A stretch of 64,000 nt of DNA from an uncultured delta proteobacterium (GCA_963804955.1 CAWDSQ010000026.1:147426-211425); one strand, 5' to 3'. Numbered from the stretch's first letter, positions 1-64,000 are shown. Program-made: numbers and translations. The notes: a model not told the origin generated them from the sequence alone.

Positions 1-16
1 ATGAAAGAATAAAACT

Positions 17-109
17 GTCATCGCGAGGCCGCAGGCCGTGGCGATCTCGTGCCCCGGTACAAAGACCGGGATTGCCGCGTCAGTCGCTCCGCTCCTTCCT
101 CGCAATGAC
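17..109. repeat. GTCA...TGAC REP-like palindromic element
   Basis: gtcatcgcgagg...cctcgcaatgac imperfect inverted ends with internal hairpins; related elements at 5286, 28556, 32065, 34253. Confidence 0.75.
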
Positions 110-185
110 CCTGGATATGTCAAGTTGCACGGCAGCATAATTTAAGCTGGGCAGTACAAATATCCATAATCGTGTGGGGTGATGA

Positions 186-761
186 TTGAAAGAGGAAAGA
201 AGAAATCCATTTGAAGCTCTGTGCGAGGCGCGTTACTGCTGGCGGCTGGGATGCACTACATGCGGCACCTGGCCGCTCAGAGCTGATCTGTATCGTCTTG
301 TTTTAGGTTTTCACCCGGATGATGCTGATTGGAAAGGGGAGTTTCTGTTCGTTGAAGCAAAAACCGGCAAAGGTCCATATCGGGAAATTGTTGTTCACCC
401 GGAGAAGGGCAAATTTCCGAGTAGATATCCGGAATACTCTCGGGATTTATCAGAGCAGGATCAGTTAAAACTTCAGGGAGTAATAAAGGGTGTCACAATA
501 GCCCGTCTCAATATGACAGAGCCGAGATGGCTGGGGTATTTGGGTGTCGCTTTGAAATGGTGCGAGGAAGCTGAAAGCAATAATAGACTTTTAACCCACG
601 CTCTTGTGCCTCAATTTGCAGAACTGCTTGCATCAGGGCAAACCCATGCCCAACAAAGTTTTCAGCATATTTTAGATAATTGTCTGACGTGGCAGAATCT
701 GGAAGGAATTGAGAGAGCCTTGTTGTGGGGTAAAATTATTAAACAACCGGCGCCCAGATAA
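186..761 (+). CDS. hypothetical protein with Cys-rich N-terminus (C-x4-C-x4-C-x2-C)
   Basis: 191-aa ORF, TTG start, no competing ORF; no family recognised. Confidence 0.6.
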   Translation: MKEERRNPFEALCEARYCWRLGCTTCGTWPLRADLYRLVLGFHPDDADWKGEFLFVEAKTGKGPYREIVVHPEKGKFPSRYPEYSRDLSEQDQLKLQGVIKGVTIARLNMTEPRWLGYLGVALKWCEEAESNNRLLTHALVPQFAELLASGQTHAQQSFQHILDNCLTWQNLEGIERALLWGKIIKQPAPR

Positions 762-917
762 AAAATACTCACGTGGAAATTTCGCAGCCTGCGTTAGGCG
801 CAACTTGATCTCAAAGCAATGCCCGAATACCGCCAATCCTTCTGCTGTGCAGTGTTGGTGATTACAGGTGACTGGAGGTAATACAACACAATAAACAAAT
901 TGACAGACTACCGGCGG

Positions 918-1148
918 CTATGCCGATGTTTTAGATGCCCAGTTGAGGTTTAATTCACGACGGGATGTGGCGCAATCACGCAGATAGAGGTTTATCAGGC
1001 TCTGATAGGGAACGCCTGTTTTTTCCGATAACCCTTTGAAATAATCAATGACATCCTGCCCGATGCGCAATGTGACCTGCTTTTTGAGCCTCTTTGCGTA
1101 GGGATTTGGCCGCGCTTTCATTTTGGAAAGATCATATTCTTCTTTCAT
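918..1148 (-). CDS. brnA: BrnA-family antitoxin (ribbon-helix-helix)
   Basis: MKEEYDLS...NPYAKRLKKQVTLRI...VIDYFK...PYQSLINLYL; directly downstream of BrnT-like toxin. Confidence 0.85.
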   Translation of the reverse strand: MKEEYDLSKMKARPNPYAKRLKKQVTLRIGQDVIDYFKGLSEKTGVPYQSLINLYLRDCATSRRELNLNWASKTSA

Positions 1149-1151
1149 AAC

Positions 1152-1436
1152 TCACCTTTTATAAAATTTTGCTTCTCGTGCAGTAGCCTTACGCGCAGAG
1201 ATGATTCTTACAACTGAATCATTTTCTTTGAAACAATGGCAGATGAGAAGCAGTCGTACATTCGCACTCAGCCCGAGCAGAAGAAATCTGTCTTCCCATT
1301 CCGAATGCCGGTCATCATAGAATTCCACAGCTTTTTCGTCAAAAAACACGGTTTCTGCTTCCTGAAAAGAAACTCCGTGTTTTTTGAGATTTTCTGCCGC
1401 TTTGTTTTTATCCCACTGAAACTGTATGTGCCCCAT
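1152..1436 (-). CDS. brnT: BrnT-family (DUF497) ribonuclease toxin
   Basis: FQWDKNKAAENLKKHGVSF...EDRF...RIISARKAT signature. Confidence 0.9.
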   Translation of the reverse strand: MGHIQFQWDKNKAAENLKKHGVSFQEAETVFFDEKAVEFYDDRHSEWEDRFLLLGLSANVRLLLICHCFKENDSVVRIISARKATAREAKFYKR

Positions 1437-1771
1437 ATATTTACATTGTAGCTACAATGTATTTTATGTCAAATATTTTTTTGTGATCTGAAGCGTTGCT
1501 AGCAAATCATACAAAGCTCCGAGAACCAATGCCCAAAGCGCAGCTTTCTCTCAGTGCCACAAAAAAATAATTGTTGCAGCAATCCTGATGACCATTTGTT
1601 AAACAATGGGTTCTTATGTCACGACCGGGCAGCAACGCAGTAAACACACTCCTGAGAGCACTACGTTAAATCTTTACATGGCCTGCTTTTAGTGATAAAC
1701 AAAATACTCTCAAACAATCAAACAAAGTATCGGAATATCTCAATATTTCAACTTGTTGCAGGAGTGGAGCC

Positions 1772-3043
1772 ATGAAGGTTCTGGTGGTAGGCGGCGGCGG
1801 GCGCGAGCATGCCCTTGTCTGGAAAATAGCGCAAAGCCCGAAGGTGACAAAAATTTACTGCGCGCCGGGCAATGCGGGCATAGCAGGCAGCGCAACCTGC
1901 GTCAATATCTCCGCAGACGACATCGATGGGCTGAAAAAGTTCGCCGTCGATAATGAAATCGGCCTCACCGTGGTAGGCCCCGAACTTCCCCTCACCCTGG
2001 GCATAGTCGACAGTTTTGAAAAAGACGGCCTGCGCATCTTCGGCCCCAATGCCGGGGCGGCACGTCTTGAGGGAAGCAAAAAATTCGCAAAAGAAATCAT
2101 GCGGGAAGCAGGCATACCCACGGCAGACTTTGCCGTCTTTACCACTGCAGAAGCGGCAAAAAAATATATCAATGAAAAACAGCAGCCCCTGGTGGTGAAG
2201 GCCGACGGCCTTGCCGCAGGCAAGGGCGTATTTCCCTGCCGGAGTGCCGCGGAAGCCGCAGCAGCCGTTGACCGCATCATTACGAACAAGGAATTCGGCG
2301 ATGCAGGCACGGTGATCGTTATTGAGGAATTTCTCGAAGGCGAAGAGGCCTCATTTATCTGCTTTACCGACGGCACAACCATCGTGCCGCTTCCATCATC
2401 GCAGGACCACAAGCGCATCTTCGACAATGATGCAGGGCCCAACACGGGCGGCATGGGCGCCTACTCGCCTGCTCCGGTAGTAACACCGCAGGTGCATGAG
2501 CGCACCATGGAAACGGTTATGAAGCCCCTTGTGGCGGCATTTGCTGCAAAGGGCATTCCCTTCAAAGGCATTGTCTATGCCGGGCTGATGATCAAAAACG
2601 GCATCCCCCGCGTGCTTGAATTCAACATGCGCATGGGCGATCCTGAAACCCAGCCCATTTTGTTCAGGCTCACCAGCGACCTGGTCGAGATCATGGAAGC
2701 CGCAATCGACGGCAGGCTCGCGCAGATCGATGTGCAGTGTGATCCCCGGCCCGCGGTCTGTGTGGTTATGGCGGCAGGCGGCTATCCTGATGCCTATGCA
2801 AAAGGTCATCCCATACGGGGTCTTGAGGATGCAGCCGGCGTGCCGGACACCTATGTATTTCATGCGGGAACCGCCCTCAAAGGCGGCGGCATTGTGACCA
2901 GCGGCGGCCGCGTGCTCGGCGTAACAGCCCGGGGAGCGACCATTCAGGATGCCGTTGCCGCAGCGTACCGCGCAGCTGAGCGCATCAGCTGGGACGGCGT
3001 CCAGTACCGGAAAGACATCGCACGGAAAGCGTTCGGCAGATGA
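1772..3043 (+). CDS. purD: phosphoribosylamine--glycine ligase
   Basis: GGGGREHAL, VVGPE, KADGLAAGKGV, QDHKR, GPNTGGMGAYSP, EFNxRxGDPETQ. Confidence 0.98.
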   Translation: MKVLVVGGGGREHALVWKIAQSPKVTKIYCAPGNAGIAGSATCVNISADDIDGLKKFAVDNEIGLTVVGPELPLTLGIVDSFEKDGLRIFGPNAGAARLEGSKKFAKEIMREAGIPTADFAVFTTAEAAKKYINEKQQPLVVKADGLAAGKGVFPCRSAAEAAAAVDRIITNKEFGDAGTVIVIEEFLEGEEASFICFTDGTTIVPLPSSQDHKRIFDNDAGPNTGGMGAYSPAPVVTPQVHERTMETVMKPLVAAFAAKGIPFKGIVYAGLMIKNGIPRVLEFNMRMGDPETQPILFRLTSDLVEIMEAAIDGRLAQIDVQCDPRPAVCVVMAAGGYPDAYAKGHPIRGLEDAAGVPDTYVFHAGTALKGGGIVTSGGRVLGVTARGATIQDAVAAAYRAAERISWDGVQYRKDIARKAFGR

Positions 3044-3816
3044 AAACGCAATGGCTTGAACAGCGAAAAGATATTTTTGTCCGCAACCTCGTGCAGGATT
3101 ATTTGACTGCAAAGAACTATTTTGACGGCGTGCGGGCGCAGTATAAAAAAGAGGGCTCCCTGCCCTACAGCATGCTTGATATTTGGGTCGGCACGGAAAC
3201 AGACAAGGGCCCTCTGTGGAATCTCAAGGAGCAGAGCCACCGCCTCTACCGCAAAAACCGCTCGTCAATAAGCTTATATGAAAATCTTTTCGACTGGGTA
3301 GTCGGATCAATTTTTCACGAATCCATGAAGCTCAAAGAAGACATATATCAGATAGAATCCTACAAGCCCCTGCTGGAGCTGGGCCTGAGCGACAATACGG
3401 CGCATCAGGAAATTGCCAAGATAATCCAGGAGTATTATGCCCTTATCGACCGGGCCAGCTGCAGCCTCAAGGAAGAAATTGAAAGCATTGATGAACTGTT
3501 CACCAAAGGGCTTCTGCATCTACGCGCCATGATCGTTGCCTATAAAAACAACGCCCTGCTGCTGCGTTTTTTGATCGATAATAAAAAGTCAACAGAAGCC
3601 GTTTTCGGCCCGGGATCACTTCACCAGATACTGCAGGACATGTTCCCGGCAGGAACGCACGAAGCCTATATCCTCATGTCCGAAAGCTGCATGCAGAACG
3701 GCTGGTACAACGAGGCTCAAAAATATCTTAAAACAGCCATGAAAACCGGGGCGGCACACAAAGGGCTCCAGGAACATTTGACGGCAAAACTCGGGCTCAT
3801 TTCCGGAAAGGAGTAA
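3040..3816 (+). CDS. hypothetical alpha-helical protein, possible C-terminal TPR-like motif
   Basis: 258-aa ORF overlapping purD stop (ATGA) and ending 4 nt before purE. Confidence 0.75.
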
Positions 3817-3820
3817 GCAT

Positions 3821-4339
3821 ATGCAGACACCACTGGTTGGCGTCATCATGGGGAGCGACTCGGACCTGCCTCTCATGCAGGAGGCGCTCAAAATACTTGA
3901 CTCGTTTGCCATTGCCTATGAGGTGCACATAGCATCAGCCCACCGCACGCCGGCGCGCACGGCGCAATTCGCAAAAACCGCCCGGGACAGGGGCATTGAA
4001 GTCATCATTGCGGGAGCCGGCTGGGCAGCGCATCTTGCCGGCGTTATTGCCGCGGAGACAACTCTGCCGGTCATAGGCGTGCCCATCGACTCATCATCGC
4101 TCAACGGCCTTGACGCGCTGCTGTCCATGGTGCAGATGCCGGGTGGCATTCCGGTTGCCGCTATGACCATCGGCAAGGCCGGCGCTAAGAATGCCGCTCT
4201 GTTTGCAGCTCAGATACTGGCCCTGAAATATCCGGAACTCCAGCAGAAGCTGCTCGCGTATAAGCAGGCGATGGCCGCCGAGGTGGAAGCAAAGGATGAG
4301 GCCCTGCAGCAGAAGCTGAAAGCAAAACAGCTTTTTTAA
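3821..4339 (+). CDS. purE: N5-CAIR mutase
   Basis: IMGSDSD, SAHRTP, AGAGx[20 protein letters not shown]. Confidence 0.98.
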
Positions 4340-4382
4340 TTGCGGCATGCCGGCTTCTCACATGGAGCAGACCGCAATCAAA

Positions 4383-4533
4383 AAATTCAGGTTTGGAATT
4401 CAGAATTCAGGAGTCAGAAGCCAGTATAAAAAAACAGCGGTAAAATTTCAGGATATGATTACCCGGAAGATAAGTAAATCACTTAAAGCCTATTTGTCTT
4501 CTATTCCGAATTCTGACTACTGAATTCTGGCTT
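4383..4533 (+). pseudogene. internally deleted four-helix-bundle (23S rRNA IVS protein-like) remnant flanked by inverted heptamer repeats
   Basis: aattcag-type 7-mers on the left, ctgaatt/ttctgac on the right; enclosed frame 4425-4523 reads KKTAVKFQDMITRKISKSLKAYLSSIPNSDY*, resembling the fused N- and C-termini of the family. Confidence 0.45.
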
Positions 4534-4610
4534 CTTTTCTAAGGAACCATAACCCGACATAAAGACTACTAGAAACACCTTCTGATATTGTTATAGAACC
4601 AAATTACTGT

Positions 4611-5372
4611 ATGCCCCGCATATTCACCATCAACCCCCTTGCGCCCGATGAGGCTGCGCTGCATGAAGCTGCAGCCAGTATCCGCTCTGGCGGCATAGCC
4701 GTCTACCCGACAGAAACGTTTTACGGGCTTGGCGTGCTGTTTAACAATGAGCAGGCCCTTGAACGGCTCTTTGCCGCCAAAGGCCGTCGCGAAACAAAGC
4801 CGGTGTTGCTGCTCATAGAAAACAGCCGGGCGCTGGACAGGCTGACACCCGAGATTATTCCGGAAGCACTCGCCCTGGCCGAACGCTGGTGGCCCGGCCC
4901 CCTGACCCTGCTCTTCAAAGCCCTGCCGCACCTGTCGCCGTATCTCACCGGGGATGAAGGCAAAATCGGCTGCCGCATTTCCAGCGGCCCTGTTGCACAG
5001 CGCCTGGTCGAGCTTGCAGGCGCGCCCATTACCTCCACAAGCGCCAACCTCACAGGCGGCCCGAGCGCTGCCCGTATTGCAGATATACCCGGAGAGCTTC
5101 TTGACAGGGTCGATGTGATACTCGATGCGGGGGCAACTCCCGGCGGGCGCGCCTCAACCGTGCTGGATTCTTCTGCTCTGCCCTTCACCGTGGTGCGTGA
5201 AGGCGCACTGCCGGTGAGCCTCCTGTTACCCGTAGAAACATTGAGCATTACTGTACCGACACGGTATGCAGCACGAATGACATTGGTCGTTTCGGCTTCT
5301 CCGAAATCAATTTCAGCACACCAGAAGGGATTCTGTCAAGCCGGAATGACAAGATATGTGTCATACAGCTAA
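4611..5372 (+). CDS. tsaC: L-threonylcarbamoyladenylate synthase (TsaC/YrdC); last ~46 codons run through a repeat element
   Basis: PTETFYGL, KGR...KP, WPGPLTL, STSAN, STV, REGA motifs. Confidence 0.93.
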   Translation: MPRIFTINPLAPDEAALHEAAASIRSGGIAVYPTETFYGLGVLFNNEQALERLFAAKGRRETKPVLLLIENSRALDRLTPEIIPEALALAERWWPGPLTLLFKALPHLSPYLTGDEGKIGCRISSGPVAQRLVELAGAPITSTSANLTGGPSAARIADIPGELLDRVDVILDAGATPGGRASTVLDSSALPFTVVREGALPVSLLLPVETLSITVPTRYAARMTLVVSASPKSISAHQKGFCQAGMTRYVSYS

Positions 5373-5413
5373 CGCACTGAGACTGTTTTCTGATTGTCGG
5401 TTACAAGATTTAG
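5232..5413. repeat. ~185-bp MITE-like repeat, copy A (degenerate internal REP hairpin 5286-5350)
   Basis: 3' part (catacagct...actgttttctgatt...cggttacaagatttag) closely matches the 3' part of 28493-28683. Confidence 0.7.
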
Positions 5414-5572
5414 TTACATGTTCTAGCAACAACCCGCTCCGCGCTGGCGAGGTCTGCCGTTCGAGCAACGATTCCCAGTTTATGTTCTCCGACGAAAAGC
5501 CAGGATTGTAACGCCGGAAGTCCTGTATGGCACTGTTAAACTATCATGACCGATATGTCCTTATATAAAGCG

Positions 5573-5607
5573 AAAAAAAGCCCGGGATCATTGCTGATCC
5601 CGGGCTT
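5573..5607 (-). terminator. rho-independent terminator of the acyl-CoA operon
   Basis: perfect 13-bp stem aagcccgggatca/tgatcccgggctt with 4-nt loop; A-run on + strand gives U-tail on - strand. Confidence 0.85.
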
Positions 5608-5688
5608 CCATGAGTGCCTGATGCCGTATCCGTAAGCAGAGTGAAACAGGAGGATGTTTTGGGGCAGTTGTTTTCTCTTACCTGCGAT

Positions 5689-6726
5689 TTAAGCCAGCAG
5701 AGCGTCGATATTCACATTGGTTTTCACCATGTTTTTCAGCAGTTCGACTTTGTCTGAGGCTTCCCGGGTCAGCAGCGGCTCCATGCGGTCGATCTGCCGG
5801 GCGACCTGAAACGTATCGGGCGTAACCAGCAGCATGGGCGTGCCGCTCTCTTCAGCCTTAGAAATAATGTTAGAAGGGGGAAGTATGTTATTTGTCAGGA
5901 TAATGCCGGTGGCATTGTGATTGAGCGCGGCAAGAATCATGTCGCTTCGGTCGCCGCCCGTTATGATCAGCTTGTCCTCTTTTTTAAAAAGAGGCTTCTG
6001 CACGGCCACGTTGCCCGACATGGCGCCGATGAAGATGTTTTTCACCCTGCGCGACAGATTCGCCTCGGCGGTGAGCACCTTGGCAAAAAGCTTGTCGGCA
6101 AGATACCGCAGCGAAAAATACGTCAACTCACTCTGATACGGAAGGACACCCAGCACCTTCAGGCCGGTTTGCTTGATTTCAGGCAGACAGGTTTCTTTAA
6201 AATCATCCACATTGTGGACCTTATTGACAATGATGCCGGCGACCTGAACGCCTTTCATGTCGACGCTGCGCTTGACGAACATGATATCGTCGAGAATCGT
6301 GTCATCGTCGCCGCTGATGACGAACACAACCCTGCCGCCCAGATACTGCGCCAGCGACAGAGTATCGAGGTGCACCGAGGTGCCATAGGAAATAGACTTT
6401 CCGGCCTCGACAATGAGGATATCTTTGCCGACGCCGATGGTTTCGGCAAGATCGACAACCTTTGTCCTGATGGTCTCGGCAGTATACATGAAGCGCAGCT
6501 TTGAGTGGTCAAAGCCGATGCTCATGTCGTCGGGGTGCTCCTTCATGGCATACAGGCTGGTCATGAGTGCCGCGTCATAGTCCCACAGGCGTTTTTTGCT
6601 GTACAGCAGCCGGTCGCCGAAGGGCTTCAGGTATCCTACTTTTTTCTGCAGCGCTTCGGTCAGGCCGACGATAAAATTGGTCTTTCCCGTGCTGTTACGC
6701 AGTGATGCAACGATTAAAGTATTCAT
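5689..6726 (-). CDS. phosphotransacetylase N-terminal-like protein (BioD-like P-loop + DRTGG domain)
   Basis: STGKT P-loop, GYLKPFG, ITGGDRSD; no Pta catalytic domain. Confidence 0.88.
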   Translation of the reverse strand: MNTLIVASLRNSTGKTNFIVGLTEALQKKVGYLKPFGDRLLYSKKRLWDYDAALMTSLYAMKEHPDDMSIGFDHSKLRFMYTAETIRTKVVDLAETIGVGKDILIVEAGKSISYGTSVHLDTLSLAQYLGGRVVFVISGDDDTILDDIMFVKRSVDMKGVQVAGIIVNKVHNVDDFKETCLPEIKQTGLKVLGVLPYQSELTYFSLRYLADKLFAKVLTAEANLSRRVKNIFIGAMSGNVAVQKPLFKKEDKLIITGGDRSDMILAALNHNATGIILTNNILPPSNIISKAEESGTPMLLVTPDTFQVARQIDRMEPLLTREASDKVELLKNMVKTNVNIDALLA

Positions 6727-6838
6727 GCATTTCTCCTCTCATCATATGAAGCATGATCCCCATGCTCTGGCGACCAGGTGCTCGTGCTTTGCTTGTACAC
6801 TGGAACATGCCTGTTTTCAACAGGGCCGTTATTGCCGG

Positions 6839-8953
6839 TTATTTTTCCGCGTCCTTAGCAAGCAGAATGCGGACGTCGAGGGCCTTTGCCCCGTCTCCCT
6901 GCTCGTACACCGTCAGGGGGTTAATTTCGATATCGGAGATTATCGGGCATTTGCTGATCAGCGCACCAAGTTTTATAATGATACTCACCACACTGTCTAT
7001 ATCTTTTTGAGCCTCGCCGCGCGCGCCCAGAAGCAGCGGATAGGAGCGGGTTTCCTTGATCATGTCCATGATTTCGCGACGGCTGAGGGGCAGGGCCCGG
7101 AATGCCACATCCTTCATGACCTCAACATAGACGCCGCCCAGACCGAACATGATGATGGGGCCGTAGGTCGTGTCGCGCCGCGCGCCGATGATGGTCTCTA
7201 CGTCTTTTGTCAGCATTTCGGCGATTTCGACGCCCTCAATATGCGCATCGGATTTATAGGCGCGGCAGCTCTGCATGATTGCCTGATAGGCGTCGATAAT
7301 TTCGTCGCGGTCATCAAGGTTCAGCGCTACGCCGCCGGCATCGCTCTTGTGAATGATGTCCTTGGAAACGACTTTCATAACCACCGGATAGCCGCACTTG
7401 TCAGCACAGTTTATGGCCTCGTCGAGATTGCGGGCAACAAAACTTTTCGGGACAGGTATCCCGACAAGGTCCATAATCTGCCGGGCTTCATGGGCAAGGA
7501 GAAAGTACCGGTCCTGCTTGATGGCGTTTGTACAGATGTCGGTAATCGCGGCAGCAGGAACTTGAGCATCCTCATACAGTTCGGAATGATAGCGCAGATA
7601 GCGGTTATACCAGTAGAGCTTTCCAAGACAGGCTACAGCCTCATATACGTCACCATACACCGGCACATTCTTCCTCCCCAGTTTGACAATGGCATTTTCT
7701 ATATCTTCGCCGCCCACGATGGCAAACAGCAGCGGCTTTTTCTTCTGGAGATACTTCAGGTGGTTTTCCTCGATCACCTTCTCAAGATCGGCGGCCAGGA
7801 AGGTCGAGGTCTCGCAGTACAGGGCCATGCTGGCGCCGATTTCTTTTGCGTCGAGGGCCACGCTCAGGGCCGAGTTGTACTCAGCGCTTGCCGCGCCGCC
7901 CGTAATGTCGATGGGGTTTTTCGTGGAGCCGAAGCTCGGGGTCACGGGATCGAACATGGCCTTCAGCTTTTTGCCGTCGTCATACAGCTCGATCTGGTAC
8001 TTTTCACAGGCATCGGTAGCCATAACGCCGATGCCGCCGCCATTGGTGATGATCACGGCCTGGTCGCCTGTGGGGGGCGGAGAGTTGCCGAGATATTTGC
8101 TCCAGTTGAAAGCCTCTTTAATATTTTCGGCGCGGATGACGCCGTTCTGCTTAAGTATTGCTTCGATGATTTCATCGGAGCCGGCAAGCGAGCCTGTATG
8201 CGAGGCCGCTGCCGCGGCGCCGCGCTCTGAGCGGCCTGACTTGATGACCACCACGGGCTTTTTGCGCGTGGCTTTTTTTACTGCGTCAATGAAACGGGGT
8301 CCGTCCTTGATGCCCTCTATGTACATGAGGATGACCTTGGTGCGCTCCTGCTCGGACAGATAGGACAGCAGATCAGCCTCGTCAACATCGCACTTATTGC
8401 CGATGGACACAATCGAGGAAAGCCCGATGTTTTCTACCTTGGTTTTGCCGATCATGGCAAGGCCAAGGGCGCCCGACTGGGTGATGATGGCAACCGATCC
8501 CGGCAGAATATTGCCCGGCCCGAATGTCGCGTCCATATGCGACTCGGCCGAGTAGACGCCGAACACATTGGGCCCAACCACGCGCATGCCGCGGCTTAAG
8601 GAGTATTCCGCAATTTTACGCTCGGTTTCGCTGTCGCCGATTTCGGAGAATCCCGAGGTGATAATGACATTATATTTGACGCCGCGGTCGGCGCAGCTTT
8701 TCACCGAATCGTAGACGAACTTCGAGGGTATCGTTGTGCATACCATGTCCACTGTGCCGTCTATGGCATTGATGTCCGGGTATGCCTGCAAACCAAGCAC
8801 ATCGCCGCCGGCCGGGTTTATCGGGTAGACCTTGCCCTTGTAGCCGCTGGCGAGAATATTTTTCACCACGGTATGGCCGATTTTCTTAGGGTCCTTTGAA
8901 GCGCCGACGACTGCAATACTGCGCGGCTCAAACAGCAACTTGATATCGTTCAT
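6839..8953 (-). CDS. acetate/acyl-CoA ligase (ADP-forming), fused alpha-beta
   Basis: PRSIAVVGAS, GPNVFG, QSGALG, GNKCDV, SHTG catalytic His, TNGGG, NPIDI, C-terminal ATP-grasp (GYPVVMK, HKSDAGGV, EINPL). Confidence 0.93.
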   Translation of the reverse strand: MNDIKLLFEPRSIAVVGASKDPKKIGHTVVKNILASGYKGKVYPINPAGGDVLGLQAYPDINAIDGTVDMVCTTIPSKFVYDSVKSCADRGVKYNVIITSGFSEIGDSETERKIAEYSLSRGMRVVGPNVFGVYSAESHMDATFGPGNILPGSVAIITQSGALGLAMIGKTKVENIGLSSIVSIGNKCDVDEADLLSYLSEQERTKVILMYIEGIKDGPRFIDAVKKATRKKPVVVIKSGRSERGAAAAASHTGSLAGSDEIIEAILKQNGVIRAENIKEAFNWSKYLGNSPPPTGDQAVIITNGGGIGVMATDACEKYQIELYDDGKKLKAMFDPVTPSFGSTKNPIDITGGAASAEYNSALSVALDAKEIGASMALYCETSTFLAADLEKVIEENHLKYLQKKKPLLFAIVGGEDIENAIVKLGRKNVPVYGDVYEAVACLGKLYWYNRYLRYHSELYEDAQVPAAAITDICTNAIKQDRYFLLAHEARQIMDLVGIPVPKSFVARNLDEAINCADKCGYPVVMKVVSKDIIHKSDAGGVALNLDDRDEIIDAYQAIMQSCRAYKSDAHIEGVEIAEMLTKDVETIIGARRDTTYGPIIMFGLGGVYVEVMKDVAFRALPLSRREIMDMIKETRSYPLLLGARGEAQKDIDSVVSIIIKLGALISKCPIISDIEINPLTVYEQGDGAKALDVRILLAKDAEK

Positions 8954-8966
8954 AAGCCATCTCCCA

Positions 8967-10865
8967 TCACATGTCCTTGAATACCAGTTTCAGTTCATAT
9001 ACGCCTTCACTTCTGCGTTTTTCTATGTCAAATCCGCCATTTTCAAACAGCCGCATCATGGGCTTATTCTCCACGAGAACCTCAGCGGTGAAACCGAGCA
9101 GGCCCTGGCGCTTTGCAAGATAGGTGACATAGGCCAGCAGCTCCGTGCCGATGCCCTTGGCCTGATACTGGTCGCGCACCACGACGGCGACTTCCGCCGT
9201 ATGGGAGTTTGGATCAATACCATACTGGGCAATGCCAACGATCTCTTCGGATTCGGCTTCCCCGACAACCGCAAGAATAATCAATTCCTGGGTATAGTCG
9301 ATAACGACAAAATCCTGAAGCCGCTCATGGGGCATATCCTGCCGCTTGGAAATAAACCGGCGGTACAGGCTGCGGTCGGAAAGCGAGTAGTAAAAATCCT
9401 TCACCATGGGCTCATCGCTTATTTTGACCGGGCGTAAAAGCACGGTAAATCCCGAGGGCGTGGTCCGCCAGGTTTCCAGGCTCTCGGGATATTCACCGCG
9501 CTTGCCGGGTATAAACGCCTGATCCTTGTAAATAAGGCCCAGGCGCTTTGCCTCTTCAATAAGCCACGGCCTGAACTTGGGGTGCGCGATGCCGATAAGG
9601 TCCATGGCGCGCTCCCGGATATTCTTGCCGTGGAGATAGGCGATGCCGTATTCGGTTATGACATAGTGAACGTCGCCGCGTGTCAGCGACGTTCCGGACC
9701 CCTCCTCAAGAAGCGGCACTATGCGGGAATGCAGACCATCGTTGGATGTGGAGCGAAGAGTGAGGATGGTTTTACCGTTGGGGGAGAGAGCTGTACCGCG
9801 CATAAAGTCTGCATGCCCGCCTATGCCGCTGTAAAAATATTTTCCTATTGCTTCGGAGGAGGACTGCCCGGTCAAATCTATCTGCAGGGCCGAGTTGATG
9901 GCCACCATGTTGTCGAAGGTCGCAATCGTGAGCGGGTTATTGGTCACGTCGATCGTTCTGAATTCGATCTCGGGATTGTCATGAATATAGTCATAGGTCT
10001 CTTTTGTGCCCATGCAGAATGAAGCAACGGTCTTGCCCTTGCCGAACTTCTTCTGCGAATTGTCGACGACGCCCGCCTTCATGAGCTCGACGATGCCGTC
10101 GGAAATAAGCTCGGTGTGAACGCCAAGATGCTTCTTGCCGCTCAGGCTTGCAATAATCGCATTGGGCATGGCGCCGTAGCCGACCTGTATGGTGTCGCCG
10201 TCCTGGACGATGCGCGAGACATACTCTCCTATTTTTTGGGCAATATCATCAGAAACGCTTGGCTTGAACTCAAGCAGCGGCTCGTCATACGGCACGATGT
10301 AGTCGATGTCGGATACGTGGATAAAGGTATCCCCATGCGTCCGGGGCATGAATGAATTTGACTGGGCAATGACCAGAGATGCCCGCTCGACAGCCGCCTT
10401 GACGATATCAACGCTGATACCCAGGCTCACATAACCATGCTTGTCGGGAAGGGATGTCTGGATGAGGGCGATATCAAACTTTACAATGCCGCTTGCTATC
10501 AGTGCCGGAACCTCGGAAAAGAATACAGGGGTATAATCGGCAAGCCCTTTGTTGACGGCATCGCGGGAATTATTTCCGACGAAAAAAGAATTGAGCCTGA
10601 AATTGCGCTTGAATTTTTCATGGGCATAGGGCGCAACGCCCATGGTCCAGACATGAAAGACCTCGGTGTCGAAAAAAGCCTTGGGATTTTTGTCGACATA
10701 ATCGGAAAGCGCCTGCACCAGGTACTGCGGCTCGCCGCAGGCCGTTCCGATAAATATCCGGTGGCCCCGGTGAATATGCTTAAAAATGTCATTGAGAGAA
10801 GCGAACTTGTCGGTATATGACTTCTTCAGCTCATCAAAGTATGGTCGTTTGTTTTCAGAAAACAT
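8967..10865 (-). CDS. acetyl-CoA hydrolase/CoA-transferase fused to C-terminal GNAT acetyltransferase
   Basis: GVHTE, INSALQIDLTGQ, SGIGGHADF, VITEYG; C-terminal SLYRRF...AEVAVVVRDQYQAKGIGT...VLVENKPM; start moved to ATG after GAGG. Confidence 0.92.
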   Translation of the reverse strand: MFSENKRPYFDELKKSYTDKFASLNDIFKHIHRGHRIFIGTACGEPQYLVQALSDYVDKNPKAFFDTEVFHVWTMGVAPYAHEKFKRNFRLNSFFVGNNSRDAVNKGLADYTPVFFSEVPALIASGIVKFDIALIQTSLPDKHGYVSLGISVDIVKAAVERASLVIAQSNSFMPRTHGDTFIHVSDIDYIVPYDEPLLEFKPSVSDDIAQKIGEYVSRIVQDGDTIQVGYGAMPNAIIASLSGKKHLGVHTELISDGIVELMKAGVVDNSQKKFGKGKTVASFCMGTKETYDYIHDNPEIEFRTIDVTNNPLTIATFDNMVAINSALQIDLTGQSSSEAIGKYFYSGIGGHADFMRGTALSPNGKTILTLRSTSNDGLHSRIVPLLEEGSGTSLTRGDVHYVITEYGIAYLHGKNIRERAMDLIGIAHPKFRPWLIEEAKRLGLIYKDQAFIPGKRGEYPESLETWRTTPSGFTVLLRPVKISDEPMVKDFYYSLSDRSLYRRFISKRQDMPHERLQDFVVIDYTQELIILAVVGEAESEEIVGIAQYGIDPNSHTAEVAVVVRDQYQAKGIGTELLAYVTYLAKRQGLLGFTAEVLVENKPMMRLFENGGFDIEKRRSEGVYELKLVFKDM

Positions 10866-10903
10866 AATGACCTCGTCTGTAAAAACGCTCAGCATTTTTT
10901 CCG

Positions 10904-11332
10904 TCAGTCCGCACTGCTGGTGTGCGCAGGGGCATGTACTTCAAGCAGCCTCTGCAGGGACTCTTCAATATCTTTCGTAGTAAAAGGCTTTTCAATGAAA
11001 TCATCGATGCCGATGCCCCCGGCCCGTATCGCCACCTCGTCGTTTGCATATGCTGTAATGAAAATCCGCAGCGCTTCGGGCTGCAGCTCGTACAGCCGGA
11101 AAAAAAAATCAAGGCCGTTCATGCGGGGCAGCTTGTAGTCGCAGATAATAACGTCAAAGGTTTCGTTTTTTAAGAGCTCAAGCGCTTCCTCTGCGCTTTC
11201 CAGCGTTACAAAAGCCAGCGTTTTCTTTTTAAAATAATACTCCAGAGAACTGCGGATATACTGGTCATCGTCAATCAGAAGAATTTTGGTATTTTTCAAA
11301 AGCTCGCTGAATTCCGGGTTCTGTGCTTCCAT
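10904..11332 (-). CDS. single-domain response regulator
   Basis: LLIDDD, IICDYKLP, FITAY, IEKP. Confidence 0.9.
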   Translation of the reverse strand: MEAQNPEFSELLKNTKILLIDDDQYIRSSLEYYFKKKTLAFVTLESAEEALELLKNETFDVIICDYKLPRMNGLDFFFRLYELQPEALRIFITAYANDEVAIRAGGIGIDDFIEKPFTTKDIEESLQRLLEVHAPAHTSSAD

Positions 11333-11381
11333 ATGCCTCGTGCCCCCATATCGCGTTTATTACTCTTGCACTTATTACTGT

Positions 11382-11398
11382 AGCATAAAAGATGCCAT
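11382..11398 (-). promoter_or_regulatory. sigma54 -24/-12 promoter of the acyl-CoA operon
   Basis: reverse complement reads aTGGCATCTTTTATGCT (GG-N10-GC), about 50 nt before the first gene; NtrC-type gene upstream. Confidence 0.75.
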
Positions 11399-11479
11399 CT
11401 TTATGATTAATCAATCCTGTTGAAAATCAGGGGCTTGGAAGTTCCGGCTCACGGTCAACGCCGCAAAACTCTTTCAAGG

Positions 11480-11515
11480 TGGCCAAATAGCAAAAAACGG
11501 CTGGCTGAATAACCA
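11480..11515. promoter_or_regulatory. putative tandem activator-binding boxes
   Basis: tggccaaatagcaa (11480) and tggctgaataacca (11502), 22-bp period, 85-120 bp upstream of the -24 element. Confidence 0.45.
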
Positions 11516-11559
11516 TGCCGGTGCAGGGTAAAAGATTCAACAGGCAAGGCTGCAGGGCA

Positions 11560-11688
11560 GTAGGGTGCGCCGTGCGCACCATTGTCGGTTCTGGCGCGGG
11601 TTGTGGTGTTGATATGCCAACAGGGCGTAAAATCTGGCGGTTGATGTGATTTTGCAATTTGATTATCAGTGCGCACCGCGCACCCTGC
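11560..11688. repeat. inverted pair of GTAG-type REP sequences (REPIN-like)
   Basis: gtagggtgcgccgtgcgcacc (11560-11580) and inverted gtgcgcaccgcgcaccctgc (11669-11688). Confidence 0.7.
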
Positions 11689-11759
11689 CAACTGTGCGAA
11701 ACAACACTTTATATATCGGAGCACCTACGGCATTTAATAGAGCAGGAAAAGAAAGTTGG

Positions 11760-12092
11760 TTATTGAATGGCTTTTTCGCAAGAAGTTTTGAGAGCAGCAA
11801 GCTTTGTCTGAACTACATCCCACACAATCTGCCTGTTTATGCCGAAATACTCATGCGTCAAGATATTTCTCAGCGCAACGATCTTATTCCACTGAATGTC
11901 CGGCATGGAATTTTTCACATCAATAGGCAAATGGCGGGCAGCCTCACCGATGATCTCGAGATTGCGGACAACCGCGTCAACGGTTTTTTGATCCTCCGAG
12001 AAGGAATCAAAATTCATTCCGGCGACATACGTAAAAATCCTGTTTATTGATTCAAGGATATCATCAAGATACAGCTTGCTATCTCTAGGCAT
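11760..12092 (-). CDS. HepT-like (DUF86) HEPN ribonuclease toxin
   Basis: DAVVRNLEIIGEA, RNILTHEYFG (RxxxxH). Confidence 0.92.
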   Translation of the reverse strand: MPRDSKLYLDDILESINRIFTYVAGMNFDSFSEDQKTVDAVVRNLEIIGEAARHLPIDVKNSMPDIQWNKIVALRNILTHEYFGINRQIVWDVVQTKLAALKTSCEKAIQ

Positions 12093-12375
12093 AGATGACC
12101 TCACTGGTCACATAGGGAATGAGCCTGGGCTTGAGGGCATCGGAGAGCACAAGATCAACAGGAGATTCAAAAAGCTCTTCAAGGTAAAATTTTAAGTCCA
12201 TGTAGTTGTCAAAGGTGGGATGAGACAAATCGACAAGCAGATCAATGTCGCTTTCAGGCAACGCCGCATTTCGGGCATAAGAACCGAACAGTCCAATTTT
12301 AGTAACCGAAAACCTGCTTTTCAGTTCCGCCCTGCGCTCGCCCAAAATTTTTATTATCTTTTCTTTGCTGCTCAT
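12085..12375 (-). CDS. MntA-like minimal nucleotidyltransferase antitoxin
   Basis: LFGSYAR...SDIDLLV...VDLV; overlaps the HEPN gene. Confidence 0.92.
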   Translation of the reverse strand: MSSKEKIIKILGERRAELKSRFSVTKIGLFGSYARNAALPESDIDLLVDLSHPTFDNYMDLKFYLEELFESPVDLVLSDALKPRLIPYVTSEVIYA

Positions 12376-12543
12376 AAAACCGCCCCCAAGGCAAACTTAA
12401 TAAAGTATAGTCATGATGAGATGTATGTGTCAACACAAACAAATCCTCTGCATCTGCCGAAACAAAATCTGATACGCAACTTTGTGACCACCCGGCATAT
12501 ATCCTGCCGAGCACATGCAGGATGGTCTGTGCAACCCTGCGGC

Positions 12544-13929
12544 TCAGGCAAGGTCTTTCAGCTTCTTGCGCTTGTAGCGGTAGGCATAGTATGTCATGCC
12601 GAGCAGCTGCGCGGCTTTCATCTCATTGCCTCCGGCTTTGCGGTAGGCCTCGCGGATGTACTGTTCCTCAAGAGCCTCGAGATCGATGCCTTCATCTGGC
12701 AGTATAGTGAACGGGCCACCTGCCGGTATCTTTTGCTGCAGGGTAGTACGCTGATTGGGCTGCATGCCCATATCAGCCAGTTCAAGCAGGGGACCTGCGC
12801 CCACCAGCACCCCCCGCTCAATGATGTTTCTGAGCTCCCGCACATTGCCTTTATACGTGCAGCCCATCAGAAACTCTTCAGCCTCGGGGGTAATGCCGGT
12901 GAATCGCCTACCATGCCTTGCAGCGAATTCCGCAAGAAAATAGCGGGCAATGGGCAGTATATCATCGCGGCGCTGATCAAGCGAGGGCAGCTCTACTTTG
13001 ATGACGGCCAGACGGTAATACAGATCCTCGCGAAACTGTTCCTGGCTGATCATTTTTTCAAGATCGCGATTCGTAGCGGATACGACCCGCGTTTTCACCG
13101 TCAGCATCTGCGAGCTGCCGACGCGGTAATACTCGCCGTCCTGCAGAAACCGCAGCAGTTTTGCCTGCGCGCCCGGGCTCAGATCGCCGATTTCATCAAG
13201 AAAAAGCGTGCCCTCTGCAGCCTCCTCTATCAGCCCCTTCTTGCCGCCGGGCATCGCGCCGCTGAAAGCGCCCTTTTCATAGCCGAACAGCTCGCTTTCG
13301 ATCAGCTCCCTGGGTATTGCCGCGCAGTTGATGGCGATAAAAGGGCCGCCGAAATTGGGGCTTTTGTAGTGTATCGCCTTGGCTATCAGCTCCTTGCCCG
13401 TACCGGTCCGGCCGAGGATAATAATGGGCGTGTCGGCGCTGCGGGCCACTTTTTCGACAAAGCCCATGACATCCTGAATGACATTGCTCTCGCCGATGAA
13501 GCAGGGTACGTTCTCACGAAGGAACTGCTCCTGCAGCGCCTGAATCTCCTTGCGCATGCGGATTGATTCAAGGGCATTGCCGATGCTGACCCTGAGCGTG
13601 TCAAGCTGCAGCGGCTTGACCACATAGTCGTAGGCGCCGTATTTCATGGCGGCAATCACCGTATCGATGCCGTCAAATGCGGTAATCATGATGACCAGCG
13701 CATCAGGGTGCAGCTTTTTTATCTCCTGCAGGGCAGCAAGGCCGCTCATGCCCGGAAGCCCTATATCCAGGAGCACCAGATCGGGCCTGTCCTGCGTGAT
13801 CTCGCGCAGGGCATCCTCAGCGCTGGAAAAAGCCCGTATCTGATACAGTTTTTTCAAGCCGGCGACAACTGAGGCCCGGATGCTCTGCTCGTCGTCGATT
13901 ATATAGAGAGAAAATGTAACGGCGCTCAT
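12544..13929 (-). CDS. sigma54-dependent response regulator (NtrC family)
   Basis: REC (LLDIGLP), GRTGTGKE, GAFSGA, FLDEIGD, GNVRELRN, C-terminal HTH. Confidence 0.95.
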   Translation of the reverse strand: MSAVTFSLYIIDDEQSIRASVVAGLKKLYQIRAFSSAEDALREITQDRPDLVLLDIGLPGMSGLAALQEIKKLHPDALVIMITAFDGIDTVIAAMKYGAYDYVVKPLQLDTLRVSIGNALESIRMRKEIQALQEQFLRENVPCFIGESNVIQDVMGFVEKVARSADTPIIILGRTGTGKELIAKAIHYKSPNFGGPFIAINCAAIPRELIESELFGYEKGAFSGAMPGGKKGLIEEAAEGTLFLDEIGDLSPGAQAKLLRFLQDGEYYRVGSSQMLTVKTRVVSATNRDLEKMISQEQFREDLYYRLAVIKVELPSLDQRRDDILPIARYFLAEFAARHGRRFTGITPEAEEFLMGCTYKGNVRELRNIIERGVLVGAGPLLELADMGMQPNQRTTLQQKIPAGGPFTILPDEGIDLEALEEQYIREAYRKAGGNEMKAAQLLGMTYYAYRYKRKKLKDLA

Positions 13930-16103
13930 GTCGATGCTCCCGATGGCGATGCTCCTGATGGCAGGCGGATCTCAAACAGCGCCCCGCCCCATACCGACCT
14001 GCCCGCTGTTATGCGGCCCCGGTGATCCGCCACAATACGGCGCACAATGGAGAGGCCGATGCCTGAACCGTCCTTCTTGGTCGTGTAAAAAGGGTCGAAA
14101 ATTTTATCGTACTGCTCCGGCGGTATGCCGCCGCCCGAATCGCTGAACTGCACCACAACGGACTGCTCTTCGGCAAAAGTCCTGATGGCAATGCGGCGCT
14201 CGCCCTGAGCGCTTTTAAGAGCCTCCGCGGCATTGGTTATCAGATTAAGCAGCACCTGCTCCATTTGCTGCACATCGATATGCACGGGCTGCAGGTTTTC
14301 TGCAAGGTCTGTTTCAACTGCAATATCGGACTTGCGAAGCATAACCATGGTGAGCTTCAGCGCATCCTGTATCGGCCCGTTGATGCCGGCCATATCAAAG
14401 CGCGGTGTGCCGGGCCGGGCAAAGTCGAGCACGCCCTTCACGACCGATTCAATTTTCCCTGCGGCTGCCTGGGCCTGACTGATCAAAGAGCGAATATCGT
14501 CGGAGCTTTCAGCATCCTGAAAATTTTCGCGGATCGAGTCAAGAAAAATATTGATGCCCGACAGCGGATTGCGTATCTCGTGGGCAATGCCTGCTGCAAC
14601 ATGCCCCAGGGAAATCATCTTGTCCTTTATGCCGAGCATGTACTCGAGCTCTTTTGCCCGCGTGACATCCATCATGTTGACAAGCACGGCGCGGCGTCCC
14701 AGATAGTCTATGGCAGTTGCCCGGCAATATGCCCATCGCACCGGAGCATACCCGCCGTCGCCGCCCATGGAATAAAACCGGTAGTCGATGTCCATGCGGT
14801 TGAGCTCTCCTGAAAGAATGCGCTCATAAAACTGCTGCACCTTGGGCACATCTTCCGGATAGACTTTTTCATAATTACCGATCCTGAAATCAGGCGATAG
14901 AGGCCCGAACAGGCGCTCCTGCTCGGGATTATGATAGACGATTTTGCTGTCCTGCAGAATGTAAATGCCGACAAGCGAATTCTCGACGAGGCTTTTAAAC
15001 CGCTCCTCGCTTTCTGCCCGCACACGCAATGCCCGCTTATGCTCGGTCATGTCAAGAAACGAAGCCACGCACAGCCTGGTCTCGGGAACGACCGCTATCG
15101 TCATAAAAATATCCTTGATGCTGCCTGCTCTGTCAACAAAGCGGAACTCATAGTTGCGGGGCGCCGACGACGGGTTGAAAATCCGGGCATAATGATAGCC
15201 CTCCATCCATTCATAGTCGTCAGCATGCACGAAATCATGCAGAGCCTTTTTTCCCTCAATCCCGGTCTTGGCAAAGCCGGAGAGCTCTTCAAACATGCTG
15301 TTCACCAGGGAAATGGTCATATCCTCGGCGATGATGCAGGTTGCGGTTCCCGTGTTTTCAAATATAGTGCGGTAGCGCTCCTCAGACTGCTGCAGAGCCT
15401 GCTCGGCCCTGCGCCTGAACACTTCGCTGCGATAGGCCTGCATGATAGCGCTGGTGAGCAGCAGCACAATAACGATCAGTATGCCCAGCGAGACTTTAAT
15501 GATCCTGTCGGCCAGAAGCGCATTTTCTTCTTTGAGATCTTCAATATAAATGCCCGTTCCCAGAACCCAGCCCCAGGCGGGAAATCCCTTCACATACGAA
15601 AGCTTTGTTGCGATGCGGCCGGGGTCATCGGGCATCTGCCAGCGATACTGCACATACCCGGATCCCTGCTTCTGCACAATATCAACAACTTCCCGAAAGA
15701 CCGGCTTCCCGTCGGCATCCTTAAAGCCGGACACATCCCTGCCGATTAAGTCCGCACGGTCCGGATGCAGGATCATGCGCGGCTGCATGTCGTTGATCCA
15801 GAAATAGTCTTTCATCTGCTGGCCATACTGCAGAGTCCGGATCTGTTCAATGGCCAGACGCTGGGCCTCCTCCCGGGGCAAAAGCCCCCGCTGCTCATCA
15901 TTTTCAAAACGCGCAATGATAGTGCCCGCAGAATTGGCCAGTTCCCGGATCATCTCCTTTTTATGGTCCAGGCTGTTGCGCTCGATAACCGGTACAACAA
16001 ACAGAAAAATCCCGGAAAGAAAAAGCATGACGGTAAGCGCGGTAGGCAGAATGATGCGCACCATGAAAAGGCGCCACTGAACTGTCGGGGTTCGTGCAGG
16101 CAT
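13926..16103 (-). CDS. membrane sensor histidine kinase (single Cache + 2 PAS + HisKA/HATPase)
   Basis: two TM helices around YFWIND...HP...KLSY Cache domain; AHEIRNPL; NLITNA, DSGGG, FYTTK, GIGL. Confidence 0.95.
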   Translation of the reverse strand: MPARTPTVQWRLFMVRIILPTALTVMLFLSGIFLFVVPVIERNSLDHKKEMIRELANSAGTIIARFENDEQRGLLPREEAQRLAIEQIRTLQYGQQMKDYFWINDMQPRMILHPDRADLIGRDVSGFKDADGKPVFREVVDIVQKQGSGYVQYRWQMPDDPGRIATKLSYVKGFPAWGWVLGTGIYIEDLKEENALLADRIIKVSLGILIVIVLLLTSAIMQAYRSEVFRRRAEQALQQSEERYRTIFENTGTATCIIAEDMTISLVNSMFEELSGFAKTGIEGKKALHDFVHADDYEWMEGYHYARIFNPSSAPRNYEFRFVDRAGSIKDIFMTIAVVPETRLCVASFLDMTEHKRALRVRAESEERFKSLVENSLVGIYILQDSKIVYHNPEQERLFGPLSPDFRIGNYEKVYPEDVPKVQQFYERILSGELNRMDIDYRFYSMGGDGGYAPVRWAYCRATAIDYLGRRAVLVNMMDVTRAKELEYMLGIKDKMISLGHVAAGIAHEIRNPLSGINIFLDSIRENFQDAESSDDIRSLISQAQAAAGKIESVVKGVLDFARPGTPRFDMAGINGPIQDALKLTMVMLRKSDIAVETDLAENLQPVHIDVQQMEQVLLNLITNAAEALKSAQGERRIAIRTFAEEQSVVVQFSDSGGGIPPEQYDKIFDPFYTTKKDGSGIGLSIVRRIVADHRGRITAGRSVWGGALFEIRLPSGASPSGAST

Positions 16104-16264
16104 AACCTTTTTGCAAGGATAAAGTAAGCCGGTTAGAATATTTTGATGTGTCTCTAATAGCTAGATATATAAGCAGGGACGCGGAGTGTCAACGCAAATA
16201 TAGCGATAGAGAGAACTCGCGCAGTGTTTCTCTCTATGCAGCATGCAGCGCATACCTAGAGAAA

Positions 16265-16918
16265 TCAAGACTCCTGAGATACCCCTTTGCCGCGCTGCCG
16301 CAGGTATTCGATAACGCCGGGCAGGATGGAAATGACAACGATGGCCATGACAACCAGAGAAAAATTCTTCCTCACGACCGGGATATTGCCGAAGAAATAG
16401 CCTGCCAGGGTCAGTGAAAAAATCCACAGCACCCCGCCGATGACATTATAGGCGAGAAACTTGCGGTAGGTCATGCTGCCGATGCCGGCAACAAACGGGG
16501 CAAACGTGCGGATAATCGGAACGAAACGGGCGATAATGATCGTTTTTCCGCCGTACTTTTCATAAAACTGATGCGTGCGCTCCAGATGTTTCTTTTTAAA
16601 AAAACGCGAGTCTTCATAATGAAAAACTTTTGGGCCGAGATAATTTCCTATCCAGTAGTTGAGCGTATCGCCGCCGATGGCAGCAACGGTCATAATAATC
16701 AGCACAAGCGTCAGGTCAAAGGAACCGATAGCCGCAAACGTTCCTACGGTAAACAGGAGCGAGTCTCCCGGCAGCACCGGTGTCACCACAAGGCCGGTCT
16801 CGCAGAAAATAATAAGAAAAAGAATGACGTATGACCACAGACCCATGGTTTGAATCATGATGTCGATATACTTGTCAAGATGCAGCAGAATATCCATGCC
16901 TTTCAGCAGCAGTTCCAT
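16265..16918 (-). CDS. dedA: DedA family membrane protein
   Basis: [30 protein letters not shown]. Confidence 0.95.
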
Positions 16919-17072
16919 GGGTTCTCCATATAAAAGTGTTGTCTTTAGTCGGCGAAGTATAAGTCAAGCGCCCTTCTCTGTCAATCTGAAAGCCTGCGGC
17001 CTTTACTGCGCTGTCATTTTATGGTATGGTGATAAATTGATTTAAAAAATTATTCATTTTCACTTTAAACCA

Positions 17073-18961
17073 ATGCTTATTTACGATAAAAAATATGATG
17101 TCATTGTCGTTGGCGCAGGGCATGCCGGCTATGAAGCCTGCCTGGCCGCTGCAGCCATGGGCTGCTCGACGCTTCTGGTGACTATAAATCTCGACACCAT
17201 CGGGCTCATGTCATGCAATCCGGCCATTGGCGGCCTCGCCAAAGGCCAGCTTGTGAAGGAAATCGACGCCCTTGGCGGCATTATGGGACGCGCTACCGAT
17301 GCCACCGCCATTCAGTTCCGCATGCTCAATACAAAAAAAGGCACTGCCGTGCGCTCTTCCCGCGCCCAGGCAGACCGGCAGCACTACCGGCTCTGGATAA
17401 AGCATGCTTTGGAATCAGCAGAAAATATTACCATCAAGCAGGCAGTCGTTGAAAAAATCATCGTCTCTGACGGCCGCGCAGCCGGCATTGAAACCGCACT
17501 GGGCGAGCGCTTCATGGGCTCTGCCGTTATCATCGCCACCGGCACATTTTTAAACGGCCTTATCCATATCGGCCTTACCCGGTTTCCGGCAGGGCGCCTC
17601 GGTGAGCTGCCCTCTGTGGGCCTTGCCCAAAACCTGCGCGACATGGGGTTTGATGTCGGCAGGCTCAAAACCGGAACCACGCCCCGTCTTGACGCGCGCA
17701 CCATCGACTTTACTGTCATGGAGCGGCAGGACGGCGACACCCCTCCCCGCCCCTTTTCATTCTCGACGCAGCGCATCGAAAAACAGCAGATGCCCTGCCA
17801 TATCACCTACACCAATGAGCGCACGCACGCGATCATCCGCGAGGGCTTTGACCGCTCGCCTCTGTACACCGGCGTCATCCAGGGAACGGGCGCGCGCTAC
17901 TGCCCGTCTATCGAGGATAAAATAAAGCGCTTCCCTGAAAAAGACCGTCACCAGATATTCATCGAGCCCGAGGGCCTGAAACCTGCGAGGTCTACCCGGG
18001 CGGCATCCCCACAAGCCTGCCGCTCGACATACAGATACGCATGGTGCGCAGCATACGGGGCCTGGAAGAGGCCGAGATCATGCGGCCGGGCTATGCCATC
18101 GAATACGATTATGTAAATCCCGTGCAGCTTACGCCCGCCCTTGAAACAAAGCGCATAGCCGGGCTTTTTCTTGCCGGACAGATCAACGGCACATCGGGCT
18201 ATGAAGAGGCCGGCGCTCAGGGACTGATGGCTGGCATCAACGCGGCTCTTCGGGTAAAGGGTGAAAAGCCCTTTATACTCGACCGCTCAGAGGCCTATAT
18301 CGGTGTGCTCATCGACGACCTGGTAACAAAAGGAACACTTGAGCCCTACCGCATGTTTACCTCGCGAGCTGAATACCGCCTGATGCTGCGCGAGGACAAT
18401 GCCGATCTGCGCCTGACTGAAAAAGGCTACAGCATGGGGCTTGTAGGTGAGGCAGACTACAGCCGGTTTTCAGCAAAAAAAGCGTGCATTGCCGGCGAGC
18501 TGCAGCGAATCGAAAATGTGAAAGTTCAGCCGACGCAGGAAATTCAGCAGTGGCTGCACAGCCTCGGCACAAGCCCGCTCAAGGAGGCGGTCATGCTGCG
18601 GGAGCTGCTCAAAAGGCCTGAAATCGACTACCGTGCATGCAGGGCTGTGCAGCTTGTGCCTGCCGGCATAACCGCAGACGTGTACGAGCAGGTCGAAACC
18701 GGGGTAAAGTATGAAGGATACATTGCCCGCCAGATGCTGCTCATTGAAAAATTCAAGCGTCTGGAGGATGCGCGCATACCCGAAGGCCTGTCTTTTGAAA
18801 CAATCCCCGGCCTCACCGCAGAAGTCCGGGAAAAGCTTTCGCGCGTGCGGCCGGCATCTCTTGGCCAGGCATCGCGTATCTCAGGGCTGACGCCTGCGGC
18901 CTTGTCGATTCTTATGATCTCCATAAAAAAATTTCAGGCTGCCTCAGCCGCGGCAGCCTGA
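17073..18961 (+). CDS. mnmG: tRNA U34 carboxymethylaminomethyl enzyme MnmG/GidA, split by one missing base near 17978
   Basis: GAGHAG, MSCNPAIGG, RLKTGT, RYCPSIEDK in ORF1; PGYAIEYD, AGQINGTSGYEEA, YRMFTSRAEYRL in ORF2; one added base restores PEGLxTCEVYP. Confidence 0.95.
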
Positions 18962-18964
18962 CAG

Positions 18965-19771
18965 ATGCGGCATGCCATGGAAAGCCCGGCCGACAGGATC
19001 ACAGCGGAGCTCGTCCTGCCCAACCTGCAGACGAAGGTCGTGGGCAAAACCCTGCACTGTTTTGACAGCATCGACTCGACAAACCGCAGGGCAAAGCAGC
19101 TGGCCGGGAGCGGAGCCCCCGACGGCACGGTAGTTGTTGCCGAGCACCAGACCGGCGGCAGGGGAAGGCTCAACCGCTCATGGGAGGCGCCGCCGCACTC
19201 CTGCATTCTCTGCTCGATCATATTCCGGCCGGAGCTGCAGCCCGAAGATCTTTTCAGGCTTACCATGATGGCATCGGTTGCCGCCGTTGATGCGCTGCAG
19301 ACAGTTGCAGGAATTCACGCCGGCATAAAGTGGCCCAATGACGTGTATGCCGGTGACAAAAAAATCTGCGGCATACTCACGGAGACTGAATGCACCGCGC
19401 AGGCCGTGCAGTATGCCGTTGTCGGCATCGGTATCAATGTCAACTGGAATCTGAAAAGCCACAGTGAGCTTGGCGGCAGCGCCACATCGCTGCGCGATGT
19501 CTGCGGGAGCGACATATCCCGCGTGAGGCTTTTGCAGGAGCTGCTCCGCCGGCTTGATGCGCTGTACGGCAGCATCCATGACGGGGAGGGCCTGCACTCA
19601 CAGTGGCTGCAGCGCTGCATGCATCTTGGCAGGCTCGTGCGCATAGTCTCCGACGAGGAAACCCTTGAAGGTTTTGCGCGCGGCATTACTGAATCGGGGC
19701 ATCTCCTGCTTGAAAGCGCCGGCGGCAGGATGCATGAAATCATGTGCGGCGATGTATCTCTACGGTTATGA
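18965..19771 (+). CDS. birA: biotin--acetyl-CoA-carboxylase ligase (no HTH domain)
   Basis: DSTN, QTGGRGRLNRSW, KWPND, KICGIL, GIGINV. Confidence 0.95.
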   Translation: MRHAMESPADRITAELVLPNLQTKVVGKTLHCFDSIDSTNRRAKQLAGSGAPDGTVVVAEHQTGGRGRLNRSWEAPPHSCILCSIIFRPELQPEDLFRLTMMASVAAVDALQTVAGIHAGIKWPNDVYAGDKKICGILTETECTAQAVQYAVVGIGINVNWNLKSHSELGGSATSLRDVCGSDISRVRLLQELLRRLDALYGSIHDGEGLHSQWLQRCMHLGRLVRIVSDEETLEGFARGITESGHLLLESAGGRMHEIMCGDVSLRL

Positions 19772-20781
19772 CCATGCTGTTTACACATGAGCTCTTTATT
19801 CAAAAATTGACCGAAAAAGCCCTGACGGGGCAGCCTGCCACCCGCGATGAGGCCGGGCGCATTCTGGCCATAGCCGAGCAGGCCGATATCATGCTGCTGC
19901 TTGCGCATGCCAATTGTGTGCGGCAGCACTTCCACGGTGACACAATCGACCTGTGCGCCATTGTGAATGCAAAATCAGGCCGCTGCTCCGAAGACTGCGC
20001 TTTCTGCGCCCAGTCTGCTCACTTCAAGACTGCTGTGCAGGAGTACCCGCTTTTGAGCACGGAAAAAATAATTGCCGCGGCAAAAAACTCTTTACACAAC
20101 AACACGCATCGCTTCAGCATCGTCACCAGCGGCAGAGGCGTTTCCGCGGCAGAGGATTTCGAGAGCATCTGCGCCACGGTTGAGCAGCTTGACGCCATGC
20201 CGGGCATGGCCCCCTGCGCATCCCTTGGCATACTTTCAGGCGAACAGTTTGCACGGCTGAAACAGGCAGGCCTCAAACGCTATCACCACAACCTTGAAGC
20301 AGCCGAAAGCTTCTACGGGTCAATCTGCACAACCCATCCCTTCAGCCGGCGGGCCGCAACCGTCAGGGCGGCCCGGGCGGCGGGGCTTGAGGTATGCAGC
20401 GGCGGCATCCTGGGGCTTGGCGAAACACCCACCCAGCGCGTTGAACTGGCACTCACCCTGCAGGAGCTTGATGTTGATTCCGTGCCGCTTAATTTTCTCA
20501 ACCCCATAGCCGGAACAAAACTGGAGCATCAGCCGCTGCTGCCGCCCCTTGAGATACTCAAGGCCATCGCCATGTTCAGGTTTGTCATGCCGAAAAAAGA
20601 AATCAGGGTATGCGGCGGCCGCGAGACAAACCTGAGAACACTTCAGCCGCTCATGTATCTGGCAGGAGCAAACGGCGCCATGACGGGCAATTATCTCACC
20701 ACAGCGGGCCGTGACCCGGCAACCGATGTCCGTGAAATACTGGATCTCGGCCTTGTACCACACATTCCGCAGCAGGTTTAA
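19768..20781 (+). CDS. bioB: biotin synthase
   Basis: CSEDCAFCAQS radical-SAM motif, CASLG, YHHNLE, CSGGI, GNYLTT. Confidence 0.96.
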   Translation: MTMLFTHELFIQKLTEKALTGQPATRDEAGRILAIAEQADIMLLLAHANCVRQHFHGDTIDLCAIVNAKSGRCSEDCAFCAQSAHFKTAVQEYPLLSTEKIIAAAKNSLHNNTHRFSIVTSGRGVSAAEDFESICATVEQLDAMPGMAPCASLGILSGEQFARLKQAGLKRYHHNLEAAESFYGSICTTHPFSRRAATVRAARAAGLEVCSGGILGLGETPTQRVELALTLQELDVDSVPLNFLNPIAGTKLEHQPLLPPLEILKAIAMFRFVMPKKEIRVCGGRETNLRTLQPLMYLAGANGAMTGNYLTTAGRDPATDVREILDLGLVPHIPQQV

Positions 20782-20787
20782 AATAGC

Positions 20788-21378
20788 ATGAAAATACTAT
20801 CGGCAACATTTACAAAAAGCGCGCATACCGCCGCACAGCTCAAAGGGCAGTCGCTTCCGGAAATCGCCTTCTCGGGACGGTCCAATGTCGGCAAATCATC
20901 GCTCATCAACTGCCTGCTCAACCGGCGGGGGCTTGCCAAAACAAGCTCCACCCCGGGCAGAACACAGGCCGTGAACTTTATCGATGTCAACGGCTCTTTC
21001 TCTTTTGTCGACCTGCCGGGCTACGGCTATGCCAGGGTTCCCGAAGCCCTGCGCAGAAAATGGGGAGGGCTCATAACGGCATATCTCGAAAACAGCCGGA
21101 ACCTTCGGCTGGTCATCCTGATTGTCGATCCCCGCCGCGACCCGACTGATGATGAAATACTGTTCATGCGCTGGCTGCTCGAACGGAGCATCCCCGCCAT
21201 TGCGGTACTGACAAAAATCGATAAAATCGGCAGGAATATGCGGCAGCAGGCGCTTGCAGCATGGAGAAAAAAACTGGGCATTGAAACAATACTGCTGTTC
21301 TCGGCGCTCAACGGCGAAGGCAAAGATAAAATCTGGAAAGAGATAAAAGGCTATCTATACGAAAAAACATGCCTTTAA
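20788..21378 (+). CDS. engB: ribosome biogenesis GTPase YihA/YsxC
   Basis: GRSNVGKSS, PGRT, DLPGYGY, TKID. Confidence 0.96.
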   Translation: MKILSATFTKSAHTAAQLKGQSLPEIAFSGRSNVGKSSLINCLLNRRGLAKTSSTPGRTQAVNFIDVNGSFSFVDLPGYGYARVPEALRRKWGGLITAYLENSRNLRLVILIVDPRRDPTDDEILFMRWLLERSIPAIAVLTKIDKIGRNMRQQALAAWRKKLGIETILLFSALNGEGKDKIWKEIKGYLYEKTCL

Positions 21379-21469
21379 CAAAGCCTCGCAGAGTTTGCTT
21401 AAAAATATCTTGACAACAAGGCTCTAAAATATTAAATTTTATTGCTTAATTTAACCAGAGGAGTCACCA

Positions 21470-21907
21470 GTGAAAAGTTTTATAGCTAAAAAAGAAACTG
21501 TCCAGCATGACTGGTACGTAATTGACGCTGCCGGCAAGACCCTTGGCCGTTTGGCCGTACAGATTGCATCACGGCTGCGCGGCAAGCACAAGCCGATCTA
21601 CACACCCCATGTCGACACGGGCGACTTTATTGTCGTCGTGAACGCAGACAAGGTACGGCTGACGGGCAATAAGCTTGAGGATAAAAAATACTATCGCTAT
21701 ACGGGGTTTCCGGGAGGTCTGCGCGAGCAGAATGCGGCCGATCTTCTTAAAAAGAAGCCGACAAGCCTGCTGCAGTTTGCCGTTAAAGGCATGCTCCCCA
21801 AAAACAGCCTTGGACGCGCCATGTATAAAAAGCTTAAAATCTACACCGGAGCAAGCCACCCCCACGAGGCTCAGAAACCGCAAACTCTGGAATTGAAAGG
21901 CATCTAA
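21470..21907 (+). CDS. rplM: 50S ribosomal protein L13
   Basis: [29 protein letters not shown]. Confidence 0.99.
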
Positions 21908-21912
21908 AATTT

Positions 21913-22308
21913 ATGGAAGGTAAAAAGCACTTCGCTACAGGGAGACGCAAGACCTCGGTTGCCAGAGTATGGATTGAGCCGGGCCAGGGAAAAATAACTA
22001 TCAATGCCCGCACACTTGATGAGTACTTCGGCGGACTTGCAACCAAAAAGCAGATTGTTCGCCAGCCTCTTGAACTCGTAAAATTCACCGACAAGCACAA
22101 TGTTTTCGTCAATGTGTACGGCGGCGGACCTACCGGACAGGCTGAAGCAATCCGGCACGGCATTGCGCGCACGCTGATCCTCATCAACCCCGAGTTTCGC
22201 ACTATCCTGAAGCGGGCATCCCTGCTTACCCGCGATTCCCGCATTGTTGAGCGAAAAAAATACGGTCAGCCCGGCGCACGCAAGCGCTTCCAGTTTTCAA
22301 AACGCTAG
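21913..22308 (+). CDS. rpsI: 30S ribosomal protein S9
   Basis: [25 protein letters not shown]...QFSKR. Confidence 0.99.
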
Positions 22309-22326
22309 TATCTCTGCAATCACCGG

Positions 22327-22355
22327 AAAGGAAGGACAGTGTCCTTCCTTTTTTT
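22327..22355 (+). terminator. rho-independent terminator after rpsI
   Basis: aaaggaaggac-agt-gtccttccttt plus T-run. Confidence 0.8.
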
Positions 22356-22373
22356 GTTTAGGGGAGAAGCCAT

Positions 22374-23402
22374 ATGAGAGCAGCAATCATCGGCGCCACC
22401 GGGTATACGGGGCTTGAGCTTGTCCGCATTCTGTCGCGCCACCCCGAAGTTGAAATTACCGCCCTCACATCGGAGCGCTATGTCGGGCAAAGATATGACC
22501 AGGTCTATCCGGCCGTCGGGGCCATTGCAAGCCGCGTGCTGGAGCCGCTGAACCCGGATGCCATAGCAGGCCGGGCCGATGTCATATTCACCGCCGTTCC
22601 CCACAAAGAGGCCATGCAGGTGGTGCCCGCTTTTATCAACAAGAAAAAAAAGGTTATCGACCTGAGCGCCGATTTCAGGCTCTCTAATAAAGCTACCTAT
22701 GAAAAATGGTATGAGGCCCATACCGCGCCGGAACTGCTGGCAAAAGCGGTCTACGGCCTGCCTGAAATAAACCGTAAAAAAATAAAAAAAGCGCAGCTCG
22801 TGGCAAATCCGGGCTGCTACCCCACAAGCATCATTCTGCCCCTGACGCCGCTGCTGAAAGATGATTTGATCGACACCGGAAACATCATCGCCGATTCGAA
22901 GTCAGGCGTATCAGGAGCCGGCCGTTCTTTAAAGACCGGCTCTTTGTACTGCGAAGCAAGCGAAAGTTTCAAGGCCTACAGCATACTCAAACACCGGCAT
23001 CAGCCTGAGATAGACGAGCAGCTTTCCGGCCTTTGCGGCAAGCCGGTCAGCATAACATTTTCCCCTCATCTGCTGCCCATGAACCGCGGCATGCTGAGCA
23101 CTATTTATGTGACCCTCAAGCGGCCCATGAGCAGCAGCGCCCTGCACGACCGCCTCACGAGCTACTATAAAAATGAGCCTTTTGTGCGCATTCTGCCCGA
23201 AGGGACCCTCCCGCAGACGGGCTGGGTGCGGGGCTCCAATTACTGCGACATCGGCTTTGCCCTGTCGGGCAGGCGTCTGGTGCTGGTATCGGTAATCGAC
23301 AATCTCGTCAAGGGCGCATCAGGCCAGGCCGTGCAGAATATGAATATCATGATGGGCCTCAGGGAAACGATGGCCATCGACCATGTGCCCATGTATCCCT
23401 GA
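22374..23402 (+). CDS. argC: N-acetyl-gamma-glutamyl-phosphate reductase
   Basis: GATGYTG, DLSADFR, ANPGCYPT, SGVSGAG, DNLVKGASGQAVQN. Confidence 0.98.
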   Translation: MRAAIIGATGYTGLELVRILSRHPEVEITALTSERYVGQRYDQVYPAVGAIASRVLEPLNPDAIAGRADVIFTAVPHKEAMQVVPAFINKKKKVIDLSADFRLSNKATYEKWYEAHTAPELLAKAVYGLPEINRKKIKKAQLVANPGCYPTSIILPLTPLLKDDLIDTGNIIADSKSGVSGAGRSLKTGSLYCEASESFKAYSILKHRHQPEIDEQLSGLCGKPVSITFSPHLLPMNRGMLSTIYVTLKRPMSSSALHDRLTSYYKNEPFVRILPEGTLPQTGWVRGSNYCDIGFALSGRRLVLVSVIDNLVKGASGQAVQNMNIMMGLRETMAIDHVPMYP

Positions 23403-23418
23403 TTCGGGAGGCAGCCTG

Positions 23419-23622
23419 ATGGAATGCACGGCAGATACAAACAGCTCCTCATGCACCTGCACCTACAGCTCCTGTTCAAAACGCGGTAAATGCTGCCAGT
23501 GCGTCCAGTACCACAGGGCCGGCGGCGAGCTGCCCGGCTGCTTCTTCCCGCCCGATGCCGAGCGCACCTACGACCGCTCGCGCGAAGCCTATATAAAAGC
23601 TTTCTCGAAAAAACCCGCCTGA
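23419..23622 (+). CDS. small Cys-rich protein (DUF6485-like)
   Basis: CTCTY..C..RGKCCQCV.YH....ELPGCFF...AERTYDRS; GGAGG RBS. Confidence 0.8.
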   Translation: MECTADTNSSSCTCTYSSCSKRGKCCQCVQYHRAGGELPGCFFPPDAERTYDRSREAYIKAFSKKPA

Positions 23623-23640
23623 AAAGTATGGTGTAGCCAG

Positions 23641-23889
23641 AGCAACCTGGACCTTGAAGGCTACCTGCGCGAACAGGCTATAGATGAACTTTTTGTCTGC
23701 GGGCTTGCTACCGACTACTGCGTGAAAGCAACCGTGATCGACGCCCTGCGCCACGGTTTCAAAACCCTCGTGCTGTCAGATTGCATCAGGGCTGTTGATG
23801 TGCAGCCCGGAGATGGGAAGCGGGCGCTGCAGGAGATGAAAGCCAATGGAGCGGTCATTCTTACCTCAGAAACCCTCGATTTCACATAG
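23641..23889 (+). pseudogene. 5'-truncated nicotinamidase/isochorismatase (PncA-like) C-terminal fragment
   Basis: start-less frame missing from the ORF track: YLREQAIDELFVCGLATDYCVKATVIDALRHGFKTLVLSDCIRAV...MKANGA*. Confidence 0.8.
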
Positions 23890-24319
23890 GGGTAATCGCT
23901 CCATACCAATACGTGTAATTTAATCAAAAACCTCCTCCCCCTCTTGAGGCTGACAAGATCGAGGTGAAGTGGGTACTTGTAAAAAACCACACCTCATCCA
24001 TGCACTCCTAGAATTTAGCTTTACCTTAATCTAACAGAACAAATATTGCTTCTGGTAATGTGCAACCGCAGGGGTATGTCTTGTTTTGCATATTTAGAGC
24101 CGCTAATGTGTAATTTTGAGCAGCAGATCCTGGGTACAACATATGGTAGCCTCTTTGCTTCTTGAATAAAACTTGACTTCATCCTTTGTTGGGCTTTTAT
24201 TTAACCGTCAAATTGTTTTCATCATTAAAAACATTTAATGCATATATACTACTATTATATATGATAAATCTGCGCAGTGTCGTGTGAAAAAAAATCATAA
24301 ACTTTCATGAATCGGTATC

Positions 24320-26263
24320 ATGAACTTTCTGAAAAAGAGACTTTCCTTCCTCAGTCCCCTGCATCCCGTCATTATCTTTTATCTTCTTGGACTGGTAATC
24401 TTTTTTGTTTTCAGGTCAGCGCTCTGCCTGCAATATTATGCAAGAGTGATGGAGGTCGAAAACAGTCTTCTTAGCTTTGCCATAGGGGTAAGGGTTGATA
24501 CTATTCTGCTCTGTTATCTTCTGATGCTTCCGACATTTGCTCTTCTTATCCTTCCAGCACCTGTAATCAGCAAAATACGCTGGATATTCTCACTCTACTT
24601 TGCACTGCTTGTCTCTTTATTTGTATTTCTGGAACTAGCAACGTTCCCCTTTATGGCAGAATTTGATACCCGGCCTGACCGTATTTTTATTGAACATGCC
24701 GTACAGATTCGAGAGGTTGCGGGCATGATTCTGAAGGGGTATACGATACCGCTGCTTTTTACTGTATCGGTGACCCTGCTGATAAGCTGGGGCAGCTTTA
24801 GATTTTTTCAGGCAGTTTTTGAAGGCTTTATTCCTAATGGACTTGCAAAAAAAGTGCTCTTTTTCTTTATCATTACGCCACTTCTGGCTTATGGCGCACG
24901 CTCAAGTTCAAGCTTCGGGAATCCTGCAAATCCCAGTGATTTTGCATTTTCAAAGAGCCATCTGGTAAACCAGCTTTGTCTTAATACAACCTATAATCTT
25001 GTGTATGAGTATTTCAGCCAGAAAAATGCGGAAAAAGACCCTATAAAATTTTATGGTAACATGGATACGCAGGAAATGCTGGACAGGGTGCGCAAAACCG
25101 CAGGCATACCAAAACAGAGTTGCACAAACCCCAACATCCCGCTCCTTCATAAGCAGCAGTCAAGCGTACAGAGAACAAGTCCAGTCAATGTAGTTGTCAT
25201 AGTAGAAGAGAGTCTGGGGTCGGAATTTGTGGGCTGTCTCGGGGGGCCTCCCCTGACCCCCAACTTTGATGCTCTCAGTAAAGAAGGTCTTTTGTTTACC
25301 CGCATGTATGCTACCGGTACACGCACGCTCAGAGGCCTTGAAGCCGTCATTTCGGGATTTCTTCCCACGCCAGCTAAAAGTGTTTTTAAACTTGGACTGT
25401 CGAAAAGAAACTTCTTCACCATTGCTGAGCTTTTTGCAAGAGGGGGGTATATAACTGAGTTTATCTATGGCGGGGAAAGCAATTTTGACAACATGCATTC
25501 GTTTTGTCTGAACAATGGCTTTCAGCACATTTATGATGAGAAAAACATGCCGGCACCGGTCTTCAAGGGGAGCTGGGGTGTCTCGGATGAAGATCTTTTT
25601 GCCACAGCAAATGAGGTATTTAAATCTCATGGCGAAAAGCCATTTTTTGCGCTTCTGCTTACTACATCAAATCATGACCCTTTTGAATTTCCCGACGGCC
25701 GGATTGAACTGTATGAAAAGCCGAAAATGACCCGGAACAATGCGATCAAGTATGCGGATTATGCGCTGGGGAAATATTTTGAGTCGGCAAAAAAAGAGGC
25801 CTATTACAGTAATACGATATTTTTGATTATCGCCGACCACAGCACGCGGCTGGGAGGGAAAGATTTGGTGCCGATAGATAAATTCCATATTCCGGCTTTG
25901 ATTATCGGCCCTGATGTACAACCGGGAACATTTGACAAGGTGGCAAGTCAGATTGATATGCCGACGACCCTTCTTGATCTAATGGGGTTCAGCGCCGAGG
26001 TGCCCCTTATCGGACGATCCCTTGCCCATCTTTCTGACAGTGTCAAAGGCAGGGCAATCATACAGTATGGCGAAGACAATGTGTATCTGGAAGATGATCA
26101 GGCAATACTGCACCGGCCCAGGAAAGAAGCAGTACAGTTTGCGTATAGGGATGGAAGATTAATTCCAACAATGCTTGATCCTGAACTTTCAAAAAATGCA
26201 CTGGCACATGCACTGCTGCCGGGATACCTCTATTATAACTTTTTACACCGCCTGCCTGAATAA
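24320..26263 (+). CDS. LTA synthase/sulfatase-family membrane protein (phosphoglycerol transferase-like)
   Basis: about 5 N-terminal TM helices; IVEES, TGTRT, WGVSD, TTSNH, ADH. Confidence 0.92.
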   Translation: MNFLKKRLSFLSPLHPVIIFYLLGLVIFFVFRSALCLQYYARVMEVENSLLSFAIGVRVDTILLCYLLMLPTFALLILPAPVISKIRWIFSLYFALLVSLFVFLELATFPFMAEFDTRPDRIFIEHAVQIREVAGMILKGYTIPLLFTVSVTLLISWGSFRFFQAVFEGFIPNGLAKKVLFFFIITPLLAYGARSSSSFGNPANPSDFAFSKSHLVNQLCLNTTYNLVYEYFSQKNAEKDPIKFYGNMDTQEMLDRVRKTAGIPKQSCTNPNIPLLHKQQSSVQRTSPVNVVVIVEESLGSEFVGCLGGPPLTPNFDALSKEGLLFTRMYATGTRTLRGLEAVISGFLPTPAKSVFKLGLSKRNFFTIAELFARGGYITEFIYGGESNFDNMHSFCLNNGFQHIYDEKNMPAPVFKGSWGVSDEDLFATANEVFKSHGEKPFFALLLTTSNHDPFEFPDGRIELYEKPKMTRNNAIKYADYALGKYFESAKKEAYYSNTIFLIIADHSTRLGGKDLVPIDKFHIPALIIGPDVQPGTFDKVASQIDMPTTLLDLMGFSAEVPLIGRSLAHLSDSVKGRAIIQYGEDNVYLEDDQAILHRPRKEAVQFAYRDGRLIPTMLDPELSKNALAHALLPGYLYYNFLHRLPE

Positions 26264-26514
26264 GCTATATCGGAAATCGATAACTGTCGCCAAGAACCTT
26301 AAAAGTACAGATAGGAATAAGTATAACGGGGTTGAAGCCTGGCTACTACATATTGTGGCCAAGCCATTTTCTTAAAAAGTCCACACTAGCGTGTCATAAA
26401 TTTTTACAAAACATTCCTTGAATGTATTGCATATTTCTTCTGGTACATTGCCACTATTCTATGAAAGCAAAATTATCTTAAAAAAATTACCAGTTAAATC
26501 AAAATATTTACAGT

Positions 26515-27312
26515 TTACTTATCCCCCAGCAATTTCTGCGCATTCTTATAAAAAATCAGTTCCCTGTCGGCATTGGTCAGAAAATCGGCCTGCCGAACAG
26601 CAGCGATCAGAGGCTCCATATTGAAAATGCCGTCGGAGCCGAAAACCACCCTGGCGGCGCCGAGAGACTGCACGAGCTTTTTCAACGTCGGCAGCACCAC
26701 CGGATACCCCAGCACATCCTCAATCTGGTTGAGCGTCGAAATGTCAACCGACACATTGGGGGCATAAAGGCCTGCCATAATCAGATCCTCGACCCAGGGA
26801 TAGGCGGCATGGGCGATCACCAGTTTCAGGTCAGGGAAATCTACGGCAATATCATCAATATAGATGGGATGACAATACTTTAGCCTGCTTCCATCAGAAG
26901 GAGGTTTAACGCCCATATGGATCACTACCGGCAGTCCCAGAACCGCAGCCTTTTCATAGATGGGGTACAGTCGCTCATCATTGGGATAAAAACCTGAAGC
27001 CGGGTTAAGCTTTATACCCCGAAGGCCGAACGTATTGCACGCCCGGTCAATTCTCTCAAGATTTACTTTAATATCCCTGTCGGGATGCACAGCGGTAAAC
27101 CCGATAAAACGGTCGGGATGTGCTTGTACAAACGCAGCCGTATCGTCATCGGCAAGGTTGTCTTTGCGACTGTCTCCGAGCAGGCCGTAGTCTTTGCCAA
27201 GTATAATGAGCTGCTCAACCCCTGCTTCATCCATGGCTTCAAGATAGGCGTCAGCCTCCATGCGATAGGCTGACCCCGGCGGGCTCAAATGATTGTGAAA
27301 GTCGATGATCAT
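26515..27312 (-). CDS. amidohydrolase-2 family protein
   Basis: IDFHNH, GIKL, PVVIH, IAH, FGSD. Confidence 0.9.
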   Translation of the reverse strand: MIIDFHNHLSPPGSAYRMEADAYLEAMDEAGVEQLIILGKDYGLLGDSRKDNLADDDTAAFVQAHPDRFIGFTAVHPDRDIKVNLERIDRACNTFGLRGIKLNPASGFYPNDERLYPIYEKAAVLGLPVVIHMGVKPPSDGSRLKYCHPIYIDDIAVDFPDLKLVIAHAAYPWVEDLIMAGLYAPNVSVDISTLNQIEDVLGYPVVLPTLKKLVQSLGAARVVFGSDGIFNMEPLIAAVRQADFLTNADRELIFYKNAQKLLGDK

Positions 27313-27673
27313 GGCCGGACCTCCTTAGATAAACATTGAAGTTTTTTCCGAAAATATCTATGAAACCATTTAAAATGTCAACCTATTCAAGCACCAGGAA
27401 ACCCATCTGCATAGTGGCCTGTTAATCGAAAAAGTTGTGGCGTGTTGCAAAATCAGCTATGTTGAACTTGTGTCCACAGAAAAGGCTGGGTTTGAGCACA
27501 CAGCCGGTTCGTGCTAGCTTTCTCGGATTTTTACTATACAACTTCAAACATATACTACCAGTAGGCATAGGCATATGGATCAGCATATAATTCTAATGGT
27601 GGCGATTCCGGTTGTGACGGCGACCGTTTTTGTGTCTTCCACAAGCCTGCATGCTGCACGAGGAGTTTCGAAC

Positions 27674-28294
27674 ATGAACCTGCTGTGGGCTGCGGTCTGG
27701 GTTTCGGTATTCCTTCTGGCTGGCCAGTCGAGCGCGTCTGACCAGGCCCAAAAGGCGGAAACCGCCAGGGACAAGGCGGAGGTGCTGGAGGAGAAGGCAG
27801 CGCCCGGTGGGAATAAGGCGCTACCGACTCAGGCCCAGACCATCACCAAGCCCCAGGTGCAGGCCGTAGATTCGACCGGCGATGAGCCCATAGACGATGC
27901 AATCACCTGTCTTGCCCGCAGCGTTTACTGGGAGGCACGGGGCACTGGTGCTGCCAGCCTGGAAGCCATCACCAGTGTCGTTATGAACCGGGTCGGCCAT
28001 ACGGGCTTTCCAAACACCATCTGTGGAGTTGTCAAGCAGGGCCAGGAGGAGGGCGCCTGCCAGTTTTCGTGGTGGTGCGATGGCCGTCCGGATGACGCAA
28101 AGGATGATGAGGCCTATGCGCGCGCCAAGGAAATCGCCCGCAAGGCCCTCAACCGCCAGCTCAAAGACCGAACCGGTGGCGCCATGTATTTCCATAATCG
28201 TAAAACAGTTCCCGCCTGGTCCAAAAAATATATCAAGACGGTCGAGGTCGGCGAGCATGTCTTCTACAAACCTGCCGGCGGCGAAGCCAAATAG
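27674..28294 (+). CDS. secreted cell wall hydrolase (SleB/CwlJ-like)
   Basis: signal peptide; CLA..VYWEARG, VMNRV, FP.TICGVV.Q, CQFSW, GA.YFH, HVFY; AGGAG RBS. Confidence 0.9.
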   Translation: MNLLWAAVWVSVFLLAGQSSASDQAQKAETARDKAEVLEEKAAPGGNKALPTQAQTITKPQVQAVDSTGDEPIDDAITCLARSVYWEARGTGAASLEAITSVVMNRVGHTGFPNTICGVVKQGQEEGACQFSWWCDGRPDDAKDDEAYARAKEIARKALNRQLKDRTGGAMYFHNRKTVPAWSKKYIKTVEVGEHVFYKPAGGEAK

Positions 28295-28492
28295 ACTCTG
28301 CCGGTTGACATTGGTGCGGATTCGAAACTCTTTAAGCGGCATGAAGCTAAAATCAGGGTTCCGCCACTGTGTGTTTCGCTCCCTTGGCCACCCTGCCCTG
28401 CTTGTTTTACCGCGGTTTACACTGAAACCGCTTCATCCTCTTCCTGATGCATGCTTCCTTCTCATTCGACCGGTTCACCATGCCATCTCTGC

Positions 28493-28683
28493 TTAGAGCA
28501 TTTAACAGAATTACTATGACGCATAATTCATGTGTTTACGAGCACACCAGCCCTTGTCATTCTGGCTTGCCGGAATCATTTTTCTGCACACCAAAGGGAT
28601 TCCCGTCGAGCGGGGATGACAAAAAATGACGCCATACAGCTATCGCACTCAACTGTTTTCTGATTTACGGTTACAAGATTTAG
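28493..28683. repeat. ~190-bp MITE-like repeat, copy B (REP hairpin 28556-28620)
   Basis: similar to 5232-5413; TAG at both ends. Confidence 0.7.
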
Positions 28684-28925
28684 TGTGGAGGCTTCGTATC
28701 ATACCGGCCAGGGTTGCTTCATCTGCATGCCGCAGATTTTTGATTGCACATATCCTGCAAAAAGACACACCCCCCTGTTTAAATACCTTGTAATTAAACT
28801 AATTAGAATCTATGTTCTAATAAAGAAAAAAGGTCTCTTCCAACATCTCCAATAGCATGTTGTATTCAGCAGTAAATTTTGTCTAAATAAGGTTTCTTTT
28901 ATAACTTTTATTCAAAGGCTGAACT

Positions 28926-31900
28926 ATGCCAAAATTAATAAAAAAAGCTCGAAAAAATGCCTCAAAAGCTGTCACTGCCTCCAAAAAGAACCTCCCGGCA
29001 AAAACTAAACCAGCGCCCTCAAAAATACATGCGGCTGACAAAAAATCAGGTGCAGCAAAAAAGAAGCCTGGCAAAAAGCCTTCTGCTCCGGTTCAATCAG
29101 CAATGCTTCCCGTAGTCGGCATCGGTGCATCAGCCGGCGGGCTCAAGGCCCTTGAGAATTTTTTTGACAATATGCCCTCTGGCAGCGGCATTGCTTTTGT
29201 GGTCATCCAGCACCTGTCCCCTGATCACAAAAGCATTATGGGAAGCCTTCTTGAAAAGCATACAAAGATGAAGGTGCTTGAGGCTAAAAACGGCACAAAA
29301 GTTACGGCGAACTGCATCTACCTCAACCCGCCCACTACGAATATGAGCATCATCAACGGCACGCTCCGGCTTATGGAGCGCGGCAGTTCTCCAGCGCTCC
29401 ATCTGCCCATAGATTTTTTCTTCCGCTCCCTCGCCGAGAACCAGAAGGAACAGGCCATCTGCATTGTTCTGTCCGGCACCGGCACGGACGGCACGCTGGG
29501 GCTTAAGGCAGTAAAGGCCGCGGGCGGCATGACCATGGTTCAGCAGGAAGAAGATGCCGAGTACAGCGGCATGCCCCGAAGCGCCATTGACACCGGCCTT
29601 GTGGACTACATTCTTCCCGCAGCGAAAATGGCCGAAAGTCTTATACAGTACGCGCGGCACGCCTATCTGAGAAAGCCCCGGGAAGCTGAAAAACTTGATA
29701 AAAAAAACGAAGATTATGTCCAGAAGATATGTATGCTGATCCGGGCAAAAACCGGCCATGATTTTTCACATTATAAAATAAACACCATCCATCGGAGAAT
29801 CGAGCGGCGCATGGCCGTCCACAAGGTCGACAGTACCGCAGACTATGTCCGGCTGCTCAGTGAAAACCCGGCGGAAGTACAGGCTCTTTTCAAAGACATG
29901 CTTATCCTTGTCACCAGTTTTTTCCGGGACCCCGACGCCTTTAAAATACTGCAGAAAGCATTATCTGATCTCGTGGATAAGAAAGCGCAGGGTTCCTCTT
30001 TCCGCGTCTGGATGCCGGGATGCGCCACGGGCGAGGAGACCTATTCAGTTGCCATGCTGATCGCGGAAAGCATGGAGAATCTCAACAAACATCTGGTCGT
30101 TCAGATATTTGCCACCGACATTGATGAGGAGGCTGTCGCATACGCGCGCAAGGCCATGTATCCCGATTCTATAGCAGCCGACGTATCGCCCGAGCGGCTG
30201 AAAAACTTTTTTACAAAAGAGGAAAAAAACGTTCGCATAAAAAAACATATCAGAGAAATGGTGACGTTTGCCACCCAGAGCCTTACCCGGGACCCTCCAT
30301 TTTCAAAGCTTGACATGGTGGTGTGCCGCAATGTTCTGATTTACCTGGACGCCGAACTCCAGAAAAAGATATTTCCTCTGATCCATTACACGCTGAACCC
30401 GGACGGCATCCTTTTTCTGGGTTCAGCCGAAACCATCGGGAGCTTTACTGACTTCTTTACCCCGATTGACACGAAGTGGAAAATTTTCAAGCGTCAAAAA
30501 TGCCGACATGCCGCGAGCGCTGGAGCTGGCCGGAGCCGAACCCTACACCGTTGGTGTCGCACACAAGATGGAAAAAACCGCAAAGCTCACCGACCTTGAC
30601 ATCCGTGACATTGCCGAGATGGTCATCCTTAAAAAGTACAGCCCGTCCTGCGTTCTGGTCAACGACAAATATGAAGTTGTCTATTTCAGCGGCAACACCA
30701 ACAGGTACCTGTCTCAGCCGGTGGGTGTTCCCAACTTCAACATTCTGAAGATGGTCGACGAAAGCCTGCTCTACACTCTGAGCAGTGCCCTGCATACGGT
30801 TGCTAAACAGAAAACCACTGTAGTCTGCAAAGGCCTGCAGGGAAAGCAGAACAATGCGGACTATAGCGTTGATGTGACCGTCATGCCGGTTACGGCGCCC
30901 AGTGCCCGCGAGGGTTTGATGATGGTGGTGTTTGAAGACAGAACGCCGAAGGAAGCAGAACCCGAAGGAAAAAAGCCCGGCGCAAACAAAAAAGTGGACG
31001 CACGCATCGAAACGCTTGAGCAGGAACTGCGGTCAACAAAAGAGTATTTGCAGACCGCCATCGAAGAGCTGGAAACCACAAACGAAGAGCTCACGTCTAC
31101 CAATGAGGAACTGCAGTCGGCAAACGAAGAGCTGCAGTCCGCCAATGAGGAGCTTGAGACCTCCAGGGAGGAACTGCAGTCGACCAATGAAGAGCTTGCC
31201 ACCGTGAATGCAGAGCTTCAGACCAAAATCGATGATCTGTCCTGCGTCAACAACGATCTGAACAACCTGCTTGTCAGCACCGAGATCGGCACTATCTTTC
31301 TTGACAGCAGCCTGCGCATCAAGCGCTTTACCCCGTCGGTGGCAAAAATTTTCAACCTGATAAATACCGATATCGGCCGTCCTATCAGCGATCTCACGGC
31401 AAAGACAACCCATGAGGGCATTTATGCCGACTGCGGGAAAGTGCTCGCAACCCTGAATACGATCGAGAAGACGATAGGTGTTAAGAGCGGAGACTCCTTC
31501 AGCATGCGCATTCTCCCATACCGGACCCTTGAAAATGTCATAGACGGCCTTGTTCTCACCTTTACCGACATAACCGCCATTGTGAATGCCCGTGAAAACG
31601 CGCGCCTTGCCGCGGTGGTGAAGGATTCAAATGATGCCATAACACTGCAGGACAGGGAAGGTACTATCCTGGCCTGGAATCGCGGCGCCAGCCGCATGTA
31701 TGGCTACACCGAGTCAGAGGCCCTTGCAATGAACATCAGCAGCATGATCCCCGATGACAGGCAAAAGGAGTACTTCAAGTTCGTTCATGCTGTTTTTGCC
31801 GGCAAAGAGGTTGATTCCTTCAAAACCAGGCGAACGGCAAAGGACGGCCGCACGCTTGATGTCTGGCTGACCGTAACGGTCCTGAACGATAGCCAGGGCA

Positions 31901-31944
31901 AGCCGCAAAGCATTGCCACTACCGAGCGGGATATACAAAACTAA
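28926..31944 (+). CDS. CheB-CheR-PAS-coiled coil-PAS fusion (MAC1-like, no kinase), split by a frameshift near 30495
   Basis: CheB GASAGG/QHL/GTGTDG; CheR VTSFFRD, GCATGEE, CRNVLIY; repeated EELQSxNEEL heptads; C-terminal PAS; break at an A-run. Confidence 0.92.
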
Positions 31945-31999
31945 TAGCGCAGGCTCACTAGTGACAGTTCAAAGGTCCGGGTTCAAGTTGTATGAGTGT

Positions 32000-32234
32000 C
32001 TAGTGGGCTTTCACATTTGAATTTGTTGGATGAGATACAATCACTCGTTCTTAACACCAGTCCTGTCATTCCGGCTTGTCCGGAATCTTTTCCACCGCAG
32101 CGGAAGGATTCCGGACAAGCCGGAATGACGCTTGGGTTTTACTTTTTCAATTAACTTATCCCCCTAATTTTCATATATTGGCATTAAGAAAAGGGTGACT
32201 AAAACAGTTAATTTCAAATGTGAAGGTCCACTAG
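32000..32234. mobile_element. MITE with 22-bp terminal inverted repeats and central REP hairpin
   Basis: left CTAGTGGGCTTTCACATTTGAA vs right reverse complement CTAGTGGACCTTCACATTTGAA (20/22); palindrome gtcattccggcttgtccggaatc...gattccggacaagccggaatgac at 32065-32129. Confidence 0.8.
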
Positions 32235-32297
32235 GCTGTCGGGTTACGGTTGACATTTGATAATTTTAAACTGTAAATCATGTGAAAGATATGTATC

Positions 32298-34007
32298 ATG
32301 GCAGATTCAAAAAAACAGAGACAAGCTAAACTATTTAATGACCTGCGCAGAAAAGCTGAGCACCTCATGCAGGCCAACCCTGCCGAGTCGAAAAATAATG
32401 GCGCGCAAGATTTGAACAGCCTGCTGCACGAGCTTGAGGTTCACCAGATCGAGCTTGCCCTGCAGAATGAAGAGCTGCTGCGCTCACGGGCGGAAATAGA
32501 GGAATCCCGCCAGAAGTATCTTGATTTATATGACTTTGCGCCCGTCGGGTATATCACCTATGATGACAGGACCGGGCACATCACTGAAACAAATCACGCA
32601 GGCGCCGGGATGCTTGGCTGCGAAAAGGGAACGGCTGTCGGCAAGAAACTGATGAGTTTTATTATGCCGGAGTCACAGGATGTGTTTTATTTTCATAAAA
32701 ACAAGTGCTTCGAGACCCGGGAAAAACAGACCTGTGAGCTGAAGCTCAAAAAAAAAGGCCACCCCCCGGTACCTGTCCAGCTCTCGAGCATGCCCGTGGA
32801 TGCTGAAGGGCCAATGAAACTCCTGCGCATTGCGCTGACAGATATCTCCGAGCGCACACTCCTGTGGGATCAGCTCCGCGAATCCCGCAAAACGGAGGCG
32901 ATAGGAACCCTTGCAGGCGGCATTGCGCATGAGTTCAACAATATGCTGGGCGGCATTACCAACTATGCTGAACTGGCAAAAGCTGACATGCCCGCCGACA
33001 GGCCGGCGCGAGAGTATCTGGATGAGGTATTAAAGCTTTGCAAAAAAGCCCGGGATGTTGTCATGCAGGTCCTTTCCTACAGCCAGAAGCCCCGGACCGA
33101 GTACAAGCCGGTAGTAGTGCATTCACTGGTTGCAGAAACGGTAAAGCTGATGCGCTCCAGCATACCCACAAACATCGACATCCGGCAGGACATTGACGGG
33201 CAGGCAGGAACAGTGCTCGGAAACCACACACAGATACAGCAGGTGCTGATAAACCTGTGCATCAATGCGGCACAAGCCATGAAGCTGAAAAGCGGCCTTC
33301 TCACAATAAAAGTGGTGCCTGTCGCGCTTGATGCCGAGCAGGTGAGGCACTTTACCGATCTAAGGGCCGGGGCGTATGTAAAGCTCACCGTGAGCGACAC
33401 AGGCACAGGCTTTGACCCTGCAATCACAGAGCGCATCTTTGATCCTTTTTTCACCACCAAAGAGGTCGGCGACGGCAGGGGCATGGGCCTTGCGGAGGCG
33501 CAGGGCATTGTCAAGAGTCATGGCGGCGCCATAACTGTTTCAAGCATACTGGGGGCGGGCACAACCGTTACCGTATTTTTTCCCGCATCAGCGGATGCGG
33601 CTGCTGTGAACGCACCGGATACACGCCTGCAAGGGGGTACGGAGCGGATACTGATGGTTGATGATGAGGAGTGCATTGTTATTCCCGCAAAAATGATGCT
33701 TGAAAATCTGGGATACCGGGTAACAGCCCTGACCGACAGCCTGGAGACACTTGAGCTTTTCCGCAAAACCCCCGATGACTTTGATTTTGTTATAACCGAC
33801 CTTTCAATGCCCCACCTGACCGGCGAGCGGCTTGCAGCGGAAATAATCAAAATTCGCAAGGACATACCGGTTGTCATCGCAACGGGCTTCGTGGGAGCCG
33901 CAGACAATGAGGATTTAAAAAAAAGCGGCGTCAGGGGGGTCATAGCAAAGCCGTATAGCATGCAGGAGTTTGCCAAAAGCATCCGCTCTATTCTTGATGG
34001 AACATAA
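32298..34007 (+). CDS. cytoplasmic hybrid histidine kinase (coiled coil-PAS-HisKA-HATPase-REC)
   Basis: LHELEVHQIELALQNEEL, AHEFNN, NLCINA, DTGTG, FFTTK, GMGL; REC ITDLSMP. Confidence 0.95.
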   Translation: MADSKKQRQAKLFNDLRRKAEHLMQANPAESKNNGAQDLNSLLHELEVHQIELALQNEELLRSRAEIEESRQKYLDLYDFAPVGYITYDDRTGHITETNHAGAGMLGCEKGTAVGKKLMSFIMPESQDVFYFHKNKCFETREKQTCELKLKKKGHPPVPVQLSSMPVDAEGPMKLLRIALTDISERTLLWDQLRESRKTEAIGTLAGGIAHEFNNMLGGITNYAELAKADMPADRPAREYLDEVLKLCKKARDVVMQVLSYSQKPRTEYKPVVVHSLVAETVKLMRSSIPTNIDIRQDIDGQAGTVLGNHTQIQQVLINLCINAAQAMKLKSGLLTIKVVPVALDAEQVRHFTDLRAGAYVKLTVSDTGTGFDPAITERIFDPFFTTKEVGDGRGMGLAEAQGIVKSHGGAITVSSILGAGTTVTVFFPASADAAAVNAPDTRLQGGTERILMVDDEECIVIPAKMMLENLGYRVTALTDSLETLELFRKTPDDFDFVITDLSMPHLTGERLAAEIIKIRKDIPVVIATGFVGAADNEDLKKSGVRGVIAKPYSMQEFAKSIRSILDGT

Positions 34008-34183
34008 CGCGGGGGCAAAGCCTCCACTGAGCTTCGCCGGCCGGTGCAACCACAGTTTCACCCTGGAGAAAAACTTGTCGGCGCGGTACCAGGTTAAAAA
34101 AAGTTAAGCTGAGCCTTTTGAATACTGCAGCATAAGGGCGAACCCAACAAATGGATGGTTCAGGATTTTCGTTCGGCCACTAT

Positions 34184-34399
34184 TTAGTACAGTTTCCTTT
34201 TTGTTGTAGCAAATAGTAGCATTCTCATTATTGATCAAATTTAAAAAAATTCGTCACCCCGGTGAAAACCGGGGTCCAGAAAACCCCTGATTCTGAAAAA
34301 CCTGGATGCCGGCTTTCGCCGGCATGACGATAACGAAGGATTGTCGGGCTTTTTATGTCCCCTATTTTTGTGGCTACAGTAAAAAGAAAAATGCTCTAG
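34184..34399. mobile_element. MITE-like element with degenerate TIRs and central REP hairpin
   Basis: ttagtacagtttcctttttgttgtagc vs reverse complement ctagagcatttttctttttactgtagc (20/27); gtcaccccgg...ccggcatgac at 34253-34328. Confidence 0.6.
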
Positions 34400-34408
34400 A
34401 GAAAATAT

Positions 34409-35824
34409 ATGGCAGCCATTCTTATTATTGAAGACGACAAAAAATATTGCGATTCGTTATCCGGCATCATACGGGGCATGGGTCATGAGGCCATCTGGGC
34501 CGACTCGCTTACACGCGGGTTGCAGGAATTGAGCTCGAGGAATTTTGATATTCTCTTCATGGAAGTGCAGATGCCCGACGGTAACGGGCTGGATGTGGTT
34601 GAAGAGATCCTTGAAACCCCGCTCCCCCCTGAAATCATTGTAATTACCGCTTTCAGAACTGCTGAAGACGCTAAAATTGCAATTGAAAAAGGCGCCTGGT
34701 GTTACATGAAAAAGGAGTTTTCCAGGAATGAGATATCGCTGCTGATAATTAATATTCTTGAATACCGAAAAAAAAACACCGGGGACCATACCGTTATCCA
34801 TCTGGAGCATAAGCACTTTGAAGGCATTATCGGCAGCAGCCCATCCATCAAGTTCTGTAAATACCTGGTGGCCAGTGTTGCAAAAACCGATTCCAATGTG
34901 TTCATTACCGGTGAAACCGGCACGGGCAAAGAGCTTATTGCCTCTGCCATTCATAATCACAGCCAGCGCGCTCAAAATAATTTTGTGACGGTTGATTGTA
35001 CGGCCCTCCCCGGTGAGCTTGTGGAGAGCATTCTGTTCGGATACGAAAAAGGATCTTTTACCGGAGCGGAAAAATCACGCGACGGCCTTATCAAACAGGC
35101 CCATGGCGGGACGCTGTTTCTCGATGAGGTCGGAGAGCTTCCCCTGGCCATGCAAAGCTCGTTCCTGCGGGTTATTCAGGAACACAGCTTTCGGCCCGTC
35201 GGGTATCAGAAAGAAATCCAGAGTGATTTCAGGCTCATCGTGGCTTCCAACCGCGACCTTGAAGATATGGTGCATCAGGGACAGTTTCGGGATGATTTGC
35301 TTTTTCGCATCCGCTCCTTCACCATCGATATGCCCCCCTTGAGAAAACGCTCTCAGGATATCAAAGAACTTGCTGTATATTATACGTCCAAACTGTGCCG
35401 GCAGTATGGTATTGAAAAAAAGACGTTTGACCCCGAGTTCTTCCATGCCCTTGATGCATACATCTGGCCCGGTAATGTCCGGGAATTAATACATGCTTTG
35501 GAAAATGCGCTTATTGCCGCACAGCATGAGCCCAGCCTTTTCCCTAAACACCTGCCGACCTATATTCGCATCTGGCTGGCGCGCACGTCACTGCGAACGG
35601 ATGATAACACTGATAAGGCAGCCGCGGCACTTGAGGCTACCGGGCCATTTCTCAAGCTGAAGGATGTGCGCTCCAGTGCTCTGGCCCATACGGAAGAAAA
35701 ATATTTAAATGACTTGATGCGCGTTGCAAACAGCGACATCGTGACTGCCTGCCGGCTATCAGGCCTATCCCGGACCCGCCTCTATGTGCTTTTGAAAAAA
35801 TACCGCATAGCAACCCATTTCTGA
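34409..35824 (+). CDS. sigma54 enhancer-binding response regulator with Glu at the phospho-acceptor position
   Basis: REC IIEDD...[43 protein letters not shown]. Confidence 0.93.
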   Translation: MAAILIIEDDKKYCDSLSGIIRGMGHEAIWADSLTRGLQELSSRNFDILFMEVQMPDGNGLDVVEEILETPLPPEIIVITAFRTAEDAKIAIEKGAWCYMKKEFSRNEISLLIINILEYRKKNTGDHTVIHLEHKHFEGIIGSSPSIKFCKYLVASVAKTDSNVFITGETGTGKELIASAIHNHSQRAQNNFVTVDCTALPGELVESILFGYEKGSFTGAEKSRDGLIKQAHGGTLFLDEVGELPLAMQSSFLRVIQEHSFRPVGYQKEIQSDFRLIVASNRDLEDMVHQGQFRDDLLFRIRSFTIDMPPLRKRSQDIKELAVYYTSKLCRQYGIEKKTFDPEFFHALDAYIWPGNVRELIHALENALIAAQHEPSLFPKHLPTYIRIWLARTSLRTDDNTDKAAAALEATGPFLKLKDVRSSALAHTEEKYLNDLMRVANSDIVTACRLSGLSRTRLYVLLKKYRIATHF

Positions 35825-35856
35825 TTCTTTCTGTCAGCATCCTTCCTTTTTTACCT

Positions 35857-35912
35857 GTACCGTTAAACAGGACAAATCCCGTATGGCGGGACTCAGTCCC
35901 GCAGCACGGAAC
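35857..35912. promoter_or_regulatory. three tandem 17-bp palindromic boxes (GTCCCG-N5-CGGGAC), putative enhancer
   Basis: gtaccgttaaacaggac (35857), atcccgtatggcgggac (35876), gtcccgcagcacggaac (35896). Confidence 0.7.
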
Positions 35913-35967
35913 AGGTTTCCCTGTTCTGATACTTCTTCAGCGGAGTAAAAATGCGCTATCCACCTGA

Positions 35968-36034
35968 AATAACGATTGCTCTTGCATGCACAATCATCAT
36001 GGCCCGCTTTTTGTATTACTGTAGAAGTGAGGTG
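35968..36034 (+). promoter_or_regulatory. sigma54-like promoter cassette, copy 1 (TGGCCCGCTTTTTGTA)
   Basis: GG at 36001-2, GG-N10-GT; roughly 80% identical to 36506-36571. Confidence 0.6.
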
Positions 36035-36075
36035 ATGAATTAAATCTTTAAACCAGTACAGCAGGAATATAGAAT

Positions 36076-36501
36076 ATGAAAAAATCCGTATATGCACAGA
36101 CGCGCGATAAGGCGCGCTTCGATGTTAACATCAAAGCCATGTATATCATCAGGGGCAGGGGAATGAAGCAGCAGGAATGCCGGATCACCAATCTGAGCAC
36201 AAGCGGTGCGACCGTGCACTCCCAGCGAACTGAAAATTTTACGGAAGGAACTGTTATTATAATTGCTATTGCCATTACAAACACCCTCATGCATATGCCT
36301 GCCGAGGCTGAAATCATGTGGATCAGGCAGTGCGCCAATGAATGTATAAGCGGCATCAGGTTCACGGCTATGCCCTGTGACATCATGATCCGGAAGCTCG
36401 TTAAAAAGACTTCGGAAATCTCTTGCGTTGCAGTAAAAAGCCGTAAGGTGAAATGTAGAACCGGAAAGCTTACCGAGCGTGAAAACGCGCTAACCGCCTG
36501 A
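36076..36501 (+). CDS. single-domain PilZ protein
   Basis: RDKAR (RxxxR) and NLSTSG ([D/N]xSxxG), AEIMW...GIRF. Confidence 0.85.
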   Translation: MKKSVYAQTRDKARFDVNIKAMYIIRGRGMKQQECRITNLSTSGATVHSQRTENFTEGTVIIIAIAITNTLMHMPAEAEIMWIRQCANECISGIRFTAMPCDIMIRKLVKKTSEISCVAVKSRKVKCRTGKLTERENALTA

Positions 36502-36505
36502 AGAC

Positions 36506-36571
36506 AATAACGATGCCGCTGCAGGCAAAGCCATAATGGCCGGCTTTTTGTATCACTGTTGAAGTGAGGTG
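36506..36571 (+). promoter_or_regulatory. sigma54-like promoter/RBS cassette, copy 2 (TGGCCGGCTTTTTGTA...GAGGTG)
   Basis: direct repeat of 35968-36034, heading the kai operon. Confidence 0.6.
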
Positions 36572-36575
36572 CTGC

Positions 36576-36974
36576 ATGAAATGTCTATTCTATGAAAAAA
36601 AACCCGGCATCATTGCGGAGCGGATTATCCGGCTGATGCAGCCTTCACCGGGAAAAAATATAATAGAGCTGTATCACACCATCAAAACCCTGTCTCAAAG
36701 ACTTTCCCGGCCCATAGACGGTCAGGCTATTATGATTCTTATAGCTGCCGACAGGGTAGATCTTTTGGATATCGTTTTGATGCACAAGCTGCTGCTTGAC
36801 ATTCGCGTCATCATCATACTTCCTGACCGGGAGGATGAGACTGTCAGTATAGGATACAAGCTGAAACCATGCTTTTTAACCTATGCGAACGCAAATTTAG
36901 ACGAAGTGCATAAGGTCTTAGGAAAATTACTTAAATTTTCAGAATCAGGCCAGAGGATATCAGGAGAGTGCTAA
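36576..36974 (+). CDS. hypothetical protein, degenerate receiver-like fold
   Basis: alternating beta/alpha pattern (IMILIA, VIIILPD) without canonical REC residues; GAGGTG RBS. Confidence 0.6.
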   Translation: MKCLFYEKKPGIIAERIIRLMQPSPGKNIIELYHTIKTLSQRLSRPIDGQAIMILIAADRVDLLDIVLMHKLLLDIRVIIILPDREDETVSIGYKLKPCFLTYANANLDEVHKVLGKLLKFSESGQRISGEC

Positions 36975-37034
36975 TATGGCGGAAATGAATAAAATTTTGT
37001 TTCATTACTTCAAATGCAGAGAAAGAAACAGGAC

Positions 37035-38790
37035 ATGACGATGGGTAAGGTTAAACAGGGTGTTGCTGTTCTTGAAAAATGCCCGACGGGCATCAAGGGC
37101 CTCGATGAAATAACAAAGGGAGGTCTTCCGAAAGGCAGGCCAACACTGATGTGCGGCAGTGCGGGTTGCGGCAAAACACTTTTTTCCATGGAGTTTCTCA
37201 TGCGGGGCGCCATGGATTACGGAGAGCCCGGGGTCTTCATGACCTTCGAGGAAGCGCCGGAGGATCTTGCCAAAAACTTCATATCCCTTGGTTTTGATCT
37301 CAATGATATGATCTCGCGCGGTCTTATCGCAACGGACCACGTCTACATCGAGCGCACCGAGATCGAGGAGACGGGTGAGTATGACCTTGAAGGATTGTTC
37401 ATCCGCCTGGGCAATGCCATTGATTCCATCGGAGCCAAGCGGGTTGTCCTGGATACCATAGAAGCGCTTTTTTCCGGACTGTCTCATACCGCTATCATTC
37501 GGGCTGAGCTTCGCCGGCTTTTTAACTGGCTGAAAGAACGCGGCGTGACAGCCATCGTTACGGGTGAAAGCGGCGAAAAGCTCCTGACTCGCTACGGGCT
37601 TGAAGAATACGTGGCCGATTGCGTTATTTTTCTCGACTTTCGCATCGAGGAGCAAATTTCCACCCGCCGCCTGCGTATTGTCAAGTACCGCGGCTCAGCT
37701 CACGGCGCCGACGAATACCCATTCCTGATAGACGAACGCGGCATCTCCATCCTGCCGATCACGTCCCTGGGGCTCGACTACGCGGTTTCCACGAGAGCGC
37801 ATCGCCACCGGCATTCCCAAGCTGGATGCAATGCTCGAAGGCAAGGGGTTCTACCGCGGCAGCACCATCCTTGTCTCCGGTACTGCGGGCACAGGTAAAA
37901 CAAGTTTGTCGGCAACATTCGCCGACGCCACCTGCCGGCGGGGTGAGCGCTGCCTGTATTTCGCCTTCGAGGAATCCCCCAGCCAGATCATCCGCAACAT
38001 GGGCTCTATCGGCATCGATCTCGGGAAATGGGTGAAGAAGGGTCTACTCAAGTTTCATTCAGCCCGGCCGTCGCTCTACGGCCTTGAGATGCATCTGGTC
38101 ACCTTTCACAAAGTTATCGATGAATTTGATCCACGGGTTTTTATCATAGACCCGATCAGCAACCTGAGCGCCGCAGGTACTGCGACTGAAGTCAAATCAA
38201 TATTAACGCGCCTGATCGACCATTTGAAGATGAAAAAAATCACCACATTCCTTACGGACCTCACTCATTTTAGCGGCAGTCTCGAACGCACCAGCGAAGA
38301 GATATCGTCGCTCATCGATACATGGCTTCTCCTGCGGGATATCGAACGCAGCGGTGAGCGCAACCGGGGCCTCTATATTTTAAAATCACGCGGCATGGAC
38401 CACTCCAACCAGATTCAGGAGTTCCTGCTCACCAACCGGGGTATTGACCTCATCGACATCTATACCGGGTCCGGCGAAGTCTTAACCGGCAGCGCCCGTG
38501 CAGCCCAGGAAGCCGGGGAAAAGGCCGGTGAGATGGCATGTCGGCGTGAGTCAGAACGCAGGCTCCGCGAGCAGGAACGCAAGAGGAATGCGCTGGAAAC
38601 AAAAATCGCGGCACTGCGAGCCGAGTTCGATGTGGAAACCGAAGAGGTGCATTTGATGGCGGAAGAAGAACACATACGGCAAGCTGTCCTGGCGGATGGC
38701 CGTTTGGCAATGGCGCATCTTCGTAAGGGGAACCCAGCAGCTCCACTGGCAAAGCGCTCGAAAAAAAAGAAGGAAAGGATGGCAGGATGA
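37035..38790 (+). CDS. kaiC: double-domain KaiC (KaiC2-type) with C-terminal coiled-coil extension; frameshift near 37794
   Basis: [44 protein letters not shown]; removing one base restores [10 protein letters not shown]. Confidence 0.95.
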
Positions 38791-39146
38791 AAGCTGTTTC
38801 ACAAGAAAAGAGAAAGAAAAAAACGGCCGATGCGGCACAAAAAATCTGGAACCTCCGGTTATATGTAGCCGGCCAAACCCAGAAATCAATTACGGCCTTT
38901 GCAAATTTAAATAAGATCTGCGAAGAATATCTTGCGGGCAGCTACAGCATTGAAGTGATAGACCTGATACAAAATCCCCGGCTTGCCAAAGGTGACCAGA
39001 TTATTGCCATACCGACACTGGTAAGGAAGCTTCCTGAGCCGATTAAAAAAATTATCGGAGATTTGGCGAACACAGAGCGCGTGCTGGTGGGACTCGACAT
39101 TCGTTCTGAGTCCGGGGGGGGGGGGGGACAAAGTGAGACATCCTGA
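38787..39146 (+). CDS. kaiB: KaiB family protein (copy 1)
   Basis: [36 protein letters not shown]...ERVL.GLD. Confidence 0.95.
39114..39127. repeat. G14 homopolymer at the 3' end of kaiB copy 1
   Basis: 14 consecutive G. Confidence 0.85.
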
Positions 39147-39173
39147 ATTGTGCCTGCTGAGGAAATCAAAAAA

Positions 39174-39512
39174 ATGAAAACGAGCACTAAGGAGTTTGCA
39201 CAGGCGGCAGCAATGCAGGACCGCGCACAGTACGTTCTTCGGCTGTATGTTACGGGAATGACCCCAAAGTCAACCCTGGCAATCGCCAATGTCAAGGAAC
39301 TCTGCAAAAAACACCTGGAAGGCCGCTACGAACTCAGGGTGATAGACATCTATCAGCAGCCGGAGATGGCCAAGGCAGAGCAGATTATCGCCACCCCGAC
39401 ACTCATCAAGGAGCTCCCCCTGCCGCTTCGGAAGGTTATCGGCGACATGCTGGATACGGAAAAGTTTCTTGTAGGCATCGATCTGAAACCAAAAATTCAT
39501 AAGCCGGATTAA
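39174..39512 (+). CDS. kaiB: KaiB family protein (copy 2)
   Basis: [39 protein letters not shown]; alternative GTG start at 39150. Confidence 0.93.
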
Positions 39513-39517
39513 AAAAA

Positions 39518-42226
39518 ATGAACGGATCGCATAAAACACGCCAGCAGCTTTTGATTGAGGGGCAGGAACTCTCGTCGCGAATGATAGAAGCCGAGGAAAC
39601 TCTGCGCGCTATCCTGGGCGGTGAGGTGGATGGCCTGGTTGTCTCAACGGCGGAGGGCGACCGAATTTTTACGCTATCGGGCGCTGATCTCCCCTACCGG
39701 ATCATGGTCGAGACCATGAACGAAGGGGCCGTCACCATAACCTCAGACGGTACGGTCTTTTTCTGCAACCAGCGTTTTGCGGATATAGTCGCAAAACCTC
39801 TGGAAACGGTACAGGGATCTTCAATCTACCAGTACATTTCATCAGGAGACCTTCAAGCATTTGAGGCATTGCTTGAGCAGGGATTAAAGAGCAACAGCAG
39901 GATGGAACTGGCCTTACAGACCGGAGGTGAGAGGGATGCGCCTGTATTGGTCTCCCTCAGCGCCCTTCAGCAAGCGGATCTGACCGGCGCATTGTGCATG
40001 GTGGTTACCGACCTGACGGAACAAAAGCGCAATGAAAAGCTGCTGGCAGAGGAAAAACTGACGACTCAAATTCTCAAGCAAGTTGAGGAAATATTTGTTC
40101 TCTGCGACAACCAGGGCCGTATCATCCGCACAAGTACGTCAACCGACAGGCGCTTAGGCAGAAGCCCAATCTTTCAGGAATTTGACGAGGCATTTCACCT
40201 CCTCTATCCTGACGGGAATCCCTTTGTCCTTCTATCAGCAATGAATGGCGCGTTCCTCCACGGCCTTGAGGTATGTTTCCATCAAGGGAAAGACAGTTGT
40301 ATCACCTTTCTCTTGAGCGCAACCCCTGTTAGCAGTTCTCAGGGTATCATCGGCATTGTTGTCGTACTGGTGGACATCACCGAACGCACGAAGGCGGAGG
40401 CAAAAATTGCGCATCTTGCTTCATTCCCTCAGCTAAATCCAAATCCGGTCATCGAGACAGATATGGAGAAACGGGTCATTTTCTCCAACGATGCGGCCAT
40501 GAGGTTTTTGAGGAAGTCAAACATCCCGGAAGATGTCAATCTCTTTCTCCCGCGTGATCTGAACGAAATAATAAAGGAACTGCAACAGGGAAACACGGGG
40601 CAATACGTACTCCGCGAAGTGGCAATAAACGGCAGTATTTTTATCGAGACCATCATTCTCCCCGCCAATATGGAAATCGTGCGTATCTACGCGCAAAACA
40701 TCAGCGAGCGGAAGAAGATGGAGGTGCAATTATTCGAAACAAATCAGCGTCTTCAGGCGCTCATGGACGCCCTACCAGTGGGAGTCAGCTTTTCTGATGG
40801 CTCAGACTGCCAAAGGATTACAGGGAACCCAAATGTGCTGAAACAGTTCGAGGTAAATCCGGAAGATAACCTGTCAGCCTCTGCGCCAGACACTCGTGCG
40901 CCAGGCAGGCAGATCCGCTTCTTCATGGAAGGGCGGGAGATACGTGACACCGAGCTTCCTTTGCAACGGGCCGTCGCCGAGAACCGGAATATTCCACCGA
41001 TGGAGCTTGAGGTAGCACTTCCAAGCGGGCGGCGCTGGTTTGCGATGGCTTCCGGTTCGCCTATACGTGACAAAGAGGGCAACGCCATCAGCGGCATTGC
41101 CGTGACGGTGGACATTACCGAGCGTAAGAATATAGAGCTGGCGCTGCAAAAAGCCCATGACACGCTCGAGCATAAGGTGACGGAGCGCACGGCTGAACTT
41201 CGGACGGCCCTTTCTGCAGTCAGCCTGTTAAAAGACCAGATCGAGGCCGAGAATATTTACTTCCGTCAAGAGCACAAAATGAAAAATCAATTTGAGAATA
41301 TTCTCGGGCAAAGTGATGGTCTCAAATATGTTCTCTTTCGGGCTGAACAGGTTGCTCCCTCGAACACAACGGTCCTCATCCTTGGTGAGACCGGGACAGG
41401 AAAAGAGTTGATCGCTGCCGCCATCCATAACATGAGCCCCCGTAAGGAACGGCCCCTGTTCACGGTCAACTGCGCCGCCCTGCCGGGCAATTTAATTGAG
41501 AGCGAACTGTTCGGCCGGGAGAAAGGCGCCTTTACCGGGGCCGATAGCCGGCGCATAGGCCGATTCGAGGTAGCCCATGGTTCAACCCTGTGCCTGGACG
41601 AAATCGGGGAGCTGCCGCTGGAGCTGCAGGGCAAGCTGCTTCGGGTGATTCAGCATAACGAGTTTGAGCGCCTGGGCTCGTCCCAGACTATCAAAGTCGA
41701 TGTGCGGCTGGTGGCAACGACCAATCGAAACCTTGAGGAAGAGGTTCGCAAGGGCCGGTTTCGACAGGACCTTTTCTATCGGCTCAATGTCTTCCCCATC
41801 ACTGTCCCGCCGCTCCGGCAGCGCAAAGATGACATACCGCTGATGGTTCAGGTGTTCACCGAACGATACTCCCGGAAATTGGGCAAACAGATAACGACTA
41901 TCCATAAGCAGACGATGAAGACGCTGCAGGAGTATCCGTGGCCCGGCAATGTCCGTGAGCTGGAAAGCATCATTGAACGGGCTGTAATCTTATGCCCCGG
42001 GCCGGTCTTACACCTGGCGGATAAACTTGAGATTTCAACTCCCGTGATTTCATCCGCTGTGGAAACCCTTGAAGAAACCGAGCGGAACCAGATTCTTAAA
42101 ATCCTTTCAGAAAACAAATGGCATATCGAGGGCAAGAACGGGTCCGCTGTGATCCTGGGTCTTCACCCGAGCACCTTGAGAGCCAGAATGCATAAGCTCG
42201 GAATAATCCGGCCGGAAACAAAATAA
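39518..42226 (+). CDS. multi-PAS sigma54 enhancer-binding protein (FhlA-like AAA+/HTH)
   Basis: N-terminal [16 protein letters not shown] then about 4 PAS-like segments; [39 protein letters not shown]. Confidence 0.95.
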
Positions 42227-42289
42227 GCACAACCAACTCTCCATACCCCGCAAAACCTCATAACCGCTGCTTTATGGTTCATCCTCCTC

Positions 42290-42323
42290 CCTCAATATGC
42301 TGAGGCTCCACCAGATACTGAGG
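42290..42323. promoter_or_regulatory. tandem 16-bp boxes (CCTCA-N6-TGAGG type), putative enhancer, copy 1
   Basis: cctcaatatgctgagg-ct-ccaccagatactgagg; same arrangement at 43653-43686. Confidence 0.72.
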
Positions 42324-42421
42324 ACAAAAGAATCATTTCATACTTCTGTGTTGTGCTCTCCTGTTCATCCAACCCATTGTTTTTAAATCATTAATCATAA
42401 CTTCCGGCTCTCCTTCGGCTG

Positions 42422-42438
42422 TTGGCAGAGTATGTGCA
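42422..42438 (+). promoter_or_regulatory. sigma54 -24/-12 promoter
   Basis: TTGGCAGAGTATGTGCA, GG-N10-GC. Confidence 0.78.
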
Positions 42439-42487
42439 AGTATCTTTCCCAATACACTTGAATAATTCAAGACGAAGGGAATCCAGT

Positions 42488-43585
42488 ATGTTTAAACACA
42501 CACATTCGCCCGGTTCGGGTTCAGATGCGAATTTCTTCGGGTGGCAGGAAAAATCGTCGGGGGAAATTTTTCCACTCTTCAATATTACTATTGCAGATCA
42601 TCCATACTATCAGTCTACGGTGAGCGCTGAGACCTTGCGCAGGCTGCACCTGCGGGTTCCTCAAGCCCTCTCTCCCTATTCTGATACAGCACCATCCCCG
42701 TGGCATAATCTGGGAATCGAGTTGAATCATCCTAAGACCGCACGAGAGGCGATTGAAATGGCTGGATTGGATTTCACCGTCATGAAAAAGCCGAGAGAGC
42801 TGAAAACAGGCTTGCAGCAGGCTGCGTTTGCAACAGTGCGAACGGACACCGATGCTGTTCTGGGCTTCGTCAACGAGAGGTATGAACCCGTTCAGAACAT
42901 TGATGCTTTCACATTCTTCGACACCCTGGTTGCTGAAGGTAAGGCGGCATACGAAACGGCCGGCGTTTTTGGTAAAGGTGAACGTATCTGGATCCTGGCG
43001 AGACTTCCGGACTACATCAGGGTTCATGGCAACGACATCGTCAACAAATATCTCCTGCTCACCAATAGCCATGACGGCAGCCCGCCTGTTCGCGTGATCC
43101 TGACTCCCATCCGTGTCGTCTGCAATAATACGTTGACTGCTGCATTACAGGGAGCGGGAGAAGTGCGCATCCATCATATACCAAACACCGTATGGGATTT
43201 GGAACAAACCGCCGCACTGCTCGGCTTGTCAAAGATATTATACGAACAGCTCGACGTTCTGTTCAACGATATGGCGGCCAGGAAAATCACACACAAGCAA
43301 CTGCGGGAGTATGTGCGGGCACTGGTTCCGGATAACCAGGAGGCTGAGAATACCGCAAGAACCGGGAAGATCCGGAACAGTGTGCTTCAGCTGCATGACT
43401 CCGGCCGGGGCGCACAACTGTCCCGAGGGACAGTGTGGGGCGCTTTTAACAGCGTTGCCGAATACACGGACCACATGATGCTGGGTGAAGATTCCAGCAC
43501 GCGATTGAATTCAATCTGGTTTGGTCGCGGAGAGCAACTGAAATTAAAGGCTTTCCGTTTGGCACAGCTCATGATGGGGGTCTGA
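42488..43585 (+). CDS. DUF932 (phage/plasmid-like TIGR03299) protein with extra ~48-aa N-terminal segment
   Basis: PWHNLG, AGLDF.V, VRTD, Y..VQN..AF.FFD, YETAG, LLTNSHDG, TPIRVVCNNTL, GT.WGAFNSV.EY.DH. Confidence 0.9.
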   Translation: MFKHTHSPGSGSDANFFGWQEKSSGEIFPLFNITIADHPYYQSTVSAETLRRLHLRVPQALSPYSDTAPSPWHNLGIELNHPKTAREAIEMAGLDFTVMKKPRELKTGLQQAAFATVRTDTDAVLGFVNERYEPVQNIDAFTFFDTLVAEGKAAYETAGVFGKGERIWILARLPDYIRVHGNDIVNKYLLLTNSHDGSPPVRVILTPIRVVCNNTLTAALQGAGEVRIHHIPNTVWDLEQTAALLGLSKILYEQLDVLFNDMAARKITHKQLREYVRALVPDNQEAENTARTGKIRNSVLQLHDSGRGAQLSRGTVWGAFNSVAEYTDHMMLGEDSSTRLNSIWFGRGEQLKLKAFRLAQLMMGV

Positions 43586-43652
43586 ATCCGCGATGCAAGC
43601 GATCAAAGAACCAATAGTTCCGAGGGAGGCCCATGACACTGATACTGAAATT

Positions 43653-43686
43653 CCGCGCCATCTTGAGGGTCCACCAAATATTGAGG
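43653..43686. promoter_or_regulatory. tandem 16-bp boxes, putative enhancer, copy 2
   Basis: ccgcgccatcttgagg-gt-ccaccaaatattgagg; second box 14/16 identical to 42308-42323. Confidence 0.72.
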
Positions 43687-43781
43687 CCTTCAGTACCGGT
43701 TCTCATTTCAATGCAGTACACTTTGAGCAACCAAGCCCCAGTAATAACATGACAATTTTAAAAATATATTTTTCCTCGCAG

Positions 43782-43798
43782 TTGGCAGCACCTTTGCA
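43782..43798 (+). promoter_or_regulatory. sigma54 -24/-12 promoter
   Basis: TTGGCAGCACCTTTGCA, GG-N10-GC. Confidence 0.8.
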
Positions 43799-43810
43799 AT
43801 AGGTATAAGC

Positions 43811-44215
43811 ATGATACTGGTCATCATACGAATGAAGGTTCTTTCTGAGAAGCGCGTGGAGCTGTCACAGACGATTTCGTCGCTCATCGGCTCCATACGA
43901 ACGGAGAAGGGATGCAAGCGCTGCGACTTTTGCCGGAGTATGGAGAATGAAAATGAACTTTGTCTGCTTGAGGAATGGGATACCCAGGAGAACCTCAAAA
44001 GCTACCTGAGATCAGAGGGGTTCAGGATACTCCGGGGAGCACTGATCCTTCTCAAAGAGCCCTATGAAGTGCTGTGCCAGACCACTTTCCACACGGCGGG
44101 CATAGAGGGTGTGTATCCGGGATTAGATGACCATGTTCAAGAGGAAAAACGATACGAGGATCACGGCCCGAGGATTGATACAAAATCAGCAAAAAACATT
44201 CATTACAGACAATAG
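43811..44215 (+). CDS. ABM-domain (antibiotic biosynthesis monooxygenase-like) protein
   Basis: IR.EKGC...LLEEWDTQENL..YLRS..F pattern. Confidence 0.82.
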   Translation: MILVIIRMKVLSEKRVELSQTISSLIGSIRTEKGCKRCDFCRSMENENELCLLEEWDTQENLKSYLRSEGFRILRGALILLKEPYEVLCQTTFHTAGIEGVYPGLDDHVQEEKRYEDHGPRIDTKSAKNIHYRQ

Positions 44216-44310
44216 AAATATTTAAAGTGCACATGTATTCAAATGAACAACGCGACTCTAAACCTGCCTTCAGTTTTCTGCTGACTGAGGCTTTTTAAAC
44301 GGAGGGAGAT

Positions 44311-44568
44311 ATGTGCAGGGAAAGAAAACTTTACACCACGGCTAAAGACCCCTACTGCAGGTTTATAAAAAAGTTTTTTCATGAAAAAGGCCTTGATTAT
44401 AAAGAGGTTGATATAAGCAAGAATGAAGATGAATTTTATGAGCTGCTGAATTTTTACGGAACAGGGCCTTTGCCCGTTCTTGTTGAAGACGGCAAGATTA
44501 TTCCCGTAAGCCAACTGATGCGGAATGTTAACATGACGTTCTCGGGCTGTGCAGAAAAAAGCAAATAG
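44311..44568 (+). CDS. glutaredoxin-like protein with atypical DPYC site
   Basis: LYT...DPYC...K.FF.EKG.DY.EVDI...LPVL..DGK; GGAGGGAG RBS. Confidence 0.75.
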   Translation: MCRERKLYTTAKDPYCRFIKKFFHEKGLDYKEVDISKNEDEFYELLNFYGTGPLPVLVEDGKIIPVSQLMRNVNMTFSGCAEKSK

Positions 44569-44696
44569 TCATCGGGCAGATCATGAGTGCTGCACGCCTG
44601 TTCCTGCAAAATATAAATGAATGCTCATGAGACCAGCAGGAACTGTGCTGAACCATTCGAATTACAAACTGCAGGCCGAATAAAAGGAGAAAAAAA

Positions 44697-44903
44697 ATGC
44701 AAGCACTAACGAAGATCCCTCTGAGGAATATACACATGCAAAGACAGCCAGCATCTATCACAACAAATCTCTATGAGATTATTGAAGCGGTTTCAGCACA
44801 GATAACTTCGAAAGAGCAGTATTTGCTCACTCCGGCAGTTAAGAAGCTGTTGAAGGACTGCAATGCTGACTACGTATTCAAGGGGGCCGAGGGGGCCGCC
44901 TGA
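44697..44903 (+). CDS. small hypothetical protein
   Basis: AGGAG RBS, 68 aa. Confidence 0.55.
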   Translation: MQALTKIPLRNIHMQRQPASITTNLYEIIEAVSAQITSKEQYLLTPAVKKLLKDCNADYVFKGAEGAA

Positions 44904-44992
44904 AAATGCGGAATGATCAATTGTGAGCAAACGAGGGCGGAGAACAAAATATTCTGGCAACCCTTTAAAATCAACTTAAAAAATAGCGCGAC

Positions 44993-45562
44993 ATGAAGAA
45001 ATCAACCATCATTTTATCACTTTTACTGTTTTTTGCTTTACCGCAAACAGTTTTCAGCGCCGCCCTGCAAGCTGCATTTCAAACCCCGTATCCTGAGCTG
45101 CTGTCCAGAGCTGCTGAAGGTTCAAAACTGTTCAAAAGTCCGGAAGATATGGAAACGGCTCTGCTGAATAAGACTCAGGGCAGCAGGGTTGACCGCATGA
45201 AAAAACAGATCGCAGCGGTCAGGATGCTCATGGCAGACAGCCAGATACAAACGGGAGATGAGGTGTCCGGCCCTTTTCTGCAGATCTCAGCGCGCATGCT
45301 CGTTGCTGCAGGTGAAAACTGGACGGTAACGGCGCAGGCAGAGGATGGAACAGGTTCCTCTGCTTCAGCGGAGGAGTCTGAAAATGAAAAAAAGGAGACC
45401 GAGTGCAGCAGGCAGGATAACCGGTTTGACATAGGTGATTGTGATGATTTTAATCTTTTCGATATCATCGCATTTCCGTTCAGAATCATCGGCTGGATAC
45501 TGGAACTGCTGTTCAATATTATTCTGTTTCCATTTAAGCTGCTGGCTAACATTATTTTTTAA
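44993..45562 (+). CDS. exported hypothetical protein with hydrophobic C-terminal segment
   Basis: signal peptide MKKSTIILSLLLFF...; C-terminal IIAFPFRIIGWILELLFNIILFPF. Confidence 0.7.
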   Translation: MKKSTIILSLLLFFALPQTVFSAALQAAFQTPYPELLSRAAEGSKLFKSPEDMETALLNKTQGSRVDRMKKQIAAVRMLMADSQIQTGDEVSGPFLQISARMLVAAGENWTVTAQAEDGTGSSASAEESENEKKETECSRQDNRFDIGDCDDFNLFDIIAFPFRIIGWILELLFNIILFPFKLLANIIF

Positions 45563-45720
45563 AGATGGCAGATGCTCTGGATAATCTTGAAAAAAAGGTT
45601 CGCGGCGATGAAAAAAAATCCGAGAGTCACCATGAACCGCAGGGTTGAGTTCACCATAAATCAATAAGCGTAGAAAGCAGTCATGGCAAAACAATCACTG
45701 AACAAGAAAGGAGGGAAGCT

Positions 45721-45912
45721 ATGCCGTTGATAAACTTAATTATTGTTCTGGTGGTCGTTGGGGTGATTCTCTGGGTTATAAACAGCTACATACCGATGGA
45801 AGCTACCATAAAGAAAATCCTGAATGTCGTCGTGATTATTGCAGTGATTCTCTGGCTGTTGAGTGCTTTCGGATTGATAGGCCCTTTACCGGGTATTCGT
45901 ATTGGAAGGTGA
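45721..45912 (+). CDS. small two-TM membrane protein (Thivi_2564-like)
   Basis: MPLINLIIVLVVVGVILW.IN.YIPM...IKKILN.VV; GGAGG RBS. Confidence 0.8.
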   Translation: MPLINLIIVLVVVGVILWVINSYIPMEATIKKILNVVVIIAVILWLLSAFGLIGPLPGIRIGR

Positions 45913-46014
45913 TGACGAGCTGTAAAAAGAGGAAGGTATAAAGGTGTATTATATATTTTTTGAAACAGGCCGGAAACAAAAAAACGCAACAACATAACAA
46001 TAAAGGAGAGAACA

Positions 46015-46808
46015 ATGAAAACAGGAAAAGCACTGTATTCTTTTGCACTGGTTGCGGCAGCGGCAGCTCTGCTGGTGATCAGCGTGCCTGCGCGCGCGGC
46101 ACAGACGGATGAAAGCATCGAAGCATCCGCCAGGAATTCCTATGTATTCAAGACCTATCTTAAAGACGATGCCATTACGGTCGCGTCCAAGGATGGCGCA
46201 GTCACCCTGACGGGAACTGTCAACACAGACTACCATAAAGAATTGGCCGAGGACACCGTAGAGGACCTGCCCGGCGTCAAAAGCGTTGACAATCGGCTGG
46301 AACTCAAAAGTGAAAGCCCTGCCGAGAAGTCGGATGCGTGGGTCACTGCGAAAGTGACAACCGCGCTCCTGTTCCATCGGAACGTGAGCGGCATTAACAC
46401 TAAAGTTCATGTCCAGGAAGGAATCGTCACCCTGCGCGGCGAAGCCACGCAGTCAGGCACAGAAGGACCTGACAACGGAATACGCGAAGGACGTTGTGGG
46501 AGTGAAGGACGTAAAAAATGAGATGACCGTGCCAAAGGCGCCCAAAAGTTCGGTCGTAAAAACGACGGACGAAAAAATTGATGATATGGGCGAAAAAATT
46601 GATGACGCGTCCATCACCGCCCTGGTCAAGATGACGCTGCTTGTATCATCGCTCGACCAGCGCGCTCAAAACAAAAGTTGAGACAAGCGATGGAACGGTC
46701 ACTTTGACCGGCACGGCTAAAAACGCGTCAGAGAAGGATCTGGCCGCCAAATACGTGAAAGACGTTCGCGGAGTGAAGAACGTAACGAACCAGATGACAA
46801 TCGAGTAG
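46015..46808 (+). CDS. triple-BON-domain (OsmY-like) periplasmic protein, two frameshifts
   Basis: signal peptide; three BON units (DG.VTL.G...GVK.V.N) distributed over three frames. Confidence 0.88.
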
Positions 46809-46897
46809 TCCTAACAGGCTCTGGAGCGCTGCCGGCTGGTGCGCGGAGGAGGGCTAACCGGCAGTGCATCCATGAGCACAACAGAAAGGAGCATCAT

Positions 46898-47047
46898 ATG
46901 CTGTATACAATTGCCGTCGTACTGATAGTTCTGTGGCTGCTGGGGCTGGTGAGCAGTTACACGATGGGTGGGTTTGTTCACATCCTGCTGGTTCTTGCAA
47001 TTATTATGGTGGTGGTCAACATCTTTCAGGGCCGACGACCGGTGTAG
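46898..47047 (+). CDS. lmo0937-family small membrane protein (copy 1)
   Basis: MLYTIAVVLIVLWLLGLVSSYTMGGFVHILLV...QGRR; AGGAG RBS; below ORF-track cutoff. Confidence 0.88.
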   Translation: MLYTIAVVLIVLWLLGLVSSYTMGGFVHILLVLAIIMVVVNIFQGRRPV

Positions 47048-47131
47048 CCTAAAAAGACTCTGAATTGAAGCCGGCCATTGCGAGGCGCGCAAAACGGCAG
47101 CGATCTGGGAGAACTCTGAAAGGATGCGTCT

Positions 47132-47311
47132 ATGCTGTATACAATTGCCGCCGTACTGATAGTTCTGTGGCTGCTGGGGCTGGTGACCAGTTCCACGATA
47201 GGAGGGTATTTTCATCTCCTGCTGGTAATTGCCATTATCATGATGCTGGTAAACATCATTCAGGGCCGACGGGAGGAGAGAAACCACGTAACCGGGGAAC
47301 AGGAGGTTTAA
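47132..47311 (+). CDS. lmo0937-family small membrane protein (copy 2)
   Basis: MLYTIAAVLIVLWLLGLVTSSTIGGYFHLLLV...QGRR. Confidence 0.85.
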   Translation: MLYTIAAVLIVLWLLGLVTSSTIGGYFHLLLVIAIIMMLVNIIQGRREERNHVTGEQEV

Positions 47312-47312
47312 A

Positions 47313-47534
47313 ATGAGTACAAAAACCATACTGGCAATCATACTGATCGCGATAGGCATCGTGGCGTTCACCTATCAGGGCATCACGTATACAACCAGAG
47401 AGAAGGTCGTCGATATAGGTCCTGTGCATATGACAACTGAAAAAACGAACACGATCCCCCTGCCGCCGATCCTCGGTGGTATTGCACTTGTGGGCGGCAT
47501 TGTGCTGCTGGTCGCAGGGGCTAGAAAGGCGTGA
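47313..47534 (+). CDS. DUF3185-like small membrane protein
   Basis: YQGITYTTREKVVDIGP...TIPLPPILGG. Confidence 0.8.
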   Translation: MSTKTILAIILIAIGIVAFTYQGITYTTREKVVDIGPVHMTTEKTNTIPLPPILGGIALVGGIVLLVAGARKA

Positions 47535-47688
47535 CCGGATCAGCATGTTTCAACCACGAAGTTGCTTTCAGTGGCTGACAAATGAAAATGTGCGGGAGAC
47601 TTCACTGCGCCTGTACTGAGAAATCAGGACAAAAGAAAATTGTGCGGACCCGCTTACTAAAAACCACATAAGAAGAAAAGGAAACATT

Positions 47689-48150
47689 ATGAAAAATGTA
47701 ATGAAGCTAGCAATCATGGTTACGGGCTTGTTCCTGACAGCAGCATCAGCATCTTATGCTGCAGCGCCTTTAGCTCTTGATGGAAATGACTATAAGATAA
47801 CGGCGTTTTGCAGAAATGATGCCGGAGACTACTGCAGCAAAGGGGATATTAAAAATGATGCGTTTATATTTGATGTTAATGGTGAGGATTTCATAGTTGA
47901 CAGCTTTGATGGCGGCGTCCTTGGTGGGGGAGGCAGCGGTGATTTTAGTGAAAACGGACTCTCTTTTACTGCAAGCTATGAAGTTATTACCCAGGACTCG
48001 CTGGATAAGTATACGTTTGATATCAAAGGCATAAATCTTATCGATACCATTCTCCTCGGCCGCATGGATATTGCTTATTATCAGCTCACGCTCGGTGGTT
48101 ACGATAAACAGGATGAAACACAGGCATTCTTTTTCGGCATAAAAAAGTAG
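47689..48150 (+). CDS. exported hypothetical beta-rich protein
   Basis: signal peptide, 153 aa. Confidence 0.7.
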   Translation: MKNVMKLAIMVTGLFLTAASASYAAAPLALDGNDYKITAFCRNDAGDYCSKGDIKNDAFIFDVNGEDFIVDSFDGGVLGGGGSGDFSENGLSFTASYEVITQDSLDKYTFDIKGINLIDTILLGRMDIAYYQLTLGGYDKQDETQAFFFGIKK

Positions 48151-48254
48151 GGATGAAGCCGTATTTTAACAAAGCATTTACGGCTGGACATTCATACAAT
48201 TGTAGGTTTCGGGTAATTATTCACTGATATTACGTTACAGACAGGAGTAAGCAC

Positions 48255-48633
48255 ATGAAACACAAAACTTCAAACAAACCATTGTTTTTATACATGTTTT
48301 TTTTCATGGGGTTTATCTCCATGCTGCTGACTGTTGGCTGCGCATCAAGCGGAAGCCTTTCAACTGCAACCATGAAAATATCCGAGAGCGAGAAGGCCAT
48401 CAGCGTCGCAAAGGAGAGCAATGCAAGCACAAGCACTCCGGTGGATTTGAGGAACTGCCGAGGATAAACTGGCTCAGGCAAATCGGGCATTTAATGACGC
48501 TGAGTACCTGCAGGCAACCCGGCTGGCAGAGAAAGCCACGGTCGACGCGGACTGCGCCAGAATCGAGGCCAAAGCCGAAAAAGCAAAAAAAGATGCTGAG
48601 CAGAAGCGTCAAAACATCCGGACCCTGCGTTAG
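48255..48633 (+). CDS. DUF4398-like lipoprotein (frameshift near 48450)
   Basis: lipobox TVGC; second frame AEDKLAQANRAF...ATRLAEKATVDAD.A; precedes the OmpA gene. Confidence 0.72.
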
Positions 48634-48675
48634 GAGCATGATCCAATATCCGGATAACAGCTTTTTAAGGAGAAC

Positions 48676-49615
48676 ATGAAAATGACTAATAAAATGAGCA
48701 GTGTGATTAAAATCGGGCTCTGGTTGTTCATCCCGTTCCTGCTGCCTTTTACGGGATGCGGCCCCTCCCAGCAGGAAATGATGGCACGGGACCGCCTGGC
48801 CAATGCACAAGCATCATATGCCCGCGCAAAGGCGAATCCTACTGTTGAAACAAATGCCCGGATTCCCCTGATGGAGGCCGGCAGGGCTGTCGATGCTGCC
48901 GCGCGGGCCACAGAATATGATGAGATGGACCACCTGGCCTACCTGGCGGAAAGGAAAACCCGTATCGCCGTTGCCACAGCAGAAGAGCAGCTGGCGGAAA
49001 ATGACAAAAAGGCTCTCAACAGACAAGCCGAACAGATGATAATTCAGGGCCGCGCGAGTGAGCAAAGCGCCAGGATGGATGCCCGGGAATCGAATGCGGC
49101 AGCCAGAGAATCCAACGCAGAAGCCCGGCAGTCAAATGCTGAAACAAGGGCCCAAACACAAAAAGCTGAAAAGGCTACGGCCAAGGCGGATATGCTGCAG
49201 CAGGAAATTGCCGCCTTGAAGGGCAGGATGACAGATCGGGGCATCGTCTTGACGCTGGGCGATGTGCTGTTCGCCACCGGCACGGCGTCACTGTCTCCCA
49301 TGGCTGATAACGAAATCAACCGATTGGCTGTTTTTCTGAAAAAATACCCTGATCGCGACGTACTCATTGAGGGCTATACCGACAGCACAGGTGCTGAGGG
49401 AGCAAATCTTGATCTTTCCCTGCAGCGCGCCAATGCCGTGCGCACCAAGCTTGTAGCTCAAGGAAATCAGCATGGGTCGTATTACAACCAGGGGGTTTGG
49501 AGAAGAATTTCCATTGGCCGGCAATGACAGCCCGGAGGGACGAGAGCAGAACAGGCGGGTTGATGTCATTATCCTAAATGAAGGAAACGCCCCTGTGACA
49601 GAGTTGACGCGGTAA
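48676..49615 (+). CDS. OmpA-C domain lipoprotein with coiled coil (frameshift near 49465)
   Basis: lipobox FTGC; TDRG.VLTLGDVLF, IEGYTDSTG, LS..RA..V; second frame GREQNRRVDV. Confidence 0.9.
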
Positions 49616-49755
49616 AGAGCTGAATAAAAAAGGTTAAGGCTTGAAGGGTTCGCGCCTTCTTGACAACAAATAACAAGGCAGTGATGACAAGAAACAAATT
49701 TCTTTTTAAAAAACTTTTTCTAAACAAACCATTTTAACTTAAACAGGAGGTCACT

Positions 49756-50331
49756 ATGAAAGCACGTACAAAAAAGAACATGTTTGCAACAGTGTTGTCA
49801 GTTTTTTTCGGCCTGACTCTAGCGCTGTCCGGCGCGTTAGCACAAAGTACATTCAACAAATCTGCTGCCCAGATCGACGGAGACGCCGACAAGACGCTGC
49901 AGCGTTTCTATAAAGAGGTCAACGGCGCAAAAGAGTTTGCCTCCTCAGCCAAAGCCCTCCTTATTATGTCCGGGGTTACCAAGGCAGGCTTCATTGCCGG
50001 CGGGACCTACGGCCAGGGCGCGCTTCGCGCTGGGGGAAATACGGCGGGGTACTACAATCTTGTCGCCGGGTCCTATGGATTCACTATTGGCGCACAACAG
50101 ATGGATATTATCATTGCCTTCATGACCCAGGAGGCGCTCAGCCAGTTCAAAAGCGTTGATGGCTGGGAAGCAGGGGTGACCGCCAATGTAGCGCTTGTTG
50201 ACGTTGGCGGCGGCAAGCGCCTCGACACCACTTCGTTACAGGACCCGGTCGTAGCTTTTGTTTTTGATCCTAAGGGCCTCATGTTTGACGTATCCCTGAA
50301 GGGAGCGAAGTTCACGAAGCTCAAGAAGTAA
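49756..50331 (+). CDS. Ysc84/SYLF-domain exported protein
   Basis: KAGFIAGG.YG.G, S.G...GAQ, KGLM.D.SL.G.KF. Confidence 0.88.
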   Translation: MKARTKKNMFATVLSVFFGLTLALSGALAQSTFNKSAAQIDGDADKTLQRFYKEVNGAKEFASSAKALLIMSGVTKAGFIAGGTYGQGALRAGGNTAGYYNLVAGSYGFTIGAQQMDIIIAFMTQEALSQFKSVDGWEAGVTANVALVDVGGGKRLDTTSLQDPVVAFVFDPKGLMFDVSLKGAKFTKLKK

Positions 50332-50389
50332 AGCTTCCCGCAGGAGTGTCGCAAATAACCAGTAACCAAAGTTGATCGGAGGTACTACC

Positions 50390-50569
50390 ATGCAATCAAG
50401 CACTAAAGACAACGCGCAAGGAAAGATGCACAAGGCGAAAGGCAGTATCAAGGAGGCAGCGGGGAAAATTGTCGGGAATCGCGACCTGGAAGCCGAAGGC
50501 AAAGTCGAAAATGCAGCCGGTAAAGTTCAAGAAAAAATCGGCCAGGTCAAAAAAGTGATGGGCAAGTAA
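50390..50569 (+). CDS. CsbD-family stress protein
   Basis: KG.IKEAAGK..GN.DLEAEGK.E...GKVQ.KIG. Confidence 0.92.
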   Translation: MQSSTKDNAQGKMHKAKGSIKEAAGKIVGNRDLEAEGKVENAAGKVQEKIGQVKKVMGK

Positions 50570-50644
50570 AAGGGTTCTTATTGAAATTATCCCATAGAAG
50601 AAGCCCGAAAGTATGATCGCACCTTTAAAGGAAGGAGGAGCGAA

Positions 50645-51211
50645 ATGAAGAACGCCCGTTTTTTAACTGTATTCGCGGTGTTTGCAGTAGCCTTGTTATC
50701 GGGCTGCGCCACTCTGCCGCAAACATGGCCGAATTATGAAAGAAGTGCAGAGAACAAGATGGTTGTAATCCAGGAAAAGATTGGAGATGGGCTGAAAACC
50801 AATGCGCTTTCCCCTGATCAGACTCAAATGTTCCTGTCGACGCTGAAGGGCATTCGGACAGACTATGAGCTGCTTAGAAACAAAAGGGTTTATCGGGAGG
50901 AATGGGACAGGCTTAATGAAAGGCTTGATGCGCTTGGAGACGAGATCAATCGACCGCTTGCCCGGCCAGCAAGAATCGAAGAGCCAAGGAATGGGGACAG
51001 GATTGTCACGCTCCAAAGGAGAATTGATGATGGAAGAATCAGAGGGCGCTTGTCTTCGACGGAGGAGCAGGAGTTTCAATCCAGGTTGGACTCCATTCGG
51101 CGCGAGTATTTGAGGATGACGGAGGGAGGCAGATACTCCACGTACCAGGAGAGATCAGACATTTCCCGCAGGCTCGATTCACTGGAAACGGATCTCAATC
51201 GGTTCCGATAG
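50645..51211 (+). CDS. hypothetical helical lipoprotein with internal repeat
   Basis: lipobox LSGC; two (LQ.RI.DG...G.L...E...F...L..IR) units. Confidence 0.75.
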   Translation: MKNARFLTVFAVFAVALLSGCATLPQTWPNYERSAENKMVVIQEKIGDGLKTNALSPDQTQMFLSTLKGIRTDYELLRNKRVYREEWDRLNERLDALGDEINRPLARPARIEEPRNGDRIVTLQRRIDDGRIRGRLSSTEEQEFQSRLDSIRREYLRMTEGGRYSTYQERSDISRRLDSLETDLNRFR

Positions 51212-51649
51212 AATTTCTCAGCCGACTACAGACAAAGCTGGGTAAAAGACAGAATGAACCCATTAAGATAATCGCAGATATTTAGTCTGATGGGTGTGGA
51301 GAGCAGTTACATCGGGGATGGGTTACGCCCCCCTCCCCTGCCGGAAACAGTCATTGTTACTAACATTGAAACGCAGCAGTGTAACAGTATTGAAACCAGC
51401 TATACAACTGAAAGCAAACCTGCACTGGCATGTTAACAATTTGTACTGAGCAATGAGAAATCTGGTGGCGCTGATTCGAATTAATTTGTTTAGTCGCCGT
51501 GTTGAATGGGCATGGTGTTGAATCCATTTTGAAAATCAATGCCCACGTCACACTCATTACCCATGTTTGACATAATAAATTAATTTGTGCAGCACGGGCT
51601 CCCGCACTGTGCGCGGAAAGAAAAAAAAGATTTTTCATTGGAGGTGGCT

Positions 51650-52936
51650 ATGCAGTTTAAAATATCGTTGTATATCCTTTTACTGGTTGGTTGTATGTTG
51701 CTCCCCGGTACTGCCATCGGAGCGCAGTGGGGAGATTTTACGTATGAGGAAGCAGGCGGCAGTATTACCATCACAGGCTATACCTGCCCGGGTGGCGCTG
51801 CTGTAATTCCGGACGTAATTGACGGAAAACAGGTTATAACAATTGGAAGCGAGGCGTTCAGTGACTGCACCGGTTTGACAGAAGTGACTATACCGGGCAG
51901 CATTACGAGTATTGAGTATGATGCATTTTTTAATTGCACCGGCTTAACCAGCGTGATCATTCCGGGCAGCGTTAAGAGCATGGGTTATTGCGCATTTCAT
52001 GGCTGCACCGCCCTGACCAGCGTGACCATACTGGATGGAGCTACGACCATTGGGTATAATGCATTTAAGGGATGCACGAGCTTGTCCAGCGTGTCGATTC
52101 CTGACAGCGTAACAGGCATTGGAGCCTCTGCGTTTGAAGGCTGCACCAGTTTGACCGGCATCAACCTGCCAAACAGCTTAAGAAGCATTCCAACCAGCAT
52201 GTTGTATAATTGCCCCGGTTTGAGCAGTGTGACCATTCCTGAAAGTGTTACGAGCATTGGGAACTATGCATTTACACGTTGCAACGGATTGAGCAGTGTG
52301 ACCATACCGGACAGCGTAACGGGTATCGGGATTTCTGCATTTAATGGTTGCAGAGGTTTGACCAGCGTCAAAATAGGCAGAAGCGTTACGACCATTGAAA
52401 AATATGCGTTTTATAACTGCACAGGATTGGCTTCCGCATTTTTTTACGGGAATGCTCCGGTGGTGATGGGGGATTTTGTTTTTGACAACTGTGCAAGCGG
52501 TTTTACCGTTTATTATAGTGCCGAAGCCACAGGGTTTACAAATCCCTGGTATGGCTATCCTACCGCGGTGTTTGACCCGTCAGCATCAACAACGACCAGC
52601 ATTGTGGCGACCACAACCACCAGTATTGACTCGGCTACAACAACATCCGTCGTGACAAGCACAACCAGCACACCCACAGGCGCGCCGTGCCCGGCACAAA
52701 ACTTACTGGGTGAGGATACTCAGAGCCTTGAAAAGCTGCGTACTTTGCGTGACGGACCCCTTGCCAACAGCGCAGCTGGCCGCATGGTTACACATATGTA
52801 TTACAAAAATGCCGACAGCATCAATGCCGCCATTGATCGCAGTCCGGCCTTGCAGGCTTTTGCGCGAAAATTTTTTAAAACCGTTGCATCGCAGATGCAA
52901 AAAAAGAAATTAATTATATGCACCCCGACTTATTGA
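51650..52936 (+). CDS. BspA-like leucine-rich-repeat surface protein with Thr linker and CFI-box-CTERM-like tail
   Basis: 23-aa CTGLTSVTIPxSVTSIGxxAF repeats; C-terminal CP...LRTLRD..L....GR....YY. Confidence 0.88.
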   Translation: MQFKISLYILLLVGCMLLPGTAIGAQWGDFTYEEAGGSITITGYTCPGGAAVIPDVIDGKQVITIGSEAFSDCTGLTEVTIPGSITSIEYDAFFNCTGLTSVIIPGSVKSMGYCAFHGCTALTSVTILDGATTIGYNAFKGCTSLSSVSIPDSVTGIGASAFEGCTSLTGINLPNSLRSIPTSMLYNCPGLSSVTIPESVTSIGNYAFTRCNGLSSVTIPDSVTGIGISAFNGCRGLTSVKIGRSVTTIEKYAFYNCTGLASAFFYGNAPVVMGDFVFDNCASGFTVYYSAEATGFTNPWYGYPTAVFDPSASTTTSIVATTTTSIDSATTTSVVTSTTSTPTGAPCPAQNLLGEDTQSLEKLRTLRDGPLANSAAGRMVTHMYYKNADSINAAIDRSPALQAFARKFFKTVASQMQKKKLIICTPTY

Positions 52937-52950
52937 AAAAGGAGGTACCT

Positions 52951-53148
52951 ATGAAAAAATCGATCGTAACAATTTTAAAAACGAGCATGTCTGTGATGGT
53001 TGCTCTGATGTTTCTCGTAACCATCTCAGGTTGCGGTAAGGAAGACGGGCCCATGGAAAAAACGGGCAAAAAGGTCGATCAAAGCATTGATAAAGGTAAA
53101 GATGCAATGAATGATGCCGCAGATAAAGCCACGGAGAAGAATAAGTAA
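52951..53148 (+). CDS. small lipoprotein
   Basis: ISGC lipobox; GPMEKTGKKVDQ; GGAGG RBS. Confidence 0.8.
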   Translation: MKKSIVTILKTSMSVMVALMFLVTISGCGKEDGPMEKTGKKVDQSIDKGKDAMNDAADKATEKNK

Positions 53149-53309
53149 TCAAGTTTGCAGGGTTGAGGGGCGGTTGCTGCGCACCTGTCCTAAAAACCCC
53201 TGCCATCTGTATAGGAGGATCTACGCAGGGAATATCAGGCAGCATCGAGTATCTTATTAATTTCAGAAAAGGAAAATTTTTTTAGACACTATTGAGAAGG
53301 AGGATCGAT

Positions 53310-53465
53310 ATGCTCGGAACAATTTTAATAGTTATTCTGGTTTTGATGCTGGTGGGAGCAATCCCCGCCTGGCCGCACAGCAAACAATGGGGGTACTACC
53401 CCAGCAGCGGCATTGGATTGGTCCTTCTGGTTTTAGTCATTCTGCTACTGATGGGCAGAATTTAA
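53310..53465 (+). CDS. DUF3309-family small membrane protein
   Basis: MLGTILIVILVLMLVGAIPAWPHSKQWGYYPSSG; AGGAGG RBS; below ORF-track cutoff. Confidence 0.9.
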   Translation: MLGTILIVILVLMLVGAIPAWPHSKQWGYYPSSGIGLVLLVLVILLLMGRI

Positions 53466-53681
53466 TATCTGATCACTGGCCGAACCTGTTTGGTATCACG
53501 CGTCGCAGAAACCGCCAGGCTCGAACTGCTCAGAGATAGCAGAAGGAATAGGGCGGTAAGAGCTAATTTAAGGGAAACGCCTCAAAAACATAATAAGAAA
53601 CAAGCACTGCCATTGAGCAAGTGTTTATACTTTGATTTCAAACGTCACAATAATGCGGTCTTCTGCCGCCGGGGAGATACA

Positions 53682-54392
53682 ATGACGAACAGCTACATCG
53701 TGTTGCTGGCAGCGGCCCTCCTTTTAGGGGCTTTAGGTGCACCAGGGGGTTTGAAAGAAGCCTCGGCACAGGTACAGGTCAACATTAATATCGTTGAACC
53801 TCCGCCTTTGCAATTTGCCTCACCGCCTGCTGTTTACGTTATTCCCAGTGGAAGAAGCTATGTCTATATGGTGCCGGATTACGATGGCGTCTATTTCTAC
53901 GGTGGCAACTGGTACAGGTTTTATAATAACCACTGGTTCCGGTCTTCCCACTACAACCAGCGCTGGGACTATATCGAGACGTCTATGGTTCCGCAGGTCA
54001 TCATTGTGGTACCCCCGGAATATATTCACTACGTACCATCAGGATATCACCGGATACACTACGACGACTTACACAGCAACTGGCAGTCATGGGATGAAAG
54101 ACGGCATTGGGACAGCTATGACTGGTATCAGAATGAGAGAAGGGATGATACACGGCGAGAACGGCATAATTATATTCAAAGGGATCGCCAACAGCGGGGT
54201 GCTCAGTCTCCGCAGCATCAACAAGTTCAGGGGCATCAGCAGCAGAATATCCAGAAGTCGCAAAAGCAACATATTCAAAAGCAGCCAAAACAGAATAGCC
54301 AAAAGCAAAAAAATTCAAATGATCAAAAACAGCAGAAGCACGATGGCCAGAAACAGCAGCAAGGAGAAAAAGAACACGGGGGAAATAAATGA
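53682..54392 (+). CDS. exported protein with aromatic-rich core and Gln/Lys-rich disordered tail
   Basis: signal peptide, V.VNINI.EPPP, YFYGG.WY; QKQ/QQQ tail. Confidence 0.75.
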   Translation: MTNSYIVLLAAALLLGALGAPGGLKEASAQVQVNINIVEPPPLQFASPPAVYVIPSGRSYVYMVPDYDGVYFYGGNWYRFYNNHWFRSSHYNQRWDYIETSMVPQVIIVVPPEYIHYVPSGYHRIHYDDLHSNWQSWDERRHWDSYDWYQNERRDDTRRERHNYIQRDRQQRGAQSPQHQQVQGHQQQNIQKSQKQHIQKQPKQNSQKQKNSNDQKQQKHDGQKQQQGEKEHGGNK

Positions 54393-54512
54393 AATGCCCG
54401 GGGCCAGGTGCTTTAAATTGCATGAAAATAGACTTTCAAAATCACAATTACAAAAACTGCTTATCATGGGCATCATAATTGTGCAGTGCTAAGTAGCAGC
54501 AAGGAGACACAC

Positions 54513-54824
54513 ATGAATGCAAAGCTTTTATTATGTTCATTGAAAAGAATGCTCCGGATTAGAAATGTAAAAAATACCGGCTTTAGCATTTTACCGTATG
54601 TTTTTTGTGCCCTGCTGCTCCTGACAAGTTCCTGTTTTTGGAAGTTTGACAGAGATGGATCGCACGACGGGCATGACCGTGACCAGCATCATGAACACGA
54701 AAGAAAAAATCTACGGCATGAAAGAGAACGTCAGGGCATGAATTTAAAACAGGGGGACTTCATCCACAATGACGGAATGGAAGAGTACGGTCAAAACAAC
54801 CGGAATAAGACACGGGAGCAGTAG
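54513..54824 (+). CDS. small putative lipoprotein with His/charged tail
   Basis: LLLLTSSC; HDGHDRDQHHEHER; AGGAG RBS. Confidence 0.55.
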   Translation: MNAKLLLCSLKRMLRIRNVKNTGFSILPYVFCALLLLTSSCFWKFDRDGSHDGHDRDQHHEHERKNLRHERERQGMNLKQGDFIHNDGMEEYGQNNRNKTREQ

Positions 54825-54928
54825 CGGCGCAGTTATGAACAGGAACAGCAAAGACCGGTAAAAGGAAAGACAATAAACAGTCTATTATTATCTGCATTTC
54901 TTGGACAGTTTATACTTGAAAGGGAACT

Positions 54929-55885
54929 ATGCCACTGACATCAGGAATCGCAGCCGACACTAACTCCTTCCATAGTACACAGCCGGGCACTAATCGTCCG
55001 GTAGGGATACAAGGCCGGGAGACAAGGGCAGATGTATTGCCAAACGCATATTCACGAATGCCAAAGATTGCCGAGACAGGCAATGAAACGCGTGAAAAAA
55101 GAACGCTGAGGTATCAGCCCGGCGATCGTATCATCAAGGAGGGAGACTTCAGCATTTCGCTCTACCTCATCGTGAGCGGAACGGTCAGTATTTTAAAAAA
55201 GCTGCATGACGAAGAGGTGCTGCTGTTTGAACTTGGGCCCGGTGACGTTTTCGGAGAGATGGTTTTTAACGATTGCAACCATGCTCCGCGCACTGAATCG
55301 GCTGTGGCAAAAGATGCCGTGGAGGTAGAAGCATGGCATTACCTTGCACTGTGGCTTGACTACCAAAAAATGCGCCCGATTATACAGCTCCTTGCTGTCG
55401 ACATGCTGGGTAAAATTGAAAAAATAAGTGCGGTTCATAAACGTCTGAGCCTCGACAAAACCCCAAAGACTCATGACGCTTATGTGAACCTAACGGTGCA
55501 TGAGCCGTCATGCGCACTCAAGCTAGCCGATGGGGAACCGGCGGGCATGGAGTGGAAGGGCCTGATCGAGTACCGGATGCCGGACAATCCTGATCCTGCC
55601 TTGCTTCGTGCCACAGGAGTCGACATCGGTGAAGAATGGATACGGTTCGACATACCTGTTGCCAACATGAACCATGGCGCACATGTATTGGGAAGAATAG
55701 ATATGATGATCCATCTGTCCGGCGGCGCACCGGTTAAAGTATGGGGGGAGATAGTGAGCATATCCCGGGGGGCGATGGTTGGGCACACGGCTTGTCGAGT
55801 TCACTTCCGAGATTTGACACCCGAAGCTCACCAGAGAATCGAGACATTTTTAACAACCAGTCCCAGTCGAAAGGAAGGGGCATGA
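54929..55885 (+). CDS. cyclic-nucleotide-binding domain plus degenerate PilZ-like domain
   Basis: II.EGD....YLI.SG.V, GDVFGEM, PRTESA; C-terminal V.GEIV...V.F..L. Confidence 0.8.
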   Translation: MPLTSGIAADTNSFHSTQPGTNRPVGIQGRETRADVLPNAYSRMPKIAETGNETREKRTLRYQPGDRIIKEGDFSISLYLIVSGTVSILKKLHDEEVLLFELGPGDVFGEMVFNDCNHAPRTESAVAKDAVEVEAWHYLALWLDYQKMRPIIQLLAVDMLGKIEKISAVHKRLSLDKTPKTHDAYVNLTVHEPSCALKLADGEPAGMEWKGLIEYRMPDNPDPALLRATGVDIGEEWIRFDIPVANMNHGAHVLGRIDMMIHLSGGAPVKVWGEIVSISRGAMVGHTACRVHFRDLTPEAHQRIETFLTTSPSRKEGA

Positions 55886-56277
55886 AGTTACCGGAAAACA
55901 TTACCAGATGGGTAAGAATCAGGCTTACTTTCAAGCAGGGTCAGTCTATTTTTGAAGAAGGCAGCGAAGCCCGCTATATACTTCTTATCATGGAAGGCCG
56001 GGTGCGCATCAAAAAGAATACTCCCGGGGGTATAGTTACGCTTAAGATCCTTGAAAAAGGGCAAGTCATTGGAGAGACAAGTTTTTTTGACAAGCATGCA
56101 AAACTGCGCGCCACAGCCGCGGTTGCCGAGACCGATGTAGTGCTCGGGATGTTCAACCGGGAAGAGCTTGAACAGGAGCTTTCCCGAATTTCACCTGTCC
56201 AGCAGGACATATTGGCCGGTTTAGCACGCAAGATACGCCTCACCACAGCTACTGGCGCCCTTCTGGCAGGGAGTTAA
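55882..56277 (+). CDS. stand-alone cyclic-nucleotide-binding protein
   Basis: IFEEG, EGRV.I, GQVIGE, R.TAAVA; no HTH. Confidence 0.82.
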   Translation: MKLPENITRWVRIRLTFKQGQSIFEEGSEARYILLIMEGRVRIKKNTPGGIVTLKILEKGQVIGETSFFDKHAKLRATAAVAETDVVLGMFNREELEQELSRISPVQQDILAGLARKIRLTTATGALLAGS

Positions 56278-56518
56278 AAAAGAAGCAGCCAACAACTGAC
56301 CTTCAGGACAGGCTTCAATATGAGGCAACAAAGGAGTGGTAGAAAGCCGGTTGGGGATAAAGGCAACCGTTGTCCTCTTTTCTCAGTTTTCGAAGAGCAT
56401 AAAGGAGTCCCGTTATCCAGGAAAAGTTCACCAAGATGGCGCCGAAAGGATTCATGTTTTCACAAGAATCCTTATAACGAAATAAACTGACTTAACAGGT
56501 CAAACAGGTGGGTTGATA

Positions 56519-56947
56519 ATGGACATTATATATACAAAGCTGAAATTTCTTAACATAGTCGAGCGCGAACGGGCGCGGACATATCGAACAGGGAATTATT
56601 TCTCTATTATAACTTTCAATATAAATACATTAAAAAAAAATGAGGCCGGGGAAAAAACTTTTGGTGATCTTCTTGTAAAAAACACCAGGAATTATGACGA
56701 TATCGGTATTCTTGAAAAAAACTGCTTTGCCATACTATTGCCTGAGACTTCATGTGAACAGGCCCATAAGGTTGCCGATAGATTGTGCAGTACCGTTATA
56801 CCCGAAAGCCTGAATCCCACATCTACGGTTATTACCTCGCCATTCCATGGGGCGCCGGTAATCAGAGAGATCTGCAACATACGGCGACAGAGACGTCCGA
56901 ACAATTCCGCACCTGACGGCATGGGCAAATACGTATGGCAGCCTTAA
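56519..56947 (+). CDS. degenerate GGDEF-like domain, possibly the N-terminus of the downstream transferase
   Basis: E..R..R....FSII, R..DDIG, FAILLPET....A..VA.RL; no GGDEF motif. Confidence 0.65.
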   Translation: MDIIYTKLKFLNIVERERARTYRTGNYFSIITFNINTLKKNEAGEKTFGDLLVKNTRNYDDIGILEKNCFAILLPETSCEQAHKVADRLCSTVIPESLNPTSTVITSPFHGAPVIREICNIRRQRRPNNSAPDGMGKYVWQP

Positions 56948-56954
56948 ACAAAAC

Positions 56955-57635
56955 TTGAAAATGCCTGGAACCCATATGCCTCCATGGAAACGGATAATTG
57001 ATATACTTGGCGCTGCTGCCGGTTTGCTGCTGCTGCTGCCGGTTTGTGTGCTTATAGCAGCATATATAAAAAGCGTTTCCCCGGGCCCCGCTCTTTTCAC
57101 ACAGAAACGCGTTGGATTCCTCGGGAAAACGTTTATGTGCTTTAAGTTCCGGACCATGCATATCAATGCAACTACATCCGTCCATAATAATTATTTGAAG
57201 AAATTGATGGTTAGTGATGTCCCCATGGAAAAATTAGACAGTTATGATCCTCGTATTATTCCCTATGGCAAATTATTGCGCAAATCCGGTCTTGATGAGC
57301 TGCCGCAGCTGCTTAATGTGCTGTTTGGCGACATGAGTCTCATCGGGCCACGGCCCTGCATACCGTATGAGGCAGAGCAGTACCAGCATTGGCACCTAAA
57401 ACGCTTTGAAGCGGTTCCCGGTATTACCGGGCTGTGGCAGGTAAATGGAAAAAACAAGACGACATTCAATGCAATGATGCGCTTTGATATTAATTATGCA
57501 CTGAAGAAAAATATCATGACAGATACCGCCATATTGTTGAAAACCGTACCTGCCGTCTTTAAAATGGTTATGGAAAGGAACACCGTAAAAGAGGCAAGTA
57601 TGGGCAATGAAAAAGCATATGAGCTGGAACAGTAA
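56955..57635 (+). CDS. priming sugar transferase (polyprenyl-phosphate glycosylphosphotransferase)
   Basis: KRIIDI, SPGP..F.Q.RVG, KFRTM, DPR, LDELPQL.NV..GDMSLIGPRP, PGITGLWQV. Confidence 0.95.
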   Translation: MKMPGTHMPPWKRIIDILGAAAGLLLLLPVCVLIAAYIKSVSPGPALFTQKRVGFLGKTFMCFKFRTMHINATTSVHNNYLKKLMVSDVPMEKLDSYDPRIIPYGKLLRKSGLDELPQLLNVLFGDMSLIGPRPCIPYEAEQYQHWHLKRFEAVPGITGLWQVNGKNKTTFNAMMRFDINYALKKNIMTDTAILLKTVPAVFKMVMERNTVKEASMGNEKAYELEQ

Positions 57636-57782
57636 ACGGCTGCTCTCTCTGCTGCGGAGCCTTGATCTTGACCTTTTAAATTTGCGCCTGATGAAACAAC
57701 AGGGACTTTTATCGGCGAATATGCAAACAGGCAGTGGAATATGAACAGACTTTTATACAAAGTCTCGATCAAAGGAGTTATT

Positions 57783-59827
57783 ATGATTAAAAAGTGGAAT
57801 ACAAAAAAAATATTATTATATACATTAAAGTGCGCCAGCTTTCTTATATTATTCAGTATTCTTGCGCTAAGCCCTTCCCTTCCCGCCGCAGCATCAGCAG
57901 TAATCATAGCGGACCACACCGTCGTGGACCAGTACGAAAAAATACCGCCGTACTGGATAAATGAAGTCAAGAAAATGTGGCTGAACGTGCCGGGAGAGTC
58001 CCACTCGAGCGGCTATCGCATCGGCCTGCAGCTGCTGGCGCAGCAAAACAGCCTGTTTGCCGCAAGCATCACCGAGTCGGGCACCCCGGAGGGATACCGC
58101 ACCGATGCGCTGCGGGCCAGCCGGGCATCATGGGGCGATATTGCTCATGCGACGCTGTGGCGCTACAGCTATGGTGAGGAGGATTTCTGGACCAGCCAGC
58201 TTGCCGGTACCCGCACCAAAGCCCATCTCACCTATGCCAATACGAACAACCTGCCGATAGCGGCCTTCGGCTTTGGCTGGTGCTGGGATATGACCTGGCA
58301 CAATGGGCCGGGCGGCGCCGTTGATCCTGTGTATAAGGTGCGGTGGGCCGGTTCAAGCGTGGGCGGAGCCAGCGGCGACCTGCGCTGGGGGTCTTGATGA
58401 CGGCGACAATGCCCTCACGGGCAACACGCTGAATATGGATGATTATCTTGCCGCGGTTGAGGCCTATCGCGCGCACTGCGCAGCCGGCGGCTATCCGACA
58501 AAGGTCTTTTTCACCACGGGCCCGGTTGACGGGTATACGGGAGAGAGCGGGTATCAGCGGTATCTGAAGCATGAGCGCATCCGGCAGTATGTGCGGGCCG
58601 ATGGAACCCGTATCCTGTTTGATTATGCTGATATTCTCTGCTACAGCAACGCGGGCGCTCTCAATGAAGAAAGTTGGACGGACGGCAGCGGTGGGATGCA
58701 CCGGTTTCCCCATATACATCCCGACAATATGAAAGACCTGAACGGGGGCTATGTGGAGGACGGGGACCATATCGGCCAGGTCGGCACGGTGCGGCTGGCA
58801 AAGGCCCTGTGGTGGATGCTGGCCAGGATGGCCGGCTGGGACGGCCAGACTGGAGCCACAACAACAGTGCCGGCAACGACAACTGTGCCCGCAACCACCA
58901 CATCCGTGATGCCCGCAACAACCAGTGCCCCGACCACAACGACCACGCAGCCGCCGACCACAACCACGACGGTCGCTGCAGTCACTACCACGACAACAGT
59001 TCTTCCGGCCACCACGACGACAGTGCCGGTCGATAGTCCTTTAGAAGATACCGACACGGACGGCGTGCCTGACTTCAACGACAACTGCCCGGCTGTTGCC
59101 AACTCAGACCAGGCTGACCTTGACGGAGATGGAACAGGCGATGCCTGCGACAGCGACCTGGATGGCGACGGCATCCCCAATGATGCTGACACCGATGGAG
59201 CCGCGTCAGCTTTAACCGGCTACTGGAAATTTGATGAGGGCACCGGCGTTATAGCCGCAGATGCTTCCGGGTATTCGAACACGGGCCTCTTATTCAACAG
59301 CACCCAATGGTCTGAGGGAATAGCCGGCAGCGGTATACAGCTTGACGGCAGTGATGATTATGTAAGCCTTGGCCAGAGCATCTTTAACATCACCGCTGAA
59401 TTTACCGTAGCCGGCTGGGTACAGCTAAGCCAGCTACTGAGCAGCTATCAGACAATAATTCAGAAGGGTGACTATGTGTATCCGTTTATGATCCGCGTCT
59501 ACGGGGACAAAATACAAACCTGCGTCAGAACTACCAAAACCAATTATCTGGCTTCAAATACCAGGCTCAAGGCCGGCCTGTGGTATCATGTCGCCTTGAC
59601 CTACCGCAGCGGCGAATGGATCATCTATATTAACGGCAGTGAGGATGCCGTTGATGCCATAACAGGCAATCCCGAATTTCGGCGCCTCTGCAACAATAAC
59701 GACTATAGGCAGAACCCTTAAGGGAACTAACCCCTTGAAAGGCAAAGCTGACGATGTCCGCATATACAGCAGGGCTTTGACAGCTTATGAAATATTTGCC
59801 GTGTACAATGAAACATTATTGCAATAG
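57783..59827 (+). CDS. secreted multidomain protein: possible SGNH-like domain, Thr linker, thrombospondin type-3 repeats, LamG-like domain (frameshifts near 58390 and 59670)
   Basis: signal peptide; GESH...[51 protein letters not shown]. Confidence 0.82.
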
Positions 59828-59958
59828 CGCCATGACTGAAAATCAACTTACATTGACAGAATACATTGAATCAACTGAAGGAGATTAATACTATTAAAGT
59901 CAATTAATTAGCAACTGTCGGCTTGTAGGCTTTTGTAACTCAGCCGGTCGAAGGAGCT

Positions 59959-60228
59959 ATGCATAACGTCTTATTACTATACCGGGAGTTTCCTGATGCG
60001 TTTTGGAGCTTTAAGCACTCACGTGAGTTCATCAATAAAAAAGCAAGCTCCCCGCCCCTTGGGATTCTCACCGTCGAAGCCATGCTGCCGTGCAGTGGTC
60101 TAAAAAGCTTGTTGATATGCAATGTCTCCCGCCTCCCCGATGAAGACCTTGCCCGGGCTGATTATTTCTTCGGCAGGCACCTTAAAACATGGGGTCGCTT
60201 TCAATCATTGTTCTTTAACTTTTCATGA
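59959..60228 (+). pseudogene. N-terminal fragment of a B12-binding radical SAM protein (DUF4070 type)
   Basis: LLLY.EFPD.FWSFKH......KKA..PPLG.LTV.AMLP; similarity ends after about 70 aa, no CxxxCxxC domain follows. Confidence 0.75.
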
Positions 60229-60236
60229 GGTGCGCT

Positions 60237-60590
60237 ATGGAAATAAACAATCAGTCAGGTGGTACAACCGGAGACCACCCGGCGGAGTCTCAAGGTAAAG
60301 GTGAGTCAGCCGGCTTCGGGAAAGTCAACGATATTATTGCGGATACATTGCATACCGTTGCTGAGGTTATAGGTGAAAAAGCGGCAGAGCAGGACGTGCA
60401 ATCCGACATAGGCCGGTACGGAGAGCAGGTATCCGCGTGGCTGGACCAGGCAGCTGAGCACGTTCGGCAATTCGACTGCGAGCAGGCAGATGCCAGGGTC
60501 CGGGAGTACATCGGGCAGAACCCGGGGCGCAATCTCTTGATAGCAGGAGGCGTCGGCCTGATTATCGGAGCTGTTTTGCGGCGCAAATAA
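60237..60590 (+). CDS. YqjD/ElaB-like (DUF883) tail-anchored protein
   Basis: YI.QNPG..LLIA.GVGL.IG..LRR. Confidence 0.75.
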   Translation: MEINNQSGGTTGDHPAESQGKGESAGFGKVNDIIADTLHTVAEVIGEKAAEQDVQSDIGRYGEQVSAWLDQAAEHVRQFDCEQADARVREYIGQNPGRNLLIAGGVGLIIGAVLRRK

Positions 60591-60606
60591 GGAGGGGGTT
60601 TTGTTA

Positions 60607-60963
60607 ATGGACAACAAGGCGCCAAACAAGGACCCTGCACCACAAAACGAATCCTTCACCGCACTGTTGGGGCAGCTTATCAACAATTCCGCAGCGGTGG
60701 TTCACGACGAGATTGAGCTCGTGATCCAGGGAGTTCGAGAAAGGGTGCGTGCTTTTCGCAGCGCGGTCTTAACCGTAGCAGCAGGCGCGCTCATCTGTTG
60801 TGCCGCGGTCATGTCTCTTTGCGCTGCAGTGATCATCGCGCTCAGCTCGTATATGGCCCCCGTCAGTGCGGCGCTTGTCACGGGAGCAGCGCTTGCTCTG
60901 ATAGGTGTCGTCATTGCCTTCACCGGCTACAGAAAATTGAAAAAATCGTTCTTTAAAACATAG
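60607..60963 (+). CDS. YqjE-like / phage-holin-superfamily membrane protein
   Basis: S...LL..L......V.DEIEL plus two TM helices. Confidence 0.75.
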   Translation: MDNKAPNKDPAPQNESFTALLGQLINNSAAVVHDEIELVIQGVRERVRAFRSAVLTVAAGALICCAAVMSLCAAVIIALSSYMAPVSAALVTGAALALIGVVIAFTGYRKLKKSFFKT

Positions 60964-60996
60964 AAAATATGCAACCACGGATAAGGAGGACCAGCA

Positions 60997-61497
60997 ATGG
61001 CTGAAAAAAAGTCCCCGGAAAAAACAAAGGCAGCTGAGTGCAAACGCAGCACCGAAGAGATACGTCGGGATATCGCTAAAGGAGAAGAGATCATTTCCCG
61101 GACAGTCGATCAAATCGGCGAGCGTATAAAAGAGAAACTGGATTGGCATGAATATATGAAAAGCTCTCCCTACTGGGCGCTGGGGGCTGCCGCGGGCCTT
61201 GGCTATATTGCATCCAGGATGTTCCTGCCGCGCGCCACTCCTCTGGAGCGAATAATGGGTACCCTTGCCGAGGAACTTCACGGCACTCTCGGTGGCCTGC
61301 GCGCCGGGCCCTCCGGCTCCGACCTCATCAGGATGACCCTGGTGGCAATTGCAACGAAGGCTGCCGTCAGCTGGATAGAGAATTCAGCCTCGACAGCTGA
61401 ACAAAACGGTGGCGCCGAGCCTCGGTCGCAGACAGGGCATGGTTCAAATATGAGGCCGAAAGCCGCCAGGTCGAAAAAACCAAAAACAAGCCGTTAA
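60997..61497 (+). CDS. DUF3618-like protein
   Basis: RS.EEIRRDI......I..TV..I..R....LDW......P.WALG.A. Confidence 0.72.
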   Translation: MAEKKSPEKTKAAECKRSTEEIRRDIAKGEEIISRTVDQIGERIKEKLDWHEYMKSSPYWALGAAAGLGYIASRMFLPRATPLERIMGTLAEELHGTLGGLRAGPSGSDLIRMTLVAIATKAAVSWIENSASTAEQNGGAEPRSQTGHGSNMRPKAARSKKPKTSR

Positions 61498-61522
61498 CCT
61501 GTAATCATTATAGGAGATTACC

Positions 61523-61882
61523 ATGAGCGTAAAAAACGACAAACACGAGGCCAGCGAACAGCACATGGCAGAAGGCCACGCAAACGGAAGCGACGGGGTT
61601 ACTGCGCAGTGTTCTGTGGAATGCGGCGCCGAGGTTTTTGAGCACGCGGAGAAGGCTGTAAGCGATGCATATGATAAAACAGCACAGGTGGTAAGCGAAA
61701 CCTATGAGCAGGCCAAGAATTACAGCAGCAAAAATCCGGGCAAGGCAATGTTTATAACATTAGGGATAGGCGTAGGGGTGGGGTTTCTTGTCGGTGCAAA
61801 CTATCGCCGCTCGGTGACCGACCGGTTTGCTCAACCCGTGGTCAACGCGCTGTCCGATATTGCTTTGGCTTTTTTCCGATAA
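61523..61882 (+). CDS. second DUF883-like protein
   Basis: Y.QAK.Y...NPG....I.LG.GVG.G.L. Confidence 0.68.
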   Translation: MSVKNDKHEASEQHMAEGHANGSDGVTAQCSVECGAEVFEHAEKAVSDAYDKTAQVVSETYEQAKNYSSKNPGKAMFITLGIGVGVGFLVGANYRRSVTDRFAQPVVNALSDIALAFFR

Positions 61883-61912
61883 GCCCGTTGTCCCGCTGTA
61901 TTAGAGAATTTC

Positions 61913-63935
61913 ATGAGCAGTTCAGACCATTTCATCAAGTCGTCGCTAATGTTGACGCTGGCATCGCTTGCGGGCGTGGTGGCGGCTCTATACCCTTGCC
62001 AGGGGCGTTCTGATTCCCTTGACGCTGGCCGTACTGCTGAGCTTCCTGCTGACTCCCGTGTGCGGCTGGCTGGAGCGGCGAAATTGGGCCGGGTTCCGGC
62101 CGTTTTGGTTACGGCCGCTCTGGCTTTCACGCTCGTGGGCGCAGGCGCATGGGCAATAACGGTTCAAATGATAGACCTTGCCCCGAAAATACCAGAATAC
62201 CAGAAGAACATTCAAACAAAGCTGCTTTCGGTCAATGACTATTTCAGTACCGCGCTGAAGAGTGTCAGAAAAAAAGCCGGAGACATTGGCCAGCGTGTGC
62301 CTCCATCAGAGGCGGCCGGCAATCTGGAGGAGCGCGAGGAGCCGCCCGGCCGGTTCGCGTGGTCCTTTCGCCACCGAGCCCCCTTGAAGTTATTGGGGAG
62401 TAGTGTCGGCTTCCGTAGACCGTTCGTAGTTATGGGATCGACCGGCATCGTCATCGTGCTCGTGGTGTTCTTTCCTGATGCGGCGCGAGGATTTGCGCGA
62501 TCGCTTCATTCACCTGAGTGGGAAAAGGCCACGTGACCGTGACCACGCAGATGCTGGAAGATGCCGGCTGCGCGGGTCAGCCGCTATCTCCGATGCTATT
62601 TCTCATCAATGCCACGTTTGGCATTTCGTCAGCATCGGGCTGTACCTGATCGGCGTGCCCAATGCCATCCTGTGGGGTATCCTGGCCACGACATTGAGAT
62701 TTATTCCGTACATCGGCCCGTGGATTGCCGCGGCGATGCCGATTGGGCTGTCGATGGCCATCTCGCCGGGTTGGATAGCGCCCCTGCTGACCGTCGGGTT
62801 GTTCGTGGTGCTGGAGCTTTTCTGGACAATATCATGGAACCCTGGCTCTACGGCAAGAACACCGGCGTGTCGGCGGTGGCGGTCTTGGTGGCGGCTGTGT
62901 TTTGGATGTGGTTGTGGGGACCCGTCGGGCTACTGCTGGCGACCCCGTTGACCGTGTGCCTGTTGGTGGTTGGCAAGCACGTTCCCCAACTGTCCTTCCT
63001 GGACATTTTGCTGGGAAATGAGCCGGTTTTTGAGCCCAGGGACTCGCATCTATCAGCGGCTGCTGGCCGGAGATCAGGAAGAAGCCGAGGAATTGTTCGA
63101 GAACTATCTTGTGCACCAGCCGCTGGTCGAAGTCTACGACACGGTGCTCATCCCGGCACTGGCTTTGGCCGAGACGCATTGGCAACTCGGCGAACTCAAT
63201 GAGGGCAAGCACAACTTCATCATGGAAAGCCTGAAGGAGATGATTCAAGGCCAAGGTGAGCATCAGCAGGAGAATGTTGGCCAAGCGGGATGCCGCGGAT
63301 CGCGCAGTGGCAGACGACGATTCCATTCGAGTTGCCGAGATGACTCGTCACGTCTTTCGATTCTCTGCCTGCCCGCTCGTAGCGAGGCGGATGAAATCGC
63401 CGCCATGATGCTCGCGCAAGTCTTGGAGACGAGCGGCTGCCGTGCGCAGGCCATCTCGGTTACGGCATTGGCCGGCGAGATGGTTGATCTTGTCGATCAA
63501 TGCACGGCCGCCGACGTGATTTGCATTTCCGCCACACCTCCCGCTGCAGTCATGCATGCTCGTTACCTAAGCAGGCAACTCAGTGGTCAGGTTCCGGGTG
63601 CAAAACTGCTCGTGGGATTGTGGGACGCAAACGGCGACCTGAGCAAGGCCAAAGAACGCATCGGTTGCAGCACGGAAACTCATGTTGTCGGGACGCTGGC
63701 AGACGCTCAGGAACAGATCCGCCTCCTGATCAAGCCGCTCGTGCTTGGGCGGAAAACGCTTCAGCCGGGCTGCGGACACGCGCAAATACCAGCTCAATGC
63801 CAGCTTGCGCATTACCCGGGTAATGTTGGGTGCATCATAAACAAGCGCCGCTTCTATGTTGCAAACATACTGCACGACGGTAGTTGCGTCGCCAAATGGA
63901 GGAGTTTTTATGAAAGGTTATGTGAAAAACATTGA
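61913..63935 (+). CDS. AI-2E family transporter with long cytoplasmic C-terminal extension, multiply frameshifted (ends approximate)
   Basis: VLIPL.LAVLLSFLL.P, REDLRDR, LRFIPYIGP, EPWLYG..TGVS, WLWGPVGL.LATP, YQRLLAGD..EA across alternating frames. Confidence 0.85.
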
Positions 63936-64000
63936 AGACATTGCCGTCAAAAATGAGAATTTTCGCCAGGTGCTGTATACGGCCAAAAACATCCAGCTTG
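63910..64000 (+). CDS. cupin-domain protein, N-terminus only (runs off window)
   Basis: MKGYVKNIEDIAVKNENFRQVLYTAKNIQL; GGAGGAG RBS. Confidence 0.8.
   Translation, partial: MKGYVKNIEDIAVKNENFRQVLYTAKNIQL

Follow-up and report, generated by a model that had tools for sequence, protein, structure and literature searches.

An apparent splice of two candidate σ54 stress-gene switches, one with a Kai cassette, in an uncultured delta proteobacterium

Results

Gene content and assembly of the locus

The window analysed here is a 64,000-nucleotide stretch of DNA from an uncultured delta proteobacterium (4.26-Mb genome, 87% complete). Between 28926 and 64000 all nameable genes follow one another on the plus strand (Table 1), in the order and orientation noted originally, and none of the 19 long minus-strand open reading frames (ORFs) tested matches Pfam.

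Table 1. Features of the island and their positions in the window
Feature	Position	Strand	Remarks
CheB-CheR-coiled-coil-PAS fusion (cheBR)	28926..31944	+	Pfam; split at ~30494 by a 1-nt indel, probably an assembly error
Hybrid histidine kinase	32298..34007	+	CheBR-associated coil/PAS head, HisKA, HATPase, receiver
Activator 1	34409..35824	+	Receiver-AAA+-HTH σ54 activator; Glu at phospho-acceptor position; GSFTGA loop
Box set 1	35856..35913		19-bp palindrome in three tandem copies (core TCCCG-N5-CGGGA); enhancer predicted for activator 1
Promoter P1a	35999..36015	+	σ54-type, GT at -12 (GG-N10-GT); 87 bp past last box
PilZ-domain gene	36076..36501	+	Local insert; flanked by ~105-bp promoter duplication; 7 paralogs elsewhere in genome
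Promoter P1b	36536..36552	+	P1a duplicate without own boxes; kept in L106, L107
Pseudo-receiver gene	36576..36974	+	CheY-like fold lacking the acceptor Asp; activator-1-type promoters usually have it as their first gene
kaiC	37014..38790	+	Rhodobacter-type; halves 37014-37898/37831-38790, split at ~37794 by a 1-nt indel, probably an assembly error
First kaiB	38787..39146	+	Profile match
Second kaiB	39150..39512	+	Predicted partner of activator-2 head
Activator 2	39518..42226	+	Kai-linked head, further PAS domains, AAA+ (GAFTGA), HTH
Box pair 2a	42290..42323		CCTCA-N6-TGAGG, NN, CCACCA-N5-TGAGG; predicted activator-2 enhancer
Promoter P2a	42422..42438	+	σ54 -24/-12, GG-N10-GC
DUF932/TIGR03299 gene	42491..43585	+	Phage/plasmid-like; cassette neighbour only in L049, partly in L054
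Box pair 2b	43653..43686		First half degenerate
Promoter P2b	43782..43798	+	σ54 -24/-12, GG-N10-GC; last σ54 site found in window
ABM-family gene	43811..44215	+	Box 2 usually has this gene as its first target; probably leaderless, with 13 nt from GC to start codon
Stress-type genes	44311..51211	+	Glutaredoxin, Thivi_2564, BON (split), DUF5670, lipoproteins, DUF4398-OmpA (split), Ysc84, CsbD; common to both island kinds
Mixed block, ~8 kb	51587..59721	+	LRR_5, small lipoprotein, DUF3309, two cNMP proteins, sugar transferase, LamG protein; mostly not stress-type
End block	60225..64000	+	ElaB-like ORFs (unconfirmed), holin-X/YqjE-like, AI-2E transporter (split); also in G018; contig end at 64000

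At least eight frame breaks interrupt the island, splitting kaiC, cheBR (halves 28926-30599 and 30466-31944) and the BON, lipoprotein, OmpA and AI-2E genes, and a radical-SAM remnant lies at 59959-60228, as would fit a degrading island and a strain whose kaiC is a genuine pseudogene. However, rpoB, rpoN and gidA are split in this genome too (rpoC is intact), both halves of every split gene remain well conserved, and related contigs are exactly one base shorter at 30494, 37794 and 46450, those for 30494 coming from two other runs. Intact cheBR homologs of 874-901 aa occur in relatives L048, L049 and L054, and the kaiC counterpart in L107 is a single 597-aa open frame. We regard decay as highly improbable; the kaiC and cheBR splits are probably 1-nt errors of assembly.

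Module 1: activator 1, its boxes and the pseudo-receiver gene

Both activators match PF00158 (E 5e-65 and 3e-69 for activators 1 and 2) and possess the Walker A/B motifs, GAFTGA-type loop, arginine finger and C-terminal HTH of σ54 enhancer-binding proteins. The genome encodes RpoN (TIGR02395 over cut-off), its gene being split by a frame break. Each activator is followed by its own box set and promoter, as proposed originally, and this linkage is conserved in relatives.

Activator 1 was considered as an NtrC-type phosphorylated response regulator, and this assignment was rejected: the Asp acceptor after strand 3 is absent and Glu takes its place. The same Glu is present in 15 of 18 scorable homologs, own sequence included, and Asp in all eight distant relatives. 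As the receiver lacks the canonical phosphate-accepting Asp, activator 1 probably works constitutively or answers to protein contact rather than to the upstream kinase, which makes a phosphorelay from CheBR and the kinase doubtful. The hybrid kinase lies 5' of activator 1 in only one of three close relatives (G001, but not G003 and G030).

The predicted triple palindrome was recovered as three 19-bp repeats. Eight copies of this box set occur across G001, G003 and G030, each followed by the same promoter type, and a second copy exists in the own genome at G000:C30:352000, where the paralogous site has GC at -12. The -24/-12-like promoter expected past the palindromes is indeed found, but P1a and P1b carry GT instead of the canonical GC, which makes them less canonical without arguing against σ54-like function. 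Moreover, the original single-promoter reading of this module had overlooked P1b and the duplication around the PilZ gene. With matrices built from relatives' sites only, the module-1 scan of the whole genome returned three sites scoring 20 bits or more, two of them here.

The REC-like gene downstream has a CheY-like fold by structure match (TM 0.6-0.7, best E 0.002), in agreement with the initial annotation; placed from the fold, Ala occupies the end of strand 3, the acceptor Asp position of receivers. An activator-1-type gene precedes it in 24 of 41 pseudo-receiver loci, and a relaxed σ54 site is present at 31 of the 41 (GT 13, GA 11, GC 7), compared with 107 of 2,000 random windows. By these comparisons, module 1 (activator 1, triple box, GG-N10-GT promoter and pseudo-receiver gene) is conserved as a unit of its own.

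Module 2: a Kai cassette with its own boxes

The double-domain KaiC with two Ser sites and a C-terminal coiled coil is of the Rhodobacter type (KaiC2 class); its best solved match is 8DBA (E 1e-91) and that of KaiB is 8FWJ. Judged by this homology to an hourglass-type KaiC, its state should follow the ATP/ADP ratio. A cyanobacterial KaiABC circadian clock was rejected, as the Ser/Thr sites are missing and no kaiA (PF07688) was found in the 87%-complete genome.

Box pairs 2a and 2b lie 97-100 bp ahead of their GG-N10-GC sites (42422 and 43782), and a genome-wide scan with the relatives-only box-2 matrix found just these two sites scoring 20 bits or more, which speaks against chance and is in line with the two box-pair/σ54 promoters noted past activator 2. 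Box 2 occurs in 25 of 401 genomes of the phylum (two matches for the reversed-pattern control). At 29 of the 30 box loci retrieved, a GG-N10-GC site follows 96-100 nt past the box; box columns are 93% and spacer columns 74% conserved, and GG and GC are invariant. An HTH of the activator-2 type (at least 63% identical) was detected in 18 of 24 box-positive versus 6 of 50 box-negative genomes, the latter drawn mostly from the same families, and the box is absent from three loci with different HTHs. Module 2, comprising kaiC-kaiB-kaiB-activator 2, the box pair and the σ54 promoter, is thus conserved by comparison across Desulfobacterota-type anaerobes; we found no description of such a Kai-σ54 module in the literature searched.

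The Kai head is found on this activator in only 4 of the 24 box-positive genomes. Among 19 family members examined, 13 have generic PAS heads and 3 have CheBR-type heads, and L048, L049 and L054 each encode two activators with the same HTH and different heads. Since other heads are common, Kai appears dispensable for the box-2 regulon; the activator family carries several kinds of input head, of which Kai is one.

A predicted contact between KaiB and the activator-2 head

The Kai-linked head comprises residues 1-175 of activator 2 (coil, strand and PAS). At all 29 loci examined, from several phyla, kaiB lies directly 5' of the head, and the output gene is a σ54 AAA+ activator in 14, a kinase in 6 and cut off or unclear in 9. 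Among the best 120 of 680 head homologs (119 non-self), 97 carry AAA+ and 22 a HisKA_3 kinase. In G029, the second kaiB and the head are duplicated as a pair.

Complex prediction for the second KaiB and the head gave a score of 0.71, a measure of model confidence, and the best of three controls reached 0.35; as this control retained KaiB, KaiB is somewhat sticky in the model. Among solved pairs 116 of 157 attained this mark, against 2 of 215 mismatched ones; these counts are only roughly valid for the present prediction. At least 91% of contacts were common between runs, with a partner pLDDT of at least 78; head residues 1-55 had no matching solved chain. Strand 36-41 of the head, the predicted binding strand, is kept in 12 of 12 loci with adjacent kaiB and lost in 4 of 4 without (n=16). 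However, the four heads lacking it also show the greatest overall divergence (32-36%) and include three from a single genus, and at the interface one head beside kaiB is nearly as low (17/39 versus 14-16). In two of the genomes with strand-less heads no kaiB was found. The model makes it fairly probable that, in the activator-2 dimer, the N-terminal head is the part to which the second KaiB binds.

Alternatively, the head might be an ordinary PAS sensor of a small ligand or the redox state, with the Kai genes as neighbours through shared mobility alone. The free swapping of heads within the family and the absence of kaiB beside 4 of 16 heads would agree with this. We nevertheless consider it quite unlikely, in view of the adjacency at 29 of 29 loci across phyla with swapped outputs, the co-duplication, the passed complex prediction and the precedent of KidA, whose PAS domains bind fold-switched KaiB according to the available passages of PMC9478674. 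The original proposal that the Kai state gates activator 2 thus gains from the predicted complex and the strand pattern, but would apply only to the minority of the family with a Kai head.

Downstream genes

CsbD, BON, DUF5670 and holin-X/YqjE-like proteins match Pfam, and the first two confirm part of the proposed stress families; the two ElaB/YqjD-like ORFs match no Pfam or NCBIfam model. CsbD, BON/OsmY, DUF5670 and YqjE-like proteins are target families of RpoS, SigB and EcfG general-stress regulons. In this 87%-complete genome no sigma factor exceeds the cut-off for RpoS or for SigB; two additional RpoD-like factors and two of ECF size are present. The matrix scan found no σ54 site after 43798, as already noted in that clear promoters precede only the first two downstream units. 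Control of stress genes by activator 2 is predicted at the conserved boxes of P2a and P2b and is unsupported for the whole island, and small stress-type genes do not fill it throughout: the DUF932 gene is phage/plasmid-like and the mixed block of ~8 kb is mostly of other kinds.

The junction between the two modules

Across relatives, the two modules are uncoupled. Among kai loci for which at least 2 kb of upstream DNA is available (n=24), neither activator 1 nor PilZ nor the pseudo-receiver gene lies upstream in any case, and kai does not occur within 1.5 kb at any of the 41 pseudo-receiver loci. The pseudo-receiver gene is instead joined directly to glutaredoxin in G001, G003 and G030, in the first two, both same-genus genomes, continuing into stress genes; no kaiB was found in these three genomes (G001 and G003 are 76-79% complete). 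Conversely, G018 has the order kai-activator 2-ABM-glutaredoxin. A junction of module 1 with kaiC was seen only in close kin of 86-94% identity, namely L106 (91%), L107 (86%) and, from run X1, a single contig. Synteny therefore upholds the kai-activator 2 order across Desulfobacterota-type anaerobes, and that of activator 1 and kai in this kinship only. Comparison places the cassette, with edges near 37003 and 44240, between the pseudo-receiver and glutaredoxin genes of a module-1 island. It was quite likely inserted here rather than lost elsewhere, and on this comparative evidence what looks like a two-step cascade is two separate stress-gene switches spliced together locally and not a conserved design.

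Taken as such a design, the original model would have activator 1 phosphorylated by CheBR and the hybrid kinase; activator 1 would switch on kai, and Kai would gate activator 2, which would drive the whole 35-kb island. All parts are indeed present in order and co-oriented, no terminator-like site was found from 35930 to kaiC, the junction is retained in the three related sequences, and activator-to-activator cascades are known from Myxococcus xanthus (available passages of PMC12288465). Against this stand the missing coupling in relatives, the Glu of activator 1, the inconstant kinase, the lack of σ54 sites after 43798 and the presence of box 2, instead, upstream of kaiC in L043 and L051, which together render a conserved cascade very unlikely. 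Activation of kai by activator 1 can hold only in the lineage that has the junction, and this first tier is restricted to it.

A further reading is that recombination merely juxtaposed the activators, that kaiC uses a weak σ70-type promoter of its own and that both switches feed shared genes separately (OR logic). Each module stands alone in other relatives, two activators with one HTH coexist elsewhere, and the 40 bp 5' of kaiC resemble a decayed version of the σ70-like element that is found there in 13 of 17 relatives and is not intact here; weak transcription of its own is possible for kaiC. Yet the -10-like hexamer is lost here and in L106/L107, and just 40 bp without a terminator separate the pseudo-receiver gene from kaiC, which leaves parallel modules an unlikely minor alternative. 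As only ~35 nt of the usual kaiC leader remain, activator 1 may transcribe kai locally, and we slightly favour read-through from module 1 into kaiCBB-activator 2.

Discussion

The explanation that we prefer, with moderate confidence, is a mosaic in which a mobile Kai cassette within a module-1 island forms a local feed-forward arrangement. Two σ54 switches would exist; each serves different relatives on its own, running comparable sets of small genes for stress and the envelope. The second is proposed to travel as a cassette of kaiC-kaiB-kaiB-activator 2, box pair and promoter. Free KaiB would keep activator 2 off; at low energy charge KaiC would capture KaiB and the freed activator 2 would open P2a and P2b, a sign of regulation that we hold somewhat more plausible than its reverse. 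In this lineage, activator 1 with the triple box and GT-variant promoter would add read-through into the cassette. More tentatively, the coil-strand-PAS head may be dedicated to KaiB binding, such that an ATP/ADP-sensing KaiBC hourglass acts as a direct switch on the σ54 activator of a general-stress regulon and a phospho-mimic second activator locally transcribes this switch, creating a newly assembled feed-forward loop. The locus points to a general-stress regulon run by σ54 in anaerobic bacteria of the Desulfobacterota type, with an activator that exchanges its input heads, and it illustrates how cassette splicing can build a regulatory cascade, here a lineage-restricted one of two tiers.

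In contrast to RpoS, SigB and EcfG regulons, the first genes here have predicted σ54 enhancer-promoters. As in Desulfovibrio vulgaris, an activator adjoins its own palindromic sites and -24/-12 promoter, and the GSFTGA variant occurs there as well, but the consensus -12 element is GC there, and in module 1 GT or GA prevails; the portion of that text available (PMC4641369) contains no occurrence of kaiC. Kai homologs linked to stress resistance rather than to a self-sustained clock are described for Legionella kaiBC (as cited in the available parts of PMC5520375 and PMC11372060) and for the Pseudomonas KaiC-kinase-response regulator system, which lacks KaiB and signals via a kinase (passages of 10.1101/2022.01.26.477890); the passages on these systems make no mention of a σ54 activator output. 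Outside cyanobacteria, PAS genes are frequent neighbours of kaiBC and their products may bind Kai proteins, and Synechococcus elongatus KidA binds KaiB with the PAS region at its N-terminus (PMC9478674, in part), as predicted here; KidA has a GGDEF/EAL output and tunes the KaiABC clock.

The closest parallels are the kaiA-less kaiC-kaiB-PAS/histidine-kinase operons of Rhodopseudomonas palustris and Rhodobacter sphaeroides (passages of PMC4794148 and 10.1101/2022.11.28.518275). Shared traits are the PAS protein after kaiB in one operon (PMC4794148, same passages) and the two Ser sites and coiled-coil tail of KaiC (PDB 8DBA, 8FWJ). Compared with what these sources describe, the present locus has two kaiB genes, a σ54 activator output (AAA+-HTH) in place of the histidine kinase, a defined predicted enhancer, stress-type targets and a non-phototrophic anaerobic host; the same head does occur on kinases in 22 of the 119 homologs listed. 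How KaiA-less KaiBC systems pass on their output is an open question, as the available text of 10.1101/2022.01.26.477890 states for R. palustris. This locus offers a candidate one-protein Kai output whose enhancer and promoter are located and for which the residues of a predicted KaiB-binding surface can be named, which makes that question testable in E. coli or in vitro.

Gene layout and sigma54 sites

The original prediction described gene order, co-orientation, the two box sets and the promoters correctly. Promoter 1, in which GT replaces GC at -12, is present upstream of the PilZ gene as reported, but its second copy around the same gene (P1b) had been overlooked. Matrices built only from sites of relatives find strong sigma54-type sites at four positions of the island (P1a, P1b, P2a and P2b; see the table) and none beyond 43798; the runner-up, near 56661, reaches 12-15 bits and lacks a box. 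A strict GG-N10-GC scan missed P1. For an IHF site in the AT-rich spacer, which we assessed only visually, we make no claim.

Since the sigma54 sites end at 43798, the last 20 kb has no shown link to either activator, and a stress island run as a whole by activator 2 is unsupported. About 8 kb of this stretch consists of genes that are not of stress type. Sigma70-like and terminator-like counts are close to shuffle levels between 28300 and 46300, and from 46301 to 64000 there are 27 promoter-like sites versus 17.4 +/- 4.5.

Features in the window and the host genome (G000; L, fetched loci; C, contigs)
Feature	Position	Remarks
SleB-like cell-wall hydrolase	27575-28294	DNA 85% identical to copies beside G018 and G030 islands
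REP-like hairpin repeats	28554-28622, 32065-32129, 34251-34330	between signalling genes; many contigs matched at high depth
Promoter P1a	35999	module 1
Promoter P1b	36536	module 1
Pseudo-receiver gene	36576-36974	relatives at L079-L093, L181-L208
Promoter P2a	42422	module 2
Promoter P2b	43782	module 2
DUF5670 gene, small, tandem duplicate	46898-47047, 47113-47270	second copy begins near 47132
Radical-SAM remnant	59959-60228	full-length homologs in box-2 islands L050, L158, L162, L167
Further gene start	63910-64000	severed by contig end
Second box set 1	G000:C30:352000-349000 (minus; L174)	canonical-GC promoter; membrane/PAS/EAL gene in pieces
Two extra RpoD-like sigma factors beyond RpoD	G000:C7:164089-164769; C24:203227-203916	

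The SleB-like hydrolase, which lies just beyond the left edge of the stretch under discussion, probably belongs to the island. One of the extra RpoD-like factors could be an RpoS stand-in. The 30 residues encoded at the contig end, which resemble the start of a cupin, have no Pfam match.

Proposed mosaic origin of the apparent cascade

The two-tier cascade, in which activator 1 switches on the kai operon and KaiBC gates activator 2, is not conserved: of 24 kai loci that include 2 kb or more of upstream DNA, none has module 1 (activator 1, triple box, P1 and pseudo-receiver gene) there, and kai is near the pseudo-receiver gene in 0 of 41 loci. In G001, G003 (both from the genus of the window) and G030, in which kaiB was not found, the pseudo-receiver gene is followed by glutaredoxin and the same stress genes; in G018, glutaredoxin follows kai, activator 2 and the ABM gene. 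The window resembles kai cassettes from about 37003 onward, and from about 44240 it is again similar to module-1 islands. Judged by these comparisons, the window is the sum of a module-1 island and a kai cassette.

The junction of module 1 with kaiC is real, since the closely related loci L106 and L107 and one contig of run X1 share it. A sigma70-like element lies 90-230 nt upstream of kaiC in 13 of 17 relatives, and L043 and L051 carry box 2 itself upstream of that gene; the kaiC leader of the window is only about 35 nt long and holds at most a decayed copy of the sigma70-like element. Because the junction is real, the leader short and a terminator-like site preceding kaiC was not found, it is plausible that activator 1 would drive kai in the window lineage, as a lineage-level splice.

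Activator 2, box pair and promoter

Residues 1-181 of activator 2, its head, directly follow kaiB in 29/29 loci examined, namely those of 41 head matches with at least 34% identity. Behind the head, these genes encode a sigma54 AAA+ part (14) or a kinase (6), or are cut off or ambiguous (9). Among the best 120 of 680 head homologs, 97 of the 119 non-self proteins carry AAA+ and 22 a kinase.

Box pair 2 occurs in 25 of 401 genomes of the phylum versus two control matches, usually ahead of genes for ABM, CsbD, BON, OmpA and small lipoproteins. A GG-N10-GC site follows 96-100 nt downstream in 29 of 30 fetched loci. An activator-2-type HTH is found in 18 of 24 box-positive genomes versus 6 of 50 box-negative ones, the latter chosen mostly from the families of the former; genomes of kin do not count independently, and six further genomes without a box scan stand outside these counts. 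The preserved spacing of box and promoter and the co-occurrence of HTH and box tie activator 2, at the sequence level, to box 2 and P2.

The start codon of the ABM gene is found 12-14 nt past the GC of the sigma54 promoter in 13 matched loci (window 43798-43813; L111-L137). As this is the expected sigma54 start site, the ABM mRNA is probably conserved as leaderless. Reversed box pairs with no sigma54 site behind them are found just upstream of kaiC in L036:7261, L048:6678 and L052, and may reflect autoregulation or remnants.

Kai as a predicted input to activator 2

For the proposed Kai gating we modelled the second KaiB with the head. ESMFold2 placed this KaiB on the head dimer with a score of 0.71, compared with 0.35 for the best of three controls; the score mark, a rough guide for a KaiB-head job, is reached by 116/157 solved and 2/215 mismatched pairs. 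At least 91% of the contacts are common to the runs, with a partner pLDDT of at least 78. Predicted contacts join head residues 36-41 to KaiB 81-82, and residues 82 and 95-100, in the PAS part of the second head copy, to KaiB 64-69. Head residues 1-55 matched nothing among solved chains. An independent search gave 16 head loci, in which the strand 36-41 is kept in 12/12 heads beside kaiB and lost in 4/4 without it; in two of the genomes with strand-less heads no kaiB was found. The predicted complex and this strand loss favour gating, whereas the four strand-less heads are the most divergent of the 16, three of them from one genus, and a control retaining KaiB scored 0.35. Interface residues are more conserved (0.79 versus 0.63 for the rest; 0.70 within residues 20-104), which we discounted because the structure model was fed the same alignment.

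The predicted interface presumably touches both the C-terminal half and the strand 2 regions of KaiB. According to a review, KaiB meets KaiC chiefly via its C-terminal half and KaiA/CikA via strand 2 (PMC6378743). Overlap with both known binding regions suggests that KaiB would switch partners between KaiC and the head; we infer this switching as well as the sign of Kai control on activator 2.

Among 19 activator-2-type proteins, two have a Kai head and three one of CheBR type; 13 bear PAS heads of other kinds, and one is cut off. A Kai head is present on such a protein in 4 of 24 box-positive genomes. These counts speak against a regulon centred on Kai, which is, as far as domain composition tells, one plug-in input to the box-2 regulon. 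Locus L144 (G162:C95) has kaiC, three kaiB genes and then the head. The large hybrid kinases encoded at L209, L211 and L212 bear a Kai-type head that is degenerate; their genes have no kai genes next to them and lie directly 5' of an Asp-type activator-1 relative.

In an unrooted tree of 27 rows, from which split or short kaiC genes, that of G018 among them, are left out, the window KaiC falls in a 100/99 group of 18 rows from several orders, and copies from the same-genus G004 lie elsewhere. This would fit lateral movement; we claim no donor.

Activator 1 and the pseudo-receiver family

Box set 1 with a GT promoter occurs in eight copies across G001, G003 and G030, and a further set in the host, whose promoter has GC, precedes a PAS-EAL gene. 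A link of activator 1 to c-di-GMP is possible, in line with the PilZ gene behind P1a. Of 43 pseudo-receiver loci submitted, two had no match; the remaining 41 include 24 preceded by an activator-1-type gene. Relaxed sigma54 sites recur at 31/41 loci versus 107/2000 random windows, and P1 is therefore most likely a sigma54 promoter whose -12 element is relaxed. The pseudo-receiver family, present in 51 of 401 phylum genomes, has no Pfam model in 40/40 members and matched no solved sequence. Usually the first gene behind an activator-1-type promoter, it is a possible feedback partner.

CheBR and the kinase are unlikely to feed a canonical phosphorelay to activator 1, since Glu takes the place of the phospho-acceptor in activator 1 and, with it counted, in 15 of 18 scorable homologs, and since, of three close relatives, just one has the hybrid kinase ahead of activator 1. 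In L048, L049 and L054, CheBR precedes an activator-2-type protein bearing the head of the window kinase.

Host genome and assembly quality

The window lies at the end of a contig (C26), in a genome of 4.26 Mb that is 87% complete. Its genes have named relatives in records of Syntrophales, Smithella, Desulfobacterales and Geobacteraceae, from which we infer a Desulfobacterota-type anaerobe as host. Elsewhere in the assembly rpoB, rpoN and gidA are split and rpoC is intact; gyrA was not found in it and gives no frameshift information. The frame breaks in cheBR, kaiC and BON coincide with a single base missing in contigs of related populations, distinct from the source sample, and kaiC of L107 is one uninterrupted 597-aa frame; we treat these breaks as assembly indel errors. 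Searches of the window for tRNAs and Rfam families returned no match.

Relation to known systems

Among solved structures, the closest KaiC is that of R. sphaeroides, described as an ATP/ADP-driven hourglass (10.1101/2022.11.28.518275). KidA offers a precedent for PAS-KaiB binding, and PAS genes beside kaiBC occur outside cyanobacteria, according to PMC9478674. A kaiC-kaiB-PAS/kinase operon (PMC4794148), stress roles of Kai homologs (10.1101/2022.01.26.477890; PMC5520375; PMC11372060) and activator cascades (PMC12288465) are in print. A Kai-linked sigma54 activator was not found in the open-access literature searched. Sigma54 regulons of Desulfovibrio, described without kai, have been published as well (PMC4641369). 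What the present analysis adds is a predicted interface between KaiB and the head, together with the pattern in which it is lost, the module-1 family and the proposed mosaic origin of the apparent cascade.
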